64,000 bases of DNA from the NCBI GenBank assembly GCA_051883415.1, contig JBJETR010000064.1, positions 18,573 through 82,572 on the forward strand, in the 5' to 3' direction. Made by a program: the position numbers and the translations under genes. Under the pieces are notes generated by a model that worked only from the letters and a program-made list of their open reading frames with translations, had not been told where the DNA came from and searched no databases. This stretch comes from Christensenellales bacterium (GTDB lineage: Bacteria > Bacillota > Clostridia > Christensenellales > UBA3700). Shown one piece after another: positions 1 through 64,000 of the stretch; position 1 is the first letter of the stretch, and the number at the start of each line of letters is the position of its first letter.

Positions 1-102
1 AGCGCCGACGTGGACGGCGTACACGTATATACTATGAACAATCCGCTAGTTGCCAAGAAAATCAGCGACGGCATAGGCGGTCTAATTGGGGAAACGAGAT
101 GA
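1..102 (+). CDS. 3' end of an upstream ORF that runs off the window; the C-terminus resembles methylenetetrahydrofolate reductase (MetF)
   Basis: Frame 1 reads SADVDGVHVYTMNNPLVAKKISDGIGGLIGETR-stop. The GxHxYTxN motif is typical of the MTHFR C-terminus. The TGA at 100-102 overlaps the next ATG at 99 (ATGA). The two following genes are methionine synthase parts. Confidence 0.45.
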   Translation, partial: SADVDGVHVYTMNNPLVAKKISDGIGGLIGETR

Positions 103-734
103 AGCTTGACTACGATATCGTAAGACGATATATCTCCGACAAGACGGGGAGCGTGAGCGACGAGTATATGCGAGGCGTTGAGAGAGAATTGGAAGAAATC
201 GCAGCCGTGCAAAAGATGTCGTGGATATTCGAGTGTACAAAGGACGACTTTTATCGTATCGACGACTTAGGACTGACGATAGAGAGCCGTGACGTCAACG
301 ACTTGTTCGACGAGTGCGAGAAGATTGCGGTTTTCGTGGTAACGCTAGGCGTGCAAGTGGATAAAAAAATATCCTATTACGGCAACGCCGACGTGCTTAG
401 AAGCGTGGTGCTAGATAGCATGTCAAGCGTGATGGTGGAGAGCGTGCTCGACGAGTTGCAAGGGCAAGTCGACGATATGATAGGACTATATCCGACTATG
501 AGATATAGCCCGGGATATGGAGATTTGGCGCTTAGTTTCCAAAGGAAATTGCTGACGGCGCTAGGTTGCGGTAAGAGCATGGGAGTCATGCTCAATAGCT
601 CGGATATTATGATTCCCCAAAAATCAATTACTGCGTTGGTGGGATATTCTAAGAAAAAACAAGCATACGCAAGCGTGTGTCTTAAATGCCCGAGCAACGG
701 CAAATGCAAAGTAAAGTGTAGCAGAGCGCAATGA
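99..734 (+). CDS. Stand-alone methionine synthase activation (AdoMet-binding-like) domain protein
   Basis: 211-aa ORF with an RYSPGYGD motif typical of the B12-dependent methionine synthase activation domain. It lies directly upstream of a metH that lacks this domain. The C-terminus is Cys-rich (CLKCPSNGKCKVKC). Confidence 0.7.
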   Translation: MKLDYDIVRRYISDKTGSVSDEYMRGVERELEEIAAVQKMSWIFECTKDDFYRIDDLGLTIESRDVNDLFDECEKIAVFVVTLGVQVDKKISYYGNADVLRSVVLDSMSSVMVESVLDELQGQVDDMIGLYPTMRYSPGYGDLALSFQRKLLTALGCGKSMGVMLNSSDIMIPQKSITALVGYSKKKQAYASVCLKCPSNGKCKVKCSRAQ

Positions 735-741
735 GGATATT

Positions 742-3099
742 ATGGATTTGAAACAACTGATTGACAACAAGATAGTTTTGCTCGACGGTGCAATGGGCAC
801 TATTCTGCAAAGACTCGGCGTAAAAATGGAGGGCGGAAAGCCCGAAATGGTCAACATTACTGAGCCCCAAGTGATACAAAAAATCCATGAGGACTACCTA
901 AGAGCGGGTAGCGACGTGGTGTATGCCAATACCTTTGGTGCCAATCGTATCAAAATGGCGGGTTATCCGTATATCGAGTGTGCGAAAGCCGGCGTGAAAT
1001 GTGCCAGAAACGCAGTTAAGGCGGTAGGCAAGGGACTCGTTGCCCTCGACATGGGCAGTATAGGAGAACTCGTCGAGCCTATGGGTAGAGTGACCTTCGA
1101 CGAGGTGTACGAGACGTATAAAGAAGTTGTGTTAGCCGTAGCGGACGAGGTCGACTTGTGCGTGATAGAAACGATGAGCGACCTATACGAAACCAAAGCC
1201 GCCGTGCTTGCCGTCAAAGAGAATTGCAACAAACCGCTAATCGTGACGATGAGCTTTGACGAGAAGGGCAGAACCTTTGCGGGTTGTCCCGTAGAGGCTA
1301 TGGTGGCTACTATGCAAGGCTTGGGCGTGGACGCTGTCGGGCTCAACTGTTCTCTAGGTCCTAAGCAGCTAGTCGGCGTAGTAGATAGATTGCTCTCAAT
1401 AAGTGAGCTACCCGTAGTAGTCAAGCCAAACGCAGGTATGCCTACCATAAGGAACGGCGTGACTGCCTTCGATATGCAAGCAAGCGATTGGGCGGAAGCA
1501 ATGGAGGTTATCGTCGACAAGGGCGTGGCTATAGTGGGCGGTTGCTGTGGAACGGATAGCGAATTTATTAAAATCTTGGCGGAAAAAATCAAGGACAAAA
1601 AGCCAAGTAGACCTATCGCAAAGCACCAAGTATGCGTCGCAAGCGGTAGCAAGTTCGTAAGGCTCGATTGTCCGAAAATCGTGGGCGAAAGGATAAATCC
1701 TACCGGCAAAAAGCTGATGAAACAAGCAATAGAAGCCGAGGATTGGGGTTATATCGAAGGACAAGCAGTGGAGCAAGCACATGCGGGCGCCGATATATTG
1801 GACGTCAATATGGGGCTTGCAGGCATAGACGAAGCCGATATGATAGTCAAAGCTATCAAGAGAGTGCAGAGTGTGGTGGACCTTCCTATCCAAATAGATA
1901 GTACCGACGCTGTGGCTATCGAGAAAGGCTTGAGATACGTGAGCGGAAAGGCGATAGTCAATTCCGTCAACGGCGACGACGAAGTCTTGGATAGAGTTTT
2001 GCCACTAGTCAAAAAGTACGGCGCTCTGGTGCTTGGCTTGACGATAGACAAAGACGGCATTCCCAAGACGGTGGAAAAGCGGCTTGAAATAGCTAGAAAG
2101 ATTGTAAAAAGAGCACAAGAGTACGGCATAAGCAACGAGGATGTGATTATCGATACTCTCACGTTGACGGTGGGTGCGGAGCAAGAGCAAGCCGTCAATA
2201 CTTTGGAAGCTATAAGGAAGGTAAAAGAAGAACTCGGCGTAAAGACTGCACTCGGCGTGTCAAATATATCCTTTGGACTGCCCGAGAGAAGCCTCGTCAA
2301 CAGAACCTTCTTGACTATGGCGTTGACTTGTGGGCTAGACCTAGCTATCATCAACCCAAATCTTCAACCTATGAAAGAGAGCTTCTTGGCGTACAACTTG
2401 CTGGCGGGCATAGACCGAAAGGGTGAAAAATATATCAAAGAGATTTCTACGCAGACCGAAAGCGTTGCGGTAGCCTCGGGCAAGGACCTCACGCTACAAG
2501 AATGTATCAAGCAGTCGCTAAAGACTCAAGCCGTCGAAACGGTAAAGGTAATGCTCGCAAAGGGGCTAAACGGCTTGGACATAATAGACGAGTGCGTCAT
2601 ACCTACCTTGGGTGATATTGGCGACGGATACGAAAAGGGAAGTATATTTTTGCCACAGTTGATATCTACCGCAGAGGTGGCTTCGGCAGTGTGCGACGTC
2701 ATCAAGGCAAATATCGGAAGCATTAACGTCGGCACGAGAGCTAAGATGATACTCGCAACGGTAGAGGGCGACGTGCACGATATAGGCAAAAATATCGTCA
2801 AGACGGTATTGCAAAACTATGGCTACGACATAGTCGACCTTGGCAGAGACGTTGCCGTGGAGAGAGTGGTCGAAGCCGTCAAGAAAAATAAACCTCAGAT
2901 ACTCGGCTTGTCTGCGTTGATGACGACTACCGTCAAAAATATGAAGAGGACAATAGAAGAAGTGCGAAAAGTCAGCGATTGTCTTATATGCGTGGGCGGT
3001 GCGGTACTGAGCGAGGAGGTAGCTATGCAAATCGGTGCGGACGCATACAGCAAGGATCCTCGGCAACTTGTCAAGATATTGGAAAGTAGAGGTCTATAA
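742..3099 (+). CDS. metH: Cobalamin-dependent methionine synthase (homocysteine-binding, pterin-binding and B12-binding modules; no activation domain)
   Basis: 785 aa. N-terminal homocysteine S-methyltransferase-like region (GGCCGT), central pterin-binding region, and a C-terminal B12-binding DxHxxG motif (GDVHDIGKN) followed by SALMTTT. Confidence 0.9.
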   Translation: MDLKQLIDNKIVLLDGAMGTILQRLGVKMEGGKPEMVNITEPQVIQKIHEDYLRAGSDVVYANTFGANRIKMAGYPYIECAKAGVKCARNAVKAVGKGLVALDMGSIGELVEPMGRVTFDEVYETYKEVVLAVADEVDLCVIETMSDLYETKAAVLAVKENCNKPLIVTMSFDEKGRTFAGCPVEAMVATMQGLGVDAVGLNCSLGPKQLVGVVDRLLSISELPVVVKPNAGMPTIRNGVTAFDMQASDWAEAMEVIVDKGVAIVGGCCGTDSEFIKILAEKIKDKKPSRPIAKHQVCVASGSKFVRLDCPKIVGERINPTGKKLMKQAIEAEDWGYIEGQAVEQAHAGADILDVNMGLAGIDEADMIVKAIKRVQSVVDLPIQIDSTDAVAIEKGLRYVSGKAIVNSVNGDDEVLDRVLPLVKKYGALVLGLTIDKDGIPKTVEKRLEIARKIVKRAQEYGISNEDVIIDTLTLTVGAEQEQAVNTLEAIRKVKEELGVKTALGVSNISFGLPERSLVNRTFLTMALTCGLDLAIINPNLQPMKESFLAYNLLAGIDRKGEKYIKEISTQTESVAVASGKDLTLQECIKQSLKTQAVETVKVMLAKGLNGLDIIDECVIPTLGDIGDGYEKGSIFLPQLISTAEVASAVCDVIKANIGSINVGTRAKMILATVEGDVHDIGKNIVKTVLQNYGYDIVDLGRDVAVERVVEAVKKNKPQILGLSALMTTTVKNMKRTIEEVRKVSDCLICVGGAVLSEEVAMQIGADAYSKDPRQLVKILESRGL

Positions 3100-3102
3100 G
3101 CC

Positions 3103-3128
3103 AAAAAGTCGATACAGGTCGCTAAAAT
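3103..3128. repeat. Degenerate copy of the A5-GTCGATAC...-type palindromic intergenic element
   Basis: aaaaagtcgatac matches the left half of the 26-bp palindrome at 37459-37484. The right half has diverged (aggtcgctaaaa). It lies 4 nt after the metH stop. Confidence 0.5.
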
Positions 3129-3174
3129 TGCAAAATAGGCGAAATATTTATACAAAAGAGGACTTATAAAAAAT

Positions 3175-4041
3175 ATGTGGATACTCGCGGCGGCTATGTC
3201 GGCGGTGTTTGCCGCCTTGACGGCGATATTGTCCAAGTGCGGAATAAAGAAGGTAAATTCCGACGTGGCTACGGCGTTGCGTACGTCGGTGGTGTTGGTA
3301 TTTGCTTGGTTAATCGTTTTGCTAACCGGCGTATATAAGGATATAGCTACCATAGATGCCAAGTCGTTGATATTCCTAGTGTTGTCGGGCTTGGCGACAG
3401 GTGCAAGCTGGATATGCTACTTCAAAGCATTGTCGATAGGCGAGGTGTCCAAGGTCGCGGCGGTAGATAAGTCTAGCGTAGTGCTATCGGTACTGCTTGC
3501 AATCATCATCTTCCCTCAAGAGAGAGGAGGTTGGTGGATAAAGCTGTTATGTCTATTAGCAATAGGCGTAGGCACTACGTTGATGACGGACATTAAGCGT
3601 GACGAGGACAAAACCCGACTTGCTTGGTTGATATTTGCCTTGCTTTCGGCGATATTTGCCGCGGCTACCTCAATACTTGCCAAGATAGGTATACAAAACG
3701 TCAATTCTAACCTTGCCACCGCAATTAGAACGTGCGTGGTGTTGGTCATGGCGTGGCTAATCGTGATAGCAAGGGGCGAGGTAAAGACTATCAAGGACGT
3801 CAAAGCAAAAGACGCTGTGTTTTTGGTCTTGTCGGGAATAGCGACGGGCGCAAGCTGGCTGTGCTATTATTATGCTATCCAAAAGGGACAAGTGAGTATA
3901 GTCGTGCCGATTGACAAGCTTAGCATTTTGATAACGGTGTTATTTTCTTTGGTGGTGTTCAAAGAAAAGCTGTCCGCCAAGGCTTGGACGGGACTTGGCT
4001 TGTTGACGGCGGGCACGGTGCTGATGGCAGTGTTGACGTAA
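3175..4041 (+). CDS. EamA/DMT-family transporter (internally duplicated)
   Basis: 288 aa and very hydrophobic. The two halves are clearly related (SKCGIKKVNSDVATALRTSVVLVFAWLIV vs AKIGIQNVNSNLATAIRTCVVLVMAWLIV), as in EamA-repeat transporters. Confidence 0.8.
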   Translation: MWILAAAMSAVFAALTAILSKCGIKKVNSDVATALRTSVVLVFAWLIVLLTGVYKDIATIDAKSLIFLVLSGLATGASWICYFKALSIGEVSKVAAVDKSSVVLSVLLAIIIFPQERGGWWIKLLCLLAIGVGTTLMTDIKRDEDKTRLAWLIFALLSAIFAAATSILAKIGIQNVNSNLATAIRTCVVLVMAWLIVIARGEVKTIKDVKAKDAVFLVLSGIATGASWLCYYYAIQKGQVSIVVPIDKLSILITVLFSLVVFKEKLSAKAWTGLGLLTAGTVLMAVLT

Positions 4042-4076
4042 ATATACAGTATAGAGATGAATTTAGGATAAAAATA

Positions 4077-4105
4077 GCACGCCACTAAAGGCGTGCCGTT
4101 TGTTT
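4077..4105 (+). terminator. Rho-independent terminator after the EamA gene
   Basis: gcacgcc-actaaa-ggcgtgc hairpin followed by cgtttgttt. Confidence 0.6.
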
Positions 4106-4233
4106 GAAAAACGATATCTTCTCGACAGTAGTTGGAATTGTTACGCTTGCCCGCTTTGTTGCAAAGTAAACCCTACAATATATGCCGTACTAGTTAGTTT
4201 TGTTGACTAGAACGACGTTTCGTTGTCTAAAAC

Positions 4234-4779
4234 TTATTGGTTATTGTCGGCTTGGTGGTTGGGCTCTTGTTGCTCGTTGACATTTGTTTGCTCGGCGCTG
4301 TTGCCTCGGGCGTTGGCAGTTGGCTCTATCGTATCGCTCTTGGCGTCGTCGGCAGGGGAGTCGGTTGGGCTCGAAACCTCGGGCTTTTTCTTCTCTCTAT
4401 ATACGAAAAATTTGCAATACAAAAACTCTAGTACAAGGTTGCATATCATAGTGCCTGCAAGCACGATATATTTGTGCACGCCGTGGGTGGTGAGAATCTT
4501 AGTCGTCCAAGTGGAGAGCGGGGTAAACGCACAATAGAACAGGGCGACTTTGAGCATGGCAACGGGCACGTTGTTAGTGGCTTTGAAGGTAAACTTACGG
4601 TTGACGGTAAAGTTGTAGAGCACCGAACATATCAACGCAATGAGATAACTGTATTGGGCGGGCAAATGCACGACTTCGTTGAAAAAGACGTCGACTAGTA
4701 CTTGTATGATGCCTGCCGAAGCGGAAAATAGTGCAAACTTGATTGCTTGCAACGCCACCTTCTTTTTGTCGGATTGCAT
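4234..4779 (-). CDS. GtrA-family membrane protein with a roughly 50-aa acidic, disordered C-terminal tail
   Basis: 181 aa. The FxxxSxxGxxxxxxxxxxxxxxxxxxxxxxxxxxxxxxYNFxxNRKFTF pattern is typical of GtrA-like proteins. The tail is PEVSSPTDSPADDAKSD... Confidence 0.8.
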   Translation of the reverse strand: MQSDKKKVALQAIKFALFSASAGIIQVLVDVFFNEVVHLPAQYSYLIALICSVLYNFTVNRKFTFKATNNVPVAMLKVALFYCAFTPLSTWTTKILTTHGVHKYIVLAGTMICNLVLEFLYCKFFVYREKKKPEVSSPTDSPADDAKSDTIEPTANARGNSAEQTNVNEQQEPNHQADNNQ

Positions 4780-4852
4780 ATAGTCCTCCTGAACTAATAT
4801 CTTGTCGCTATCGTTATTATAGCTTATTTTGCATGCAATGTCGATAGTAAAT

Positions 4853-4885
4853 CAAAAATAAAAAAGGAGCGATAACTCGCTCCTT
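4853..4885 (-). terminator. Rho-independent terminator after mscL
   Basis: The minus strand reads aaggagcg-agttat-cgctcctt followed by a T-rich run. Confidence 0.6.
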
Positions 4886-4900
4886 ATAATTGTCGTATTA

Positions 4901-5497
4901 TTACTCTTGCTCTTGCTGTTTTTGGAGAAGATCTCTGATATCTTTGAGAAGCATCTCGGTGGTTGGGTTGGCGAGCAATTCTGCCTCTGCTTTGGCTTTG
5001 TCCTCTGCTTCTTTGGCAAGTCTGGCTTCTTCGGCTTGCTTAGCTTTGAGAGCTTGATTTTCTTCGTACACTTCTCTAAAAGAACGACCTTCGGCTTTGG
5101 CTTTAGCTCTCAGGGCTTTGTTCTCGGCTTTGACTTCCTTTTTGCTCTGTTGCTTAGCAAATTCGCCCAATTCTTCTAGCCTTTTGCGAGAAGAGTTGAT
5201 AACTTTGACAACGATAAATATAGACGTAGCAATAATCAAAAAGTCGATGATAGTCTGTATAAAGTTGCCGTATGCCCAAGCAAGGGTTACTTCGCCCAAT
5301 TCGTTGTATCTGAGAGGTATGCTGAGCTCTTTGAGTGAGCCTGCTCCCGTAGCCCAGGTGATGAGAGGCATGATGATGTCGTTGACGAGGCTGGACACGA
5401 TTTTGTTGAACGCAGTTGCTATAATCATACCGACAGCCATATCGAATATATTGCCGCGGCAGACGAAATCTTTGAATTCTTTGAAAAACTTTTTCAT
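4901..5497 (-). CDS. mscL: Large-conductance mechanosensitive channel with an extended charged C-terminal tail
   Basis: MKKFFKEFKDFVCRGNIFDMAVGMIIATAFNKIVSSLVNDIIMPLI is a classic MscL N-terminus. I chose the ATG at 5497 because AAGGAG sits 5 nt upstream. The track start at 5503 is a GTG overlapping that RBS, so it has no upstream SD. Confidence 0.9.
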   Translation of the reverse strand: MKKFFKEFKDFVCRGNIFDMAVGMIIATAFNKIVSSLVNDIIMPLITWATGAGSLKELSIPLRYNELGEVTLAWAYGNFIQTIIDFLIIATSIFIVVKVINSSRKRLEELGEFAKQQSKKEVKAENKALRAKAKAEGRSFREVYEENQALKAKQAEEARLAKEAEDKAKAEAELLANPTTEMLLKDIRDLLQKQQEQE

Positions 5498-5708
5498 AAG
5501 CACTCCTTATCCTTTTGTTGGTTATATTATAGTTGCAATCGGTGATTTTGCAAAGTGATTTTGACCAAAAAATGCAAGAAGTGACGGGTAAATTTTGTAT
5601 AGGGTGTGCCGATGATGTAATATCGCAGGCAAAATGACGTAACGATGAAATTATCACGGCATTAGACCGTGACGTTGAAGACTTGAAAATCAAGTGCAAT
5701 AAGTTCAA

Positions 5709-6038
5709 TCAAAAAATTACCGTAAGCAACATTTTGAAGTCCTCTTGTGCGTATACGGCGTGAGGTATGCGCGAAGTCATGACCAAGGATTGACCTTGCG
5801 TGCAAATAAACTCTTCTTCGCCGACGGTGATTTTTGCAGTGCCTTGCAAAACGTAGACCATGGCGTCGCCCTCCGAGGCGTGAGTAGAAATCTCTTCCCC
5901 TTGTGAAAAGGCAAACAAAGTCACGCTTACGGCATCGTTTTGACATAGCGTCTTGCTGACGATTTGCCCTTGAAGGGTATCGATTTGGTCGGCTAATTGC
6001 AATATTTGACGATGAGGGATATTTTTGATGACAGCCAT
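5709..6038 (-). CDS. Cupin-domain protein
   Basis: 109 aa with a GxxxxxHxxxxGDAMVYVLQGTAKI...IPHAV pattern (cupin motifs 1 and 2). Confidence 0.7.
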   Translation of the reverse strand: MAVIKNIPHRQILQLADQIDTLQGQIVSKTLCQNDAVSVTLFAFSQGEEISTHASEGDAMVYVLQGTAKITVGEEEFICTQGQSLVMTSRIPHAVYAQEDFKMLLTVIF

Positions 6039-6044
6039 TGCTCT

Positions 6045-6230
6045 TTAGATTTGTGATATTGCGTTGACGGGGCACTCCGCCATAGCTAGCTCGGCACGGT
6101 CAAGGGTAGCTCCGGTTGGCTCGATATCCAACGCTTGCGCTTTGCCGTCATCTGTCATCTCGAATACTTCGGGACAGGTGTTGTTGCATGCACCGCAACC
6201 TATGCAATCGTCATTGACGTAATATTTCAT
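6045..6230 (-). CDS. Small 4Fe-4S ferredoxin
   Basis: MKYYVNDDCIGCGACNNTCPEVF...ECPVNAI has a CxxCxxC...CP cluster motif. I placed the start at the ATG at 6230, which is preceded by GGAG. The longer track ORF has no RBS. Confidence 0.8.
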   Translation of the reverse strand: MKYYVNDDCIGCGACNNTCPEVFEMTDDGKAQALDIEPTGATLDRAELAMAECPVNAISQI

Positions 6231-6287
6231 AATAATCTCCTTGTGTTTGTCGTTGCTAATATTATTGCCGAAAAATAAAATTGTAAA

Positions 6288-6304
6288 CACGTATTGAGTT
6301 TTTT
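6288..6304. repeat. Half-copy of the palindromic intergenic element
   Basis: cacgtattgagtttttt is identical over 16 nt to 58378-58393, and matches the right arm of the reverse complement of the 34510-34535 copy. Confidence 0.5.
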
Positions 6305-6377
6305 GTATATTTGCATATTGATTTTGAGACGCTATAGGAGTATAATTGGGACAATATTAGTTAGACAAGGAGATAGT

Positions 6378-6689
6378 ATGAGAGAAGGATTTGTTACGCC
6401 ACCAAAGCACGTAGGCTTTGAGGCAAAGAAATTGTTTGATAAGTCTGCGGAACTGATTGACGTGGCTATTGCGTATATTCAGCCGTCAGGCGGAGGTCCG
6501 ACAGAGAAACACACCCATAGCCACAACCATTTGTTTGTCGTCACTCAAGGACGGGCGAGAATAGAGATGGGAGAAGAAACCGTCGTTTTGCAAAAAGACC
6601 AATCGCTGTTGGTAAAAGGAACGATACCTCATTGCGTATGGAATGATTGCGACGAAACGACGACGATGATAGGTATTACCCTCAAATGA
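6378..6689 (+). CDS. Cupin-domain protein
   Basis: KHTHSHNHLFVVTQGRARIEMGEE...GTIPHCVWN are cupin motifs. The ATG at 6378 is preceded by AAGGAGA. The longer track ORF start is unsupported. Confidence 0.7.
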   Translation: MREGFVTPPKHVGFEAKKLFDKSAELIDVAIAYIQPSGGGPTEKHTHSHNHLFVVTQGRARIEMGEETVVLQKDQSLLVKGTIPHCVWNDCDETTTMIGITLK

Positions 6690-6728
6690 CGTCGTGACAA
6701 AAACAACTCAACGTACATACAATATCTT

Positions 6729-7229
6729 GTGAGAGTGGTTGAGTATGACGCATTGTCGGCGGTGAGATACGCAAAAAAGTGGGCACACGGACGAAATCCC
6801 GCCTATTACAACTTTGACGGATTGGGCGGAGATTGTACGGCTTTTGCGTCGCAATGTTTGTATGCAGGTAGCGGCGTGATGAATTATACCCCGACCTTTG
6901 GTTGGTACTATATCTCGTTGAGCGACAGAGCGCCCGCATGGAGCGGAGTAGAATACTTTTATAATTTCTTGACTAGTAATCTCAAGGGCGTAGGCAGTAC
7001 ACAAGGACCTTTCGGCGTACGTACTCAGGTGGATTACGTGAGAATCGGCGACTTCATACAACTAGGCGATACACAGGGAAAGTATTATCATACCTTGGTC
7101 GTGACGGGCTTTCATGGCAACGTGCCGTTGGTTGCTTCGCATACGCTAGACTCGTTGGATAGACCGCTGAGCAGTTACGACTATCATATTGCAAGGGCAA
7201 TCAGGGTGTTGGGAGTGCGGACGTACTAG
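6729..7229 (+). CDS. Putative amidase-domain (NlpC/P60-like Cys peptidase) protein with no signal peptide
   Basis: 166 aa. The motif NFDGLGGDCTAFASQCLYAGSG and a later YYHTLVV resemble the 'putative amidase domain' family. The start is GTG. Confidence 0.55.
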   Translation: MRVVEYDALSAVRYAKKWAHGRNPAYYNFDGLGGDCTAFASQCLYAGSGVMNYTPTFGWYYISLSDRAPAWSGVEYFYNFLTSNLKGVGSTQGPFGVRTQVDYVRIGDFIQLGDTQGKYYHTLVVTGFHGNVPLVASHTLDSLDRPLSSYDYHIARAIRVLGVRTY

Positions 7230-7357
7230 TCGGGCGTGATTGTTGTAATCGCATTATCGCTGTATATATTTCAAATTTTGTGCAAATATTGTTTTTCAGT
7301 AATCTTTAAGGTTGACATCGGTATAACGATATGTTAGACTCTTGGCGTAGGTGAAAT

Positions 7358-8032
7358 ATGAAGTTTTTGATAGTCGAAGACAATATAGGCTGGAGCAATA
7401 AGCTCAAAGAATGTGTGGCTTCACTTGGCGAGAGCGAATGTGCTTTTGACGGCGAAGAAGGCTTGTATATGGCTGAGAGCAATATCTATGACCTCATAAT
7501 CTTCGATATGATATTGCCCAAACTAAACGGCTCGGAATTTTTGGTAAAGCTTAGACAAAAGAGTGTATGTCCTGCCATTGCCGTGTCGTCCTTGGATAGC
7601 AAAAGCAAGATAGTGGAGGGGCTAAATCTCGGAGCGGACGACTACGTTGTCAAGCCTTTTGACCAAGAAGAACTTAGGGCGAGAATAGTAGCCGTGCTCA
7701 GAAGATATAACAATAACTTTTCTGATATTTACACCTGCGACGACATAGTAATGGACTTTAGAAACAAGATGCTTAGCGTGGGCGGTGAGTACGTCAAGTT
7801 GTCGGGCAAGGCTTATGAGATATTGGAATTTTTGATACGCAACCGCAATATAATAATTTCCAAAGAACAGCTCTTCAATAGAATTTGGGGCAACGACAGC
7901 GATACGATTATGACGGTGACGGAAGTGTATATCAGTAGTCTTAGAAAGAAGCTGGACAAGTTCGGGGCAAAAAATTATATTAGAACAGTGAAAAATATAG
8001 GATATATGTGGTACGACAAGCGGGACAAGTAG
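7358..8032 (+). CDS. OmpR/PhoB-family response regulator; no histidine kinase in the window
   Basis: The receiver has E7-D8, phospho-acceptor D50 (LIIFDMILP), a Ser in AVSSLD and K in VVKPF. The C-terminal winged-helix part reads LTxKEYEILEFLIRN...VYISSLRKKL. Confidence 0.9.
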   Translation: MKFLIVEDNIGWSNKLKECVASLGESECAFDGEEGLYMAESNIYDLIIFDMILPKLNGSEFLVKLRQKSVCPAIAVSSLDSKSKIVEGLNLGADDYVVKPFDQEELRARIVAVLRRYNNNFSDIYTCDDIVMDFRNKMLSVGGEYVKLSGKAYEILEFLIRNRNIIISKEQLFNRIWGNDSDTIMTVTEVYISSLRKKLDKFGAKNYIRTVKNIGYMWYDKRDK

Positions 8033-8154
8033 ACAGGGTATAATATGGAAAAATTTGTAAATATAAGTGTGACGACCAAACGATAAAAAACCCTTGTTAC
8101 ATAATGATATAATATTCAATAATGACAAATAACTAAATAGATAAAATATATAAT

Positions 8155-8186
8155 AGTACGATGCAAAGGGACATCGTACTTTTTTG
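8155..8186 (+). terminator. Rho-independent terminator after the response regulator
   Basis: agtacgatg-caaaggga-catcgtact hairpin followed by TTTTTT. Confidence 0.7.
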
Positions 8187-8574
8187 GTTGACAAGGTGTG
8201 GATAGACTATTTATCTAATGATGCGTATGTGCAGTATATGAGCAGTTAAACGTTATAAATATGGATAAAACGGTTTTGTCAATATACATCAAAACAAAAC
8301 TGAAAACGGAGGGAAAAGGTACGTCGTCAAGTGCGTCGGTAGCAATACGTAAAGCATAACTATTACGCAAGACTAACCGCAAAAATATAATTATTCGGCA
8401 AAAAGACGTCGGCACAAAACAATAAAAAAGCGAAAATTAAAAAAAATTTACATAACTAGCATTATCGACACTTTTGCAATGAAAAATAGCGTTTTTGAAA
8501 AGAAAATGCAAAAAAGTAGCAACATTCGTTATAAATCTAGCATTTTGAAAAAATTTTTTTGCGAAATTTTAAGG

Positions 8575-8605
8575 TTGGTTTAAGTTTATCTTCCTAATAT
8601 ATAAT
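8575..8605 (+). promoter_or_regulatory. Candidate sigma-A-type promoter for the giant operon (weak call)
   Basis: TTGGTT, then a 19-nt spacer, then TATAAT (or a 17-nt spacer to TATATA). It is followed by the hairpin aatcgca/tgcgatt (8615-8636), which abuts the AGGAGG at 8637. Confidence 0.3.
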
Positions 8606-8646
8606 AAATAAGTAAATCGCACATATATCTGCGATTAGGAGGAAGT

Positions 8647-11600
8647 ATGAGAAACAAGAAATTGATAACCTTGCTAGCTTTGCTGATTGTACTGGTTATC
8701 GCATGTTTGTTGGTTTTGTCTGCCTGCGTTGATACTAATGGCGGTGGCGACAATACCGGTGGCGGCGACAATACCGGTGGCGGCGACAATACCGGCGGCG
8801 GCGACAATACCGGTGGTGGTGACAATACCGGCGGCGACAATGTCGGTGGAGATGAAGAGGATTTACCTCCTCCACCTCCAATTATCGATAACAAACCGAA
8901 GCCTGTAAAGAAATCGGCACTTGAAGTGTTGAAGATGATGGTGGGCGGTATCGACAACTCCGCAGAAGACGAAAAGCGTCTCTATCTCGAGTTTATCGGA
9001 CAAGTCACTTTGACAGAGCAGCCCGAAAATATGCCTGAGGTTAAGACGGACTACGAATTGTCTCTAAAGACCAATATGCTAGGCATCTTGGCAGAGGAAA
9101 ATGCGAGTGTATCCAAAAACGAGTTCGCTCTGGTACTCAAGCAAGTCGACAATAGCGCAATCAAGTTTGCATTCTACATAATCGAAGAAAAAGCTTACCT
9201 ACAAGTTGAGGGAAGCTCTGCTTTGATTTATTTGTCCGACTTCAACATGAACTACCTTACTCAAATAATTAGTAAAGTTCCGGGACTCATCGGAGGACTC
9301 GACCTTGATTCTCTTTTGGGTGGCTTTGGCGGTGTAGACGGCATCTTGTCTTTGGTGCTCGGTATGTTGTGTAACAACGTTAAGTACGAGGCGGTTACCG
9401 AAGGAGCGGACGTGACGACAAAATTGTCGGTTGACTTCGAAATCAACAGCTTCATGAACTCTATAAAAGGTGTGCTTGGCGGTATTGACCTGGGCGGACT
9501 GCTTGGTATTAACCTCGATATCAAATCTTTGATAGATTCTATTGCCGCAATGATTCCTAATATGGACATCACTTTGTCGGCAACGCTTATCAACGGCATC
9601 TTGGCAGAAGACGACGGAATTAAGCTTGACGTTACCAACAAGGACGAAAATTCCAACTTCTTGCTCAAGAAAAGGTTTGACATAGGAGAAACCGCACCGG
9701 ATATCGACTTGCCTGTAGTAGAAGAATTTAGAGAATTCAGCTTGAGCAACATCGCTTTTGATATTGATTTGATAATCGACAGCGGTATCGAAGACGGCGG
9801 CGCTCCTAAGCAAGTTGACGTAGGACAACTTATCAATATGTTTACCGGTCAAGAGACTTTGCCTGCGGGCATAATTCTCCTTGACGTTACTATGGGCTTC
9901 AGACTCAGCTTTAAGATAGACCTCGACCTCAACTATGCAGCCGAGGACGCTGATAGAAACCTCATAGCTATCGAACTCTTCCTAATTGACAGAAATCATA
10001 ATAAAATAGAGAGTACGCCGCAGCTTGGATTGTATTATCAACAGAGAGCGGCATACGTCAACCTTGGCAATTTGTTGCCAAACTATTATCGTAGCAAGAG
10101 CGTGAGAATAGATACTAATCTCGACGCTTTGATTAGCAAACTCGTTACTTTGTTGACGGGTGAAATCGACAAAGCCCTCGGCACCGACTTCGATGAAGCG
10201 ATGAACGGAGGCAACGAGCCTGCACTAGGTCTAAACAAAGTTTACAACAGCTCCAACATGATAGCTTTGAGTGTGGGCGAAGGCGGCGAAGCAGTAGTAA
10301 AACCGGGATACGCTATGTTGTTGGACGCTATCACGGGACTTATAGGTATCAAAGACTATATCAATACCGACAACCTTGCCGACGGAGTGCTCAACAAGTA
10401 TCTCGAGATAACGTTCGGCAACGCTATGTTGCAAGCTTTGGAAGGCTTGGTGGGCGAGATACCGTTTAGATTGCCAAACGGTATAAGCGATATAGTATTG
10501 CAAGTGGGCGACTTGGTAGTGCCTGACGTGAATGACGTGGAGGCATATAGAGAATATGCCGACACGGGCAAGCTGACTTTCGGCGTACAAGGTGCCGTAA
10601 GTATAGGCGGAATCGACTTGTCGCTATCCTTGCGCAACTTCAATATCGGATTCCCTATCGAAGGACTTGACAACTACGTTACCAACGCAATAGGGGACAA
10701 GGGCGGATATACCAACTCGGTAGCAGAATTGCTCGACGACGTATTGTCCAACATACATCTACAATTTGGCGTCAATATGACCTTCAACAAAGGCACGTAC
10801 GACTTTATACCTTTGCTCACGAGCTTTGGTTTGACGGGCTTGGAAGGACAACACTTGTTGTGGACGTTCGACAACGACTTCTTGCTTGACGGTGCGTTGG
10901 TTATCCAAATCGCTCTGGACAAGAACAATCACTACAACAGTTCTATAGTTATCGAATTGAGGACCAACAGGGCTATCGGTATAGGCTCGGATATTCTCTT
11001 CCCAGCCAACTCGGTAATCTTGGGCGTTTACGGCTATGCCAACAGCGTATTCATCGACGTATCCAATATCAAGATAGCTAAGATTACTTTGCCTAAGCTT
11101 AAGGCAGAAATCGACTTTACCGAGATAGTTTACAAGTTCATCGGCGACTTCGATTATAGATTGGCGTTCGACTTGTCTACACTGTTCGGTTCGACCGAAG
11201 AAGGAAGTGGCGAAGAGGCGGGCGATCCTGCACAACAAGCCGAAGAATTGATGTTTGAAGAAGGTTCCGAAGGCGGAGAATTGACTCCTGCGGGACAAAT
11301 CATCGTAGGCGTCAACGCAGATACGCTTACCGTTAGCACTACGCTTGCTGCTATACTTAGCATTTTGTCTAGCGTAGGACTCAACGTAGACCTCAGCTTT
11401 ATCAACAGCGCTAGCATTGACCTCATGTTCTCCAGACTACAAGGCGTCAAGCTTGATTTGGCGTTAGAATTGTTGCCTACCGTAGAGGTGGACGCTAACG
11501 GCAACGTAGTAAGCGAGCCTATTTATAATAGCGACTTCAAGATTCACTTTGAGACGGGTACTCAAGATAATCCTATACGTATAGGAAATCTTGACGAACT

Positions 11601-14600
11601 CAAAATCAAACTCTTCGAAAAACAAGCAGAATTCGAGGCGTATGAGGACGACCTTATCGCAGCTATCGTCAACACCGTTGGTAGAGCTTCGTTTAAGGCA
11701 ACCGTAAACCTCAAGACAATGGAAGAAACCTTCAATATTACTAAGATAATCAATAATATCCTTGTTGCGAGCGGTAAGGAATTGGCATTGCCAATCAACT
11801 TGCACCTCGACGATTGGGATACCGAAGTAGTATTGACCATTGCTTGGAACCTCGATATGAAGAACTTCAAGAAGACTCAGTTGCAAGTGAAGTTCGCTTA
11901 CCTCGAGAAGACCTTGCTCGAAGTAGATATCTTCCAAGGTAATATCGTAATAGACTTGACGGGACTCGGCTTCTTTAAGCTGGAAATCGTCAACTCTCCG
12001 TTCGTTAAGGTTATCAACAATGCTTTGACAGACGTCATTGCTACAATAGGTAACTTTAACCTAACCGACATCATCAACGACGCACTCGGCGGACTTACTT
12101 TGGACGGTGCGCTTAGCGGTGCTTTGGCAGAAACGCAAGAAGAAAGCACCCCGGATAGCGGAGCTAAGGAAGGAGAGGCAGGCTTTACCCCTGAAACCAT
12201 GGACCTTATCGCCAAAATTATCAGTGCGGTATCTGCTCACAATGCCAACATCTTCCTCAAACTCGACGCTATTATGATAGACGCCATTCTCAAACAATTC
12301 TTAGGCTTCGGACTTGGTATGAGTATAGGAGTCGGTGGCGAAATCGACTTTGTTGACGGCATAATCAACCTCAAGATTGAAGTCGAGAGTATAAGCGTTA
12401 CGGTTAAGTTCGAGATGCTGATGGGCGAGCCTATCAACCTCAACTTGCCACTCGACGAAATCCCTGACTGGGATGCAACTTCGGGTGCAGACTTCGTGAG
12501 AACTATGCTTGACGGTCTTGATATCGCATTCGCTCTCGATTATGCGATGAGTACTGCAGATATTATGGCTAATGCCAATGCAAACGGAGATAAGTCTTAC
12601 GTGCAAGATGGTGACAAGTACTATACACGTCTTATCATCCAAAAGCTCGAAAGAAGAACGACACTCATCAACACCGACGGTAAATATGCAAGTGCCGGTT
12701 CTTTGCTCGTAACGTTGATGTCTATCGATAAGGATAGATATACTAACACCGAAGACCTCAATGCCGCAGATTCGCACCAGTCGGCAATATTGCATGCAGA
12801 GCTCAATTATAATACGGGCAACCTCAGAATAGTGCTTTGTAAAAACGTTTTGACATTGGGTTCGATTGTTGACTTCGCACAATTTATCGATATCAACATC
12901 GCACTCGACCTTGTCAACTTGCTGGCACCTACCATTGATAGCCTCTTTAAGTCTATAGATCCTGACTACAATGGCGGAAGCACGGGCGGCGGCACTGAAG
13001 GCGGCGGCAGCGAAAGCGGTGGCAGCGGTAGTGAAGGTGGCACACCGGAGACTCCAAAGGAACCAAGCAGAATGGACAAAGCCTTTGCTCAACTAGACGT
13101 TGTACAATTGCTCGGTGGCGGTATCGACGTATATCTCAGAAATACGGGACTCTTCAACGTCAATATTACCTTCGATCCATACACCATCAACTGGTTGATA
13201 GACGAGGTTATGGCAAGTATCTTCGGCTATTATACTATCATTGACCTCGTAGAAATGACGAGAGATGCGACGACGGGCTCGTCCATGTTCTCCACCAACT
13301 ATCTCAAGTCGGTCAACTGGGATAGAATCGACGCAGAGCATACTTGGTATAGCTTGAAACAAATCTTGTTGCCATTGCTCAAAGACGTGGTATCCGGCGT
13401 TGGTTACGTTTGGGTTGCACCACTTATCACCAATGCAATACTCGACGGCTTCTATCCACAAATCAGAAGATTGTTGACGAGATTGTTGCCATTCCCTGTA
13501 TTCAACGAAGTGACTGCGGGACTCAACATAATGGACGGTACACTTGCCAACTTCTATATATTCGGCTACGACTATGACGAGCCGGTATACAAGCCTGACG
13601 GTAGTGTATACGTATATACCAACGTCTCCGACGCGGCGTCGGGCGACAACGTTCCAGCTAAGGGTACGTTCACACGTAAGTATGATAGAAGTACCGATCC
13701 TAACGATGACCAAGGAGCAAGCTACAAGTGGTATTACAACAACAGAAGCGACCATTACTTCTTGGAGATCAAGTTGTTCAACTGTTCGCCATCCGTAGGT
13801 ACACCTGACTATAGTCCTGACGGCTCGACCGAGGGCGTAATGACTTGGGGCAACATAGATGCTGCACCTACCTACGATCCATATTGTTATACCAACAATA
13901 CCATAGGCAAGACGTCGTTCTTGACTCAAAACTTCTCGGGTAAGGAAGTATCTTTCCAAAAGGGAGATCAACTCTACAAGACCTCTCCTACCTATAGAGT
14001 AACCAAGAATAACGGTGCGTCATGCGATATGGACATCAACGACCTCGACTTCAATACGGCAGGCGTATATGAAGTCACGGCTACGGCAGTCTTCAACGGC
14101 GGAGCAGTCGTAAGGACGATGCTTATCAACTTGACGATTTACGGTAAGGACGAGATAGCAGGCGTAGGCGAATATAATTTGAATAAAGAATATCAAGAGT
14201 ATATAGATATATACGCATATAGCGAGTTGCCTAAATATATTGTCATCAGATACGACAATCCTGACGTACTCGGCAATAGTATGAGAAGAATACCTACCGA
14301 GTCGATGAGCTTTACGAACTATGCTCCAACCGCTTATACCGAACACCAAGTAACGGGTACGGTAACCTTCAGTGACGGAACGTCTAAGAGCGTACTCTTC
14401 AAGTACCTAGACAGTACGATACATGATATCACAGGCGGTATCGAGATAGATATAGACTTGTATCAGTATGACCAAACTAAGGTAGACCTCAGCGTATATA
14501 CTCCTGACTTGTTGTACTTTACCTACAACGACGGTACGGCTGACAAGATTAAGGTCAACGGTCTGTGGGATACGTCTTCTGCCGAGCAACTAGTAAACAG

Positions 14601-16503
14601 AGACGGCAGTGATCTCAGCGCAGGTATCTACTGGATTAGCAATACTATCGGCAGTGGAGAAGCTTTGCAAGAGATCAATATCAAGTTCGTGGTTAAGTCC
14701 AAGACTGTAGACTCTGTAGAAGTAAATGGAAATCTTAATAATATAAGAATAAGTCCATATCAATACTACAAGTACTTGATTACGGGTGACGAAAACGAAA
14801 ATCCATTCCCAAGCCAAGTACTAGCTACTTACAATAGAGCAGAAGCATACGATGCAAAAGCTAACAACGGTCAAGGAGCTAACGTAGTAGTCAACGAAGC
14901 GTATAGCGAAATGGTATACGTAAATTGGAGCATTGGCGGACTCAACTTCACCTGGGATAACAGCAACGCTCCTGAATATAACCCTGACGGCAGTCTAGTG
15001 AAGAACGGCAGCGTATCGTTGGATACCACCACGGTGAAAGATCCTACAGCCGAGACACCGGTTAGAATTTACGAAACCAGCTTTGATTGGACGCTTCCTA
15101 TCAACATCACTATGGATAGAAACGACGTTAAAGCAATCTACTTCGACGAAGAGTTGACTCAAAATACTTTGGTTATCGATCCATATCTCTTCAAGATTAA
15201 TCAAGAGGACGGCGTAGATAACTTCCCAACCAACGCATGGGTTGAGTTTACCAACGGAACGGTTATCAACTTGCCTATCGCTTGGATACAAGAAGAAGTA
15301 GACAACTTCGAAGTAGCATACGAACAACAAAGCAGACAGTTTAGAGTATATATCGGTTATGATATCGACACTTATACCAACAACCGTATACCTAGAGCAG
15401 ACATTAACAACGCATTGAGTAATGTTGATTACTGTAGTGCTAAAGGCATCAGCGGTAAGATGTTGCAAAAGATAGTTGTCAACGCTCGTGTTGAGGGCTT
15501 GGAAGCAGTAGGACTCAATATCGAAGGTAGCGAGCTCAACGGTGGAAGATACGTCATCGATCCTGCAAGAGTTAAATACCTCGGTGAGGCTCCATTGCCT
15601 GCAACCGTACCTGTAGTTTACAACGACGGTTCGAGCTCGATACTTCCTGTAGTATGGGATTACGACTTCGATATCAGCATCTACGGCGGTAGAGATTTGA
15701 CTGCAACCGCAACCATAAGAGGTACGGGTATCAGCTTTGACGTGGCTTGCAGAATCCTCGATAGATCGACTCCTGAAGTTGTCAACGACAATATCACTGT
15801 CAATCCATACAAGTTTACGATAGACGACGGAAAGAGAGTATACAGCGAGTTTACCGAAACGATAGCTGTCAAGTACTTCACGAGCTACAAGCTCACGGTT
15901 ACCAACGTCGAAACTCAAGAAGTGACTATCTTCGACAACTTGTTTATCGATGAAAAGCTGGCACTCGAAGCATTGTACACCACGGGTGACAACACAGGCT
16001 TGTATACGGTAGCAACCGAGTACAACTACGATACGTTTGAGTTGCCTGTAACTTGGGACAGAACCAACCTCGATATGGCGGTGACCAAAGATAAAGGCGA
16101 AGACAAGACCGCTGTAGTCAAAGCAAAGATTGTCGGCGCAACCGAAAGCTTCGAAACCTTGAACGTCAACGTCACTGTCGAAGAGAAGATATTCGTCGGA
16201 ATCAACACTAGCGCTGTATACAGATACTTTATCGCTTATGGCGGAGCAGGTCTGTCTTCAGAAGAAATATCTTCCTTCACGGTAACCAGACAACTCAACG
16301 CCTTCTTCGAGGACGGCACAACGCAAAAGCTGGACGTAGTATTCGATCTATCACCTGTAAGCTTCGAAACCGCTAACTACAACTCCGATACAGGCGAATT
16401 CATTAACAGCGCATATATATGCAAGGCGTATATCATGCAATTCTCTGAAATACAGCAGAGCATAGATATCGAAGTATACGTGGCTACCGAGCCAACGGTC
16501 TAA
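8647..16503 (+). CDS. Giant (2,618-aa) lipoprotein. GGGDNT repeat/poly-Pro linker, then about 1,600 aa with no domain I recognise, then C-terminal Ig-like modules.
   Basis: AGGAGG is 5 nt upstream. The signal peptide ends in the lipobox L-S-A-C (Cys27). It is a long uninterrupted ORF. C-terminal modules show the LPxxVxVxYxDGS...VxW pattern of bacterial Ig-like (group 4-like) domains. Confidence 0.85.
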   Translation: MRNKKLITLLALLIVLVIACLLVLSACVDTNGGGDNTGGGDNTGGGDNTGGGDNTGGGDNTGGDNVGGDEEDLPPPPPIIDNKPKPVKKSALEVLKMMVGGIDNSAEDEKRLYLEFIGQVTLTEQPENMPEVKTDYELSLKTNMLGILAEENASVSKNEFALVLKQVDNSAIKFAFYIIEEKAYLQVEGSSALIYLSDFNMNYLTQIISKVPGLIGGLDLDSLLGGFGGVDGILSLVLGMLCNNVKYEAVTEGADVTTKLSVDFEINSFMNSIKGVLGGIDLGGLLGINLDIKSLIDSIAAMIPNMDITLSATLINGILAEDDGIKLDVTNKDENSNFLLKKRFDIGETAPDIDLPVVEEFREFSLSNIAFDIDLIIDSGIEDGGAPKQVDVGQLINMFTGQETLPAGIILLDVTMGFRLSFKIDLDLNYAAEDADRNLIAIELFLIDRNHNKIESTPQLGLYYQQRAAYVNLGNLLPNYYRSKSVRIDTNLDALISKLVTLLTGEIDKALGTDFDEAMNGGNEPALGLNKVYNSSNMIALSVGEGGEAVVKPGYAMLLDAITGLIGIKDYINTDNLADGVLNKYLEITFGNAMLQALEGLVGEIPFRLPNGISDIVLQVGDLVVPDVNDVEAYREYADTGKLTFGVQGAVSIGGIDLSLSLRNFNIGFPIEGLDNYVTNAIGDKGGYTNSVAELLDDVLSNIHLQFGVNMTFNKGTYDFIPLLTSFGLTGLEGQHLLWTFDNDFLLDGALVIQIALDKNNHYNSSIVIELRTNRAIGIGSDILFPANSVILGVYGYANSVFIDVSNIKIAKITLPKLKAEIDFTEIVYKFIGDFDYRLAFDLSTLFGSTEEGSGEEAGDPAQQAEELMFEEGSEGGELTPAGQIIVGVNADTLTVSTTLAAILSILSSVGLNVDLSFINSASIDLMFSRLQGVKLDLALELLPTVEVDANGNVVSEPIYNSDFKIHFETGTQDNPIRIGNLDELKIKLFEKQAEFEAYEDDLIAAIVNTVGRASFKATVNLKTMEETFNITKIINNILVASGKELALPINLHLDDWDTEVVLTIAWNLDMKNFKKTQLQVKFAYLEKTLLEVDIFQGNIVIDLTGLGFFKLEIVNSPFVKVINNALTDVIATIGNFNLTDIINDALGGLTLDGALSGALAETQEESTPDSGAKEGEAGFTPETMDLIAKIISAVSAHNANIFLKLDAIMIDAILKQFLGFGLGMSIGVGGEIDFVDGIINLKIEVESISVTVKFEMLMGEPINLNLPLDEIPDWDATSGADFVRTMLDGLDIAFALDYAMSTADIMANANANGDKSYVQDGDKYYTRLIIQKLERRTTLINTDGKYASAGSLLVTLMSIDKDRYTNTEDLNAADSHQSAILHAELNYNTGNLRIVLCKNVLTLGSIVDFAQFIDINIALDLVNLLAPTIDSLFKSIDPDYNGGSTGGGTEGGGSESGGSGSEGGTPETPKEPSRMDKAFAQLDVVQLLGGGIDVYLRNTGLFNVNITFDPYTINWLIDEVMASIFGYYTIIDLVEMTRDATTGSSMFSTNYLKSVNWDRIDAEHTWYSLKQILLPLLKDVVSGVGYVWVAPLITNAILDGFYPQIRRLLTRLLPFPVFNEVTAGLNIMDGTLANFYIFGYDYDEPVYKPDGSVYVYTNVSDAASGDNVPAKGTFTRKYDRSTDPNDDQGASYKWYYNNRSDHYFLEIKLFNCSPSVGTPDYSPDGSTEGVMTWGNIDAAPTYDPYCYTNNTIGKTSFLTQNFSGKEVSFQKGDQLYKTSPTYRVTKNNGASCDMDINDLDFNTAGVYEVTATAVFNGGAVVRTMLINLTIYGKDEIAGVGEYNLNKEYQEYIDIYAYSELPKYIVIRYDNPDVLGNSMRRIPTESMSFTNYAPTAYTEHQVTGTVTFSDGTSKSVLFKYLDSTIHDITGGIEIDIDLYQYDQTKVDLSVYTPDLLYFTYNDGTADKIKVNGLWDTSSAEQLVNRDGSDLSAGIYWISNTIGSGEALQEINIKFVVKSKTVDSVEVNGNLNNIRISPYQYYKYLITGDENENPFPSQVLATYNRAEAYDAKANNGQGANVVVNEAYSEMVYVNWSIGGLNFTWDNSNAPEYNPDGSLVKNGSVSLDTTTVKDPTAETPVRIYETSFDWTLPINITMDRNDVKAIYFDEELTQNTLVIDPYLFKINQEDGVDNFPTNAWVEFTNGTVINLPIAWIQEEVDNFEVAYEQQSRQFRVYIGYDIDTYTNNRIPRADINNALSNVDYCSAKGISGKMLQKIVVNARVEGLEAVGLNIEGSELNGGRYVIDPARVKYLGEAPLPATVPVVYNDGSSSILPVVWDYDFDISIYGGRDLTATATIRGTGISFDVACRILDRSTPEVVNDNITVNPYKFTIDDGKRVYSEFTETIAVKYFTSYKLTVTNVETQEVTIFDNLFIDEKLALEALYTTGDNTGLYTVATEYNYDTFELPVTWDRTNLDMAVTKDKGEDKTAVVKAKIVGATESFETLNVNVTVEEKIFVGINTSAVYRYFIAYGGAGLSSEEISSFTVTRQLNAFFEDGTTQKLDVVFDLSPVSFETANYNSDTGEFINSAYICKAYIMQFSEIQQSIDIEVYVATEPTV
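8740..8844 (+). repeat. In-frame 18-bp tandem repeat (5 full units plus one 15-bp unit) encoding (GGGDNT)n
   Basis: ggcggtggcgacaatacc repeats head-to-tail with only synonymous third-position changes. Confidence 0.9.
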
Positions 16504-16518
16504 AAGGAGGTATAAGTT

Positions 16519-19500
16519 ATGACTAATAATATAAATAAAAGAATAATCATTACTATTACGTCGATTATACTCATCGTATCGTTGGTATGTGCTTTGTTGA
16601 TGCTCATCGACAAGGATACTAAGCAAAACGAGGCTGTGGCGGAAGAATTGCTCTCCGCCAACAGCACCACTACCGACGGTTTGATAGACGGTGTGGACGG
16701 CAAGCACGCTACTTTGGCGGAATTGCAAGACAAGGCAATCAAAGCAGGTAAGACGCTCAAAACAATAAGTACGCAGAGCGAATTGGAGAGTTTCTTATCC
16801 TCCAACGTATCTACTGATTACGGCGCACTGTACAACGTGTCGGGTGACTTGACACTCAATTGGGAAAAGGAAACCGACAACTACGCCAGCAGTAACAAAT
16901 ATATGAGAGGCGTCTTCGACGGCAACGGCTACACCATCAATATCAGAGGCGGTGTGGGTAAAGGCGCTTTTGCAAGCGGATACGCCGCTAAGCATATCAT
17001 CAATACCGATCCGATATTTGGGGGCTCGGATACGGCAGCCAATCCTATATACATTGCTCCGTCGGGCTTCTTCGTAGCAATCAACGAAGGCACTATCAAA
17101 AACGTTACTTTTAGTTATACCTCCAAGCATATCGAGCCTAACGGTAGAGATGCCGACGGTGGTTCGTGTCTATACAATTCTTATGAACACGGCGTTACTC
17201 CGAGCGTCGGCATAATTGCGGGACTCAGCAACGGCGGTGAGATAAGCAACTGTAAGGTTATCCTCAAAAATCCGTTCGTGTTGTACGGAACAGGTCAAGG
17301 CGGTCTCGCTGCTCTCACGGCTAACGGAAGATTTAGAGAAAACAGTGCAATTGCGGGCGGTGCTGTCGGCATTGCTACCAACGGCGCCAAGATAAGCAAT
17401 ATCACGGTAGATTTGCAGTCTTCCTTCTCCGTAGTGTGCCGAGGCAACCAAAATACCTCTAACTCGGCAAGAGCAACGCTTACTTGTGCGGGCGGTATCA
17501 TAGGTAACTTCGTACCTATCGGTGGTACTACGATGAAGTATTGTACCGTGACAGGCAACGGAACTATGTCTTCTATTGCAGGTTCGGGTAATAATGATTC
17601 TAAGTTCCATACGTTCGTGGGCGCCGCAATCGGCGGAACCTTCCGCTTTACCGGTGTAGAGAATTGGGAAAACTTTGCAATGGGCGATTATCCTACTGCC
17701 GAGATTACTGCTATAATGTCCAATTATCAAGGTAAAATGCGTTATAATCCTCAAAAAGATTACAACAATATGCAGACTAACTACGCTAAGCTCTTCGGTG
17801 CGATAGGTAGCCAGACGGGTGATATCACGGGCGTCAACGGAATGGTGTTCTTGTTTGACTACAAGACCTTCTGCGAAGCCAACGGCGTCGACGGAACCTA
17901 TATGGACAGCTGGTGGATGAAGTTTACTTTGGACAGCATAGGTACTTCGATTTATCCTACGAGTACGGGCGGACAAGTCGACGTAAGTTTTGACAGCGAC
18001 AACGAGACGTACGATATTAGAGTAGAAGCAAAAGCAGACGGCTTTGCAGGCGATATGAGCCAAAATCCTGATTCGGGCTATTGTAAGAAGCTTGAAATAG
18101 CCGACGGGGAATACGGAAACTTTATATGGGAAGCTAACGTCAACAGAAACGGTCAGACCTCTAAACATATCAAGGCAGAGGAATACGTAGGCGGCGAAAT
18201 CTACTTGCTCAGAGCTACCGACTACGGTACGATGAACTACAGCTTCGGTGAGATTGCCGACTATTCGATATCTTCTAACAACGGCTTGGTATCTAATAAA
18301 GAATACGACAGCGATCCTATCAATGAACCTACTTTGGTACTCAAATCAAAGCTGGGCAATTCGTTGACGGTTAATCCTGAGGCTTATCAATGGGAATTGC
18401 TCAAGAGTGCCGAACCAACCCCTATTGCGGTGACCAACTCTCAGACTTTCTTGCCTGGTACCTATACGTATAGAGCCTACAAAATGCTAGACCAAGAAAA
18501 ATTGGCTTACTATGACGCAACCAACAAAGTGCTGGCTAGATATAAAAAGAGTGAGAAAGAGACCTTTACGGTCAAAATGGCAGAACTCAAATACGACGCG
18601 CCTAACGAAAACGTATGGCTCAACCAGGCAAATATAGGTATGTACATCATCAAGGATAAGTCTTGGATGTTCAACTATATCGAATATAGCGTAGACGGTA
18701 GTTGGTCGGGATTGATACCTACTTTCGGCGTAGCCAAATACGTATATAAGGACAACGTGTCCACGGGTAAATCGGGAAGAACGTATGCTTTTAGAGCTTA
18801 CGTGCAAGTGGGTACAGACTACATACAGGTAGCTCAATCTGCCGTGCAAGTCAAGGTGCGTATCGACAACGAGAAACCTTTGATTGAGGACGTACACTAT
18901 TATCTCAGTGATAGCGAAGGTACTCAAGGAGAAGAGATTACCGTAAGCGACCTCAACGAGTGGAGAACGACTCCTATATTGATGAAGTATACAGTCAACG
19001 ACGAGGGACGTAGCGGTATCGTTTCGGGTAGCGGACATACCGATTACGTTGCTAATGAAAACGGTACTTGGAGCTGTAGCGTATTGCTCAAGGATACCAA
19101 GACCTATACCTTGTCTTACACCGACGCTACCAACAATACCGTTTCGATGACGTACAACGTCAAGATAGACAACGTCAATCCTATCTTCAACGTAGTATTA
19201 TCTTCGGGCAACAAGGTGCAAATATCGGGTGGTAGATACTATTATTCGGAAGCGCTCAAAGTGACTTACAATGCCACGATGGGCGAGAGCGGATACGACC
19301 TATACGTATCTACGGCAACCGACGATAGCATTGTCGGAGAAGACAAGAGAGTATGGGTTATGTATGAAGGTGCGTTGAGTAATACCGGCGAGATGCTTGT
19401 CGACGAAGAGTTGAACAGCCAAGAAATTTGGTACAAGCTAGTCAATAAGCAGGGCTTATACGAAGACGTTGTGGTACAACTCGTCAACGCTTCGATGACT

Positions 19501-22086
19501 AAATTTACAATCCAACTTGCAATAGCCGACATTTATATTACGACAGCCAACATATTCACTGCGGAAGGCGTAGCCTTTAGCGAGATGGATTTGTCACAAG
19601 TGCTTAGCAAGACCTTCGACAACAAAACTCTCAACAAGATTGAGGGCGCTTACGTCAAACTTTATCAAGAAGACGGCACGAGCAGATACGGTATAGGCGC
19701 AATAGACTATTGCCGTGGAAGATCGGCGGAAACCGATAAAGTAATCCAAGAGGCATTGGAAGTCTTCGTAAAATACGAAAATAAGCATGCAGGACAGACT
19801 GTAGCTTACCTCTACGTTCAAGGTAAAGAGGACTACGAGAGCAAGAACTACGTCAAGCTCTATCCCGTTTACTTTACCGACTACGAAATAATACTCGACG
19901 AGGAAGGCTTCGCAACCAATCTGCCTGACAATCCTAGCAAGACGATAGAGTGTAACGTTACTATCTCCAAATATAATATGTCGGTTGACGTTGCATCGTA
20001 CGTCAAATCGACCTATACCTTTGGTGACGTTATCCCTGCTACCTTTGACGTAGCGTTGCTTGACGGCTCTACGATGACCTTTGACGTGAAGGGTGGACTT
20101 GCTACTTATTGCAACGTCAATACCTACAACGTGCAGGCAGAGGCTCAAAGAGTTCATGAGGATATAGATTTTAGTATTATAACCACTAACGTAGTAGTCA
20201 ATCCAAAGAAGGTCAATGCAATACCTACTATGGACGGCGAGAAAAACTTCTCTGCTAAGCGTGATTTCGACAACAGAGAACACGTATTTGCAGCGACTTA
20301 CAAGGACGTCTATGGAGAGCAACAAATTGTCAACGTAGAGTTCTATCAAAACGACGCCAGAACTACTCCGTACAAAGACAAGGACGGTACTTATATCAAG
20401 ACTATTCGCAATGCCGGATACTATTACGTCAAGTTCACCACCACCGATACCAATTACACTATCGTCAATGCGGAAGAATTTGAACTTGAGATAGTCAAAG
20501 CATTTATGGAATTGGAGCTCGGCACCAAAGAAATGGACTACAAGGGTAGAGCTATATCCTACGACTTCGTCGTCAAAGCGGATCCTGAGCTGTATAGTAT
20601 GGAAGACTTTAAGTTGACTTACTACCCATATCCTTCTACCGCGGTATATGACACCGTGAATAAGAAGATAACGAGTGGCAAACCATTGTCTACCCCTATC
20701 GCAGCAGAGAACGTCATCGACGTAGGATACTATTCGGTTACTATCGAATTTAAGGATAACGGCAACTTCTATACTCAGACCTACAACGATAGCTTGTTGG
20801 TAATCGTCAAGGCTGAGATGGAAATCATCGCCAACGACATAACGGTAGTTTACACGGGCGACGACTTTAGCTTCAATCACCAAGACGCTAATAGCAAGTT
20901 GGTGGGCAAAAACACCGGCGTGGTATTGGCGAATACGACGGGAATTGACGACGAAAGCAACGCCGTAACCGTCATCAACGATACGCTGGTTACTATCAAT
21001 AGACGTAATGCTAATACGGGCTTAGAGGAGCCAATCACCCCTGCTACGGGTTCGTTTAGCAAAGTGGGTAGCTATAAGTACGTGTTGAAATATGCAGGTG
21101 ACGACAATCATTTGCCTTGCGAAAAGGAAGTCCAACTCATAATCGAAGAGGCTACTTTCGAAGGTATCACTTTCGAAGGCGTGACTCAAGATTACAACGG
21201 CAGAAGAGTCAAAGTTGAGGCAATAGTGCCTGACGAATACGTGCGTACGGAGAACTATAGCATAAGCTATATCAACGGCGCTAAGGTACAAGATACACCT
21301 TTTGAATTCGTAGACGCCAATACCTACAAAGTAAAAGTCGTGGTAAGTTTGCCTAACTACACCGATTGGGAGAAGACCGTCGAAGTCAAGATAAATAAGG
21401 TTGATATCACCGACGTATACGTAATCTCTCCACCTGTGGTTTACGACGGTCAACCGCATAGAGCGGTATTGTCATTGGCTCCAAACTCAAAATTGAGCTA
21501 TAACGAGACGACCAAAAAGTATACCTACAACGGCTTGGACGCAATCGTTACTGCAACCGACGTAGAAGCAACTGACGTAGGTACCAAGGAAGGTAAGTAC
21601 GTAATCTTGGTCAACAACTATAATAGATTAGAGCTTGCTACAACCGTATCCATTACGCCACGTGAAATAAATGAAGTATCTTATCAAGATTTGACGAACG
21701 TCAAGTTCAACACTTCTACCGACTTGAGTCAGCTAAAAGCAAGCTTTACCGACGCCAACGATGAAGTGCAGACCAATAGACTTAGATTCTTCAAGGCTGA
21801 AGGAGACGAATGGAAAGAAGTAGGTCTTAGAGAAGACGGTACTTTGCCGGTAGGTACTTATAGAGCCTACGTGGCTGCGGATGAGAACTACGATATCAAA
21901 AACTACGTAGAGTTTACAATCGTAGCCGCTACGAGCCAAGTAGTAGATAACGATAACGATACAGTCAAGACCGACAACAAGCAAATGATGATTATCATAG
22001 GAGCCGCAGCAGGCGGTGTGGTACTCATCGGCGTAATCGCAGGCGTTGCGATTGCAATCAAGAAGAAAAAGAAATCGGCTATATAA
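16519..22086 (+). CDS. Giant (1,855-aa) envelope protein. N-terminal signal/anchor helix, GLUG-like beta-helix head, Ig-like/MBG-type stalk modules, C-terminal TM helix plus KKKKK tail.
   Basis: AAGGAGG lies in the 15-nt gap after the previous stop. Head motifs include FDGNGYTINI, GIIAGLSNGGEISNCKV, AGGAVGIATNGAKISNI and AGGIIGN. The C-terminus is MMIIIGAAAGGVVLIGVIAGVAIAIKKKKKSAI. Confidence 0.85.
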   Translation: MTNNINKRIIITITSIILIVSLVCALLMLIDKDTKQNEAVAEELLSANSTTTDGLIDGVDGKHATLAELQDKAIKAGKTLKTISTQSELESFLSSNVSTDYGALYNVSGDLTLNWEKETDNYASSNKYMRGVFDGNGYTINIRGGVGKGAFASGYAAKHIINTDPIFGGSDTAANPIYIAPSGFFVAINEGTIKNVTFSYTSKHIEPNGRDADGGSCLYNSYEHGVTPSVGIIAGLSNGGEISNCKVILKNPFVLYGTGQGGLAALTANGRFRENSAIAGGAVGIATNGAKISNITVDLQSSFSVVCRGNQNTSNSARATLTCAGGIIGNFVPIGGTTMKYCTVTGNGTMSSIAGSGNNDSKFHTFVGAAIGGTFRFTGVENWENFAMGDYPTAEITAIMSNYQGKMRYNPQKDYNNMQTNYAKLFGAIGSQTGDITGVNGMVFLFDYKTFCEANGVDGTYMDSWWMKFTLDSIGTSIYPTSTGGQVDVSFDSDNETYDIRVEAKADGFAGDMSQNPDSGYCKKLEIADGEYGNFIWEANVNRNGQTSKHIKAEEYVGGEIYLLRATDYGTMNYSFGEIADYSISSNNGLVSNKEYDSDPINEPTLVLKSKLGNSLTVNPEAYQWELLKSAEPTPIAVTNSQTFLPGTYTYRAYKMLDQEKLAYYDATNKVLARYKKSEKETFTVKMAELKYDAPNENVWLNQANIGMYIIKDKSWMFNYIEYSVDGSWSGLIPTFGVAKYVYKDNVSTGKSGRTYAFRAYVQVGTDYIQVAQSAVQVKVRIDNEKPLIEDVHYYLSDSEGTQGEEITVSDLNEWRTTPILMKYTVNDEGRSGIVSGSGHTDYVANENGTWSCSVLLKDTKTYTLSYTDATNNTVSMTYNVKIDNVNPIFNVVLSSGNKVQISGGRYYYSEALKVTYNATMGESGYDLYVSTATDDSIVGEDKRVWVMYEGALSNTGEMLVDEELNSQEIWYKLVNKQGLYEDVVVQLVNASMTKFTIQLAIADIYITTANIFTAEGVAFSEMDLSQVLSKTFDNKTLNKIEGAYVKLYQEDGTSRYGIGAIDYCRGRSAETDKVIQEALEVFVKYENKHAGQTVAYLYVQGKEDYESKNYVKLYPVYFTDYEIILDEEGFATNLPDNPSKTIECNVTISKYNMSVDVASYVKSTYTFGDVIPATFDVALLDGSTMTFDVKGGLATYCNVNTYNVQAEAQRVHEDIDFSIITTNVVVNPKKVNAIPTMDGEKNFSAKRDFDNREHVFAATYKDVYGEQQIVNVEFYQNDARTTPYKDKDGTYIKTIRNAGYYYVKFTTTDTNYTIVNAEEFELEIVKAFMELELGTKEMDYKGRAISYDFVVKADPELYSMEDFKLTYYPYPSTAVYDTVNKKITSGKPLSTPIAAENVIDVGYYSVTIEFKDNGNFYTQTYNDSLLVIVKAEMEIIANDITVVYTGDDFSFNHQDANSKLVGKNTGVVLANTTGIDDESNAVTVINDTLVTINRRNANTGLEEPITPATGSFSKVGSYKYVLKYAGDDNHLPCEKEVQLIIEEATFEGITFEGVTQDYNGRRVKVEAIVPDEYVRTENYSISYINGAKVQDTPFEFVDANTYKVKVVVSLPNYTDWEKTVEVKINKVDITDVYVISPPVVYDGQPHRAVLSLAPNSKLSYNETTKKYTYNGLDAIVTATDVEATDVGTKEGKYVILVNNYNRLELATTVSITPREINEVSYQDLTNVKFNTSTDLSQLKASFTDANDEVQTNRLRFFKAEGDEWKEVGLREDGTLPVGTYRAYVAADENYDIKNYVEFTIVAATSQVVDNDNDTVKTDNKQMMIIIGAAAGGVVLIGVIAGVAIAIKKKKKSAI

Positions 22087-22098
22087 AGGGGAGGAAGT

Positions 22099-25000
22099 AT
22101 GAATAAAATAAATAAAAAATCTCTTATAGCTTTAGTAATTGCCGTATTGGCGATAGTAACCTTGACGGGTGCAATGGCGTTGAGCTTTGCCTCTCCGTCA
22201 GGCTACACTAGCCAAGGCGACTACGGCGTTGCCAATACATCGAGCGAGATAGGCGAGAATACACCGACGCTGACGGGTAGCCTTATATATAGCTCAAGTG
22301 ATTTGGTAAGTGCATTGAGTTCCGGTACGGGCGATCACGTGTTGTATAGCAACGTCACTCTCGACGCATCGTCGTTGTGGAGTAGTACGACATCTACCGT
22401 AGGCGTGCTGGACGAAAACTTTGTCCTTGACGGAAAAGGTTATACCATCACCTTGACGGGCGCAACGAGTTTTTATAGAACCGACTATAGTCCGTCCAAC
22501 TATTCGGCGATACAAAATAACTTCTCTACAACCGAGATATGTAAGGTAGCGGGCGGTCTTGCTCAAATCAACAAGGGCATTATCAAAAACGTCAACTTCG
22601 TATGGGCTAACAGCATAGATTACGGCGAGAGCCTGCAAGCAAATGACAATACCGACGCATATCAAAGTACGTCGTACGGTATGATATTCGGTATCAATGC
22701 CGGTACTATAGACAACTGTACGCTGACGGTCAACAACTTTATGCGCGTCAATATTCGTCTTACCAACCAAAGCTGGAACTCTCACTTGCATACCTCGGCA
22801 GTAGGTGGCTTTGCAGGCACGCTGATGGGCGGTACTATCAAAAACTCTACCGTCACCCTTAACCAAGGCATTACCGCAGTGCAACAAGGTATCAGTTGGA
22901 GTAGTTGGGGAACAAAATATGCAGGACAAAATAAACTTTGGGTAGGCGGTTTCTGCGGAGTTGTCAACAACGGAGGCAACATCTACAACGTAACCACCAA
23001 AGGTACGGGAAATATCCACGTAAATAGCGTAGAATCGCTATCTCAAAACCAAAACAGTATCGTAGCCGCTTCGGGTATCGTTGCGGGCTGTAACGCAATA
23101 GCGGCTGATAGTGATTCTACTAATACAGGTAACTGGACTTCTATGGGCGGCGCCGGTACTATCAACGGCGTAATGAACTATTGGACGGGTACCGCACGTA
23201 CAATGGTAGGTGGTTCTTTCGGTGCGGAATTGGGACCTACTTCGGGTACCGTAACTACGGGAAGTAGAGATTTTACGGGACAAGGCGTAATTTGTGGACT
23301 TGCAGGTAACAATTCCAGCAACGGAGGTCCGACCGTCCACAATATCTACTATATCAATATGGACGTACCGAGTGCGGTATTTGCCAAGAACTGGAACTAT
23401 TCTTCGACAGGGGATACCATTACCGGTACTACCCCTACGGGTACGGCATCTATCAAAACCACCGTCAATACTACGGTAAGTACGACTGCATTCCCTAATA
23501 CCGGTACGCTCAAGATTTACTTCGACGGTACTACCGATACGGCTGAGCCTAAGGTGTCATTCGACGCACCTTACTATTCGGGAGACGGATTTACCTTTGG
23601 CGGTGCGCAAGGTATCGTATGGAGAGTCAAGTACACTACTCCGACCGAGCCTAACAGAACGTTGGATATCTACAAGAGCGTAGGTAGCGTGGACAACGTG
23701 GATAGTTATAAGTCTTGGAACACCGAGAGCAAGATTCCTCGAACCTTGACGGGCGACAATCAAAAGTTTGAATTTACCTTCGATACGGGTATCGTAGCAA
23801 CTTACGGTAATCCTCGCAACCCTAAACTCAATGGCGTCATTACCGATATGCCTACCGATGAGACGTATTCTAATATATATATCGCTACGGGACACGAGTT
23901 TGACGGTAGCGGACTGTACATTCCTTCGCTTAGATTGTACTCAGACTCTGCCAAGACTAAGCTTGTAGGACAGATACAAGGCGATGAAAGTGTGTTTAAG
24001 GCTTATAAGCAAGGTGCACCGGGACAACAATACAATCTATCGGATGCTATAGACGTGGCAACTTGGGAGATATATTGCCCTGTACAAGACAGCACGTACG
24101 ATATCTTGTTTACGGCTACCAACACCGAAAATATGAACGTCGTAGTCTTTAAGGAGAACGACAACTTCAGAATAAGACAAGTAACCACGCCTAAGTCGGT
24201 GACGGTATCTTATACCAACGCACCTGCCGACTTCGTTTACAATTCTTCTCCTGCGGCATTTACGGCGACTGCGAGCGGACTTGTGAGCGGATACGAGGCT
24301 ACGCCAAATATCGAATACTATAAACTAGTAGAGGAAGAAGGCGTATGGAACGAAGTGGCTATCGTTGACAATCAAGCCGAAAATGCAGGCAAATATAGAG
24401 CTAAAATTACTACTATGTCTTCTAGCAACTACGTGGTGGCTAATCCTGAGGAGTTGGCTATAGATTTTGAGATAACTCCTAGAGAGATAACAGTAACGCC
24501 GTTGCCTGAAGAATTGGAAGCGACTAATCCAATCTTCACCTATGACGGCTTGGAGAAGTTGCCTACGTATAGCGTATTCGGCAACGGAGTTAGCGAAGCA
24601 AGCGCCTTGATAAAGATACTCAACGTAGTCGACAACAACGTAATCAAGGTTACTTACGAGCCTTACGCTACCGAGACGACCAACGCTACCGACGATAGAT
24701 TTGTCAATGCGGGTACTTATAAGATGATATTGGAGAAGGAAAGCGGAACTATGTCTGCCAACTATAGTTTTGAAAAGACTACCTTTATCATCGAGATTGG
24801 TCGAGCAGACGTGACTATCACCGTATCGGCGGAAGAAACGATACAAGACGGCGTAATCATCAAAGAGTATAATCAAGGCTTCCAAAAAGTTGTATGGAAT
24901 ATTGTGAAGCCTGAAAACGGTGAAACGCCTGTCCTTAGCGAATCTTATAAAAATAATGAAAACGGTATTGCAATGGCAGACGGTGCCGCTACGGGCGGTA

Positions 25001-28000
25001 TGTATACCGTTACGGCAAGTATTGATATCGACAAAGGATTTAACAACAACTACAAGTACACCGTTTATGAGGTAGCCCTCAGAGTAAAACCAAAAGACTT
25101 TACAATCAATTGGTTCCCTAATCTGACTGCAGAGGATGTGGAAGCTAAGAAGATTGTGCCTTACGTCTCTGAGATTTACGATTACGGCAACGTAAGCAGA
25201 ACGGGTATGTTCAAAGACGATGCAAGAGACGACGCTTACGATATTACCGGCTTTAAGTATATGTGGAAGGCTACCGAAGAGGGCGAGTACACTCAAGTAA
25301 GTCAAGCGTTCAATGCAGGCTACTACGTAGTGTCGCCTATCATGGAGACCTATGGCAACTACAATATGCTTAACGGTGAGTTTGCTTTCCAAATTACTCC
25401 TATCACCACGACGATAGAGGTAACGCCTACGAGCAAGCTTTACGGTGACGTCGATCCTGCCTTCGATTGGGCTGTTGCGGGTGGATATACTCCGTTGTTC
25501 GAAAACGACGAAGTAATACCTAACTTCCTTGCTTCCGAGCAATATTCCGCTCCGGGAACGTATGCCGTAACTTTGGCAAGCGTGGGTGGTGCTCAAGGTG
25601 TCAACTACGTGATTACGCTAATCGAAAATACCGCTCTTACTATCAACAAGAGAGGCGTGTCGATTGAGTTTGGCGTAGAGGGCGCTGTGGACAACGTGGC
25701 AATCTACGACGGCACTATCAAGACCTTTACAACCCCTATATTTACCTATCAAAACGAGAATTTCGTAGACGCAGAGGGTAAGATGGGCGTGCAATACGAG
25801 TATTACAAGATTGACAGAACCGTTATCAACGCCAGCGAAATTCGCAATGCGGGTAAGTATAGCGTCAGCGTATTGTTGACCGAGGAAGCCGACAAGTACT
25901 TTACCATTACTTACGGCTCGGTTGTCAACTTTATGATTGACAAGTTGACAGTAACTATCGACACCATGGATAAAGTAGTGACCTACGGCGATGAGATAGG
26001 TGATTACACCTGGAATTATGCTGACGGAAGTGCAACCTTCGTAGCAGAAGACGGTATCGTGGTTACCCCAACTTGCAGTTACGTGCGCTACGGCAATTGC
26101 GGAACCTTCGATATCTTGGCAACTATTGCCGACAGCGTAGACGACGAGGTTCAACTTGCAGAAAACTACAACCTCGAGTTCGGCAACGTCGGACAACTCG
26201 TGGTCAACAAGAGAGGTATCGTCGTAAAGGCTATTACCTTGCCTCTCGACAAGACTTACGACGGCACGGCTAAGGTAGTACAAGCAGTGTGTGACAACAT
26301 CGTCAACGAAGACGTGCTTAACTTCACCTATACCTTCAACGGCTTGGCTCAAGCAGTAGACAAGGGTAGCTATTCTGTCAACGTCGACCTTGTTGACAAC
26401 AATTATTATATCGAACAGACAACTTCCGAATTGCTCGTCATCACCGCTAGAAAAGTGGTATTGGAAGTTGACGACGTCAACTTGACGTATGGCGCAGACG
26501 TTCCGACTATTACTTGGAAATATGCAATGGGAAGTTTGCAATTCGTAGAAGATGACGGAGTGAGCGTCAACGTGGCGACCGATTATACCAAGTTTAGTGC
26601 GGTTGGCAATTATGCAATATCCGTAGAAACCAATGCAAGTGACAACTACGACGTGACTTTGCCTAACAATGCAGAAGTAGTTGTGAACGCACTCGCTATC
26701 ACGGCAACGCTAACTATGCCTGTAGAATTGGTGTACAACGGACTAGAGAAGACAATAGAAGCAAACCTCAACGGCGTGCTAGGCGATGATGTAGTTGACT
26801 TTGACGTATTCTACAACGGAGGGGCTAGCGCAATCGACGCAGGCAACTACGTAGTGACCGTTGTCAGCAACAACGCCAACTATACGATTTCCGTTGACGG
26901 CATAGACAACTTTACAATCTCGCCTAAGACTATCAAGTTCTTGACCAACGACGGCGAAAAGGGCTACGGCTCCGACATCATCGTATTTGCCGACGGCGTA
27001 GCACCTTACGAATTGATAGACGGCACTATCGAAGATAGAGACGTAGATGACGTAATTATATCCGTGGCTTGCGACCTTGCAGAAGAGATAAGAGGTGCAA
27101 CTACCCCTAATGCGATTTACGTTGTGCTTAGCGGTAGCAAGGCAGGCAACTACAATGCAGTTACCGAAACTAAGGGTAGCATCACAATAGTTAGCAACAG
27201 CCTTAGCAACGTAGTACTCGAAGAAGCGTCGAGCATATACGACGCAACCGACAAGGTAGCGGGCATCAACGTGCTCAACGTCAAGAAAGACGACGTTACG
27301 ATTACCTATAAGGATTGTAACGATATCGACGTAGCGGCTATCATCAATGCAGGTACGTATAAAGTAGTTGTCGAAGTCAAAGCCGAGGCTCAAGTCAACT
27401 ATCAAGGAGATATGTCGATTGAGTTGCCATACGTAGTCGAGAAGAGAACTATCGATATCGTGGCTGTCAATACTCAATTGACCTACGGCGATATCAAGCC
27501 TGCTACCTTCTGGGCTTACGCAGAGGGAAGCTTGGAAATGATAGATAGTGACGCATTGGCTATTACCGTCAACGAGGCTTATAACGAGACTTCTCCTGCT
27601 GGCACGCCAATCAACGTGACCTACGTCGCACCTATCAACGACAACTATATCTTCAACTTGCCTCAAGACGTGCAAATTACCGTGGCTAAGAAGACCTTGA
27701 CCTTTATCGTGGATTTGCCTACCGATGCAGTCTACGACAAGACGGCTAAAGAAGCCGGCACGGCTATTAGCGGCGTTGTCAACGGCGACGATATTAGCAT
27801 TGACGTGTTGTACAGCGACAACGTAAATGCAGGCGAGTGTCAAGTAACCTTGCAAGTCGGCGGAACGAAAAAAGATAACTATATCTGGGACGAGTACGAA
27901 GGTTCTTTCGTCATCGCTCCTAAGCAAATCACCGTCAACAAGATGAATTTGCCTATCGACTTGGTTTACAGCGCTACCGCTAAGGTTGCTAGCGTTGAAC

Positions 28001-29226
28001 TCAACGGCGTGATTGCAGGCGACGATGCCCAAGCTGTCATCCTATACAACGGCAATGAAGAAGCAATCAACGTAGGCGAATACGTTGTCACTGTCGTAGC
28101 TTCCAATGGTAACTACGAGATAGTAGGCAACTATAGTCAAAATATGACTATCGTAGCAAGAGAGTTGACGCTCGATAGCTTCGTATTCGATAGCAGTTAC
28201 GTATACGACGGTACCGCTAAGACCGCGAGTGCAATCCTCAACAATATACCTGCAGAAGAAACGCAGAGCAATTTGTTCTCATTAAGATTTGCTAAAGGCG
28301 GTGAAGAACCTGCCGAGACAGCAATCAATGCGGGCGTGTATAGCGTGACTATCGTGCTAACCAGCAACAACTATACCTTGGCTGATTATACGGCAGGCTC
28401 GTTGACTATTGACAAAAAGGCTATTACCGTAGCCAGCGTAGAAGGAACGAGTAACCAATACGACGGCAACGTTAAAGTTCTTACCGTTGTATTCGACGGC
28501 GTTGTAGACGGCGAGGTTGTAGAATACGTATACGTTGACGAAGAAGGAAACGCTATCAATCCAATCGATGCAGGTACCTATGACGGTTACATAGCATTGG
28601 ATCCAAACGGCACTGTTGCAGCCAACTACGATTTGACAAGCGTTGACCAAGTTACTTTGACTATTACCAAAGTGGCAAACGTGATAAACGTAAACGATAT
28701 TACCGTTGTTGCCAACTACAATAAGTTGACTGTCAACGGCGTAAGCGGAGAGGACGTTCGTTATAGCCTTGACGGAACTAATTGGCAAAAGAGTAACGTA
28801 TTTAGTGTAAGTGCAAAAAATACTTACAAAGTATACGTGAAAATTGTGGGTGACAGCAACCACAACGATAGTGAGGTTGTTAGCGTCAATAATATCAAGA
28901 CGGGTGGAGATCCAACCGTTATCAATACAAAACTCGATGCAATAGGCGATTTTGGATTTGACGATATAGCAGCGTTGAAAGAAATCGAAGAGCTAATCAA
29001 TGACATTGCAGACGTCGACAAGAACGTGATTGACTCTAGCAAGCTTGGCAGCGTAAGAAATGCTTACAACACTCTCATCAATGACGCTAAGATCGTTGTA
29101 AACGAAGCACAAAACGTTGCAGGTAAAGCGGCAGGCAGAGAAGTAGGTGCTGCTGCGGCGGCAAGCATGGCGTTGTCTTTGGGCGCAATAGCACTAGCAA
29201 TCGTCAAAAAGAAAATGTTGGCGTAA
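22099..29226 (+). CDS. Giant (2,375-aa) envelope protein. Signal peptide, GLUG-like head, about 17 MBG-type (YDG / YG) stalk modules, helical segment, C-terminal TM helix plus KKK tail.
   Basis: GGGGAGGA lies in the 12-nt gap. The signal peptide ends near SFA-SP. Head motifs include LDGKGYTITL, AGGLAQINKGIIKNVNF, VGGFAGTLMGGTIKNSTV and VGGFCGVVNNGGNIYNV. Repeated modules look like KTYDGTAK...NAGxYxV...NY...I.pk. The C-terminus is SMALSLGAIALAIVKKKMLA. Confidence 0.85.
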   Translation: MNKINKKSLIALVIAVLAIVTLTGAMALSFASPSGYTSQGDYGVANTSSEIGENTPTLTGSLIYSSSDLVSALSSGTGDHVLYSNVTLDASSLWSSTTSTVGVLDENFVLDGKGYTITLTGATSFYRTDYSPSNYSAIQNNFSTTEICKVAGGLAQINKGIIKNVNFVWANSIDYGESLQANDNTDAYQSTSYGMIFGINAGTIDNCTLTVNNFMRVNIRLTNQSWNSHLHTSAVGGFAGTLMGGTIKNSTVTLNQGITAVQQGISWSSWGTKYAGQNKLWVGGFCGVVNNGGNIYNVTTKGTGNIHVNSVESLSQNQNSIVAASGIVAGCNAIAADSDSTNTGNWTSMGGAGTINGVMNYWTGTARTMVGGSFGAELGPTSGTVTTGSRDFTGQGVICGLAGNNSSNGGPTVHNIYYINMDVPSAVFAKNWNYSSTGDTITGTTPTGTASIKTTVNTTVSTTAFPNTGTLKIYFDGTTDTAEPKVSFDAPYYSGDGFTFGGAQGIVWRVKYTTPTEPNRTLDIYKSVGSVDNVDSYKSWNTESKIPRTLTGDNQKFEFTFDTGIVATYGNPRNPKLNGVITDMPTDETYSNIYIATGHEFDGSGLYIPSLRLYSDSAKTKLVGQIQGDESVFKAYKQGAPGQQYNLSDAIDVATWEIYCPVQDSTYDILFTATNTENMNVVVFKENDNFRIRQVTTPKSVTVSYTNAPADFVYNSSPAAFTATASGLVSGYEATPNIEYYKLVEEEGVWNEVAIVDNQAENAGKYRAKITTMSSSNYVVANPEELAIDFEITPREITVTPLPEELEATNPIFTYDGLEKLPTYSVFGNGVSEASALIKILNVVDNNVIKVTYEPYATETTNATDDRFVNAGTYKMILEKESGTMSANYSFEKTTFIIEIGRADVTITVSAEETIQDGVIIKEYNQGFQKVVWNIVKPENGETPVLSESYKNNENGIAMADGAATGGMYTVTASIDIDKGFNNNYKYTVYEVALRVKPKDFTINWFPNLTAEDVEAKKIVPYVSEIYDYGNVSRTGMFKDDARDDAYDITGFKYMWKATEEGEYTQVSQAFNAGYYVVSPIMETYGNYNMLNGEFAFQITPITTTIEVTPTSKLYGDVDPAFDWAVAGGYTPLFENDEVIPNFLASEQYSAPGTYAVTLASVGGAQGVNYVITLIENTALTINKRGVSIEFGVEGAVDNVAIYDGTIKTFTTPIFTYQNENFVDAEGKMGVQYEYYKIDRTVINASEIRNAGKYSVSVLLTEEADKYFTITYGSVVNFMIDKLTVTIDTMDKVVTYGDEIGDYTWNYADGSATFVAEDGIVVTPTCSYVRYGNCGTFDILATIADSVDDEVQLAENYNLEFGNVGQLVVNKRGIVVKAITLPLDKTYDGTAKVVQAVCDNIVNEDVLNFTYTFNGLAQAVDKGSYSVNVDLVDNNYYIEQTTSELLVITARKVVLEVDDVNLTYGADVPTITWKYAMGSLQFVEDDGVSVNVATDYTKFSAVGNYAISVETNASDNYDVTLPNNAEVVVNALAITATLTMPVELVYNGLEKTIEANLNGVLGDDVVDFDVFYNGGASAIDAGNYVVTVVSNNANYTISVDGIDNFTISPKTIKFLTNDGEKGYGSDIIVFADGVAPYELIDGTIEDRDVDDVIISVACDLAEEIRGATTPNAIYVVLSGSKAGNYNAVTETKGSITIVSNSLSNVVLEEASSIYDATDKVAGINVLNVKKDDVTITYKDCNDIDVAAIINAGTYKVVVEVKAEAQVNYQGDMSIELPYVVEKRTIDIVAVNTQLTYGDIKPATFWAYAEGSLEMIDSDALAITVNEAYNETSPAGTPINVTYVAPINDNYIFNLPQDVQITVAKKTLTFIVDLPTDAVYDKTAKEAGTAISGVVNGDDISIDVLYSDNVNAGECQVTLQVGGTKKDNYIWDEYEGSFVIAPKQITVNKMNLPIDLVYSATAKVASVELNGVIAGDDAQAVILYNGNEEAINVGEYVVTVVASNGNYEIVGNYSQNMTIVARELTLDSFVFDSSYVYDGTAKTASAILNNIPAEETQSNLFSLRFAKGGEEPAETAINAGVYSVTIVLTSNNYTLADYTAGSLTIDKKAITVASVEGTSNQYDGNVKVLTVVFDGVVDGEVVEYVYVDEEGNAINPIDAGTYDGYIALDPNGTVAANYDLTSVDQVTLTITKVANVINVNDITVVANYNKLTVNGVSGEDVRYSLDGTNWQKSNVFSVSAKNTYKVYVKIVGDSNHNDSEVVSVNNIKTGGDPTVINTKLDAIGDFGFDDIAALKEIEELINDIADVDKNVIDSSKLGSVRNAYNTLINDAKIVVNEAQNVAGKAAGREVGAAAAASMALSLGAIALAIVKKKMLA

Positions 29227-29238
29227 GGAGGAAATAAT

Positions 29239-29736
29239 ATGAAAAAGAAATTGTTGATAGCAATATTGGTATTGACTGTGGTTTTGGTGGGGGCTTTGGC
29301 AGGATGTAAGACCAAGCTCACGACCAAAGATTTCTACAACATAGCCTCCTACACTACCTCGTCATCGCAGACGAGGAGTGTATCCGTCACCGTTAATCAA
29401 GGCGAAACTTTGATTTATAGCAACGTCAACGGCGAAGTGCAAGATCCTTATAATATCGGTTTTGACAACGCAATCACGCAAAACGTTGGTAGCGGACTAA
29501 AATTTGAAAAGGCTTATTTTACCAAAGAAGTGGTTGTCAATGGCAAAGCTACTTCTAAGTACACTGCCGATATCGTAGATACTAATGCTTTCTTGGGCGC
29601 TAGTGACGCACAAAACGCAACTATCGAAGTGATTGTCAATACCGAAGCTAAGACTTTGGCTTCCACCACTATCAAATACGACGTAGTAAAGACTTCTGCA
29701 ACGTATTCGGTTGAAATCGTGGTGACTGTAGGCTAA
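29239..29736 (+). CDS. Small (165-aa) lipoprotein of unknown function; last gene of the giant operon
   Basis: GGAGGA lies in the 12-nt gap. The signal peptide ends in the lipobox L-A-G-C. The mature part is beta-strand-rich by composition. Confidence 0.75.
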   Translation: MKKKLLIAILVLTVVLVGALAGCKTKLTTKDFYNIASYTTSSSQTRSVSVTVNQGETLIYSNVNGEVQDPYNIGFDNAITQNVGSGLKFEKAYFTKEVVVNGKATSKYTADIVDTNAFLGASDAQNATIEVIVNTEAKTLASTTIKYDVVKTSATYSVEIVVTVG

Positions 29737-29749
29737 AAACTTACCAATC

Positions 29750-29798
29750 AAACGGTGACCTTTTTGAGCAATACGCTTGAAATAAGGTCACCGTTTTT
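29750..29798 (+). terminator. Probable terminator of the giant operon (long-loop hairpin)
   Basis: aaacggtgacc ... ggtcaccgttt form an 11-bp stem with a 25-nt loop, followed by TTT. Confidence 0.5.
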
Positions 29799-29859
29799 GT
29801 ATGTAGTCATAATTGGCGTAGCATTTTACTTTGGTACGTCAATGTGTTATAATACCACT

Positions 29860-31035
29860 ATGAAATATGATTTTGACGTAATTATAATAGGTGGAGGAGT
29901 TTCCGGTATAGTTTGCGCCATAGAGTGTGCTCGCAACAAGCGAGTTGCGCTGATTGAGGCGGGCGATAAGATTGGCAAAAAGATACTTGTCAGTGGCAAC
30001 GGTAGATGTAACCTCTCCAACGAGGACATGGGGGTTGAGCATTACAACAGCGAGTTCGTAGCGCCTATTTTGGCACGATACAATTGTCAAAAGGTGAGGG
30101 ACAAACTATTGGAATACGGCTTGGTGACCAAGAGTGAAGACGGTAGAATCTATCCTTACAGCGAAAGTGCTACCGCCGTGCTTAACGTGTTTTTGTCGGC
30201 TTTGAGAGCAAGAGGCGTAAGCGTGATTACCAATGCTTTAGCGACTGAGATTGCTCCTCAAACCAAAGGGTGGAGAGTAGCTACCTCTCAAGGTGCTTTT
30301 AGTGCCGAAAAGGTCGTGATTGCTACAGGTTCTAAAGCCACATTCGGATTGGCAAGTTATGATTTGGTCAAGCCTCTCGGTATACCTTCCACCTTGCTAG
30401 CGCCTACTTTGGTCGCTCTAAAGAGTAAGAGTGTCAAAGGTGCTAACGGCGTGAGAAGTAAGGTTAGAAGTTGCGTCGAGATTGACGGTAAGAGATATCC
30501 AACCTACAAAGGGGAATATCTATTTAAGGACGGGGCTATCTCGGGTGTGCTTGCCCTCATTCAGTCGTCGCACGTGGCTAGGGCGAGCAGGTCGGGATAC
30601 AAGCGTTGTACGTTGCATATAGACTTCGTGCCCGATATGACGAGACAGCAACTTGCTAATTATATAATAGACTCTTACAATCCTCGTGGCGGTATGCTGG
30701 AGGGATTGCTCCATAAGGCTATCGTAGCCAATATTACGACACACGTTGCTATGGATAGATCGCTGATTATGTCCGAAGTCAAGGCTAACGCTATTGCCGA
30801 GAGGTGCAAAGATTACGTGGCAGAGATAGACGGCACGCTGGGGCTTAATCATGCTCAAGCCGTATGTGGCGGATTGAGCCTGGATTGCTTCGACACCCGG
30901 ACGCTAGAGAGTAAAACTTGCCAAGGATTGTATGCCACAGGCGAAGTGTTGGACGTGGACGGAGAATGCGGTGGATACAATATACATTGGGCAATCGCCA
31001 GCGGACTAGCGGTTGCGGAGGATATAAATGCTTAA
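29860..31035 (+). CDS. NAD(P)/FAD-dependent oxidoreductase (HI0933/BaiN-like flavoprotein)
   Basis: MKYDFDVIIIGGGVSGIVCA is a Rossmann GxGxxG, followed by GRCNLSN, a motif typical of the HI0933-like family. I placed the start at the ATG at 29860. The longer track ORF overlaps the upstream terminator. Confidence 0.8.
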   Translation: MKYDFDVIIIGGGVSGIVCAIECARNKRVALIEAGDKIGKKILVSGNGRCNLSNEDMGVEHYNSEFVAPILARYNCQKVRDKLLEYGLVTKSEDGRIYPYSESATAVLNVFLSALRARGVSVITNALATEIAPQTKGWRVATSQGAFSAEKVVIATGSKATFGLASYDLVKPLGIPSTLLAPTLVALKSKSVKGANGVRSKVRSCVEIDGKRYPTYKGEYLFKDGAISGVLALIQSSHVARASRSGYKRCTLHIDFVPDMTRQQLANYIIDSYNPRGGMLEGLLHKAIVANITTHVAMDRSLIMSEVKANAIAERCKDYVAEIDGTLGLNHAQAVCGGLSLDCFDTRTLESKTCQGLYATGEVLDVDGECGGYNIHWAIASGLAVAEDINA

Positions 31036-32617
31036 GGTCAACAACGTCAAAGTACCTACGATTTTTAGTGATGCGGACGTGCTTAACTGCCTTTCACATA
31101 CTCTAAGAGTCAAGCCAAGTCGTATCAAGAGTTGGGAACTTGCAAAAAAATCCTTGGACTGTCGCAAGAGGGATGATATAAAATACGTACTCAGCGTGTT
31201 GGTAGAGTTAGACAACGAGAGCGATTATCTGAGGCACAATCGTAAGGCAAACGAAATGCTTTTCGTGCCGACAAAGTCAACGATACGAGAGTTGCTCTCC
31301 GATATCAAGGTCAATCCGCTCATCCGCCCAATAGTGGTGGGTAGCGGTCCTGCGGGTATGTTTGCAGCACTGACTTTGGCTACTGCGGGAGCGAAACCTA
31401 TCGTTGTCGAGAGAGGAAAAGCCGTTCAACAAAGACAAGCCGACGTCAAGAATTTTTGGCAAGGCGGAGAGCTTAATCCTGAGAGCAATATACAATTCGG
31501 CGAGGGTGGAGCAGGCACGTTTAGTGACGGAAAACTCAATACAGGTATCGCAAACGAGAAGATTGGAATGGTTTTGAACGAGCTGGTCGAGGCGGGGGCA
31601 CCCGTCAATATTAAGTGGGACGCCAAGCCTCATATAGGCACGGATATTTTGGTTGAATGCGTGCAAAATATAAGGAAAAAAATTATTGAGCTGGGCGGAG
31701 AATACTTATTTGAAACCAAACTCGTAGACGTCAAGAAAAAGGACGGCAAGTTGTGCGGAGTGACTTTGCAAAGCAATGGACAAGAGTATGATTTGCCTTG
31801 CAACGTGTGCGTGCTTGCCATAGGACACAGCGCAAGGGATACCTTTGAAATGCTGTCGGGCATAGTGATGATGGAGCAAAAGGCTTTTTCGATAGGCGTG
31901 CGTATAGAGCATTTGCAGAGCAATATCAATCGTGCCCAATACGGACGTGATGCAAAAGAGTTGGGAGCTAGCGACTACAAGCTCGCCGCACATCTTGATG
32001 GCGGAAGGTCGTGTTATACATTTTGTATGTGCCCGGGCGGATACGTCGTTGCGGCGGCTTCGGAGCAAGGCGGTGTGGTTACCAACGGAATGAGTTATCA
32101 CGATAGGGAGGGCGTCAACGCCAATAGCGCTCTGCTAGTGGGTGTTTCGCCTGCCGATTTTGAAGGTCAAAACGTGCTTGCAGGCGTGGAATTTCAACGA
32201 AAATACGAGAGATTGGCATATGCCGTATCGGGCTCATACAAAGCACCGTGTCAAAGAGTGGGAGATTTGCTCTCGGGTAAGTCCACAGGCAAGTTGGGAG
32301 AGGTGAAACCGACCTATCTGCCGGGCGTAGAGCTCAGCGACATTAGGGCGTGTCTACCCAACTACGTTGTAGACGGCATCAAAGAGGCAATAGGGATATT
32401 CGATAGCAAAATAAAGGGCTTTGGCAACGAGGACGCATTGTTGACGGGAGTCGAAACTCGTTCGAGCTCGCCTGTGAGAATTTTGAGGGACGAGTACGGC
32501 AACAGTTCGGTGCAAGGATTGATTCCTTGTGGTGAAGGTGCGGGCTATGCCGGCGGAATTACTTCGGCGTGCGTGGATGGCATAAACATGGCGCTCAAAG
32601 CTATCAGACAGTTGTGA
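31028..32617 (+). CDS. FAD-dependent protein (COG2509-like uncharacterised dehydrogenase)
   Basis: IVVGSGPAGMFAALTLA...FGEGGAGTFSDGKLNT is a motif typical of this family. It overlaps the previous gene by 8 bp. Confidence 0.8.
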   Translation: MLKVNNVKVPTIFSDADVLNCLSHTLRVKPSRIKSWELAKKSLDCRKRDDIKYVLSVLVELDNESDYLRHNRKANEMLFVPTKSTIRELLSDIKVNPLIRPIVVGSGPAGMFAALTLATAGAKPIVVERGKAVQQRQADVKNFWQGGELNPESNIQFGEGGAGTFSDGKLNTGIANEKIGMVLNELVEAGAPVNIKWDAKPHIGTDILVECVQNIRKKIIELGGEYLFETKLVDVKKKDGKLCGVTLQSNGQEYDLPCNVCVLAIGHSARDTFEMLSGIVMMEQKAFSIGVRIEHLQSNINRAQYGRDAKELGASDYKLAAHLDGGRSCYTFCMCPGGYVVAAASEQGGVVTNGMSYHDREGVNANSALLVGVSPADFEGQNVLAGVEFQRKYERLAYAVSGSYKAPCQRVGDLLSGKSTGKLGEVKPTYLPGVELSDIRACLPNYVVDGIKEAIGIFDSKIKGFGNEDALLTGVETRSSSPVRILRDEYGNSSVQGLIPCGEGAGYAGGITSACVDGINMALKAIRQL

Positions 32618-32655
32618 AAAAGCAACAAACGGTAGTCTTAATACAAAAATTGGTA

Positions 32656-32684
32656 TTGATATATCGCCAATGCTGTGATATAAT
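32656..32684 (+). promoter_or_regulatory. Sigma-A-type promoter for the LRR protein gene
   Basis: TTGATA, a 17-nt spacer, then TATAAT, about 30 nt upstream of the ATG at 32713. Confidence 0.5.
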
Positions 32685-32712
32685 AAATTGATAAATAATT
32701 TTGGAGAACAGA

Positions 32713-34440
32713 ATGAGCAAAAACGCAAGAATTATTACGTTGGCTACCCTTTTGATAGTGGCAATCATAGCCTCTATCGTAATGGTGATAGTATTTGCAA
32801 CTAAGCACGGCGACCAGAGCTCGAGCGGGAATTTTGAATATACTTCTTCGGGCTTGACGTGTACTATAACCGCTTATACGGGCGATGACGAAACGGTTTA
32901 CATCCCCGAGAGGATAGCCGGCAAGAAAGTCGTGGCTATCAAAGAAGGTGCTTTTAAGGGTAAAAGCATAGTAAATATTGAGTTTGACGGCAATTTCGGC
33001 GATATTACTTTGGGCGAAGGCGTATTTTCTAATATGTCGTCGTTGGTTTACGTCAAGCTGCCTCAAGGTTTGACCAAAATTCCTGACAAAGCCTTTTATG
33101 AATGCAAAAAACTTACTCACGTAACTTTTCCTTCTACCGTGCAGAGCATCGGCAGCTATGCCTTTTACAACTGCTCGGCACTCGTTTATTCGGGCTCGGG
33201 AGAGAGCGACGGAATAATATTGCCAACCGACCTTCTCAGCGTAGGTAAATACGCCTTTTACGGATGCAACGCAATAGCCAAGCTTACTCTCAATGACAAA
33301 CTTGAAAGTATCGAAGAATACGCCTTCAACAAGGCTAGCAACCTCAGAACGTTGACTGTGGGAGAGGGTAGTTTGTTGAAAACGATAGGTGATCATGCGT
33401 TCGATTCGGCGAAACTCGAATCGACTACTTCGGCTCCAATCGAGTTGCCAAAATTGGAGAACATCGGCAAATATGCCTTTGCCAACAACTCTTCTTACTT
33501 CAACTATTTCTATCTAGGCAAAAACGTCAAGTTGGTGGATGACTACGCTTTTTCGGGTTGTAGCAATCTTACTACTGTCAAGTATGCCGAGGATATTGCT
33601 TTGACTAGTATGGGTAAAGGCGTGTTCTTCAACGACAGCGGATTGGTTTATATTGAAGCAAAAGGCGAGAATGAGAAGCCGTCTGATATCGAAGCGGTAC
33701 CAAATGCTTTGCCTGATAGCATAACTTCTATAGCCGAGTTGACCTTTAGCGGTTGCTACAATTTGCTCAACAAAAGGAATTTTGTCATTGGTAAAAACGT
33801 AACCGAGATTGGTAGCGGTGCTTTTGCAATATACAATAGCACTTACACCTCAAGAGCTACGCTTACAGTATTCGAACTAGACGTTGATACGCAAAACGAG
33901 AACTTTAAGATGCAACCACTAGGCGACTTCAAAAGACCTAATACGACCGATCCGTCGAGGACTAGACATAGCTTGCTTATGGACAAGAGCGGAGAAAAGG
34001 TGATTGCTTATATAGGAACGTATACAACCTTTGAGACTACAAGTGAAGGCGACTACAACGGTTGTTATAGAACAGATCCGTCCGACCTCAACAATAAGAC
34101 TCACAATGCATTTACCTTCCTAGATACGGAGGATATTCGCAATACTTTGACGACAATAGGCGATTACGCCTTTGCGGGAGTGAGATTCGATAGAATATAT
34201 ATCGTGCCTGGGGTAAAGAATATCGGCAACTTTGCCTTTAAGGGTAGCGATATAGACGTCGTTTTGTTTGGTAGCAACAACTGCACTTTTGCACAAGATA
34301 CATTTGACGGTATGCAGAGTGATTTGACCGTGTATTTGATGAAAGGTACTAGCGGCGGACGCATACAAGAACAAGTGGAAGCAATGCGAGAAGACGACGT
34401 AGTAATCGATATTGGCTGGATGGACGAAATGTTCAAATAG
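32713..34440 (+). CDS. BspA-type leucine-rich-repeat surface protein with an N-terminal membrane anchor
   Basis: GGAG is upstream of the ATG at 32713. There is an N-terminal TM (IITLATLLIVAIIASIVMVIVFA). The AFxxCxxLxxVxxPxxVxxIGxYAF units repeat. Confidence 0.8.
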   Translation: MSKNARIITLATLLIVAIIASIVMVIVFATKHGDQSSSGNFEYTSSGLTCTITAYTGDDETVYIPERIAGKKVVAIKEGAFKGKSIVNIEFDGNFGDITLGEGVFSNMSSLVYVKLPQGLTKIPDKAFYECKKLTHVTFPSTVQSIGSYAFYNCSALVYSGSGESDGIILPTDLLSVGKYAFYGCNAIAKLTLNDKLESIEEYAFNKASNLRTLTVGEGSLLKTIGDHAFDSAKLESTTSAPIELPKLENIGKYAFANNSSYFNYFYLGKNVKLVDDYAFSGCSNLTTVKYAEDIALTSMGKGVFFNDSGLVYIEAKGENEKPSDIEAVPNALPDSITSIAELTFSGCYNLLNKRNFVIGKNVTEIGSGAFAIYNSTYTSRATLTVFELDVDTQNENFKMQPLGDFKRPNTTDPSRTRHSLLMDKSGEKVIAYIGTYTTFETTSEGDYNGCYRTDPSDLNNKTHNAFTFLDTEDIRNTLTTIGDYAFAGVRFDRIYIVPGVKNIGNFAFKGSDIDVVLFGSNNCTFAQDTFDGMQSDLTVYLMKGTSGGRIQEQVEAMREDDVVIDIGWMDEMFK

Positions 34441-34456
34441 ACTCTACAACTAACCA

Positions 34457-34487
34457 AAATCAACCGCATAATGCGGTTGATTTTTTG
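34457..34487 (+). terminator. Rho-independent terminator after the LRR gene
   Basis: aaatcaaccgcat/atgcggttgattt hairpin followed by TTTT. Confidence 0.7.
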
Positions 34488-34509
34488 TTTTGAAAAACAA
34501 ATAAACGTC

Positions 34510-34535
34510 AAAAACTCAATACGTATCGGCTTTTT
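34510..34535. repeat. Variant copy of the palindromic intergenic element
   Basis: aaaaactcaatacgtatcggcttttt has the A5 / ATACGTAT core / T5 architecture with mismatched arms. Confidence 0.6.
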
Positions 34536-34655
34536 AATTTTTTAGTCAAAAAAATGCCACCAATATGATTGAGATAAAACGTATGTAAAAATTTGTAGAC
34601 TTAGGAAAAAATACGTTATGCAAGTCGTACTTGATAAAATGCAAGAAATGCTTGC

Positions 34656-34684
34656 TTGACAAAGCCCTTGAGTAATGTCATAAT
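34656..34684 (+). promoter_or_regulatory. Sigma-A-type promoter for the small membrane peptide gene
   Basis: TTGACA, a 17-nt spacer ending in TGT, then CATAAT. Confidence 0.5.
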
Positions 34685-34708
34685 TGGTATAAGTAGGAGG
34701 TGTCGTCA

Positions 34709-34858
34709 ATGGAAGATAAGGATATAAAGCAAATTATTCAAGAAGTGCTAAAGGCACAAAAGAAAAGCATATTTTGGCAAAAGGTGATAAGCGTTGCACT
34801 CGTCGCGATAATCTTCTTGTTGATAGTAGCGTTGTTGTGTATTACTGAGACGATATAG
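34709..34858 (+). CDS. Unannotated 49-aa single-pass membrane peptide (below the ORF-track cutoff)
   Basis: GTAGGAGGTG is 7 nt upstream of the ATG. The translation is MEDKDIKQIIQEVLKAQKKSIFWQKVISVALVAIIFLLIVALLCITETI. It has its own promoter and a downstream terminator. Confidence 0.5.
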   Translation: MEDKDIKQIIQEVLKAQKKSIFWQKVISVALVAIIFLLIVALLCITETI

Positions 34859-34900
34859 CCAACGCATAAACTAGACATTATTTCATTATTTTTTCCTCTA

Positions 34901-34940
34901 AAAAGAGCAAACTGTATTAGACGTTTGCTCTTTTTTATTG
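34901..34940. terminator. Bidirectional terminator between the small peptide gene and the convergent SDR gene
   Basis: aaaagagcaaac-tgtattagac-gtttgctctttt has an A-run on the left and a T-run on the right. Confidence 0.65.
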
Positions 34941-34975
34941 AGTATATAATAGTATACGTCTATTTGGATAACGTT

Positions 34976-35707
34976 TTACGTGTTCCAACCGCCGTTGATT
35001 GATAGCACTTGCCCGTTGATATAGCTAGCTTCGTCGCTTGCCAGCCACAATACCGCCTTGGCAATATCGTCGGTACTTCCTATTCTTTGGCAAGGTATAT
35101 CGTCTATAATATCTTGCAGGTCGCATGCGCTAAGACGTGCGTTCATATCCGTGTCTATTATACCGGGCGAGATACAGTTGACTCTGATATTGTTGTAGCC
35201 GAGTTCTTTTGCCATTGCCTTGCTAAAGGCGATAATTCCGCCTTTGGTAGCAGAGTAGACGGCTTCGCAAGAACCGCCTATCTCGCCCCATATCGAGGAT
35301 ATATTGATAATATTGCCCGACCGGTTGGAGAGCATGCATTTAGCGACCTTTTGAGTCATCACGATTGTACCCGTAAGGTTGACGGCAATAGTATTATTGA
35401 TTTGCTCGATAGGCATATCTATGAGTAGTCCGCTAGCAGATATACCCGCATTGTTGACGAGTAGGTCAACCTTGCCCCATCTATCAAGGGTAAATCTAAC
35501 GAGAGCCTCTGCTTGTGCTTCGTCGGATACGTCTGCCTTGTAGCATACTGCCGACAATCCTTGCACAGTCAATTCGTCGACCAAAGCCTTGGCTTGCTCT
35601 TCGGAGCTATTGTAATTGATAACCACGTTGTAGTTGTTTTGGGCAAGAAGGGTAGCAGTTGCTCTACCAATTCCTCGACTTGCACCCGTAATAATTGCTG
35701 TTTTCAT
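34976..35707 (-). CDS. SDR-family oxidoreductase (FabG-like 3-oxoacyl reductase)
   Basis: Motifs TGASRGIGRA, NNAG, and the catalytic S...YSATK. Confidence 0.85.
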   Translation of the reverse strand: MKTAIITGASRGIGRATATLLAQNNYNVVINYNSSEEQAKALVDELTVQGLSAVCYKADVSDEAQAEALVRFTLDRWGKVDLLVNNAGISASGLLIDMPIEQINNTIAVNLTGTIVMTQKVAKCMLSNRSGNIINISSIWGEIGGSCEAVYSATKGGIIAFSKAMAKELGYNNIRVNCISPGIIDTDMNARLSACDLQDIIDDIPCQRIGSTDDIAKAVLWLASDEASYINGQVLSINGGWNT

Positions 35708-35763
35708 ACTTCAATTATAACCAAGCAGTTGAAGAAAAGCAACTTTTGGTGTATATTATACGT

Positions 35764-37419
35764 ATGAATAATTTTTTTGAAGAGATAAACATAGACAATA
35801 ATATCGTCAGAGCCTTGACGGAAAACGGCATCTTCGAGCCAACGCCCATTCAGAGGGAGATTATTCCACTTGCTATGCAAGGCGGTGACGTGGTAGGTCA
35901 AGCGCCTACGGGCACGGGCAAGACGCTTGCTTTCGTTTTGCCTATTCTAAACAGCGTTGATAGAGAGGACGACGGCACGCAAATTATGGTGTTGTGTCCT
36001 ACGAGAGAATTGGTTATGCAGATATGCGCCGTATTTAGCGACACCCTCAAATATACCGAAAAGATTAGGGTTGCTGGGCTATACGGCGGACAAAATATCC
36101 AACGTCAACTTATGTTTTTGAGGAAGAAACCGCAAATAGTCGTAGGAACGGTGGGTAGAGTGCTCGACCATATAGACCGTAAAACGCTAAAATTAGCTAA
36201 AATCAAGGCGTTGGTGCTCGATGAGTGCGACGAAATGTTCGATATGGGATTTAGAAAAGATATAGAGAGCATAATGTCGTTGTGCCCAAAGGATTGTCAA
36301 AAGATGCTCTTTTCGGCGACTATTCCAACCGAAATCAAGTCGCTCATAGACCAAAGACTTGAGTCGCCTAGGTACGTCAAAGCTACTATAGACGGTGAAA
36401 ACACACCGAAGATCGAGCAAAAATATAGCGTGGTCAAGGATAGCCAACGAGTAGGATATCTTCTACAAATCATAGACGATAACAACTACGATAGAGTTAT
36501 TGTCTTTTGCAATACCAAGAAACGTGCGGACAAGCTTGGCGAGGCGCTTGCCAAAAAGCGTAGAAATGCGGTAGTGTTGCACGGTGACCTCAAACAGTCG
36601 CAAAGAACGGCTATGATGAAACAGTTTAGGAAGGGACAAGTCGAGATGCTCATAGCTACCGACGTGGCGGCAAGGGGTATTGACGTGGATGACGTTCAAG
36701 CCATAATCAACTTTGATCCGCCTACTACGCCCGACTTTTACGTGCACCGTATAGGAAGGACGGCGAGAGCGAGCAAAGGCGGTGCAGCCTATACTTTTAT
36801 AGACGGAGAACAAACGGCAAATATTCCGCTATATCAAAAGGCAGCGAACAACGCATTGCAGTATTTGGAGATGAATGGGGACGTTGACAGCTTTACTTTG
36901 CCTAAGGATAGCTCCAATCGTCTAAATCGTGAATGCGTAGAAGCCAACGTGTCGAGATTTTTTGTCAACGTGGGCAAAAAGGATATGCTAGATAAGGATA
37001 CCGTAGTCAAGATAATTACCACCAAGACGGCTATCAAAATTTACGAGATAACTGACGTCAAGCTGAGAGATACCTATGGCTTTGTCGAAGTGGTCAAAGG
37101 CAAGGAAAGCGAGCTCAAAAAGCTCGAAGGCATGACGATAGGTAAGCGTAAATTGAGTATAGAAGAAGCCGACAAAGAGAAGATGCAAAAGCCGTCTAAA
37201 GAGGGTAAGAGCGATTATAAATCAAGCAAGAAGTCTGCCAAAAGCGACAATGGAGGCTACAAGTCTGGCAAGAAGTCGGATAAGAGTAGCTATAGAGAGA
37301 GTCGAAAGAAAAACGGCGTGGGCGATAGAGCTAAGAAGAGTGTCAAGGGTAGTGCCAAGAGTTCACGAGACACCAAGTCCAAGTACCCTTCCAAAAAGAG
37401 ATACCAAACACAAAAATAG
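35764..37419 (+). CDS. DEAD-box ATP-dependent RNA helicase with a DbpA-like RNA-binding domain and a Lys/Ser-rich tail
   Basis: Q motif (FEPTPIQ), Walker A (AQAPTGTGKT), DECD (a DEAD variant), SAT, HRIGRTARA; C-terminal tail KSSKKSAKSDNGGYKSGKKSDKSS. The start is at the ATG at 35764. Confidence 0.9.
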   Translation: MNNFFEEINIDNNIVRALTENGIFEPTPIQREIIPLAMQGGDVVGQAPTGTGKTLAFVLPILNSVDREDDGTQIMVLCPTRELVMQICAVFSDTLKYTEKIRVAGLYGGQNIQRQLMFLRKKPQIVVGTVGRVLDHIDRKTLKLAKIKALVLDECDEMFDMGFRKDIESIMSLCPKDCQKMLFSATIPTEIKSLIDQRLESPRYVKATIDGENTPKIEQKYSVVKDSQRVGYLLQIIDDNNYDRVIVFCNTKKRADKLGEALAKKRRNAVVLHGDLKQSQRTAMMKQFRKGQVEMLIATDVAARGIDVDDVQAIINFDPPTTPDFYVHRIGRTARASKGGAAYTFIDGEQTANIPLYQKAANNALQYLEMNGDVDSFTLPKDSSNRLNRECVEANVSRFFVNVGKKDMLDKDTVVKIITTKTAIKIYEITDVKLRDTYGFVEVVKGKESELKKLEGMTIGKRKLSIEEADKEKMQKPSKEGKSDYKSSKKSAKSDNGGYKSGKKSDKSSYRESRKKNGVGDRAKKSVKGSAKSSRDTKSKYPSKKRYQTQK

Positions 37420-37445
37420 ACGCTATTTTTAGCGTCTAGTTTGAT
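37417..37445 (+). terminator. Weak hairpin overlapping the helicase stop codon
   Basis: tagacgct-attttt-agcgtcta, but the downstream U-run is poor. Confidence 0.35.
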
Positions 37446-37458
37446 GTTTGATTTAGTC

Positions 37459-37484
37459 AAAAAGTCGATACGTATCGACTTTTT
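37459..37484. repeat. Perfect 26-bp palindrome AAAAAGTCGATACGTATCGACTTTTT; reference copy of the intergenic element and a likely bidirectional terminator
   Basis: It is a perfect reverse-complement palindrome lying between the convergent helicase and potD genes. Confidence 0.8.
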
Positions 37485-37490
37485 ATTGTT

Positions 37491-38780
37491 TTAGGCGTTG
37501 AGGACGTTTGCCCAAACGCTATCTATGATTTTGGTATTTTCTTCGCCAAAGTCTGCCATAACGCCACATCTTTTTACAATATCCAAAGATGGGAATTGAA
37601 CAGGATCCACGATAATGTTCTTGGCTTGTTCGCTGAGCTCTCCTCCGAAGAAGTAGCTGAGGTCGGAAGCGTCGTAATCTTCGCTTGTATAAGCTACGAA
37701 TTCGTCGTTGTCATCGTAGTAACCTTGACACCAATCAAAGGTTGCTTGTGTTGCCACACAAGAGGTATAGCCAATCCATTCCATATTTTCGATAGCGACG
37801 TCTTCTTGGCACAAGAAGTTGATCCAAAGGTTGGCGGCAACGGTGTTTTTGGCGTACTTAGGAATAGCCCAGCAGTCTACCCAAACGTTGGAGCCTTCTT
37901 GAGGTACGTAGTAGTCGAGGTTTCTTGAGATGCCCAATTCTTCTTGCAATTCTCCCATAGAATAGATTGCGTCGCCCGACCATTGCAGAGCCATATCTAC
38001 TTTACCTTCAATTATAGCCGACTTACCCTCGTCAGTCTCGTAACCGCATTTGACGTTTTGTTTTTGCCATACGAGAGATTGTTGAACGGCACTAGCATTG
38101 GCAACGTTGTTGAGAGCCATTTCCGGTGTAATATTGGCGTCATAGCTAGAAGAAGCAGTGTTGCAGAAGGTATAGATTGCACCTACGGCGTAGGTGTCGC
38201 GTACGCTCTTTTTCATATTGACTCTGCCTTGATAAGCAGGATCCCACAATGCACCCCAGCCCTTTAAATCGAGGTATTCGAGAGAAATGACGTCGGTTGC
38301 GTACACGATACCCATCGTTCCCCACATATAAGGAGTGGAGTACTTTCCGCTTGGATCGTAGGTGAAGTTGTTGACGGTGTTGTCAAGGAAGTAGCCTGAT
38401 ATATTGGACTTGCGATAGTCTTCGATAGGATTGCCGTCGAGGTCGTCGCCAAGCGGAGATTGCTCGAGGAGCAATTCTTCTCTAAGCATTCTCTCAATCA
38501 TATAGTCGGAGGCGCAAATCACGTCGTAGTCGGACTTTTTGATAGCGACTTTGGAGTGCATGGTCTCGTTGGTGTCGTACTCGTCGTAGACGATAGAGAT
38601 TTTTTTGCCCGTGACGGACTTGTAATATTCTTTGAATTGGTCGATGACGTCTTCTCCGATATATTCGGCGCAGTTGTAGATTTTGAGGGTGTCCTCACGG
38701 GAGGTACAAGCACTCAAAACGGGGATACTCATAGTAATGAGCATAACCGCAATCAACACGATACAAAGTTTTTTCTTCAT
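37491..38780 (-). CDS. potD: Spermidine/putrescine ABC transporter substrate-binding lipoprotein
   Basis: Lipobox L-S-A-C. It is the last gene of the potABCD-ordered operon. The N-terminal region matches the PotD/PotF family (LKIYNCAEYIGEDVIDQFKE). Confidence 0.8.
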   Translation of the reverse strand: MKKKLCIVLIAVMLITMSIPVLSACTSREDTLKIYNCAEYIGEDVIDQFKEYYKSVTGKKISIVYDEYDTNETMHSKVAIKKSDYDVICASDYMIERMLREELLLEQSPLGDDLDGNPIEDYRKSNISGYFLDNTVNNFTYDPSGKYSTPYMWGTMGIVYATDVISLEYLDLKGWGALWDPAYQGRVNMKKSVRDTYAVGAIYTFCNTASSSYDANITPEMALNNVANASAVQQSLVWQKQNVKCGYETDEGKSAIIEGKVDMALQWSGDAIYSMGELQEELGISRNLDYYVPQEGSNVWVDCWAIPKYAKNTVAANLWINFLCQEDVAIENMEWIGYTSCVATQATFDWCQGYYDDNDEFVAYTSEDYDASDLSYFFGGELSEQAKNIIVDPVQFPSLDIVKRCGVMADFGEENTKIIDSVWANVLNA

Positions 38781-39604
38781 TTTTTGTAAGCTCCTTGTTT
38801 TGAAGTTTTATTTTTCGGTTTGCGGTTGATAAGAGCCATCAAACCGAGGATTACCACGAATATTATTGACGACAAAGCTCTCATAGATGCAGGCAAAGAT
38901 TTTTTGCCGTGAGCTTTGAGATAGATGAGCGTCGATAGAGTCTGGAAACCGTCGATATTGAATTGGGTAATGACGAAGTCGTCTATCGACAGGGTAAAGG
39001 ACATCACGAAGCCCATCAATATGCCCGGCAAAATATCCGGGATAACTACCTTCCACAAGGCTTGCGTCGGCGTGCAGCCAAGGTCGAGAGCAGCCTCGTA
39101 AATCTTGTTGTCGCTCTGCTTTAGTCGAGGCAGTACGTTGAGTATGACGTACGGGGTACAGAAAGTCACGTGAGCCAAAATTACGTTGAGCATTTGTACT
39201 TGTCCGTCTAGCTGGACGAAGGTACGTAAAATGCCAAAGAGCAATACTAGCGAAACGGCGGTGACTATCTCGCTGTTGACCATAGGAATTTGGTTGATAT
39301 TGGTGATGACGGCTTTTGCCTTCTTCGACCTAATGGAGTTGATGCCGATAGCAGCCATCGTACCGAGCAGAGTAGAAATCAAACTTGCCGATACGCCGAT
39401 GATAGCGGTGTTGCGCAATGCTTCGAATATTGCGGCGCTGTCTCTACCCGTAAAGAGTTCTTTGTAAGCGTCGAAGCTAAAGCCGCCCCAAGAACTGAAA
39501 GAAGGCGTATTGGTGAATGAAAAGATAATCATCCACAATATTGGCAGATACAAAAATACGAGCACCGCTGCAAATAAGCATTTGACGAGTATTTTCTTTA
39601 CCAT
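38777..39604 (-). CDS. potC: Spermidine/putrescine ABC transporter permease
   Basis: Six-TM permease with an EAA-like loop (YEAALDLGCTPTQALWKVVIP). It overlaps potD by 4 bp. Confidence 0.8.
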   Translation of the reverse strand: MVKKILVKCLFAAVLVFLYLPILWMIIFSFTNTPSFSSWGGFSFDAYKELFTGRDSAAIFEALRNTAIIGVSASLISTLLGTMAAIGINSIRSKKAKAVITNINQIPMVNSEIVTAVSLVLLFGILRTFVQLDGQVQMLNVILAHVTFCTPYVILNVLPRLKQSDNKIYEAALDLGCTPTQALWKVVIPDILPGILMGFVMSFTLSIDDFVITQFNIDGFQTLSTLIYLKAHGKKSLPASMRALSSIIFVVILGLMALINRKPKNKTSKQGAYKK

Positions 39605-40410
39605 AATCCACCTCCCGAAGAAGCGTTGTCCTTGTCGTACTTGTTGACGACAATCATAGATATACCGATGACTATCAAGATGATAAAGGACATCGCGCTG
39701 GCAACGTTGAGACTGTTGACTACTTGCAAGTCGATAAAGTCGCCGATGAGGCTTATTTTGTTGCCACTGAGCAGTCCCGAAATTGCAAAGGTGGTGATAG
39801 TCGGCATAAATACCATCGTAATTCCGCTAAGCACTCCGGGGAGGGAGAGGGGAAGCGTCACTCTGACGAAGGCTTTGCGAGGCGAAGCGCCCAGATCGGC
39901 GGCACCTTCGAGCAAAGACGGATCTATCTTGGATATGGTGGTATAGATAGGCATTATCATAAAAGGCAAGTAGTTGTACACCATACCGAAAACGACGGTG
40001 CCCATACCCAATTCAACTTCCAGCGCCTCAAACATTGCTTTGGTGGCAAGGGTACGCAAGAGGAAGTTGATCCACATAGGTAGCATAAATAGCATAACCA
40101 GCACCGGACTCTTGTTGTACTTTTTGTCGGCGAGGAAGAGCGCTACGGGGTAGCCGACCGCCAAGCAAATGAGGGTAGTCAGCAAACCTACGTATATCGA
40201 ACGGGTGAGCATTTGCACGCTGGAAGGACTAAAGATAGTCTTGTAGTTGTCGAAGGTGAAGTTCCAAGACAGCGAGCCGTCGCTCCTCGTCTCGCAAAAA
40301 GAGTAGAGTAGCAAAATCAACAGCGGCAATATGACGAATATCGCCATAAATACCACGTAAGGGATTGCCAAATATTTGCGAGTAAATCCGCTAAGTTTCA
40401 TCTTTTTCAT
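39598..40410 (-). CDS. potB: Spermidine/putrescine ABC transporter permease
   Basis: Permease with an EAA-like loop ([21 protein letters not shown]). It overlaps both potA and potC. Confidence 0.8.
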
Positions 40411-42044
40411 TCTTCTATCATCCTTATAAACTTAAAGCGGTCAGGCTTGACTGCAATACCCACTCTGTCGCCGTCGTCCCAAAGGTATTCGGTATCGGCA
40501 AAGATATGGTGATTGTTGTCGGTTCTTAGGCATACAATATAGTTTTTGCCCTTATAAATCATAGATTCCACGTTGGCGGCAAGAGGAGCGTCCATCTCGT
40601 CGTCGGTCATCTCCACGTCGGTAAACTCAAATCTAACTACGGCTTTTTTGCCTTTGAGCGTCGTCTCCTCGCCGTCTATCGTAAGGATATCGTTCTCGCT
40701 ATCGTAGGTGCAATTGCTAAATAAAGCCGTAGGCGTAAAGTCGTAAGTTCCGCCATACAAGTCGAGGGTAGTGTTGGAGAGGAATTCTACTTGCTTGTCG
40801 TTGGCGTAGAGTTCCTTGGTCATGATGTGGATATTGTCAGGATCGACGTAGAGGCTAACTTCGCTTCCTATAGGTCTTTCTACGGTGTTGTGAATGATAA
40901 ATTCATAGCCGCCGGCAATGCAAGACATCTCGTAATGCACACCCTTAAAAATCGAAGATACGATTTTGCCGTCAAGTATGCCTTTGCCCTTTTCGCGTAC
41001 TTCCCAGTCCTCAGGTCTTACCACGATATCTACCTTTTGGTTAGGTTCGAAGCCGACGTCCACGCAATCCCATTGCACGCCCGCAAAGATAACTTTTTTG
41101 TCCTCGGGCATCACGCCGTCGAGAATGTTGGATTCGCCGATAAAGTCGGCAACGTAAGCCGTCTTAGGCTCGTTGTAAATGTCGATAGGGCTACCTTCTT
41201 GGCAAATCTTGCCGTCGCGCATAACTACGATAGTGTCACTCATTGTCAAGGCTTCTTCTTGGTCATGGGTGACGTAGATAAAGGTTATGCCGAGTTTTTG
41301 GTGCATGGATTTGAGCTCGAGTTGCATCTCTTGACGCATCTTGAGGTCGAGTGCTCCCAAAGGCTCGTCGAGAAGCAAAATCTTTGGCTCGTTGACGATT
41401 GCTCTTGCTATAGCTACTCTCTGTTGTTGTCCGCCCGAGAGAGAGTTGACGTCACGATTTTCATAGTCGCTGAGTCCAACGATTTTGAGTGCACGACGCA
41501 CCTTTTCTTCGATAAAAGCCTTGTAACAGTTTACCTTTTTGGTGGTGACGTTGCCCTTTCTATCCTTGGTGGTTACCATCTTGTATTGACGGCAAAAAGG
41601 TACGATTTTGACTGTTTTTTCGCCGTTTTTGCCCACAATTTCTTGTTCAACGGGTTTGCGTTTTAGATTGACGAGTTTGGTCGCCTTCTCGCCTTTGCGA
41701 TTGACGTATTCCACCTCTACCTTTTTCATCTTCAGACCAAAGGCAATGTTTTTGAATACGTTGAGATGAGGGAAGAGAGCGTACTTTTGGAATACAGTAT
41801 TGACCTCTCTCTTGTGAGGTGGCAGAGAGGTGATATCCTCTCCGTCAAAGAGTACTTGTCCTTCGGTTGGTTGCTCAAATCCCGCAATCATACGAAGCGT
41901 CGTAGTCTTACCGCAACCGCTTGGACCGAGTAGGGTGACGAATTGTCCCTTCTCAATCTTGAGATTGGCGTTGTTGACAACCCTCTTGTCGTCGTAATAT
42001 TTGTTGATATTTTTTAGTTCGAGTATATATTTTTTGTTTTCCAT
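40407..42044 (-). CDS. potA: Spermidine/putrescine ABC transporter ATPase, unusually long at 545 aa
   Basis: Walker A (GPSGCGKTT), Q-loop, [14 protein letters not shown], Walker B ([11 protein letters not shown]), H-loop (VTHDQ). A basic insertion of about 65 aa sits between FGL and LSGGQ, and there is an extra C-terminal TOBE-like segment. Confidence 0.85.
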
Positions 42045-42056
42045 CGTCGTGTCCTT

Positions 42057-42590
42057 TTAGAATGTAGGAGGGGAAGATACCCACAATATTTTTACGGGCG
42101 TATCGCCGTCGTTGACTATATAGTGCTTTTTGTTGCTTACGAAGTAGAAGGAGTTGCCTTGACTTAGTTTGTACTTCTTTTTGCCAATTATCAGCGTTGC
42201 GTTGCCCTCTAGCATATATCCGAATTCCTCGCCCTCGTGAGGCATATCCTCGAGCGTCTTGCTGTGAGCGTTGAGAGTCATCAGTATCGGCTCCATTTCG
42301 TTCTTTTGGCTGTTGGGCACTAGCCACGTGATAGAGCTGTCGTCGCTCTCCTTGACGAAGAAGTCGTCCTCTTCGAAGACTATTTGCTCGTCGCTGTCAT
42401 CGTTGAAAAAACTCTTGAGGTCGGAGCCCAACGCCGACAATATGTCGATGAGGGTGGCGATAGACGGCGAGGCAATGTCGTTTTCTAATTGCGAGATATA
42501 TCCTTTGGTCAAATCGCATCTGTCGGCAAGCTCTTCTTGCGTCAGACCGCATTGGAGTCTCAGCGACTTGATTTTGATACCGATTTCCAT
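42057..42590 (-). CDS. XRE-family HTH regulator with a C-terminal cupin sensor domain (PuuR-like); first gene of the pot operon
   Basis: The N-terminal HTH is IKSLRLQCGLTQEELADRCDLTKGYISQLEN. The C-terminal cupin is HEGEEFGYMLEGNATLIIG. It ends 12 nt upstream of potA, with AAGGA in between. Confidence 0.8.
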   Translation of the reverse strand: MEIGIKIKSLRLQCGLTQEELADRCDLTKGYISQLENDIASPSIATLIDILSALGSDLKSFFNDDSDEQIVFEEDDFFVKESDDSSITWLVPNSQKNEMEPILMTLNAHSKTLEDMPHEGEEFGYMLEGNATLIIGKKKYKLSQGNSFYFVSNKKHYIVNDGDTPVKILWVSSPPTF

Positions 42591-42607
42591 ATTTACCTCC
42601 TTTTCCG

Positions 42608-42680
42608 AGTTTAGTAAAACTAAACTTCAAAATTATTGAGTAAAAATTTTGTTAAACTTTGAGTTTAGATTTAGTAAACT
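42608..42680. promoter_or_regulatory. Two copies of an AGTTTAG-N5-CTAAACT-like palindrome in the leader of the regulator-pot operon (candidate operator)
   Basis: agtttagtaaaactaaact is at 42608-42626, and gagtttagatttagtaaact at 42661-42680. Both lie between the minus-strand promoter and the start codon. Confidence 0.3.
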
Positions 42681-42686
42681 GTTTTG

Positions 42687-42715
42687 ATTATATACACCCC
42701 CGATATATATGTCAA
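42687..42715 (-). promoter_or_regulatory. Consensus sigma-A promoter of the regulator-potABCD operon
   Basis: The minus strand reads TTGACA, a 17-nt spacer, then TATAAT. Confidence 0.6.
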
Positions 42716-42781
42716 TAATTTTGATATATTTTTTCAATTTTTTTGTAGAAATTCGTAGAATATTTTTTGTGCTAAATTGCC

Positions 42782-42810
42782 AAAAAAGAGCCCTGCTAAT
42801 TGCAAGGCTC
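42782..42810 (-). terminator. Rho-independent terminator after the lipase-like gene
   Basis: The minus strand reads gagccttgc-aatta-gcagggctc followed by TTTTTT. Confidence 0.65.
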
Positions 42811-42845
42811 GATAGAATGGTTTTGTAGTTTTTGCGTAAGCGGTT

Positions 42846-44432
42846 TTATGCTCTTTTCTTTTTGATAACGACTACCGCGACTGCCGCCGCAATCGACACG
42901 CACACTACGGGGACAACTACCGCGACTATGATTTTGTTGCGATGATTTACCAATTCGGTTTTTTCAATCGCAAGGTTTACGGCTTGGTTTGTCGTTTGGT
43001 CTATAGTAACAATCTTGTCGGTGGTTAGGGCGGTTTTGCCGGATTTTTGCATAAGTTTGATTGTATATTCGCCTTCGCTCAAACCTACTTCGGCGTGCAA
43101 TATAGGAGAGTCCGAAGAGCGGGTATATACGACGTTGCCGTCCTTGTCGGATATTTGCATAGAGTACACGTCTTGTAGAGGGATATCTATCGTCAAGTTG
43201 ACGGGATTTTGGTATCTATCCACTCGAGTAAAGGTGCAGTCTTTCATCAATACCGAGTTACCGTTGTTCCATTGTTGGCTATAAGCCACGCCTTTGAGAG
43301 AGCGGAGCGTGTCCACGTCCATGAGAGCCGACGGCACTGTTTGTCCAAAGTTGTCGGTGACGCTGTCTTGGAATAGCGTGAGGAAGTAATAGTCGGGCAC
43401 CATATTGTGAGTGTTGGTCATTCCGTACTGTTTGTCAAGTCCGTCTAGGTGAACCCAAGTGATATTGTCGCCAAAGCGCTCTTTGAGGGTTGCCATGGTC
43501 GCTTTGGAATAGATGTTTCCACCTAACGTGGCGTACATGGTGTATATAGCCTTGCCTGCGCCGTAGCCCTCGATAGCCACGCCGTAATCTGCAAGCTTTA
43601 CCACGGCTTCCGAGCAAAGCTCGGCAATAGTGCGTCCGTTGGAATCTTCACCTCCGCGGTGGTCGATATGTCCTTTTACTTTGTTGGTGCTGAGATACGG
43701 GTCGAGTAGGGTGATGCGCTGAGGGATAAGGTTGGTGCCTATTTCTTTACGCTCGCTCATCATCAATAGGTTTTCGCCCACGGCAAGGGATAAGTCGCCA
43801 CCCATAGAGTGACCTGCTAACTGCAACGTACCCGAGAAGTCTTTGCCGAGTGCGTCGATTATTGCTTGGGCGTACAGTACAGATACCGAAACGGTAGGGT
43901 TGAGGGCAGTATCGCCTTGCACCTTCTTGCCGGTAGGACTTGATACGTAATACCTCATCCCGAGTGGAGTGTCGGACGACCAAATCTTAGGGTCGCCGTC
44001 AATATTTTCTTCCGCAATTTGGTTCCAATAGAAGTGACCTACGTTGTAGCCCATATCTATGTATTTTTGGAAGTATTGCGTGCTATATGGGAAGCTTCCT
44101 TCGGCAAATCTATCGTACGTGCCTTCCCACGTCGATAGCAAATCTCTACGGTTGTAGCCCTCGTTGGTTTTCATACCGTGAGTAAAGATAATCGTCGGTT
44201 TGGTCTTGTCAAACTCTACGCCCGCACTGCCCGCCTTGACGGGGATATCCTTGCCGTCTTGATACCAATAAATACCGTAATCCAAATGGTTGAATACGCC
44301 CTCTTCCCAACCGATGCGGCTGTCGTTGATTGCGTAGGCGGAGCTAGGGTAGGCTAGGACGGCAGTCAAAGCTACTGCGAGCAAAGATATTAGTACTAAC
44401 GTAAAACAAATTTTTCGTGACAATGTTTTCAT
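42846..44432 (-). CDS. Secreted alpha/beta-hydrolase (lipase/esterase-like) with a C-terminal TM helix plus KKKR tail
   Basis: Signal peptide (…AYPSSAYA), the nucleophile elbow GHSMGG, and the C-terminus IIVAVVVPVVCVSIAAAVAVVVIKKKRA. Confidence 0.75.
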   Translation of the reverse strand: MKTLSRKICFTLVLISLLAVALTAVLAYPSSAYAINDSRIGWEEGVFNHLDYGIYWYQDGKDIPVKAGSAGVEFDKTKPTIIFTHGMKTNEGYNRRDLLSTWEGTYDRFAEGSFPYSTQYFQKYIDMGYNVGHFYWNQIAEENIDGDPKIWSSDTPLGMRYYVSSPTGKKVQGDTALNPTVSVSVLYAQAIIDALGKDFSGTLQLAGHSMGGDLSLAVGENLLMMSERKEIGTNLIPQRITLLDPYLSTNKVKGHIDHRGGEDSNGRTIAELCSEAVVKLADYGVAIEGYGAGKAIYTMYATLGGNIYSKATMATLKERFGDNITWVHLDGLDKQYGMTNTHNMVPDYYFLTLFQDSVTDNFGQTVPSALMDVDTLRSLKGVAYSQQWNNGNSVLMKDCTFTRVDRYQNPVNLTIDIPLQDVYSMQISDKDGNVVYTRSSDSPILHAEVGLSEGEYTIKLMQKSGKTALTTDKIVTIDQTTNQAVNLAIEKTELVNHRNKIIVAVVVPVVCVSIAAAVAVVVIKKKRA

Positions 44433-44561
44433 AATCTTCTCCCGATATTATTTTAATACGGCGCTACCTAGGTGTCAATACCTTTGCTATGTCCAAAGGC
44501 TTCGGCTATTGCCGAATTTCGACAGTGTTGGTAGGTAAAATGACAGCAAAAATTATTACAC

Positions 44562-44593
44562 AAAAAATCAATAAGGCGACTTGTGAGGTCGCC
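44562..44593 (-). terminator. Rho-independent terminator after the XRE gene
   Basis: The minus strand reads ggcgac-ctcacaa-gtcgcc, then ttattgatttttt. Confidence 0.55.
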
Positions 44594-44616
44594 GTGTGTG
44601 GTTTTGTCGTATTGTT

Positions 44617-44937
44617 TTATTTTCGGTTGATTGCAAGCAGAGATTGCAGATAGAGTATTGCGATAGGCTTGACTTCCGACGGTAGACTATCGAAGAGTAG
44701 CCCGACTTCCGTTTGTATATGAGCCTCGGGTGGGCTTTGCGTTCTGCCAAGCAAATAATCGGTGCTTGTCTCCAACACGTCGGCGATAGCCGACAGCAGT
44801 TCCAGGTCGGGCTCGGCTTTGCCTTGCTCGTAGTTGCTGTACGTCCTCTGCGGTATTTTGAGTTGTTCGGCAATCTCCTTTTGCGTTTTTGCTTGTTCTA
44901 TTCTCAGTTCTCTGAGTCTACTTACAAATATTTTCAT
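44617..44937 (-). CDS. XRE-family HTH transcriptional regulator (106 aa), divergent from the giant B-repeat/LRR gene
   Basis: LRELRIEQAKTQKEIAEQLKIPQRTYSNYEQGKAEPDLELLSAIADVLETSTDYLLG is a canonical Cro/C1-type HTH. Confidence 0.85.
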   Translation of the reverse strand: MKIFVSRLRELRIEQAKTQKEIAEQLKIPQRTYSNYEQGKAEPDLELLSAIADVLETSTDYLLGRTQSPPEAHIQTEVGLLFDSLPSEVKPIAILYLQSLLAINRK

Positions 44938-44970
44938 AGTTAGAATTTACTACTTTTATTATAATAAGTC

Positions 44971-44999
44971 TTGACATAGCCAAAAATTAGCAATATAAT
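44971..44999 (+). promoter_or_regulatory. Consensus sigma-A promoter for the giant B-repeat/LRR gene
   Basis: TTGACA (44971-44976), a 17-nt spacer, then TATAAT (44994-44999). Confidence 0.65.
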
Positions 45000-45008
45000 T
45001 AAGAATAA

Positions 45009-45025
45009 TAGCCAATTATTGGCTA
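45009..45025. promoter_or_regulatory. 8-1-8 perfect palindrome TAGCCAAT-t-ATTGGCTA just downstream of the -10 (candidate XRE operator)
   Basis: I read it directly. A TAGCCAA half-site also lies in the promoter spacer (44977-44983). Confidence 0.45.
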
Positions 45026-45166
45026 CCATATACGTATTATATTACGGACGAGAAATCGATAAATTTTATAGAGATATCTATCAAAATCGGCAATTATATC
45101 ATAGCATAACTAATACAACCATATCACCGAGCCTACTACAGAGGCTAGCAACACTTGGGAGGATTT

Positions 45167-48100
45167 ATGAAAAAGTTTAGCATCATCATTTTGGCAATAA
45201 TGCTCATCACGACGCTCTCCGTCGGACTTATGGCGTGTAGTATTGGCGGAGGTAATACCGGCAAATACTTCTTATATGAGAATGGCGAGATAGACGAGAG
45301 TTCGTATATTGAGCTTAAGTCGGGAGGAAAATGGACTGACGGTGAAGATAGCGGAACTTACGAAATAGATGGCAATAAAATAACGTTTTACATAGACAAA
45401 GAAGAATATTTAAGCGGTACTATCTCCAATGGCGTTATAGAATTGGACGTGTGGGGTTTTGGTACTATCGTCTATAAGAAAAGCGGAGCAAAAGGCGACG
45501 GTACAACGACAAAGCCTAATCAACCCGGCAATGGCGACAATTCGTCGGATAATCCTTCAGACAATCCTTCCGTCCCTGACGACGATGATGGTGAGTTTTT
45601 AGTTACGTATAATCTCAATTACGGCTCCAATCCTGTTGTCCAACACAAGACGGTAAATAAAAAAGTAGATTTTGTACCCGATAGAACGGGCTACGTTTTT
45701 AACGGTTGGTTTTTGCTCAAAGATATGAGCCAAGACAACGAGCCTGTTTTAGGTGCATTGTGGGACACTTCTCAAACCGTGACCGACAGTAATCTGGTAC
45801 TGTATGCGGATTGGTATGCCAAACCAAAGGATGGAGCTTTGCCTACCCCTGTTGTAGAATTAGACGGCAATACTTTTAGGTGGGCAAGCATATCCGGTGC
45901 CAACGGCTATCAAGTTACTATTTACCAAGGCACCAGCGAAGTAGATTCGTTTACCCATTACGGCAACAGCTACACATTTTCGGGCTATGAGGCGGGCAGC
46001 TATCAAGTGCAGATAATGGCTAAGGGCGACGGCGTTAGCACTATCAACAGTGGTACCGTAACAAGAAACATATTGTATAAATATTTGGGCAAAATTACCG
46101 CAACGCTAAATCAAGAGACCATGGTCGTGTCGTGGAGTGAAGTTCAATATGCCGAAGAGTACGTTGTATATTTGGACAATACCCTGATAAAGACGACCTC
46201 TACCGAAACGTCGTGTCAAATACCGGAGACTGACGTAGGAACGCATAATATAATCGTTAGAGCGCAGTTGTCGGGTTGGATATCGTCTAGCGATTCGGTA
46301 AGCTATAAGATAAATAAATTGAGGAAACCCGACAATATCGTCGTATCTTTTGACGAAGCGGAGATGCAATACACTATTTCATGGGCAAGTGTAAAAGGAG
46401 CAAATCAATACAAGGTTTACGGTGTAGGTGGCGTAAGAACCGTCAATACCAATAGCATTGTTATCGACGAGTCCGATTGGGGAAACAACGAGACGAAAAA
46501 GTCGATACAGATATATGCCTTTGATAGCTATGCCGATTATCTCCAATCCAACGCTTCAGAGAATATATCCTTGGATAGAATATTCAAAGTGCAAGCCGTA
46601 TCCGAGAACGGAACTGCGACGTTATCATTGGCAAATGCACAATTTGACGTTACTTTTGATCTCAACTATCTTGATTGTCCTGAGGCAAGCGTGCAAACCA
46701 TTACCAAGGATAATTGTATAACTTATCCAACGCCAACACGTGACGATTATATTTTCAATGGTTGGTATTTGGACAAAAAATGCACTACGTTGTATGATTT
46801 TTCTTCAAAGTTGTACAACGATATCACCTTGTATGCGGGGTGGGAAAAGAACTATAATCAAGCATACGTATTAGAAATCAACCAATGGGAAAGCACCTAT
46901 ACTAAGTCTAGTGGGGCTAAATTTGCTTTTACTCCTCTCGTCAGCGGTACGTACACTCTCAAATGGTACAATAGCTCATCTTCTGCCAAAACAGTATTTA
47001 CATTGTATAGCGATACAGGCTTGTCAATCGAGTATAGCAGTATGGGAGCGTGGAGCAACACGTCGGAGAGAACGCAAACTCTAACGCTAGAGGCAGGAGA
47101 ACAATATTGGTTCTACGTAAGTGCGAGCAACAACGCTACTACATTCTTTGACTTTGGTTTCTTTGGACAAGAAATTCCAACCTGCAACCCTAATCCTGTC
47201 TCGGGAGAAGGGGATACGGAGATATACGCCAAGGCAGGGACGGAAGTGACATTTACCGCTAACGTATACAGCGGCTATACTTTCGTTGGCTGGTATGACC
47301 AGACGGGCAATACGAAAATGTCATCCGATTTAACGTATACGATGGCTATATCCGCCGGCAATTATCGCCCTATTGCCAAGTGTCGCAAGGTGACTTTGGA
47401 GAGCAACAATAGCGAGGCAGGTTCTGTTACACTACGCAATGCTCAAGGCGTAGACGCTAATGCTTCGACTACAATTAATTTCAATACCCAAGGAGGTAGC
47501 TCGGTATCTAGTGTTGTTTTGCGAAACGGAGAAGCGTTTACCTATCCTTCAATACCTACCAAATCGGGTTACGTATTTGCAGGATGGTACGACAATGCAA
47601 GTTGTAGTGGCAGTCCTTATAGTTTCAGTAATATTGCGAGTACAAGTGTGACAGTGTACGCTAAGTGGATTGCTTATAGTGGTGCAGGCGTACTTAACCC
47701 AAACAGCTCACAATCGATATACGTTTATTCTAAGTCTAGTTCTACTACTAGATATTATGCATTTGTTCCGTTGGTGAGTGAAAGCATTACTATCTATACC
47801 ACGGGTAGCCTAGATACTTATGGATATCTTTATAATGCTAATAAGAGTCAAATAGCGTCTGATGACGATGGCGGGGACGTCAACAACTTCAAGATTACCT
47901 ATAGCGTTACCGCAGGACAATTATATTATATTCGCCCTTGCGGATATAGCAGTAATGGCTATGCTACCGTTGTGGTCAACGCCAATATGCCTCAATACAC
48001 CATTAGTTCGACGTTGGGCAGAGACTTCTTTATTGTAGGTGAAACAGCCAAGCTCACAGCCACCACCAACAACGGATATACCTTTATTGGTTGGTTTGAC

Positions 48101-51100
48101 GGTGATACCAAGGTGTCCGATCAACTTGTCTACGACTTAGTAATGCCCGCCGAGGACAAGACGTACACAGCCAAGTGGTGTCAAATCACGCTTGATACCA
48201 ACGATACTTCAGCAGGTACGGTAGGCGGACTTATTTCTAAGTATAAGGTGGGAGATAGTGCGACAATCACCGCTACTACCAACAACGGATATACTTGGCT
48301 TGGCTGGTATGACGGAGATACTAAGTTGACGGAAGAACTGTCTTATACTTTTACAATGCCTGCAGAGGATAAGACGTACACGGCTAAGTGGGCTAATTGC
48401 AACGTAACTCTTGCCAAGAATGTTGCCGCAGCGGGTAGCGTGAGCGGAGTCGAGGGAGCAACAGCGGTAGGAAAGCCAACGACAATCACCGCTACTACCA
48501 ATATAGGCTATACGTTTATAGGTTGGTTTGATGGAGATACCAAGTTGACGGACGAACTCTCGTATACGTTTACAATGACTGCGGAGAGCAAGACTTACAC
48601 CGCCAAGTGGTGCAAAATTTCGTTGGATAGGAATAATACCTCGGCAGGTACGATAAGTAGCCTTGATTCTACGTATAGAGTAGGTGGTATCGTAACTGTT
48701 AATGCCACGACCAACAATGGATACACCTGGGTAGGTTGGTTCGACAGGGATGTATTGTTGTCTGACGAACTCTCGTACACGTTTACAATGCCTGCCGAGA
48801 ATAAGACTTACACAGCTCAGTGGACTTATTATACTGTTACAACCAATACTAATATGTCCGAAGCGGGAACATATACAAGAAAATCACAACAAAAGGTTAC
48901 CGTAGGCAATCAAGTGACTTTGGAAGCTACCACTAACGATGGCTATACTTGGGTAGGTTGGTTTGACGGAGATGTCAAATTGACGGACGAGTTGTCCTAT
49001 ACGTTTACAATGACTGCGGAGAACAAGACGTACACCGCTAAGTGGAGCAAAGTTACTTTGGAGAGAAATAATGCCTCGGCAGGTACGATAAGCAGTCTTA
49101 CTTCAACTTATAAAGTAGGCGATAGCACAACAATCACCGCTACTACCAACAACGGATACACCTGGTTAGGTTGGTATGACGGAGACACCTTGTTGACGGA
49201 CGAGTTGTCATATACTTTCACAATGTCTGCCGAAAACAAGATATACACCGCTAAGTGGATAACTTGCCCGATAAATCTAGTCAAGAATATAGAAGAAGCA
49301 GGTAACATGAGCGGAGTAGAAGGTACAACAGTAGCCGGAAAACCAACGACAATAACAGCCATCACAAATATAGGATATACTTTTATTGGTTGGTATGACG
49401 GAGAAACTCTGTTGACGGACGAATTGTCTTACACTTTTGCAATGCCTATGGAGAGCAAAACTTATATGGCGAAGTGGAGTAAGGTAACTTTGGAGAGAAA
49501 TAATGCCTCGGCAGGTACGATAAGCAGTCTTACTTCAACTTATAAAGTAGGCGATAGTGCAACCGTCACCGCTACTACCAATATAGGCTATACTTGGTTA
49601 GGTTGGTATGACGGAGATACCAAGTTGACGGACGAACTGTCCTATACATTTACGATGACAGCGGAGAGCAAGACTTATACCGCCAAGTGGAGCAAAGTCA
49701 CGCTTGACAGAAATAATACCTCGGCAGGCACGGTAAGTAGTCTTACTTCAACTTATAAAGTAGGCGATAGCGTAACAATCACCGCTACTACCAACAATGG
49801 ATATACTTGGGTAGGTTGGTTTGACGGAGATGTCAAATTGACGGACGAGTTGTCCTATACGTTTACAATGACTGCGGAGAACAAGACGTACACCGCTAAG
49901 TGGTGCAAAGTTACTTTGGAGAGAAATAATACCTCAGCAGGTACGATAGGTGGATTGACGACTGCATACAAGGTAGGAGATATTGTAACAATTACTGCAG
50001 CAAGCAACGTTGGCTACGAGTGTTTAGGTTGGTTTGACGGAGCAACATTGCTGACGGACGAGTCCTCCTATACTTTTGCGATGCCGGCGGAAAACAAGAC
50101 GTACACCGCTAAGTGGCAAGTGAGCGAAGAAATGAGTAACTTCATTTTTACTTCAACGTCAACTACTTGTAGTATATCAAGTATAAAAGATAAAACGGTT
50201 ACTCAAATAGTCGTTCCAGAATATGTGACGAGTATAGGAAGTAGTACGTTCAGTGGTTGCACAAGCCTAACAAGTTTAATAATAGGAAATGGCGTAACAA
50301 ACATATCAAGCGGATTGTTGTCAGGATGTGGAAAATTAGAGAGCTTAACTATTCCATTTGTGGGAGCAGTGGCAGGCAAGACAAGTAGTTCAACCTATCA
50401 ATATCCATTTGGATATATATTCGGCACTTCAAGTTATACAGGTGGTGTAGCAACAGAGCAGCACTATTATGGAAGCAGCACGTCAAGCACAACGTCTACC
50501 TCGTACTATATTCCATCTTCTCTCAAATCGGTTACCGTGACGGGTGGTAATATACTATATGGTGCATTTTATGGTTGCAGTAGTCTTGCAAACATAACCA
50601 TACCTAACACTGTAACAAGTATAGGAAGTAGTGCGTTCACTGGTTGCATTAGCCTAACAAGCATAACTATACCAAGCAGTGTGACGAGTATAGATGATGG
50701 GGCGTTCACTGGTTGCCATAGTCTAATAGAAGTATATAATAAATCATCTCTCGATATTGTAGTAGGTGCTTCCGTGGCGATGTATGCAAAGAACGTATAT
50801 ACCCAAGAAGGTGGAAGTAAACTTAGTACCGATGCCAATGGCTACGTTATCTATACTGACGGAGAAGATAAATTATTAGTAAAGTATATAGGCAATAAAA
50901 CGTACTTGATATTGCCGAGTAGCGTTACAGAAATATATGAATACGCATTCTATAAATATAGTAGCTTAGCAAAAATAACGATACCTAGTGGCATAACGAG
51001 TATTGGATATAGTGCATTCTATAATTGCACTAGTCTAACAAGCATAACCATACCTAACAGTGTGACGAATATAGGAATGTGTGCATTCGAAGGTTGCAGT

Positions 51101-52000
51101 AGTCTAACAAGCATAACCATACCTAACAGTGTGACGAGTATAGGATCTAGTGCATTCTATGGTTGCAGTAGCCTAACAAGCGTAACTATAGGCAACAGTG
51201 TGCAGAGTATAGGAGGTAGTGCATTTGATCGTTGCAGTAACCTAACAAGCATAACTATACCTAACAGCGTGAAGAGTATAGGAAGTTGTGCATTCTATGG
51301 TTGCAGTAGCCTAAAAAGTGTAACCATTAAAGAAAATAGTCAACTTACGAGTATAGGAGATCATGCATTCCATGATTGCAGTAGTCTGACAAGCATAACC
51401 ATACCTGACGGTGTGACGATTATAAGATATAATGCATTCTCTGGTTGCAGTAGCCTAAAAATCATAACCATACCTGACAGTGTGACGATTATAGCAGATG
51501 GTGCATTCCGTGGTTGCAGTAGCCTATCAAGCATAACCATACCTGACGGTGTGACGAGTATAGGAAGTTATGCATTCGATGGTTGCAGTAGTCTAACAAG
51601 CATAACCATACCTGAGGGTGTGACGAGTATAAGTGGTTACGCATTCTCTGATTGCAGTAGTCTAACAAGTGTAACGTTTGTAGAAAATAGTCAACTTACG
51701 AGTATAGGAGATTATGCATTCCGTGATTGCAGTAGTCTAACAAGCATAACCTTACTAGACAGTGTGACGAGTATAGGAGATTATGCATTCTATTTTTGCA
51801 CTAGTTTGACAAGCATAACCATACCTAAGGGCATGACGAGTATAGGAAGTTATGCATTCTATGCTTGCTATAATGTGACAACTATATGGTTCCACGACAC
51901 AGCAGCACGATGGAAATCAATAACTAAAGGCGCAAATTGGGGCGCAAATATGGGCACAAACTATGTAATGACCAACGGTGGTTATATATCAATAAATTAA
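45167..52000 (+). CDS. Giant (2,277-aa) mosaic surface lipoprotein. Listeria-Bacteroides-type repeats, FN3-like and PPC-like modules, a 10-unit divergent InlB B-repeat array, and a C-terminal BspA-type LRR array.
   Basis: GGGAGGA is upstream of the ATG at 45167, and the lipobox is L-M-A-C. Motifs include GYVFNGWF, YIFNGWYLDKKCTTLYDF...ITLYAGW, repeated NNGYTWxGWxDGDxKLTDELSYTFTM...KTYTAKW, and AFxGCSSLTSITIPxxVTSIGxxAF. Confidence 0.85.
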   Translation: MKKFSIIILAIMLITTLSVGLMACSIGGGNTGKYFLYENGEIDESSYIELKSGGKWTDGEDSGTYEIDGNKITFYIDKEEYLSGTISNGVIELDVWGFGTIVYKKSGAKGDGTTTKPNQPGNGDNSSDNPSDNPSVPDDDDGEFLVTYNLNYGSNPVVQHKTVNKKVDFVPDRTGYVFNGWFLLKDMSQDNEPVLGALWDTSQTVTDSNLVLYADWYAKPKDGALPTPVVELDGNTFRWASISGANGYQVTIYQGTSEVDSFTHYGNSYTFSGYEAGSYQVQIMAKGDGVSTINSGTVTRNILYKYLGKITATLNQETMVVSWSEVQYAEEYVVYLDNTLIKTTSTETSCQIPETDVGTHNIIVRAQLSGWISSSDSVSYKINKLRKPDNIVVSFDEAEMQYTISWASVKGANQYKVYGVGGVRTVNTNSIVIDESDWGNNETKKSIQIYAFDSYADYLQSNASENISLDRIFKVQAVSENGTATLSLANAQFDVTFDLNYLDCPEASVQTITKDNCITYPTPTRDDYIFNGWYLDKKCTTLYDFSSKLYNDITLYAGWEKNYNQAYVLEINQWESTYTKSSGAKFAFTPLVSGTYTLKWYNSSSSAKTVFTLYSDTGLSIEYSSMGAWSNTSERTQTLTLEAGEQYWFYVSASNNATTFFDFGFFGQEIPTCNPNPVSGEGDTEIYAKAGTEVTFTANVYSGYTFVGWYDQTGNTKMSSDLTYTMAISAGNYRPIAKCRKVTLESNNSEAGSVTLRNAQGVDANASTTINFNTQGGSSVSSVVLRNGEAFTYPSIPTKSGYVFAGWYDNASCSGSPYSFSNIASTSVTVYAKWIAYSGAGVLNPNSSQSIYVYSKSSSTTRYYAFVPLVSESITIYTTGSLDTYGYLYNANKSQIASDDDGGDVNNFKITYSVTAGQLYYIRPCGYSSNGYATVVVNANMPQYTISSTLGRDFFIVGETAKLTATTNNGYTFIGWFDGDTKVSDQLVYDLVMPAEDKTYTAKWCQITLDTNDTSAGTVGGLISKYKVGDSATITATTNNGYTWLGWYDGDTKLTEELSYTFTMPAEDKTYTAKWANCNVTLAKNVAAAGSVSGVEGATAVGKPTTITATTNIGYTFIGWFDGDTKLTDELSYTFTMTAESKTYTAKWCKISLDRNNTSAGTISSLDSTYRVGGIVTVNATTNNGYTWVGWFDRDVLLSDELSYTFTMPAENKTYTAQWTYYTVTTNTNMSEAGTYTRKSQQKVTVGNQVTLEATTNDGYTWVGWFDGDVKLTDELSYTFTMTAENKTYTAKWSKVTLERNNASAGTISSLTSTYKVGDSTTITATTNNGYTWLGWYDGDTLLTDELSYTFTMSAENKIYTAKWITCPINLVKNIEEAGNMSGVEGTTVAGKPTTITAITNIGYTFIGWYDGETLLTDELSYTFAMPMESKTYMAKWSKVTLERNNASAGTISSLTSTYKVGDSATVTATTNIGYTWLGWYDGDTKLTDELSYTFTMTAESKTYTAKWSKVTLDRNNTSAGTVSSLTSTYKVGDSVTITATTNNGYTWVGWFDGDVKLTDELSYTFTMTAENKTYTAKWCKVTLERNNTSAGTIGGLTTAYKVGDIVTITAASNVGYECLGWFDGATLLTDESSYTFAMPAENKTYTAKWQVSEEMSNFIFTSTSTTCSISSIKDKTVTQIVVPEYVTSIGSSTFSGCTSLTSLIIGNGVTNISSGLLSGCGKLESLTIPFVGAVAGKTSSSTYQYPFGYIFGTSSYTGGVATEQHYYGSSTSSTTSTSYYIPSSLKSVTVTGGNILYGAFYGCSSLANITIPNTVTSIGSSAFTGCISLTSITIPSSVTSIDDGAFTGCHSLIEVYNKSSLDIVVGASVAMYAKNVYTQEGGSKLSTDANGYVIYTDGEDKLLVKYIGNKTYLILPSSVTEIYEYAFYKYSSLAKITIPSGITSIGYSAFYNCTSLTSITIPNSVTNIGMCAFEGCSSLTSITIPNSVTSIGSSAFYGCSSLTSVTIGNSVQSIGGSAFDRCSNLTSITIPNSVKSIGSCAFYGCSSLKSVTIKENSQLTSIGDHAFHDCSSLTSITIPDGVTIIRYNAFSGCSSLKIITIPDSVTIIADGAFRGCSSLSSITIPDGVTSIGSYAFDGCSSLTSITIPEGVTSISGYAFSDCSSLTSVTFVENSQLTSIGDYAFRDCSSLTSITLLDSVTSIGDYAFYFCTSLTSITIPKGMTSIGSYAFYACYNVTTIWFHDTAARWKSITKGANWGANMGTNYVMTNGGYISIN
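47987..50116 (+). repeat. Ten tandem coding repeats of about 71 aa (B-repeat-like), with long exact DNA identities between non-adjacent units
   Basis: Each unit ends in ...KTYTA(K/Q)W. An exact 102-nt match links 48944-49045 and 49802-49903. An exact 70-nt match links 49056-49125 and 49488-49557. Confidence 0.85.
50180..51890 (+). repeat. Tandem BspA-type LRR coding repeats (units of about 23-25 aa)
   Basis: The DNA unit ggttgcagtagtctaacaagcataaccatacctaacagtgtgacgagtatagga... recurs with variations. Confidence 0.8.
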
Positions 52001-52056
52001 ATACTTGTATCTCACTGTCGCATTTATTGGCAAATGAATACATACAAATTCAAACA

Positions 52057-52090
52057 AACAAGCGGACCAATCAGTCCGCTTGTTATTTCT
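52057..52090. terminator. Bidirectional terminator between the convergent giant gene and the DUF4838-like gene
   Basis: aacaagcggac-caatca-gtccgcttgtt is A-rich on the left and T-rich on the right. Confidence 0.7.
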
Positions 52091-52098
52091 TGCAATTG

Positions 52099-54081
52099 TT
52101 ACGCTTTCTTTTTCTTCCTTACTACTGCTACTATTGCTATAATTATCGCCACTAGGACAAAAGGTGATATCACTATGGCGGCGATTGATATCTTATCGCC
52201 GACTATTCGCCTTGGGTATTGTTGCAGATACTCTTGCATAGTAGGGGTGTGGGCTTCGTATGGTTGCTCTATACCTAGTTGTGTTACGAGGGTGCTAAAC
52301 TCGTCGAAAGCGGTTTGTTTGCGATTGTAGTCGGGGATAGATTCTTCCATTATGGCGTACAGTACGTTGACCTTGATTTCCTCTATACGGCTCACGATAG
52401 CGGGGTTGTCCTTTTCTTGCTCTATGGCTTGGTTGAGCCAAGATAGATATTGGTCGGTATTGCTAGGGGATAGGTAGTCCAAGGTGTGGTAGTTGGACGC
52501 GTCGAATATGTCGAGATTTTTTCCTTTATTTTTGAGTTCTTCGTTACACGTGTCGAGGTATTTTGCAACGAATTCGGCGCCTTCGCCGTAGGTCACTTGC
52601 AGATATTTTGCCAGAGTTTTGCTCACGTCCACGTCGTTGTCCCACATTTGCTTGGAGAGGATATAAGTCCTAAGGTGAGCCATTTCGTCACCGCTCTCTC
52701 TACTGCCTTGGTGGAAGATAGCCGTCACGTTGTTGTCAAGATACAGCGTGTGATTGTCCTTTTGCACGTCGTAGTTAGGGAAAGGCAACAGTAGGTGACT
52801 AAAGTCCACCACATAGTCCCATACCAAAATATTGTGGGCAATCTCGCCCCAGCCCTCAATCAATTTCTTTGCTTTGGCACTTTGCGCCGTCGCGCCGTAG
52901 AGATAGCTGTACATTTGACCGCATTGGATAGGTGCAATTACGATATTGACGTTGTCCTCGCAAGTCATTCCGCTTGGCGGAGTTTCGTTGTAAAAGTATG
53001 CAAGGGTAGAGATGATTTTGTCAGGGAATTTCTGAGCCAGCTTATTGATTATTGGTAGCATAGTGCCCATCATCGAGCCCGTTTCCGCTTTTACGGCAAG
53101 ACATTTGCTACAAGTGCAATAGTCGTAGTTGTCCATAATGCTAAAGTCCCAATATTTTTTGTCGGGATTTTCGGCTATGAGTTCTTCCATTGTCTTTTCG
53201 ATTATAGGATATATGCCATCGGCTGATAGGCACAGTTGCTTAGGTTCGCCGTTTTTGACAACGAAAAATTCGGGGTGAGAGTCAAGATATTCGTCGGGGC
53301 TTACGAAGGTAAACGCCGTGTGACACCAAGTGCCCCAATCTTCGTGTTCTTCTATCTCGTCCGCCACCACGCCGTTGTTTTTGAGTTTTTTGTACCAGCC
53401 GTTTTGCGCTACCTCGTATTGAAAGACCTTGCGCCAAGCAAAGTCGGGGTTGCTCACCTCGTCCACACTATCGAGATAAATCGTAGGCAAATACGGCACG
53501 TAGTCGTAGTCGCTCCTCACGAACATACAGCCGAGGTAGTCCTCGAGCAAACCGTACACGCCGTTGGATAGGGCGTCGTCGTCAAGGGTAAGGATATGTA
53601 TATTGCCGTCTTGGCTGACGATACGATAACCGTCGTCCTTTACGTTTTCTTTGGATAGCGTGGCGGTGGCGATACTGTCGCCCAAAGCAATATAATGCTC
53701 CGGCAAAGCCTCGCTGTCGTCCACTACTTCAAAACTATTCGTACTGCCAATTATTGTGTTGAGGTATTCCTTCATAGTTTCGGCAAGCTCCACTACGTTA
53801 GGCTCGGCGTATTGACTAATCAATATTTTGTAATCGGAGGCTCCGTCTAGAGCAAGTCCTATATCCTTTTCCACGCTCATTTGCTCTCTAAAACTTGCTT
53901 CGTCATACTCGCCTAAGTGAGAGGATATATTTAGCGTTTCGCTCGACATGACGCTCTTATCACGCTTGTTGCAAGCTACCATGGTGAGGCTCAGACACAT
54001 CGCGATAATTATGATCGCCACCAAAATACACAACCTTTTTTGCAAGCTAATATTTTCACTTTTCTTATTTTTTGCGTTCAT
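52099..54081 (-). CDS. Lipoprotein resembling the DUF4838 (glycoside-hydrolase-like) family, with an additional C-terminal TM helix plus KKKK tail
   Basis: Lipobox (LTMVAC). The N-terminal module reads SDYKILIS...DDGYRIVSQDGNIHIL...NGVYGLLEDYLGCMFV, as in DUF4838 proteins. The C-terminus is ISIAAIVISPFVLVAIIIAIVAVVRKKKKA. Confidence 0.75.
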   Translation of the reverse strand: MNAKNKKSENISLQKRLCILVAIIIIAMCLSLTMVACNKRDKSVMSSETLNISSHLGEYDEASFREQMSVEKDIGLALDGASDYKILISQYAEPNVVELAETMKEYLNTIIGSTNSFEVVDDSEALPEHYIALGDSIATATLSKENVKDDGYRIVSQDGNIHILTLDDDALSNGVYGLLEDYLGCMFVRSDYDYVPYLPTIYLDSVDEVSNPDFAWRKVFQYEVAQNGWYKKLKNNGVVADEIEEHEDWGTWCHTAFTFVSPDEYLDSHPEFFVVKNGEPKQLCLSADGIYPIIEKTMEELIAENPDKKYWDFSIMDNYDYCTCSKCLAVKAETGSMMGTMLPIINKLAQKFPDKIISTLAYFYNETPPSGMTCEDNVNIVIAPIQCGQMYSYLYGATAQSAKAKKLIEGWGEIAHNILVWDYVVDFSHLLLPFPNYDVQKDNHTLYLDNNVTAIFHQGSRESGDEMAHLRTYILSKQMWDNDVDVSKTLAKYLQVTYGEGAEFVAKYLDTCNEELKNKGKNLDIFDASNYHTLDYLSPSNTDQYLSWLNQAIEQEKDNPAIVSRIEEIKVNVLYAIMEESIPDYNRKQTAFDEFSTLVTQLGIEQPYEAHTPTMQEYLQQYPRRIVGDKISIAAIVISPFVLVAIIIAIVAVVRKKKKA

Positions 54082-54202
54082 AAATGTATTGTAACATATA
54101 ATATAGAAATTCTCAATAGCAATATCGCTAAATCACCATAAACTTCAAAACACGGCAAAATTGCTATAGCTAATTGTAAGCGTTACATTACGAATAGTAC
54201 AC

Positions 54203-54229
54203 AAAAACTCGATACGTATCGAGTTTTTT
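54203..54229. repeat. Near-perfect copy of the palindromic intergenic element
   Basis: aaaaactcgatacgtatcgagtttttt. This copy sits between divergent genes, not at a 3' end. Confidence 0.75.
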
Positions 54230-54328
54230 GGTGCATAAAACGTAAATAAGTTATTCCTCACGAAGAATACAATTCCGTCGTATAAATAAGGTTTTGTTCC
54301 CAAAAAACAATATTTTTTCAAAAAGAGC

Positions 54329-54357
54329 TTGACATTGACATTCTTGGCGTATAAAAT
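54329..54357 (+). promoter_or_regulatory. Sigma-A-type promoter for the small RHH-like gene
   Basis: TTGACA (tandemly duplicated as TTGACATTGACA), a 17-nt spacer, then TAAAAT. The palindrome GTCGTAT-ag-ATACGAC follows at about 54375-54390. Confidence 0.45.
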
Positions 54358-54404
54358 AATAGTGTCGTATAGATACGACTATCTATTTTTGGAGGTATGG
54401 AAAT

Positions 54405-54662
54405 ATGGCTAAGCCAAGAAGCGAAAAAGACAAGAGATACGAAGAAAGGCACAAAGAAGAGCGTAAAGCAAAAAACGTTATTTGGGGAACGAGCCTTCCG
54501 AGAGAGATGGCGGAAGAAATAAACGCTTTTTTGAAAGAGTACGGACACACAAAAGTCGAACTTATCCAAGCGGGATATGAAGAATTATTGTCCTTCTATA
54601 ATCTAGACCTTGCCAAGTTAAAGGACGGTTACGACGATTTCTTTGGATTTGAGAATCGTTAA
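54405..54662 (+). CDS. Small (85-aa) basic protein, possibly ribbon-helix-helix
   Basis: GGAGG is upstream. The N-terminus is basic (KPRSEKDKRYEERHKEERKAK). It is followed by a strand-helix-helix-like segment (VIWGTSLPREMAEEINAFLKEYGHTKVELIQAGYEELL). Confidence 0.55.
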   Translation: MAKPRSEKDKRYEERHKEERKAKNVIWGTSLPREMAEEINAFLKEYGHTKVELIQAGYEELLSFYNLDLAKLKDGYDDFFGFENR

Positions 54663-54682
54663 CCTAAAAGGCTTTTTGACCT

Positions 54683-54722
54683 CGTAGCGAGGGTGAAAAG
54701 CCAAGTGATAAAAAATCACCCT
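54683..54722 (+). repeat. Copy 1 of a 40-bp direct repeat, CGTAGCGAGGGTGAAAA-N10-AAAAAATCACCCT
   Basis: It repeats at 54980-55019. The CGTAGCGAGGGT part equals the sense sequence of the tRNA-Ser variable-arm/T-stem junction, but in the opposite orientation to the tRNA gene. Confidence 0.7.
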
Positions 54723-54892
54723 AAATGCATTGAGCAAAATCAGACTTCGGGATTTGAGTCTAGTATTTTGCAAAGGCGAAATTACTCATTGGAACAAACG
54801 CTTTGCAAAATACGTCGGTCACCGCTAAAAATCTGCCACAGGCAGGTTTTATTAACGCTCTTTCAAATCCCTCTTAGCATAACACAAAAAAT

Positions 54893-54925
54893 AACCTAAT
54901 CCAAAATTCGGATTAGGTTATTTTT
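54893..54925 (+). terminator. Rho-independent terminator on the plus strand in the RHH-tRNA spacer
   Basis: aacctaatcc-aaaattc-ggattaggtt followed by ATTTTT. Confidence 0.6.
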
Positions 54926-54940
54926 GGCGGAGAAAGAGGG
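54925..54940 (-). repeat. 16-nt direct duplicate of the tRNA-Ser 3' end (att-like scar)
   Basis: tggcggagaaagaggg is identical to 55037-55052, which covers the CCA end, acceptor arm and start of the T-stem of the tRNA. Confidence 0.75.
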
Positions 54941-54979
54941 TTTTGCCTTACAGCGAACTGAAAGTGAGCGTGCAGCGAG

Positions 54980-55019
54980 CGTAGCGAGGGTGAAAATCAA
55001 CAAAATAAAAAATCACCCT
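54980..55019 (+). repeat. Copy 2 of the 40-bp direct repeat
   Basis: cgtagcgagggtgaaaa-tcaacaaaat-aaaaaatcaccct. It overlaps the tRNA terminator region. Confidence 0.7.
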
Positions 55020-55035
55020 GATATAACTCAGGGTG
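55005..55035 (-). terminator. Rho-independent terminator immediately downstream of tRNA-Ser
   Basis: The minus strand reads caccctga-gttata-tcagggtg followed by ATTTTTT. Confidence 0.6.
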
Positions 55036-55036
55036 T

Positions 55037-55127
55037 TGGCGGAGAAAGAGGGATTTGAACCCTCGCTACGGTATCCCGTACTACTCCCTTAGCAGGGGAG
55101 CCCCTTCGGCCTCTTGGGTATTTCTCC
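55037..55127 (-). tRNA. tRNA-Ser (anticodon GCU), CCA encoded
   Basis: The reverse complement folds by hand into a cloverleaf. Acceptor GGAGAAA/TTTCTCC, anticodon stem CTCCC/GGGAG with loop CT-GCT-AA, long variable arm TACGG-GATA-CCGTA, T-arm GAGGG-TTCAAAT-CCCTC, and the 3' end GCCA. Confidence 0.9.
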
Positions 55128-55300
55128 ACAGTCGAAGTATAAAAAACTATATTAGCATAAGTATAGTAGCACACAATGTGGCTTTTGTCAAAGTCTTTTT
55201 GCAAAATTTTTGTAGGGCTGGGATAAACCCTAACAAAGGATGCATAAAGCAAGATAGCCGAGACCTCTCGTGTCAACCTGTTGTTGCGTTGGGTATATTA

Positions 55301-56071
55301 CTAGTCAAAAAGCGAGTCAACGCAAGGCGTCAGTAGAGAGGTGATGAGCTCGTAAGACTCACTCGTCATGTGCAGTCCGTCGAAGGTATATTTGTCTTGC
55401 AGTTGTTTGTTGTCGCCCACAAGGTGAGAGTAGGTGTCGATGAGCTCAACTTGATAAATGGTGCACAAGTGTTTGATATACTCGTTGAGCAAAATTACGT
55501 TGTCGTCTGTGAGATATTCGCCAATCAAATCCTTGCCTGCGAGTTTGACGGAACGGTTGACGGGATAGACTGTTTGCATAAAGATTTTGGTGTCGGGCAA
55601 TTCTTCTCTCACAACGTGCAGAATTTTGGAGAGATTGACTGCAATATCTTCGGGAGAAGAACCTTTTCTGAGGTCATTGCAACCACCTAAAAGGAAAATT
55701 GCTCTTGGCTTGATATTGAGCACGTTGGACTCGAGTCTGACCAGCATTCTGTCTGTGGTGTCGCCGGAAATACCTCTGTTGTATATATCGGCTTGAGGAA
55801 AGTAATATCCCAAATCGTACATTTCGGTAATAGAATCGCCCAAAAATACTATTTGCCCGACCTCTGCACTTTGATTGAGATAGGCGTATCTTTTTGCTTT
55901 GGCATCTTTGATATAGTCTTTGCTAAACATAGCGTTGCCGTAGATATTATAGGCTATAGCAAAGATAGAAATGCTTGCCATGAGCAGTATGATAACAAGC
56001 AAAACCGCCACAATAGTGATATTGCGTGCAGTAAAAATATTACGCATTGGTTTTGCGTGACGTCGTTTCAT
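55301..56071 (-). CDS. Membrane-anchored SGNH/GDSL-family hydrolase
   Basis: N-terminal TM. Block I is FLGDSITE, block III is GGCNDL, and the C-terminal part has DGLHMT (the DxxH block). Confidence 0.8.
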   Translation of the reverse strand: MKRRHAKPMRNIFTARNITIVAVLLVIILLMASISIFAIAYNIYGNAMFSKDYIKDAKAKRYAYLNQSAEVGQIVFLGDSITEMYDLGYYFPQADIYNRGISGDTTDRMLVRLESNVLNIKPRAIFLLGGCNDLRKGSSPEDIAVNLSKILHVVREELPDTKIFMQTVYPVNRSVKLAGKDLIGEYLTDDNVILLNEYIKHLCTIYQVELIDTYSHLVGDNKQLQDKYTFDGLHMTSESYELITSLLTPCVDSLFD

Positions 56072-56281
56072 AGTATTATTATATAACTACTTGAAAGAAT
56101 ATGCAACAGTAGAACAATGGCTTTTTGTATAAAGTCAAAGAATAAAAAGCATTTTTGAGCAAAAACTGCTAAAAATGCAGCAATATAAAATAATAAAGAT
56201 TATCGCAAATCATATCCCAACATGCTAGTCAACAATATTTATTGGCAAAAGTGAAAAACTGTGTTATAATAAAAAAGATTT

Positions 56282-57655
56282 ATGGAATCGAAGTATAACG
56301 TTATCAATAAACTAAAAGCCAAAAAGTTTCGACTGACCAACATACAGGTCATAGTGCTTGGGTACTTTTTGGTAATAATGTTCGGTACCTTTTTGTTGTC
56401 TTTGCCATTTGCCTCCAAATCGAGACAATGGACGGGCTTTTTTACTTCGCTCTTTACGGCAACTTCCGCCACGTGCGTTACGGGATTGGTGCTAGTAGAC
56501 ACGTTTAGTCATTGGTCGCTGTTTGGACAAATGGTAATTATGTGTTTGATACAGCTGGGCGGAGTAGGATTTATGACGATGGTGTCGTTGGTATCGGTAG
56601 TGGTTAGACGACAGTTGGGGCTATACCAAAAGACGATACTACAAAAGTCTATGGGCTCGGCACGTTTTTCGGTGCTCAGCAAGCTACTCAATAGAGTATT
56701 GATATGCACAATGTGTTTCGAGGGCGCGGGCACTCTGTTACTTTGCACTAGATTTATGCCTAAGATGGGCTTTTGGCAAGGATTATTCAACGCAATGTTC
56801 CACTCCATCTCGGCGTTTTGCAATGCGGGCTTCGACTTGATGGGCAAGTACGGCGCTTATAGTTCTATGACAACTTTTTCGGGCGACGTGGTAGTCAATT
56901 TGACTCTAATGGCGTTGATATTTGCGGGTGGTTTGGGCTTCTTGTTGTGGAGCGACGTGTACGACAAAAAGATGAAATTGAGCAAGACTAGTCTTCAGAC
57001 CAAAATGGTGCTTGCAGTTACGCCGATGCTCATTTTGATGCCTGCATTATTTATTTTTGTAGTTGAGCGCAACAATGCCTTTGCGGGAATGTCCGTTGGC
57101 GAAGCATTATTAGCTTCCCTCTTTCAGTCGGTTACTTCCAGAACTGCGGGTTTCAATTCTATTGACTTGTCGGGCTTAAGCAACTCGAGCATAGTTTTGA
57201 CGATAGTGCTGATGATGGTGGGAGGCAACGTAGGCTCGACTGCCGGTGGTATCAAAATTACTACCGTCATCATAGTATTTTTGGGTGTATTGTCCACGAT
57301 TAGGGACAAAGAACACGTTGACGTAGGCAAGAGAAGATTTTCGGACAAACTTGTCAGACAAGCCAATGCAATATTTATATTTTATTTGTCCATTATAGTA
57401 GTGGCTTCCTTGCTTATAGCCATAATAGACAAAGAAATTCCCGTGCAAGCGGTGGTATTCGAAGTGGTATCGGCGATAGGTACGGTAGGCTTGAGTTTGG
57501 TGGGAACGGCAGAGTTTTCTTTGGTAAGTAAATGTATTTTGTTATTGTTGATGTTCATGGGACGTGTAGGCGCAATATCCTTGTTATCCGCCTTTATGGA
57601 AACGAGGCAAAAACCGCCTATCAAGCGACCAATAGAAGAAATTATGATAGGATAA
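56282..57655 (+). CDS. ktrB: TrkH/KtrB-family potassium uptake membrane subunit
   Basis: 457 aa and polytopic. Repeated selectivity-filter-like segments are TATCVTG, FCNAGFD, TSRTAGFNS and STAGGIK. It is followed by the RCK subunit gene. Confidence 0.85.
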   Translation: MESKYNVINKLKAKKFRLTNIQVIVLGYFLVIMFGTFLLSLPFASKSRQWTGFFTSLFTATSATCVTGLVLVDTFSHWSLFGQMVIMCLIQLGGVGFMTMVSLVSVVVRRQLGLYQKTILQKSMGSARFSVLSKLLNRVLICTMCFEGAGTLLLCTRFMPKMGFWQGLFNAMFHSISAFCNAGFDLMGKYGAYSSMTTFSGDVVVNLTLMALIFAGGLGFLLWSDVYDKKMKLSKTSLQTKMVLAVTPMLILMPALFIFVVERNNAFAGMSVGEALLASLFQSVTSRTAGFNSIDLSGLSNSSIVLTIVLMMVGGNVGSTAGGIKITTVIIVFLGVLSTIRDKEHVDVGKRRFSDKLVRQANAIFIFYLSIIVVASLLIAIIDKEIPVQAVVFEVVSAIGTVGLSLVGTAEFSLVSKCILLLLMFMGRVGAISLLSAFMETRQKPPIKRPIEEIMIG

Positions 57656-57665
57656 GGAGAATAAT

Positions 57666-58313
57666 ATGAAATCGGTATTGATTATAGGAATGGGAAGATT
57701 TGGCAAGACGCTTGCCTACAAGATGGCAGAGCTTGGCAATGAGGTGATGATTGTTGACAAGGACGAAGAAATCGTCAATCAACTTGCTCCTGATTTTGTC
57801 AATGCAATGATAGGCGACTGCACCAACGAATCGGTGGTGAGAAATCTCGGCGTAAGCAACTTCGATATATGTTTTGTAGCCATTGGCGACAACTTCCAAG
57901 CTTCTTTGGAAATCACGTCTTTGCTCAAAGAATTGGATGCTAAGTACGTCGTGTCCAAAGCCGATAGAGATATGCAAGCCAAGTTTTTGGAACGCAACGG
58001 TGCCGACGAGGTAGTATATCCTGAACATGATATCGCCGAAAAGCTTGCCATTAGGCATAATGCCAAAAATATCTTCGACTATGTTGAGATTACCAACGAC
58101 TATGCAATATACGAGTTGGCAGTAGTCAAAGAATGGGTAGGCAAGAGCCTAAAAGAACTCAACATTCGTCACAACTACGGCGTCAATATTATGGCGCTCA
58201 AGCAAGGCGGAAGCATAGAGATACCCTCGGCGGAGACGGTCTTTGAAGAAAACGATCATATCTTCGTCATAGGCAAGCAAAAGGACGTATTCAAGCTATC
58301 CAACAAGACTTGA
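57666..58313 (+). CDS. ktrA: TrkA/KtrA-family RCK (NAD-binding) potassium uptake subunit
   Basis: The Rossmann N-terminus is VLIIGMGRFGKTLA, with a C-terminal TrkA-C-like part. AAGGAGA is upstream. Confidence 0.85.
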   Translation: MKSVLIIGMGRFGKTLAYKMAELGNEVMIVDKDEEIVNQLAPDFVNAMIGDCTNESVVRNLGVSNFDICFVAIGDNFQASLEITSLLKELDAKYVVSKADRDMQAKFLERNGADEVVYPEHDIAEKLAIRHNAKNIFDYVEITNDYAIYELAVVKEWVGKSLKELNIRHNYGVNIMALKQGGSIEIPSAETVFEENDHIFVIGKQKDVFKLSNKT

Positions 58314-58342
58314 TACTGCGATATAATAGTTGAAGCAATCAT

Positions 58343-58374
58343 TCACGAAGCCTGACGCTTCGTGATATTTTTTT
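58343..58374 (+). terminator. Rho-independent terminator after ktrA
   Basis: tcacgaagc-ctgac-gcttcgtga followed by TATTTTTTT. Confidence 0.7.
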
Positions 58375-58377
58375 GCA

Positions 58378-58393
58378 CACGTATTGAGTTTTT
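58378..58393. repeat. Half-copy of the palindromic intergenic element
   Basis: cacgtattgagttttt is identical to 6288-6303. Confidence 0.5.
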
Positions 58394-58493
58394 GTTTTTT
58401 TGGAATAGTAGGGACAATACTATTTTGCATATATTTTATTCTAAAGCCGTTGAATAAAACTTGAAAGCAAGGGCATAATCAAACGGGGGGATT

Positions 58494-58742
58494 ATGAGAC
58501 AAGTCAAAAAGAGCATAGATTATATCAAAAAAGCCATTGCTCAGCTCAAGGGCAAAGAGCTCTCCTTTGTTGTCAACAAGGGTAGAAACAAATTCGTTAC
58601 GTTTGACGGTAAGGTGGTGGACGCATACGACTCGATATTTACCATAGTGTCAACCGACAACTTCGGCAACGAACTTTTTACCTTTTCTTACAACGACGTG
58701 GCGTGCAAAACTATAAGAATTTTGCCTCCTAAGTCAAATTGA
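58494..58742 (+). CDS. veg: Veg-like small protein
   Basis: 82 aa. IKKAIAQLKGKELSFVVNKGRNKFVTFDGKVVDAYDSIFTI...FSYNDV follows the Veg (DUF1021) pattern. The usual position is upstream of ispE in sporeformers. Confidence 0.75.
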   Translation: MRQVKKSIDYIKKAIAQLKGKELSFVVNKGRNKFVTFDGKVVDAYDSIFTIVSTDNFGNELFTFSYNDVACKTIRILPPKSN

Positions 58743-58799
58743 TGTCATAAAGCACGGCAAAGCTAGATATATTGTACTAACGAAAAACAAGAGGTGCCT

Positions 58800-60299
58800 A
58801 TGTCTATCAATGCCGTATATCAACCAATATCAATCGACTACGAAAAGAGCTGTCAGTCCAAGCAAATACTTTTGGGCTGCAATATGGATACGTCGTCCAA
58901 GGGCGGAGTGTCCAAAGTATTCTTTGTCAAAAGTAGTGCGCAAATAACCAAGGTCGTCCCAATGACGGGGCAGGTCAAAATAAGCGGTTTCGTCAATATC
59001 AAGGTAGTATATCTCAATACCGACAAGCAATGCGAAAGCTTTGATTATATCACCGATTTCGTTGAGGATATCGACTGTGACGCTGTGACCGAAGATATGC
59101 AGGTGCGAGTAAGTGCAAAGGTCGTGGACAGCGAATACCAAATCAATGGTGACCAAATCAAAATTCAAGTGGTAGTCGAGCTTCGTCCTATATTCGTAGA
59201 GAGTCAGACTCAACAATACGTAGTCAGCGCCGAGGGTGCGCTAATCAAGGATAGTCAATCGTGCAACCAAACCTTTGTGGATTACGTAGATAGAGAGATT
59301 GAGATTGCTCAGGAGTACGACAGCGGAATGAACGTAGAAAAGGTACTCTTTTTTGACATGACCGCAGGCGTAGACGACGTGTCTGCAGCGGGCGATATCG
59401 TGTCGGTCAAAGGCAGTGTCAACGTAGAAATCATCTATCTTGCCGAAGGCAAAATAATAGAAAAAACCATGGAGCTTCCTTTTGAAGAGGAGTGGAGAGA
59501 AAAGACGAGTGACTTGGTTGCTAAGGTGGAAGCTTCTATCAAAAACAGTAAGCTCGTGTTGCAGGGCACCGAGGACAGTGCCGTTATGAGAGTGGAAGCT
59601 CTATGCAAGCTAGGTGGAGTGGTGATGAGCGAAAACTGTCTGGAGACGGTGGAAGATATGTTTTGTCCCGAGGCGGAATTGGATTGCCAATACTCGCAAT
59701 GCGAGTACGATCGTCAAGTTCAGCCTTTACACTGTCATATAGACGTATCGGGAAGCGAGAGCATCGACGATAACGCAGCCGACGTCAAGCAAGTACTTGC
59801 AACTCATGCAATCAATTGCAGTATTGCCGACGTCAGCGGCAAGGACGAGATGAAGATAAGCGGAATGGTAGAGGTAGCGATAGTTTATCTGGACGAAAAC
59901 GATGAGGTAGACTGCAAAAACATTGAGATACCTTTTGTAGAAAAGTGCCAATACGGTTTGGGAAACGACAAGCTTATGGACTGCACTCCGTACGTCAAAG
60001 ACGTAACCGTCAAGGTCAAGAGGGACAGAGAGTTCGAGGTCAATCTCGATATAGACGTGGCTATGGATATTGCCGAGAGGACGGTGGTCAAGGGTATATC
60101 CGAAGTGGTAGAAGGCGAAACTCGCCAGGTGGATAGAGTGGCGATAAGCATTTATACGCCTAAGCAAGGCGAATCTTTGTGGGACGTTGCCAAACAACTT
60201 GCCGTCAGCGACAGGGAAATAATTGCTCAAAATCCGGGCGTTGGAGACGTAATGACGGGAGCGGAAAGATTGGTGGTTTACAGAGAACTCAAAGTATGA
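58800..60299 (+). CDS. DUF3794 (SPOCS)-like repeat protein with a C-terminal LysM-like motif
   Basis: Repeated beta-rich modules. The C-terminus is YTPKQGESLWDVAKQLAVSDREIIAQNPG (LysM-like). The veg-ispE neighbourhood is typical of Clostridia. I chose the start at the ATG at 58800, after AGAGG. Confidence 0.65.
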   Translation: MSINAVYQPISIDYEKSCQSKQILLGCNMDTSSKGGVSKVFFVKSSAQITKVVPMTGQVKISGFVNIKVVYLNTDKQCESFDYITDFVEDIDCDAVTEDMQVRVSAKVVDSEYQINGDQIKIQVVVELRPIFVESQTQQYVVSAEGALIKDSQSCNQTFVDYVDREIEIAQEYDSGMNVEKVLFFDMTAGVDDVSAAGDIVSVKGSVNVEIIYLAEGKIIEKTMELPFEEEWREKTSDLVAKVEASIKNSKLVLQGTEDSAVMRVEALCKLGGVVMSENCLETVEDMFCPEAELDCQYSQCEYDRQVQPLHCHIDVSGSESIDDNAADVKQVLATHAINCSIADVSGKDEMKISGMVEVAIVYLDENDEVDCKNIEIPFVEKCQYGLGNDKLMDCTPYVKDVTVKVKRDREFEVNLDIDVAMDIAERTVVKGISEVVEGETRQVDRVAISIYTPKQGESLWDVAKQLAVSDREIIAQNPGVGDVMTGAERLVVYRELKV

Positions 60300-60311
60300 T
60301 ATAATATCCGT

Positions 60312-61136
60312 ATGGATACTATCAAAATCAAAGTTTTTGCCAAAGTAAACCTTGCCCTTGACGTCAAAGGCAGGTATCCCGACGGATATCACAGACTCGA
60401 TATGCTGATGGCTTCCGTCGATATGTATGACACCTTACGTTTGACGGTGAGTGATCAAAACTTGGTGACTATGGACGGCGTAATCGTGGGTGAAGAAAAC
60501 ACAGCCGTGCGAGCATTGGAGAGCTTGACTAAAGCATTCGGCTTGCGCATGAGGGTGGATATCCTCAAGGATATCCCTTTCAACGCAGGGTTAGGAGGTT
60601 CTTCCGCCGATGCTGCGGGCGTGTTTATCGGAGCGTCTAAGCTGTTCGGTATAGATATTGCCGCAATGTACGAACTTGCTCAAGCAATTGGCAGTGACGT
60701 GCCTTATATGATGAGAGGGGGCTTTTGTCGAGTAAGCGGCAAAGGAGAAATTATCGAGCCAATCACAATGGACGATATGAACTTGGTGATTTTGCAAGCC
60801 GAGTACGGCGCACCTACCGCTAAGGTATATCAAGAGTACGATAGGTGTCCTATACCGCCTAGCGACGTAGATGACGCCATTGCGACGATAAAGTCGACGG
60901 GAAGAGGCTTTTTTAACAAGCTACAAGATGCTGCTATTAGGCTATGCCCGACTATAGGCTATTCTCTCAGTGCACTCAGACTGTACAGCGATAGGACCTT
61001 TATGACGGGTAGCGGTAGTGCTGTAGTGGGCGTCTTCGATGACGAAATGCAGGCAAAATGGTGCGAACTCAACTTTGGCGGTTACCTTTGTGCTAAGGCA
61101 CTCAAAACCAAAAAAACCGGTTACGAAATTCTCTAA
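60312..61136 (+). CDS. ispE: 4-diphosphocytidyl-2-C-methyl-D-erythritol kinase
   Basis: KVNLALDVKGRYPDGYHRLDMLM is the N-terminal signature. The GHMP kinase motif is PFNAGLGGSSADAA. Confidence 0.9.
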   Translation: MDTIKIKVFAKVNLALDVKGRYPDGYHRLDMLMASVDMYDTLRLTVSDQNLVTMDGVIVGEENTAVRALESLTKAFGLRMRVDILKDIPFNAGLGGSSADAAGVFIGASKLFGIDIAAMYELAQAIGSDVPYMMRGGFCRVSGKGEIIEPITMDDMNLVILQAEYGAPTAKVYQEYDRCPIPPSDVDDAIATIKSTGRGFFNKLQDAAIRLCPTIGYSLSALRLYSDRTFMTGSGSAVVGVFDDEMQAKWCELNFGGYLCAKALKTKKTGYEIL

Positions 61137-61160
61137 AAATCGATACGTGTCGACAAAAAT
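61135..61160. repeat. Variant copy of the palindromic intergenic element
   Basis: aaaaatcgatacgtgtcgacaaaaat has a core one mismatch from TCGATACGTATCGA. The right flank is A-rich instead of T-rich. Confidence 0.55.
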
Positions 61161-61263
61161 CTAAAATATGTTACAAAAATAGAATACGCCTTACGTGGCG
61201 TATTTTTTTGTGTGGCGTTATAATTTATTGAGCGTTGTCAATACTTCTCATCGAGAGGTGAGT

Positions 61264-61794
61264 ATGAAGAAATTGATTACGTGTTTAGTTTTGGTTGCCG
61301 TGGTGATTACGGCGGTAGTGGCTTGTTCGGCGAATGGAGATACGCAAAACGCAGATTATCTAAGAATACATATTCGTGCCGACAGCAACGAGGAGATTGA
61401 CCAAGCAATCAAGTACGAGGTCAAAGACGATATAGTCGAATATCTTACGCCTTTATTAGCGGGAGTCAGTGACAAAAAAGAAGCGATGAGCATAGTCGCA
61501 GACAATCTTGATGGCATCAAAGAAGTCGCCGATGCGTCTTTACTCAGTCATGGTGCACCATACGTCAGTAGAGTAAAGTTGACGGAAGAAGCCTTCCCGA
61601 CACGCACCTATGGGGAGTTGACTCTAGAGAGCGGAGTGTACGACGCCTTGATAGTGGAACTCGGCTCCGGTAAGGGTGACAATTGGTGGTGCGTTGTTTT
61701 TCCACCGTTGTGTTTCGTTGCCGATAGCGGAAAGCCTCAATACAAATCGCTCGTTGTCGACGGGATAAAAAAACTGAAAGGTTGGTTAATTTAG
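61264..61794 (+). CDS. spoIIR: Stage II sporulation protein R
   Basis: Signal/lipobox-like N-terminus, then YLRIHIRADSNEEIDQAIKYEVKDDIVEYL and WWCVVFPPLCF, which are typical SpoIIR motifs. The start is at the ATG at 61264, after GAGAGGTGA. Confidence 0.85.
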   Translation: MKKLITCLVLVAVVITAVVACSANGDTQNADYLRIHIRADSNEEIDQAIKYEVKDDIVEYLTPLLAGVSDKKEAMSIVADNLDGIKEVADASLLSHGAPYVSRVKLTEEAFPTRTYGELTLESGVYDALIVELGSGKGDNWWCVVFPPLCFVADSGKPQYKSLVVDGIKKLKGWLI

Positions 61795-62493
61795 GTGAAA
61801 AATCAAGTAATGGTGATGAGGGTAGTAAGCATTGTCTTGCTGGTCGTGGTAGTAGTTGTGGCGGCGCTTCTTTGTCGCAGCTTTGAGAGCGAAGAGGTCG
61901 AAACTTTTGCACTCAAACAAGGTTCAAGCGGGCAACAAGTACGTCAGATACAATCCAAATTGTCGGCGTGGGGCTACTATAGCGGTGAAGTGGACGGAAT
62001 TTACGGTTCTAAGACCACCGAAGCCGTCAAAAATTTTCAGCGAGTCAACGGGCTAAAAGTTGACGGAATAGTGGGCGAAGCAACGGCGGCAAAGATAGGC
62101 ATTGCACTCACTCAGTCGTCGTCGACCAATAGTAGTTATAATTCACAAGACGTGTATTTGCTGGCAAAATGCGTGTATGCCGAGTCGAGAGGCGAGCCTT
62201 ATACCGGACAAGTTGCGGTAGCGGCGGTAGTGCTCAATAGAGTGCGGAGCAGTAGCTTTCCCAACACAATTGCGGGCGTAATATATCAGCCTTATGCTTT
62301 CACGGCGGTGGCTGACGGTCAAATCAATCTCGAACCCAACCAAACTGCATACAACGCCGTGAGGGACGCAATGAATGGTTGGGATCCGACCAACGGCTGT
62401 CTGTACTATTTTAATCCGGCAACGGCAACGTCGTCTTGGATATGGACAAGAGAAGTAAAATTGACGATAGGCAAACACAAGTTTGCGGTATAG
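61795..62493 (+). CDS. sleB: Spore cortex-lytic enzyme SleB (PG-binding domain plus hydrolase domain)
   Basis: The PG_binding_1-like part is GSSGQQVRQIQSKLSAWGYYSGEVDGIYGSKTTEAVKNFQ. The catalytic part is LLAKCVYAESRGEPYTGQVAVAAVVLNRV...YQPYAFTAV. The start is ambiguous: the GTG at 61795 abuts the spoIIR stop, and the alternative is the ATG at 61810. Confidence 0.85.
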   Translation: MKNQVMVMRVVSIVLLVVVVVVAALLCRSFESEEVETFALKQGSSGQQVRQIQSKLSAWGYYSGEVDGIYGSKTTEAVKNFQRVNGLKVDGIVGEATAAKIGIALTQSSSTNSSYNSQDVYLLAKCVYAESRGEPYTGQVAVAAVVLNRVRSSSFPNTIAGVIYQPYAFTAVADGQINLEPNQTAYNAVRDAMNGWDPTNGCLYYFNPATATSSWIWTREVKLTIGKHKFAV

Positions 62494-62501
62494 GTGAAAG
62501 T

Positions 62502-63866
62502 ATGGAAAGAGATGAAAAAGGTAGAATAATAATCAACAAGCCCGTAATGATAGCTATTATAACCGCAAGCGTAATTTTACTTGCGACGATAGCAACTTTG
62601 GCGATATTTTTGGGATTGTCGAGTAGCCAAAATCAAAAGTGGCTAAGGCAAGCCAACGGACAATATCAACAGGCGTACTACGACTTGGTAGACGAGTTTT
62701 TGACTATGGAAACCAACCTCTCGAAATTGAGAGTGGTAGGTTCGGAAGGTCTACAACAACAACTATTGCTCGATACGGCGTTGTCGGCGCAGTCGGCGGT
62801 ATGCGACTTGACGACGATATCTTCGTCGGAGCAAGACCTTAGCGAATTGATAAAATACTGCAATCAAGTGGGTGACTATTGTCAATATGCTTTCAAAAAG
62901 ATAAGCAACGGATCTACACTTAGCGAGCAAGAGCAGGAGACGCTCGGACAGCTGTACGAGATGACTTACAGTATATCCAAAGGACTGACGTCGGTTAGTG
63001 CTTCGCTTACCTCGAAGGGTGACTTTGTGTTGGGACTTAACAAGGTCAACGACGGCTTTTCCGATATGCTGCTGCAATTCAACAACGGCTCCTTCAAATA
63101 TCCGTCACTCATCTACGACGGAGCATTTAGCGATTCGCTGGTAGACAAGCAGCCTAAGATGATTGTCGGTGACGATATAGATCCCAACCAAGCAAGGGCG
63201 TATATAGTCAAAGCCCTCAGCGGGTATGAATTGTCCGACTATACTTTCGTCTATCAAAACGATAACAAATTTTCCACTTATTTCTACGACTTCAAGACCA
63301 AGTCGGGCGAGTCGGGTACGATAGAGATAGCCAAACAAGGCGGTATGACGATAATGTGGAATATCAATTCTGCAGTCGACAACCCCGTTATGTCCAAAGA
63401 ACAAGGCGTCCAAGTGGCGGAAAGCTATTGTCAAGATATCGGGCTTGACAATATGAAAGCGGTATGGGCGTGCGTAAGCAACAGTATGTTGTACGTTAAT
63501 ATGTGCTATGAAAAGGAGGGGGTAATATGCTATCCCGATATGGTCAAAATCAAAGTTTCGCTAGAGAGTGGTAAAGTGGTGGGCTACGAAGCGCTCAACT
63601 ATTGCTTCAATCACGATTCGTCACGCAAGATAGAAGAAGTGGGGGTATCCATGTCGACCGTACAAGGATACGACTATCGAGGCTTGCAAGTCGAGAGTAT
63701 AAGACTAGCCATTATACCTACCGACGGCGGTGGCGAAAAGTTGACCTATGAAGTATACGGGAAATTGAACGAATTAGACTTTTACGTTTATCTTGACGCT
63801 CTGGACGGCAAGCAAATCAAGATTTTACAAGTTATCGACAGCGATGAAGGAGAATTGCTGATGTGA
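62502..63866 (+). CDS. ypeB: Germination protein YpeB (SleB partner; PepSY-like C-terminal repeats)
   Basis: N-terminal TM anchor, and a conserved position directly after sleB. The C-terminal modules are PepSY-like. The start is at the ATG at 62502, after AGGTGA. Confidence 0.8.
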   Translation: MERDEKGRIIINKPVMIAIITASVILLATIATLAIFLGLSSSQNQKWLRQANGQYQQAYYDLVDEFLTMETNLSKLRVVGSEGLQQQLLLDTALSAQSAVCDLTTISSSEQDLSELIKYCNQVGDYCQYAFKKISNGSTLSEQEQETLGQLYEMTYSISKGLTSVSASLTSKGDFVLGLNKVNDGFSDMLLQFNNGSFKYPSLIYDGAFSDSLVDKQPKMIVGDDIDPNQARAYIVKALSGYELSDYTFVYQNDNKFSTYFYDFKTKSGESGTIEIAKQGGMTIMWNINSAVDNPVMSKEQGVQVAESYCQDIGLDNMKAVWACVSNSMLYVNMCYEKEGVICYPDMVKIKVSLESGKVVGYEALNYCFNHDSSRKIEEVGVSMSTVQGYDYRGLQVESIRLAIIPTDGGGEKLTYEVYGKLNELDFYVYLDALDGKQIKILQVIDSDEGELLM

Positions 63867-63870
63867 GTGT

Positions 63871-63905
63871 ATACGGCAAGCGAAAAGCTTGCCGTATATT
63901 AAAAT
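63871..63905 (+). terminator. Hairpin terminator after ypeB
   Basis: atacggcaagc-gaaaa-gcttgccgtat, but the downstream tract is A/T-rich rather than a clean U-run. Confidence 0.5.
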
Positions 63906-64000
63906 TTGTTTGTAAACGATAGCATTTTTTATACTTTGCAAAAATATATTTTTACAAGACGAAAACCCTTGATATATTTATTCAAAGATGTTACAATATA

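Follow-up and report, generated by a model that had tools for sequence, protein, structure and literature searches.

The window is the whole stretch of DNA that was analysed, 64,000 nucleotides in length, and it contains a block of four consecutive genes, here called g1 to g4, that encode proteins of 2618, 1855, 2375 and 165 aa, all on the forward strand (Table 1). Recomputation from the ORF calls and translations confirmed the gene sizes and the intergenic gaps of 15, 12 and 12 nt given by a first-pass annotation of this DNA. It had also proposed an SD in each gap, and a GGAGG-type motif is indeed present in all three (AAGGAGG, GGGGAGG and GGAGGA). Terminator-like hairpins were found on both sides of the block, as claimed, although the loop of the one 3′ of g4 exceeds the length criteria of our hairpin scan. 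The stretch preceding g1 reads TTAGGAGGAAGT. The g1 ATG is preceded by ~240 nt that are almost invariant in loci L009-L011, and divergence sets in farther upstream; no strong sigma-70 consensus was found in this leader (8405-8646). Inside the block, neither promoter-like consensus (23 vs 19.1 and 21 vs 17.4 in shuffled sequence) nor terminator-like consensus (3 vs 8.0 and 6 vs 8.1) occurs in excess. Since the leader is conserved and internal terminators are not evident, a single-unit reading is supported, and g1 to g4 are probably carried on one transcript. Antisense ORFs of up to 429 aa lie within the giant genes, start mostly with TTG and were taken as shadow ORFs.

Table 1. Features of the g1-g4 block and its 5′ flank (positions in the window)
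Feature	Position	Strand	Description	Basis
OmpR-type response regulator gene	7358..8032	+	No adjacent kinase	Response_reg + Trans_reg_C
Terminator-like hairpin	8155..8186	+	Closes regulator transcript; hairpin 8155-8180, 9-10 bp stem + TTTTTTGG, T-run	Hairpin scan
Leader/promoter region	8405..8646	+	Conserved; inverted repeat 8615-8636 abuts SD	L009-L011 comparison, hairpin scan
g1	8647..16503	+	Giant lipoprotein, 2618 aa, acidic, no C-terminal TM	ORF, translation, hydropathy
g1 N-terminus	8647..8898	+	Signal peptide and lipobox (res 1-27), (GGGDNT)n-PPPPP low-complexity linker (res 28-84)	Translation
g1 repeat-module array	8899..12090	+	Modules A (res 85-206, partial), B (238-520), C (555-847), D (882-1146)	
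g1 regions E and F	12187..13896	+	E (res 1181-1440), F (res 1475-1750); conserved, no known family	
g1 Ig-like domain array	13897..16500	+	C-terminal, distal end	Big_4 match, recurrent motifs
g2	16519..22086	+	1855 aa; signal peptide, GLUG-like head (~res 100-400), repeat stalk, TM 1822-1849, KKKKK tail	
g3	22099..29226	+	2375 aa; signal peptide, GLUG-like head (~res 100-430), MBG array (~res 700-2200)	
g4	29239..29736	+	Lipoprotein, 165 aa (Cys23), beta-rich ~140-aa domain	Translation, homologue alignment
Terminator-like hairpin 3′ of g4	~29753..29803	+	GGTGACC-N22-GGTCACC, then TTTTTG	

An orthologue of the upstream response regulator lies immediately 5′ of the g1-like gene in most loci that share the query arrangement. 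The regulator is 63% identical to its L002 copy, with g1 there at just 34%, and a histidine kinase gene follows the regulator in L002, L024, L026 and L028 only. We consider this gene a candidate controller of the block. A peptidoglycan hydrolase gene neighbours all three arrangements of the block described below, and the hydrolase family differs each time; in the window this gene is at 6729-7229. A phage or defence origin was considered and rejected, as the block gave no PHROG matches save a marginal one for g4 (to a function-unknown family) and its flanks are housekeeping genes.

The largest gene product, g1, has an N-terminal hydrophobic segment only, as does g4. The lipoboxes reported for both in the first-pass annotation were confirmed (LSAC with Cys27 in g1; LAGC with Cys23 in g4), and the cysteine is invariant in 24 of the 24 aligned g1 homologues and in 25 homologues of g4. 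Among g1-family members of at least 1000 aa, 75 of 82 carry the lipobox and the remainder look N-terminally truncated; the full-length homologue set comprised P0001-P0026. Both proteins are therefore predicted from their sequences to be lipid-anchored lipoproteins. The linker that follows the lipobox of g1 is swapped for Flg_new repeats in other lineages.

The N-terminal 1,150 aa of g1 contain at least four diverged copies of one repeat. This was demonstrated by self-comparison of module profiles (C-D, E 7e-11; B-D, 9e-7; A-D, 2e-5). The copies are parted by acidic, Gly-rich linkers that are disordered in the AF2 model, and as many as 10 tandem copies occur in relatives. Across 1.84 billion representative proteins, only 84 clusters contained relatives of the module. 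Sequence and profile searches of the module against Pfam, NCBIfam and PDB returned no match, and distant members of the g1 family were equally blank. A structure search with a single-module model (pLDDT 78) likewise gave no match (best PDB hit E 0.93, best BFVD hit E 0.066). By these searches and this model, the g1 module is a previously undescribed beta/alpha repeat of ~270-300 aa, without sequence or structural relatives. An AsmA/TamB-type or bridge-like beta-groove was rejected, there being no Pfam or PDB match and the modules holding helices and being split by disordered linkers. Regions E and F show no detectable similarity to modules A-D; region F carries the most conserved motifs ([IF]N[KW]LID[DE]), and these were used for our genome scan. 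The C-terminal array has recurring ‘DG..x..V.W’ motifs with conserved W/Y/G columns, and the only Pfam match in g1 is one to Big_4 (res 2316-2343). Overall, the domain calls are weaker than the first-pass annotation implied.

For g2 and g3, hydropathy agrees with the earlier description of N-terminal helices and C-terminal TM-plus-Lys tails. The C-terminal part of g3 has a helical juxtamembrane segment, a TM helix at residues 2350-2369 and a KKK tail, and all 23 of the g2 positional homologues checked possess an N-terminal signal sequence and, at the C-terminus, a hydrophobic segment with basic residues behind it. The signal peptides of both proteins are probably cleaved. NCBI holds an entry 100% identical to g3, ‘MAG: MBG domain-containing protein [Christensenellales bacterium]’. 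Of the repeat modules proposed earlier, MBG is solid in g3, where MBG_2 (PF18676) matches two stretches at 43.7 bits against a cutoff of 25, above the Pfam gathering score, and an iterated HMM found five copies of one MBG subtype. MBG_3 (23.8 vs 25) and Glug (PF07581; 17.4 vs 20.5) fall below their cutoffs in g3. The only Pfam match in g2 is a sub-threshold one to PEGA, MBG and Glug being absent. Nevertheless, g2 resembles the MBG repeats of g3 (BLASTP E 6e-4), and the heads of the two proteins are homologous (BLASTP E 1e-4 across ~290 aa). The head is also the fastest-evolving part of g3 (57-64% vs 75-90% identity). The profile search with g3 was dominated by generic MBG proteins, and mid-distance orthologues were not among its matches. 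Sequence and profile searches of g2 and g4 against Pfam, NCBIfam, PHROGs and PDB yielded nothing useful.

None of the proteins carries a recognizable wall anchor. The LPXTG-type motif [LIV]Px[TAS][GANS] is absent throughout all four, and no Pfam or NCBIfam match at E <= 0.01 was obtained for SLH, LysM, CW_binding or SH3, in line with the first-pass annotation; cohesin, dockerin, CBM and sortase domains gave no match either. The block also proved free of sortase Pfam, accessory Sec and glycosyltransferase matches, so the reported lack of dedicated sortase, secretion or glycosylation genes holds; further, a scan of the flanking ORFs that covered ~1-52 kb of the window found no secA2, secY2, asp or gtf genes. 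The marks of two-partner secretion, a PF05860 TPS domain and a TpsB partner, were found neither in g2 or g3 nor in the neighbouring genes. The three giants are all strongly acidic, with a T/V/G/N-rich rather than serine-rich composition. Lipid and C-terminal-TM anchors are also used by unrelated proteins in the window, and since these anchor types are shared, such anchoring is not special to the block.

The g4 protein founds a family of 39 clusters. Where flanks reach far enough to reveal it (most mid-distance loci end inside g3), the g4-like gene and the TM-anchored giant directly before it either overlap by 4-14 nt or are <=12 nt apart. In two lineages, represented by L045, a syntenic orthologue of the block, and by L042, g4 forms an in-frame fusion with the giant, downstream of its anchor, in the order giant-TM1, basic loop, TM2 with retained lipobox, and g4 domain. 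The topology of the fused form agrees with the positive-inside rule. The L045 fusion has 41 cluster members, nearly all of 2125 aa, and recurs on >200 contigs from independent sources. The fusions point to g3 and g4, at the least, being coupled, whether physically or functionally. The idea that g4 is a detached g1 module was discarded, as the profile-profile alignment covers the signal peptides only.

Linkage was studied in 31 loci of species-representative genomes, all of them Christensenellales/Clostridia MAGs, and in metagenome loci, ~40 in total. In every informative locus (~30 species-level MAGs), a g1-like gene has, ~1-23 nt downstream of it, the gene of a giant with a C-terminal TM anchor and a basic tail, and this adjacency holds across 27-85% identity and three arrangements. 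Loss of synteny elsewhere would have spoken against a common unit; instead, g1-giant adjacency and the position of g4 behind a giant are kept, while the full four-gene order is not universal. In one alternative arrangement, [MBG giant + g4] and [g1 + giant + g4] are parted by 1.5-2 kb with opposite-strand genes, and a separate g4 paralogue accompanies each of the TM-anchored giants. The minimal form has two genes, one g1-like and one giant. The g2-to-g3 junction measures 70-190 nt in many relatives, so separate promoters are possible there. Identity in close relatives is 95-96% for the regulator, 78-85% for g1, 72-77% for g2 and g3 and ~90% for g4; the giants diverge much faster than the neighbouring genes, which we count as a signature of surface proteins. 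The first-pass annotation had allowed that the proteins might belong to characterised families with independent functions. Our Pfam, NCBIfam and PDB searches assigned none of them to such a family.

Taken together, the observed sequence features, conserved linkage, fusions and narrow distribution are best explained by a lineage-specific operon in which uncultured gut Christensenellales encode co-functioning surface-displayed proteins that are anchored in the cytoplasmic membrane, with g4 at the anchor, and we consider this reading probable. The g1 protein would be held by its N-terminal lipid and would extend outward through the linker, the module array, regions E and F and the Ig-like tail. 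Both g2 and g3 would be Sec-exported type I membrane proteins that are held in the membrane at the C-terminus, by a TM helix and Lys tail, and whose MBG/Ig-like stalk leads outward to a GLUG-type head at the distal N-terminus. The g4 protein would lie at the outer face of the membrane, next to the TM helix that anchors the MBG giant. The architecture of g2 and g3 is that of fibrillar adhesins, and from architecture alone, with GLUG below the Pfam cutoff, we infer that the block functions in adhesion. Physical contact between g1 and g2 is suggested. The fixed stoichiometric coupling and the fibre, sheath or adhesive layer pictured in the first-pass annotation go beyond these findings and stay hypothetical. 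A bolder version, in which the proteins build a dedicated, membrane-rooted and wall-spanning surface organelle unique to Christensenellales, with the g1 array as scaffold or sheath beside g2/g3 fibres, g4 as base at the TM anchors, the OmpR-type regulator as switch and the neighbouring peptidoglycan hydrolase aiding insertion, seems doubtful to us.

The three giants could instead be independent adhesins that are clustered only by co-regulation or common descent, like the giant surface-protein genes of other clusters, with g4 as the private accessory of one giant and no multi-subunit structure. We regard this as somewhat unlikely, yet it is the rival with most in its favour. As paralogous head-stalk-anchor proteins, g2 and g3 are what tandemly duplicated adhesin genes would be expected to encode; gene order differs in other lineages, and g2-to-g3 spacers are often long; the same anchor types serve unrelated proteins of the window; and the abstract on Apilactobacillus kunkeei describes a comparable five-gene giant cluster (PMC12863079). 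However, g1 is no paralogue of g2 or g3 and is always found with a TM-anchored giant 1-23 nt downstream, and the g4 fusions and one-to-one g4 pairing show functional coupling for one pair at least.

Two further explanations were considered. If g1 were mainly an envelope scaffold or carrier of hydrophobic ligands and not an adhesin, its modules could be LolA-like half-barrels that, within the wall zone, bind lipids, lipoprotein acyl chains or the anchors of the giants. A Foldseek search with a 1200-aa model placed LolA-family structures at ranks 1, 2 and 20 (4mxt, E 2.4e-3, prob 0.99; 8cgm, E 5.7e-3, prob 0.92; 3buu, prob 0.41), long strands of curved-sheet type alternate with helices, and the modules are membrane-adjacent and the most conserved part of the operon. 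The resemblance is nevertheless weak and covers part of the N-terminal model: TM-scores on the target are <=0.37, the 1200-aa model has a pLDDT of 67, the better single-module model has no LolA match, and LolA-like, AsmA and TamB families gave no match in sequence or profile searches. A 2,600-aa lipoprotein with tandem ~300-aa modules also does not have the architecture of LolA. We judge this explanation very unlikely. Contact-dependent antagonism or toxin delivery was proposed because MBG and GLUG modules are common in filamentous-haemagglutinin-type exoproteins, and the g3 profile does match many TpsA/FHA-type MBG proteins with PF05860, MBG_2 and Glug. This similarity is limited to the stalk repeats, however, and the C-termini are membrane anchors rather than toxin tips. 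With no TPS (PF05860) or toxin domain, immunity gene or transporter in the block and its neighbours, such a role is extremely improbable.

The co-functioning surface proteins that we favour can be set beside several known systems. Sortase-anchored giants of Gram-positive bacteria (SRRPs and Embp/Ebh-type proteins) have giant modular stalks and a distal binding region. The block is similar in having giant stalks with a distal region on a presumed monoderm surface, but it lacks LPXTG, serine-rich repeats, accessory Sec and glycosyltransferases and is attached to the membrane rather than to peptidoglycan. In Mycoplasma pneumoniae, P1/P40/P90 is an operon-encoded membrane-anchored adhesin complex, a large TM-anchored protein with co-encoded partners. 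The likeness is one of description; that host is wall-less, and its proteins are far smaller and include no repeat-module lipoprotein. Scaffoldin (sca) clusters of cellulosomal Clostridia differ in that no cohesin, dockerin, CBM or SLH was detected in the block. Fibrillar adhesin-like giants with MBG and GLUG modules, annotated as ‘MBG domain-containing protein’ and including exoproteins of FHA/TpsA type, are a further comparison. The g3 protein resembles them in its MBG_2 repeats and GLUG-like head, g2 has a head and repeats of the same type with low similarity, and head-stalk-anchor logic is common to both. In contrast to those giants, g2 and g3 rely for anchoring on a C-terminal TM helix with a Lys tail instead of LPXTG, two-partner secretion or T9SS, and their linkage to g1, a non-homologous giant lipoprotein, and to the small lipoprotein g4 is obligatory. 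As a cluster, the block recalls Giant1-5 of A. kunkeei, described in the abstract as consecutive genes for extracellular proteins of 3,000-8,000 aa with N-terminal beta-solenoid heads and long stalks, whose neighbouring giants co-diverge (PMC12863079). They belong to another host lineage and are an analogue by description, not a family assignment, and nothing like the g1 module array, a lipoprotein partner or an anchor fusion is mentioned in the abstract (PMC12863079). The block is a variant on the giant-adhesin cluster theme, and its g1 repeat module is new.

Christensenellales are widespread gut bacteria, mostly uncultured, and we know of no described mechanism by which they contact hosts or partner microbes. 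The operon spans ~21 kb and is conserved in ~30 species-level genomes, with one variant on >180 contigs, which makes a major investment in the cell surface probable. It illustrates how giant proteins can be displayed without sortase, by way of lipid and C-terminal TM anchors. From the g4 fusion, contact is predicted between the g4 domain and the juxtamembrane base of the MBG giant. The operon is a defined, testable candidate for an adhesion apparatus of Christensenellales.

Our analysis has shown that the block comprises four genes on the + strand, encoding a giant lipoprotein (g1), two giants with head, stalk and anchor (g2 and g3) and a small lipoprotein (g4). The first-pass annotation had proposed them as an operon for a multi-subunit surface structure, and its coordinates and lengths proved exact. 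The genes are spaced by 15, 12 and 12 nt, as it had claimed, with a GGAGG-type SD in every junction; TTAGGAGGAAGT lies ahead of the g1 ATG. The hairpins reported on either side were also recovered, one terminator-like with a T-run (8155-8180) and one 3′ of the block (GGTGACC...GGTCACC, then TTTTTG). Matches to promoter-like or terminator-like consensus sequences inside these 21 kb showed no excess over shuffled expectation, being at or below it. Further points borne out were the lipoboxes of g1 and g4, the single N-terminal and single C-terminal hydrophobic segment of g2 and of g3, each followed by a Lys run, and the lack of LPXTG or, in domain searches, of wall-binding domains in the block proteins. 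The domain labels were too optimistic: MBG_2 in g3 is solid, whereas GLUG and MBG_3 fall under the Pfam cutoffs. In Pfam, no family match to g2 reached its cutoff, and g1 had one Big_4 match. The many long antisense ORFs within the giant genes (9199-28863, - strand; up to 429 aa, mostly with TTG starts) are taken to be shadow ORFs arising from repeat and codon composition, not genes.

Features of the block, its neighbours and related loci (positions in the window unless a locus is named)
Feature	Position	Strand	Description
g1	8647-16503	+	ORF, 2618 aa
g2	16519-22086	+	ORF, 1855 aa
g3	22099-29226	+	ORF, 2375 aa
g4	29239-29736	+	ORF, 165 aa
Regulator	7358-8032	+	OmpR-type response regulator, no adjacent histidine kinase
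Inverted repeat	8615-8636	+	7 bp, AATCGCA-N8-TGCGATT, abuts g1 SD, inside ~240-nt leader
Hydrolase-type gene	6729-7229	+	Amidase_6
Hydrolase-type gene, mid-distance A loci	L002 5291-6166		SH3+NlpC/P60
Hydrolase-type gene, arrangement B	L003 8940-9368	-	Hydrolase_2
Surface protein	42846-44432	-	Signal peptide, C-terminal TM ending KKKRA, no Pfam match
Surface protein	52099-54081	-	Lipobox, C-terminal TM ending RKKKKA
Giant	45155-52000	+	2281 aa, lipobox LMAC, 11 Flg_new_2 and 3 Flg_new repeats, BspA-type LRR_5 units

Among 5.8 billion proteins, g1 has 26 full-length homologues (27-83% identity), every one unnamed or 'hypothetical', and one additional short form of 1654 aa. The lipobox Cys is invariant in 24 aligned homologues. 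Of the 82 long family members, 75 carry a lipobox, and the remaining ones appear N-terminally truncated. A profile of residues 85-1284, searched exhaustively (E <= 1e-3), matched only 84 clusters among 1.84 billion representative proteins and nothing in the PDB, and distant family members carry no Pfam domains. Because self-comparison of the profile aligns blocks A-D (residues 85-1146) with one another (C vs D, E 7e-11; B vs D, 9e-7; A vs D, 2e-5), they are repeats; regions E and F (residues 1181-1750) showed no detectable kinship to them by the same comparison. Up to ten tandem copies of the module occur in relatives of 4,300 aa, and many in those of 7,100-7,300 aa. Greatly expanded arrays are found in the lipoproteins of loci L037 (9266-31102; ~7,240-7,280 aa) and L039 (9368-28339; >6,324 aa), and the 7,116-aa representative P0084 has 13 matched stretches. 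An AF2 model of residues 85-1284 (pLDDT 67, pTM 0.54) contains blocks of long strands and helices with disordered acidic or Gly-rich linkers between them. Conservation falls on Gly, Pro, Tyr, Leu and Asp, and the alignments hold no obvious catalytic set of conserved His, Cys or Ser. The C-terminal ~870 aa, which lack a TM segment, look like Ig-type domains (Big_4) in sequence.

Synteny is conserved elsewhere in part, and the full four-gene order is not universal. When 185,579 species were scanned, each represented by one genome, 31 loci emerged, all from Christensenellales, Christensenellaceae or 'Clostridia' MAGs; tracing encoding contigs, together with a single metagenome scan, added more. 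In all judgeable loci the gene ~1-23 nt downstream of a g1-like gene with a lipobox encodes a giant that has a TM at its C-terminus; four larger gaps are artefacts of the start-codon heuristic, and the ORFs there abut g1. Three arrangements were distinguished: A, the window's own (regulator, g1, g2, g3, with or without g4); B, split, in which an MBG giant and a g4 are separated by 1.5-2 kb from g1, a giant and a g4; and C, minimal, in which the 1654-aa g1-like protein and a 1174-aa MBG giant are 1 nt apart. Each TM-anchored giant of arrangement B has a separate g4 paralogue, whose gene overlaps the giant ahead of it by 4-14 nt; the window's g4 is nearer the paralogue associated with the MBG giant (31% vs 27%). 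The system can be duplicated within one genome, since two separate clusters of g1 plus giant (L028 and L035) lie in MAG E09__bin257.

Stalks of the MBG and GLUG kinds are common. What g2 and g3 have in common is a head of ~290 aa, whose 'G.I.N' rungs are GLUG-like, together with the stalk repeats. Each of the 23 positional homologues of g2 that were checked carries a signal sequence, often one bearing an AxA-type site, and has a hydrophobic segment near the C-terminus with basic residues after it. NCBI lists a protein 100% identical to g3 in a Christensenellales MAG, annotated solely as 'MBG domain-containing protein'. Metagenome contigs L046-L049 encode giants of 5,900-6,500 aa with only the GLUG-like head in common with g2/g3, and no g1 or g4 neighbours within the stretch seen. 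Among close relatives g3 varies most in its head (57-64% identity, against 75-90% in the stalk), and conservation is highest in the g1 modules (82-93%). The giants diverge faster than their neighbours: across those relatives, identity is 95-96% for the regulator, 78-85% for g1 and 72-77% for g2/g3; g4 is ~90% identical in relatives. This small protein is the founding member of a lipoprotein family of ~160 aa (39 clusters, Cys invariant), unrelated to Pfam, PDB or g1 in our searches and comparison.

Fusions provide the strongest evidence for a putative g3-g4 coupling. Locus L045 is a syntenic orthologue of the block, with g1-like, g2-like and g3-like genes and then the same FAD genes, in which no stop codon separates g3-like from g4. 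The single reading frame runs through TM1, KKRKDDEQEVSPKKSKRVTVKRASK, another hydrophobic stretch that closes with the lipobox FAGC, and the g4 domain (32% identity, E 7e-14; HMM 1.7e-15), with neither an SD nor an obvious internal start codon ahead of the g4 part. The 2125-aa form recurs on >200 contigs across NCBI, JGI, ENA and Logan and has 41 cluster members of essentially equal length, and is therefore not an assembly error. A second fusion of the same topology, a 3008-aa giant (HMM 1.3e-24), is present on a single contig (L042). The predicted topology is out, TM, basic cytoplasmic loop, TM, out, which would place the g4 domain at the outer membrane face beside the giant's anchor.

An orthologue of the OmpR-type regulator lies directly 5′ of g1 in most arrangement-A loci, with 63% identity between lineages in which g1 is at 34%; a kinase follows it in four loci only. 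The 240-nt leader is nearly invariant among close relatives (n=3), and its inverted repeat may act in regulation or in stabilising the mRNA. A peptidoglycan-hydrolase-type gene occurs within a few genes upstream in all three arrangements, of a different family each time. This is suggestive: the hydrolase could help thread the giants through the wall, or the adjacency could be coincidence or shared synteny, and it does partly reflect wider synteny.

The block is flanked by an ordinary set of chromosomal genes. Upstream lie metH, EamA, GtrA-like, mscL, the Amidase_6 protein and the regulator; downstream are two FAD-dependent proteins. The GtrA/DPMS-type membrane protein gene (4234-4779, - strand), 4 kb upstream and not part of the block, is the only glycosylation-associated gene nearby. 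The mechanical GTG start of an HI0933-like gene (29755-31035, + strand) overlaps the g4 terminator hairpin; its true start is probably the ATG at 29861 (MKYDFDVIIIGGG), preceded by a promoter-like TTTACT-17-TATAAT site with a TG extension (29825-29853). Membrane anchoring free of sortase motifs is not peculiar to the block, since other surface proteins of the window have it. That at 52099-54081 may be anchored at both ends, and its C-terminal TM with a Lys/Arg tail, shared with that at 42846-44432 and with g2/g3, suggests a display mode of wider use in the host organism. The 2281-aa giant has no relation to the operon, yet is lipid-anchored alike.

Taken together, the best-supported reading, and one we consider reasonably likely, is a membrane-anchored surface set that is co-expressed and functions together. 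Its members would be two giants resembling fibrillar adhesins, a third giant that is a lipoprotein built of novel modules, and a small lipoprotein associated with an anchor. The main rival, independent adhesins that are merely clustered, with one private accessory, appears rather unlikely. Giant adhesin gene clusters are already known, Giant1-5 of A. kunkeei being an example given in PMC12863079. Full independence is disfavoured by the invariant g1-to-giant adjacency, and a complex, a fibre or a fixed stoichiometry is at most putative. In Foldseek, LolA-like entries ranked 1, 2 and 20 for the large g1 model, with weak scores; modelled by itself, module C gave a better structure (pLDDT 78) that had zero matches in the PDB or BFVD, and we therefore assign the module no fold. 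A role for g1 as a LolA-like carrier or scaffold finds little support and is improbable. MBG proteins of many phyla, FHA-type exoproteins included, are related to g3 through the stalk, and g3 has no TPS domain; a contact-dependent toxin system likewise has little support and is most improbable.

Literature searches found nothing on this g1-g4 system. In conclusion, we regard three aspects of the proposed surface set as new: the g1 module family, restricted to a single order and lacking any relative in sequence or structure; the obligatory pairing of this family with a giant anchored by a TM; and the g4 family with its anchor fusions.
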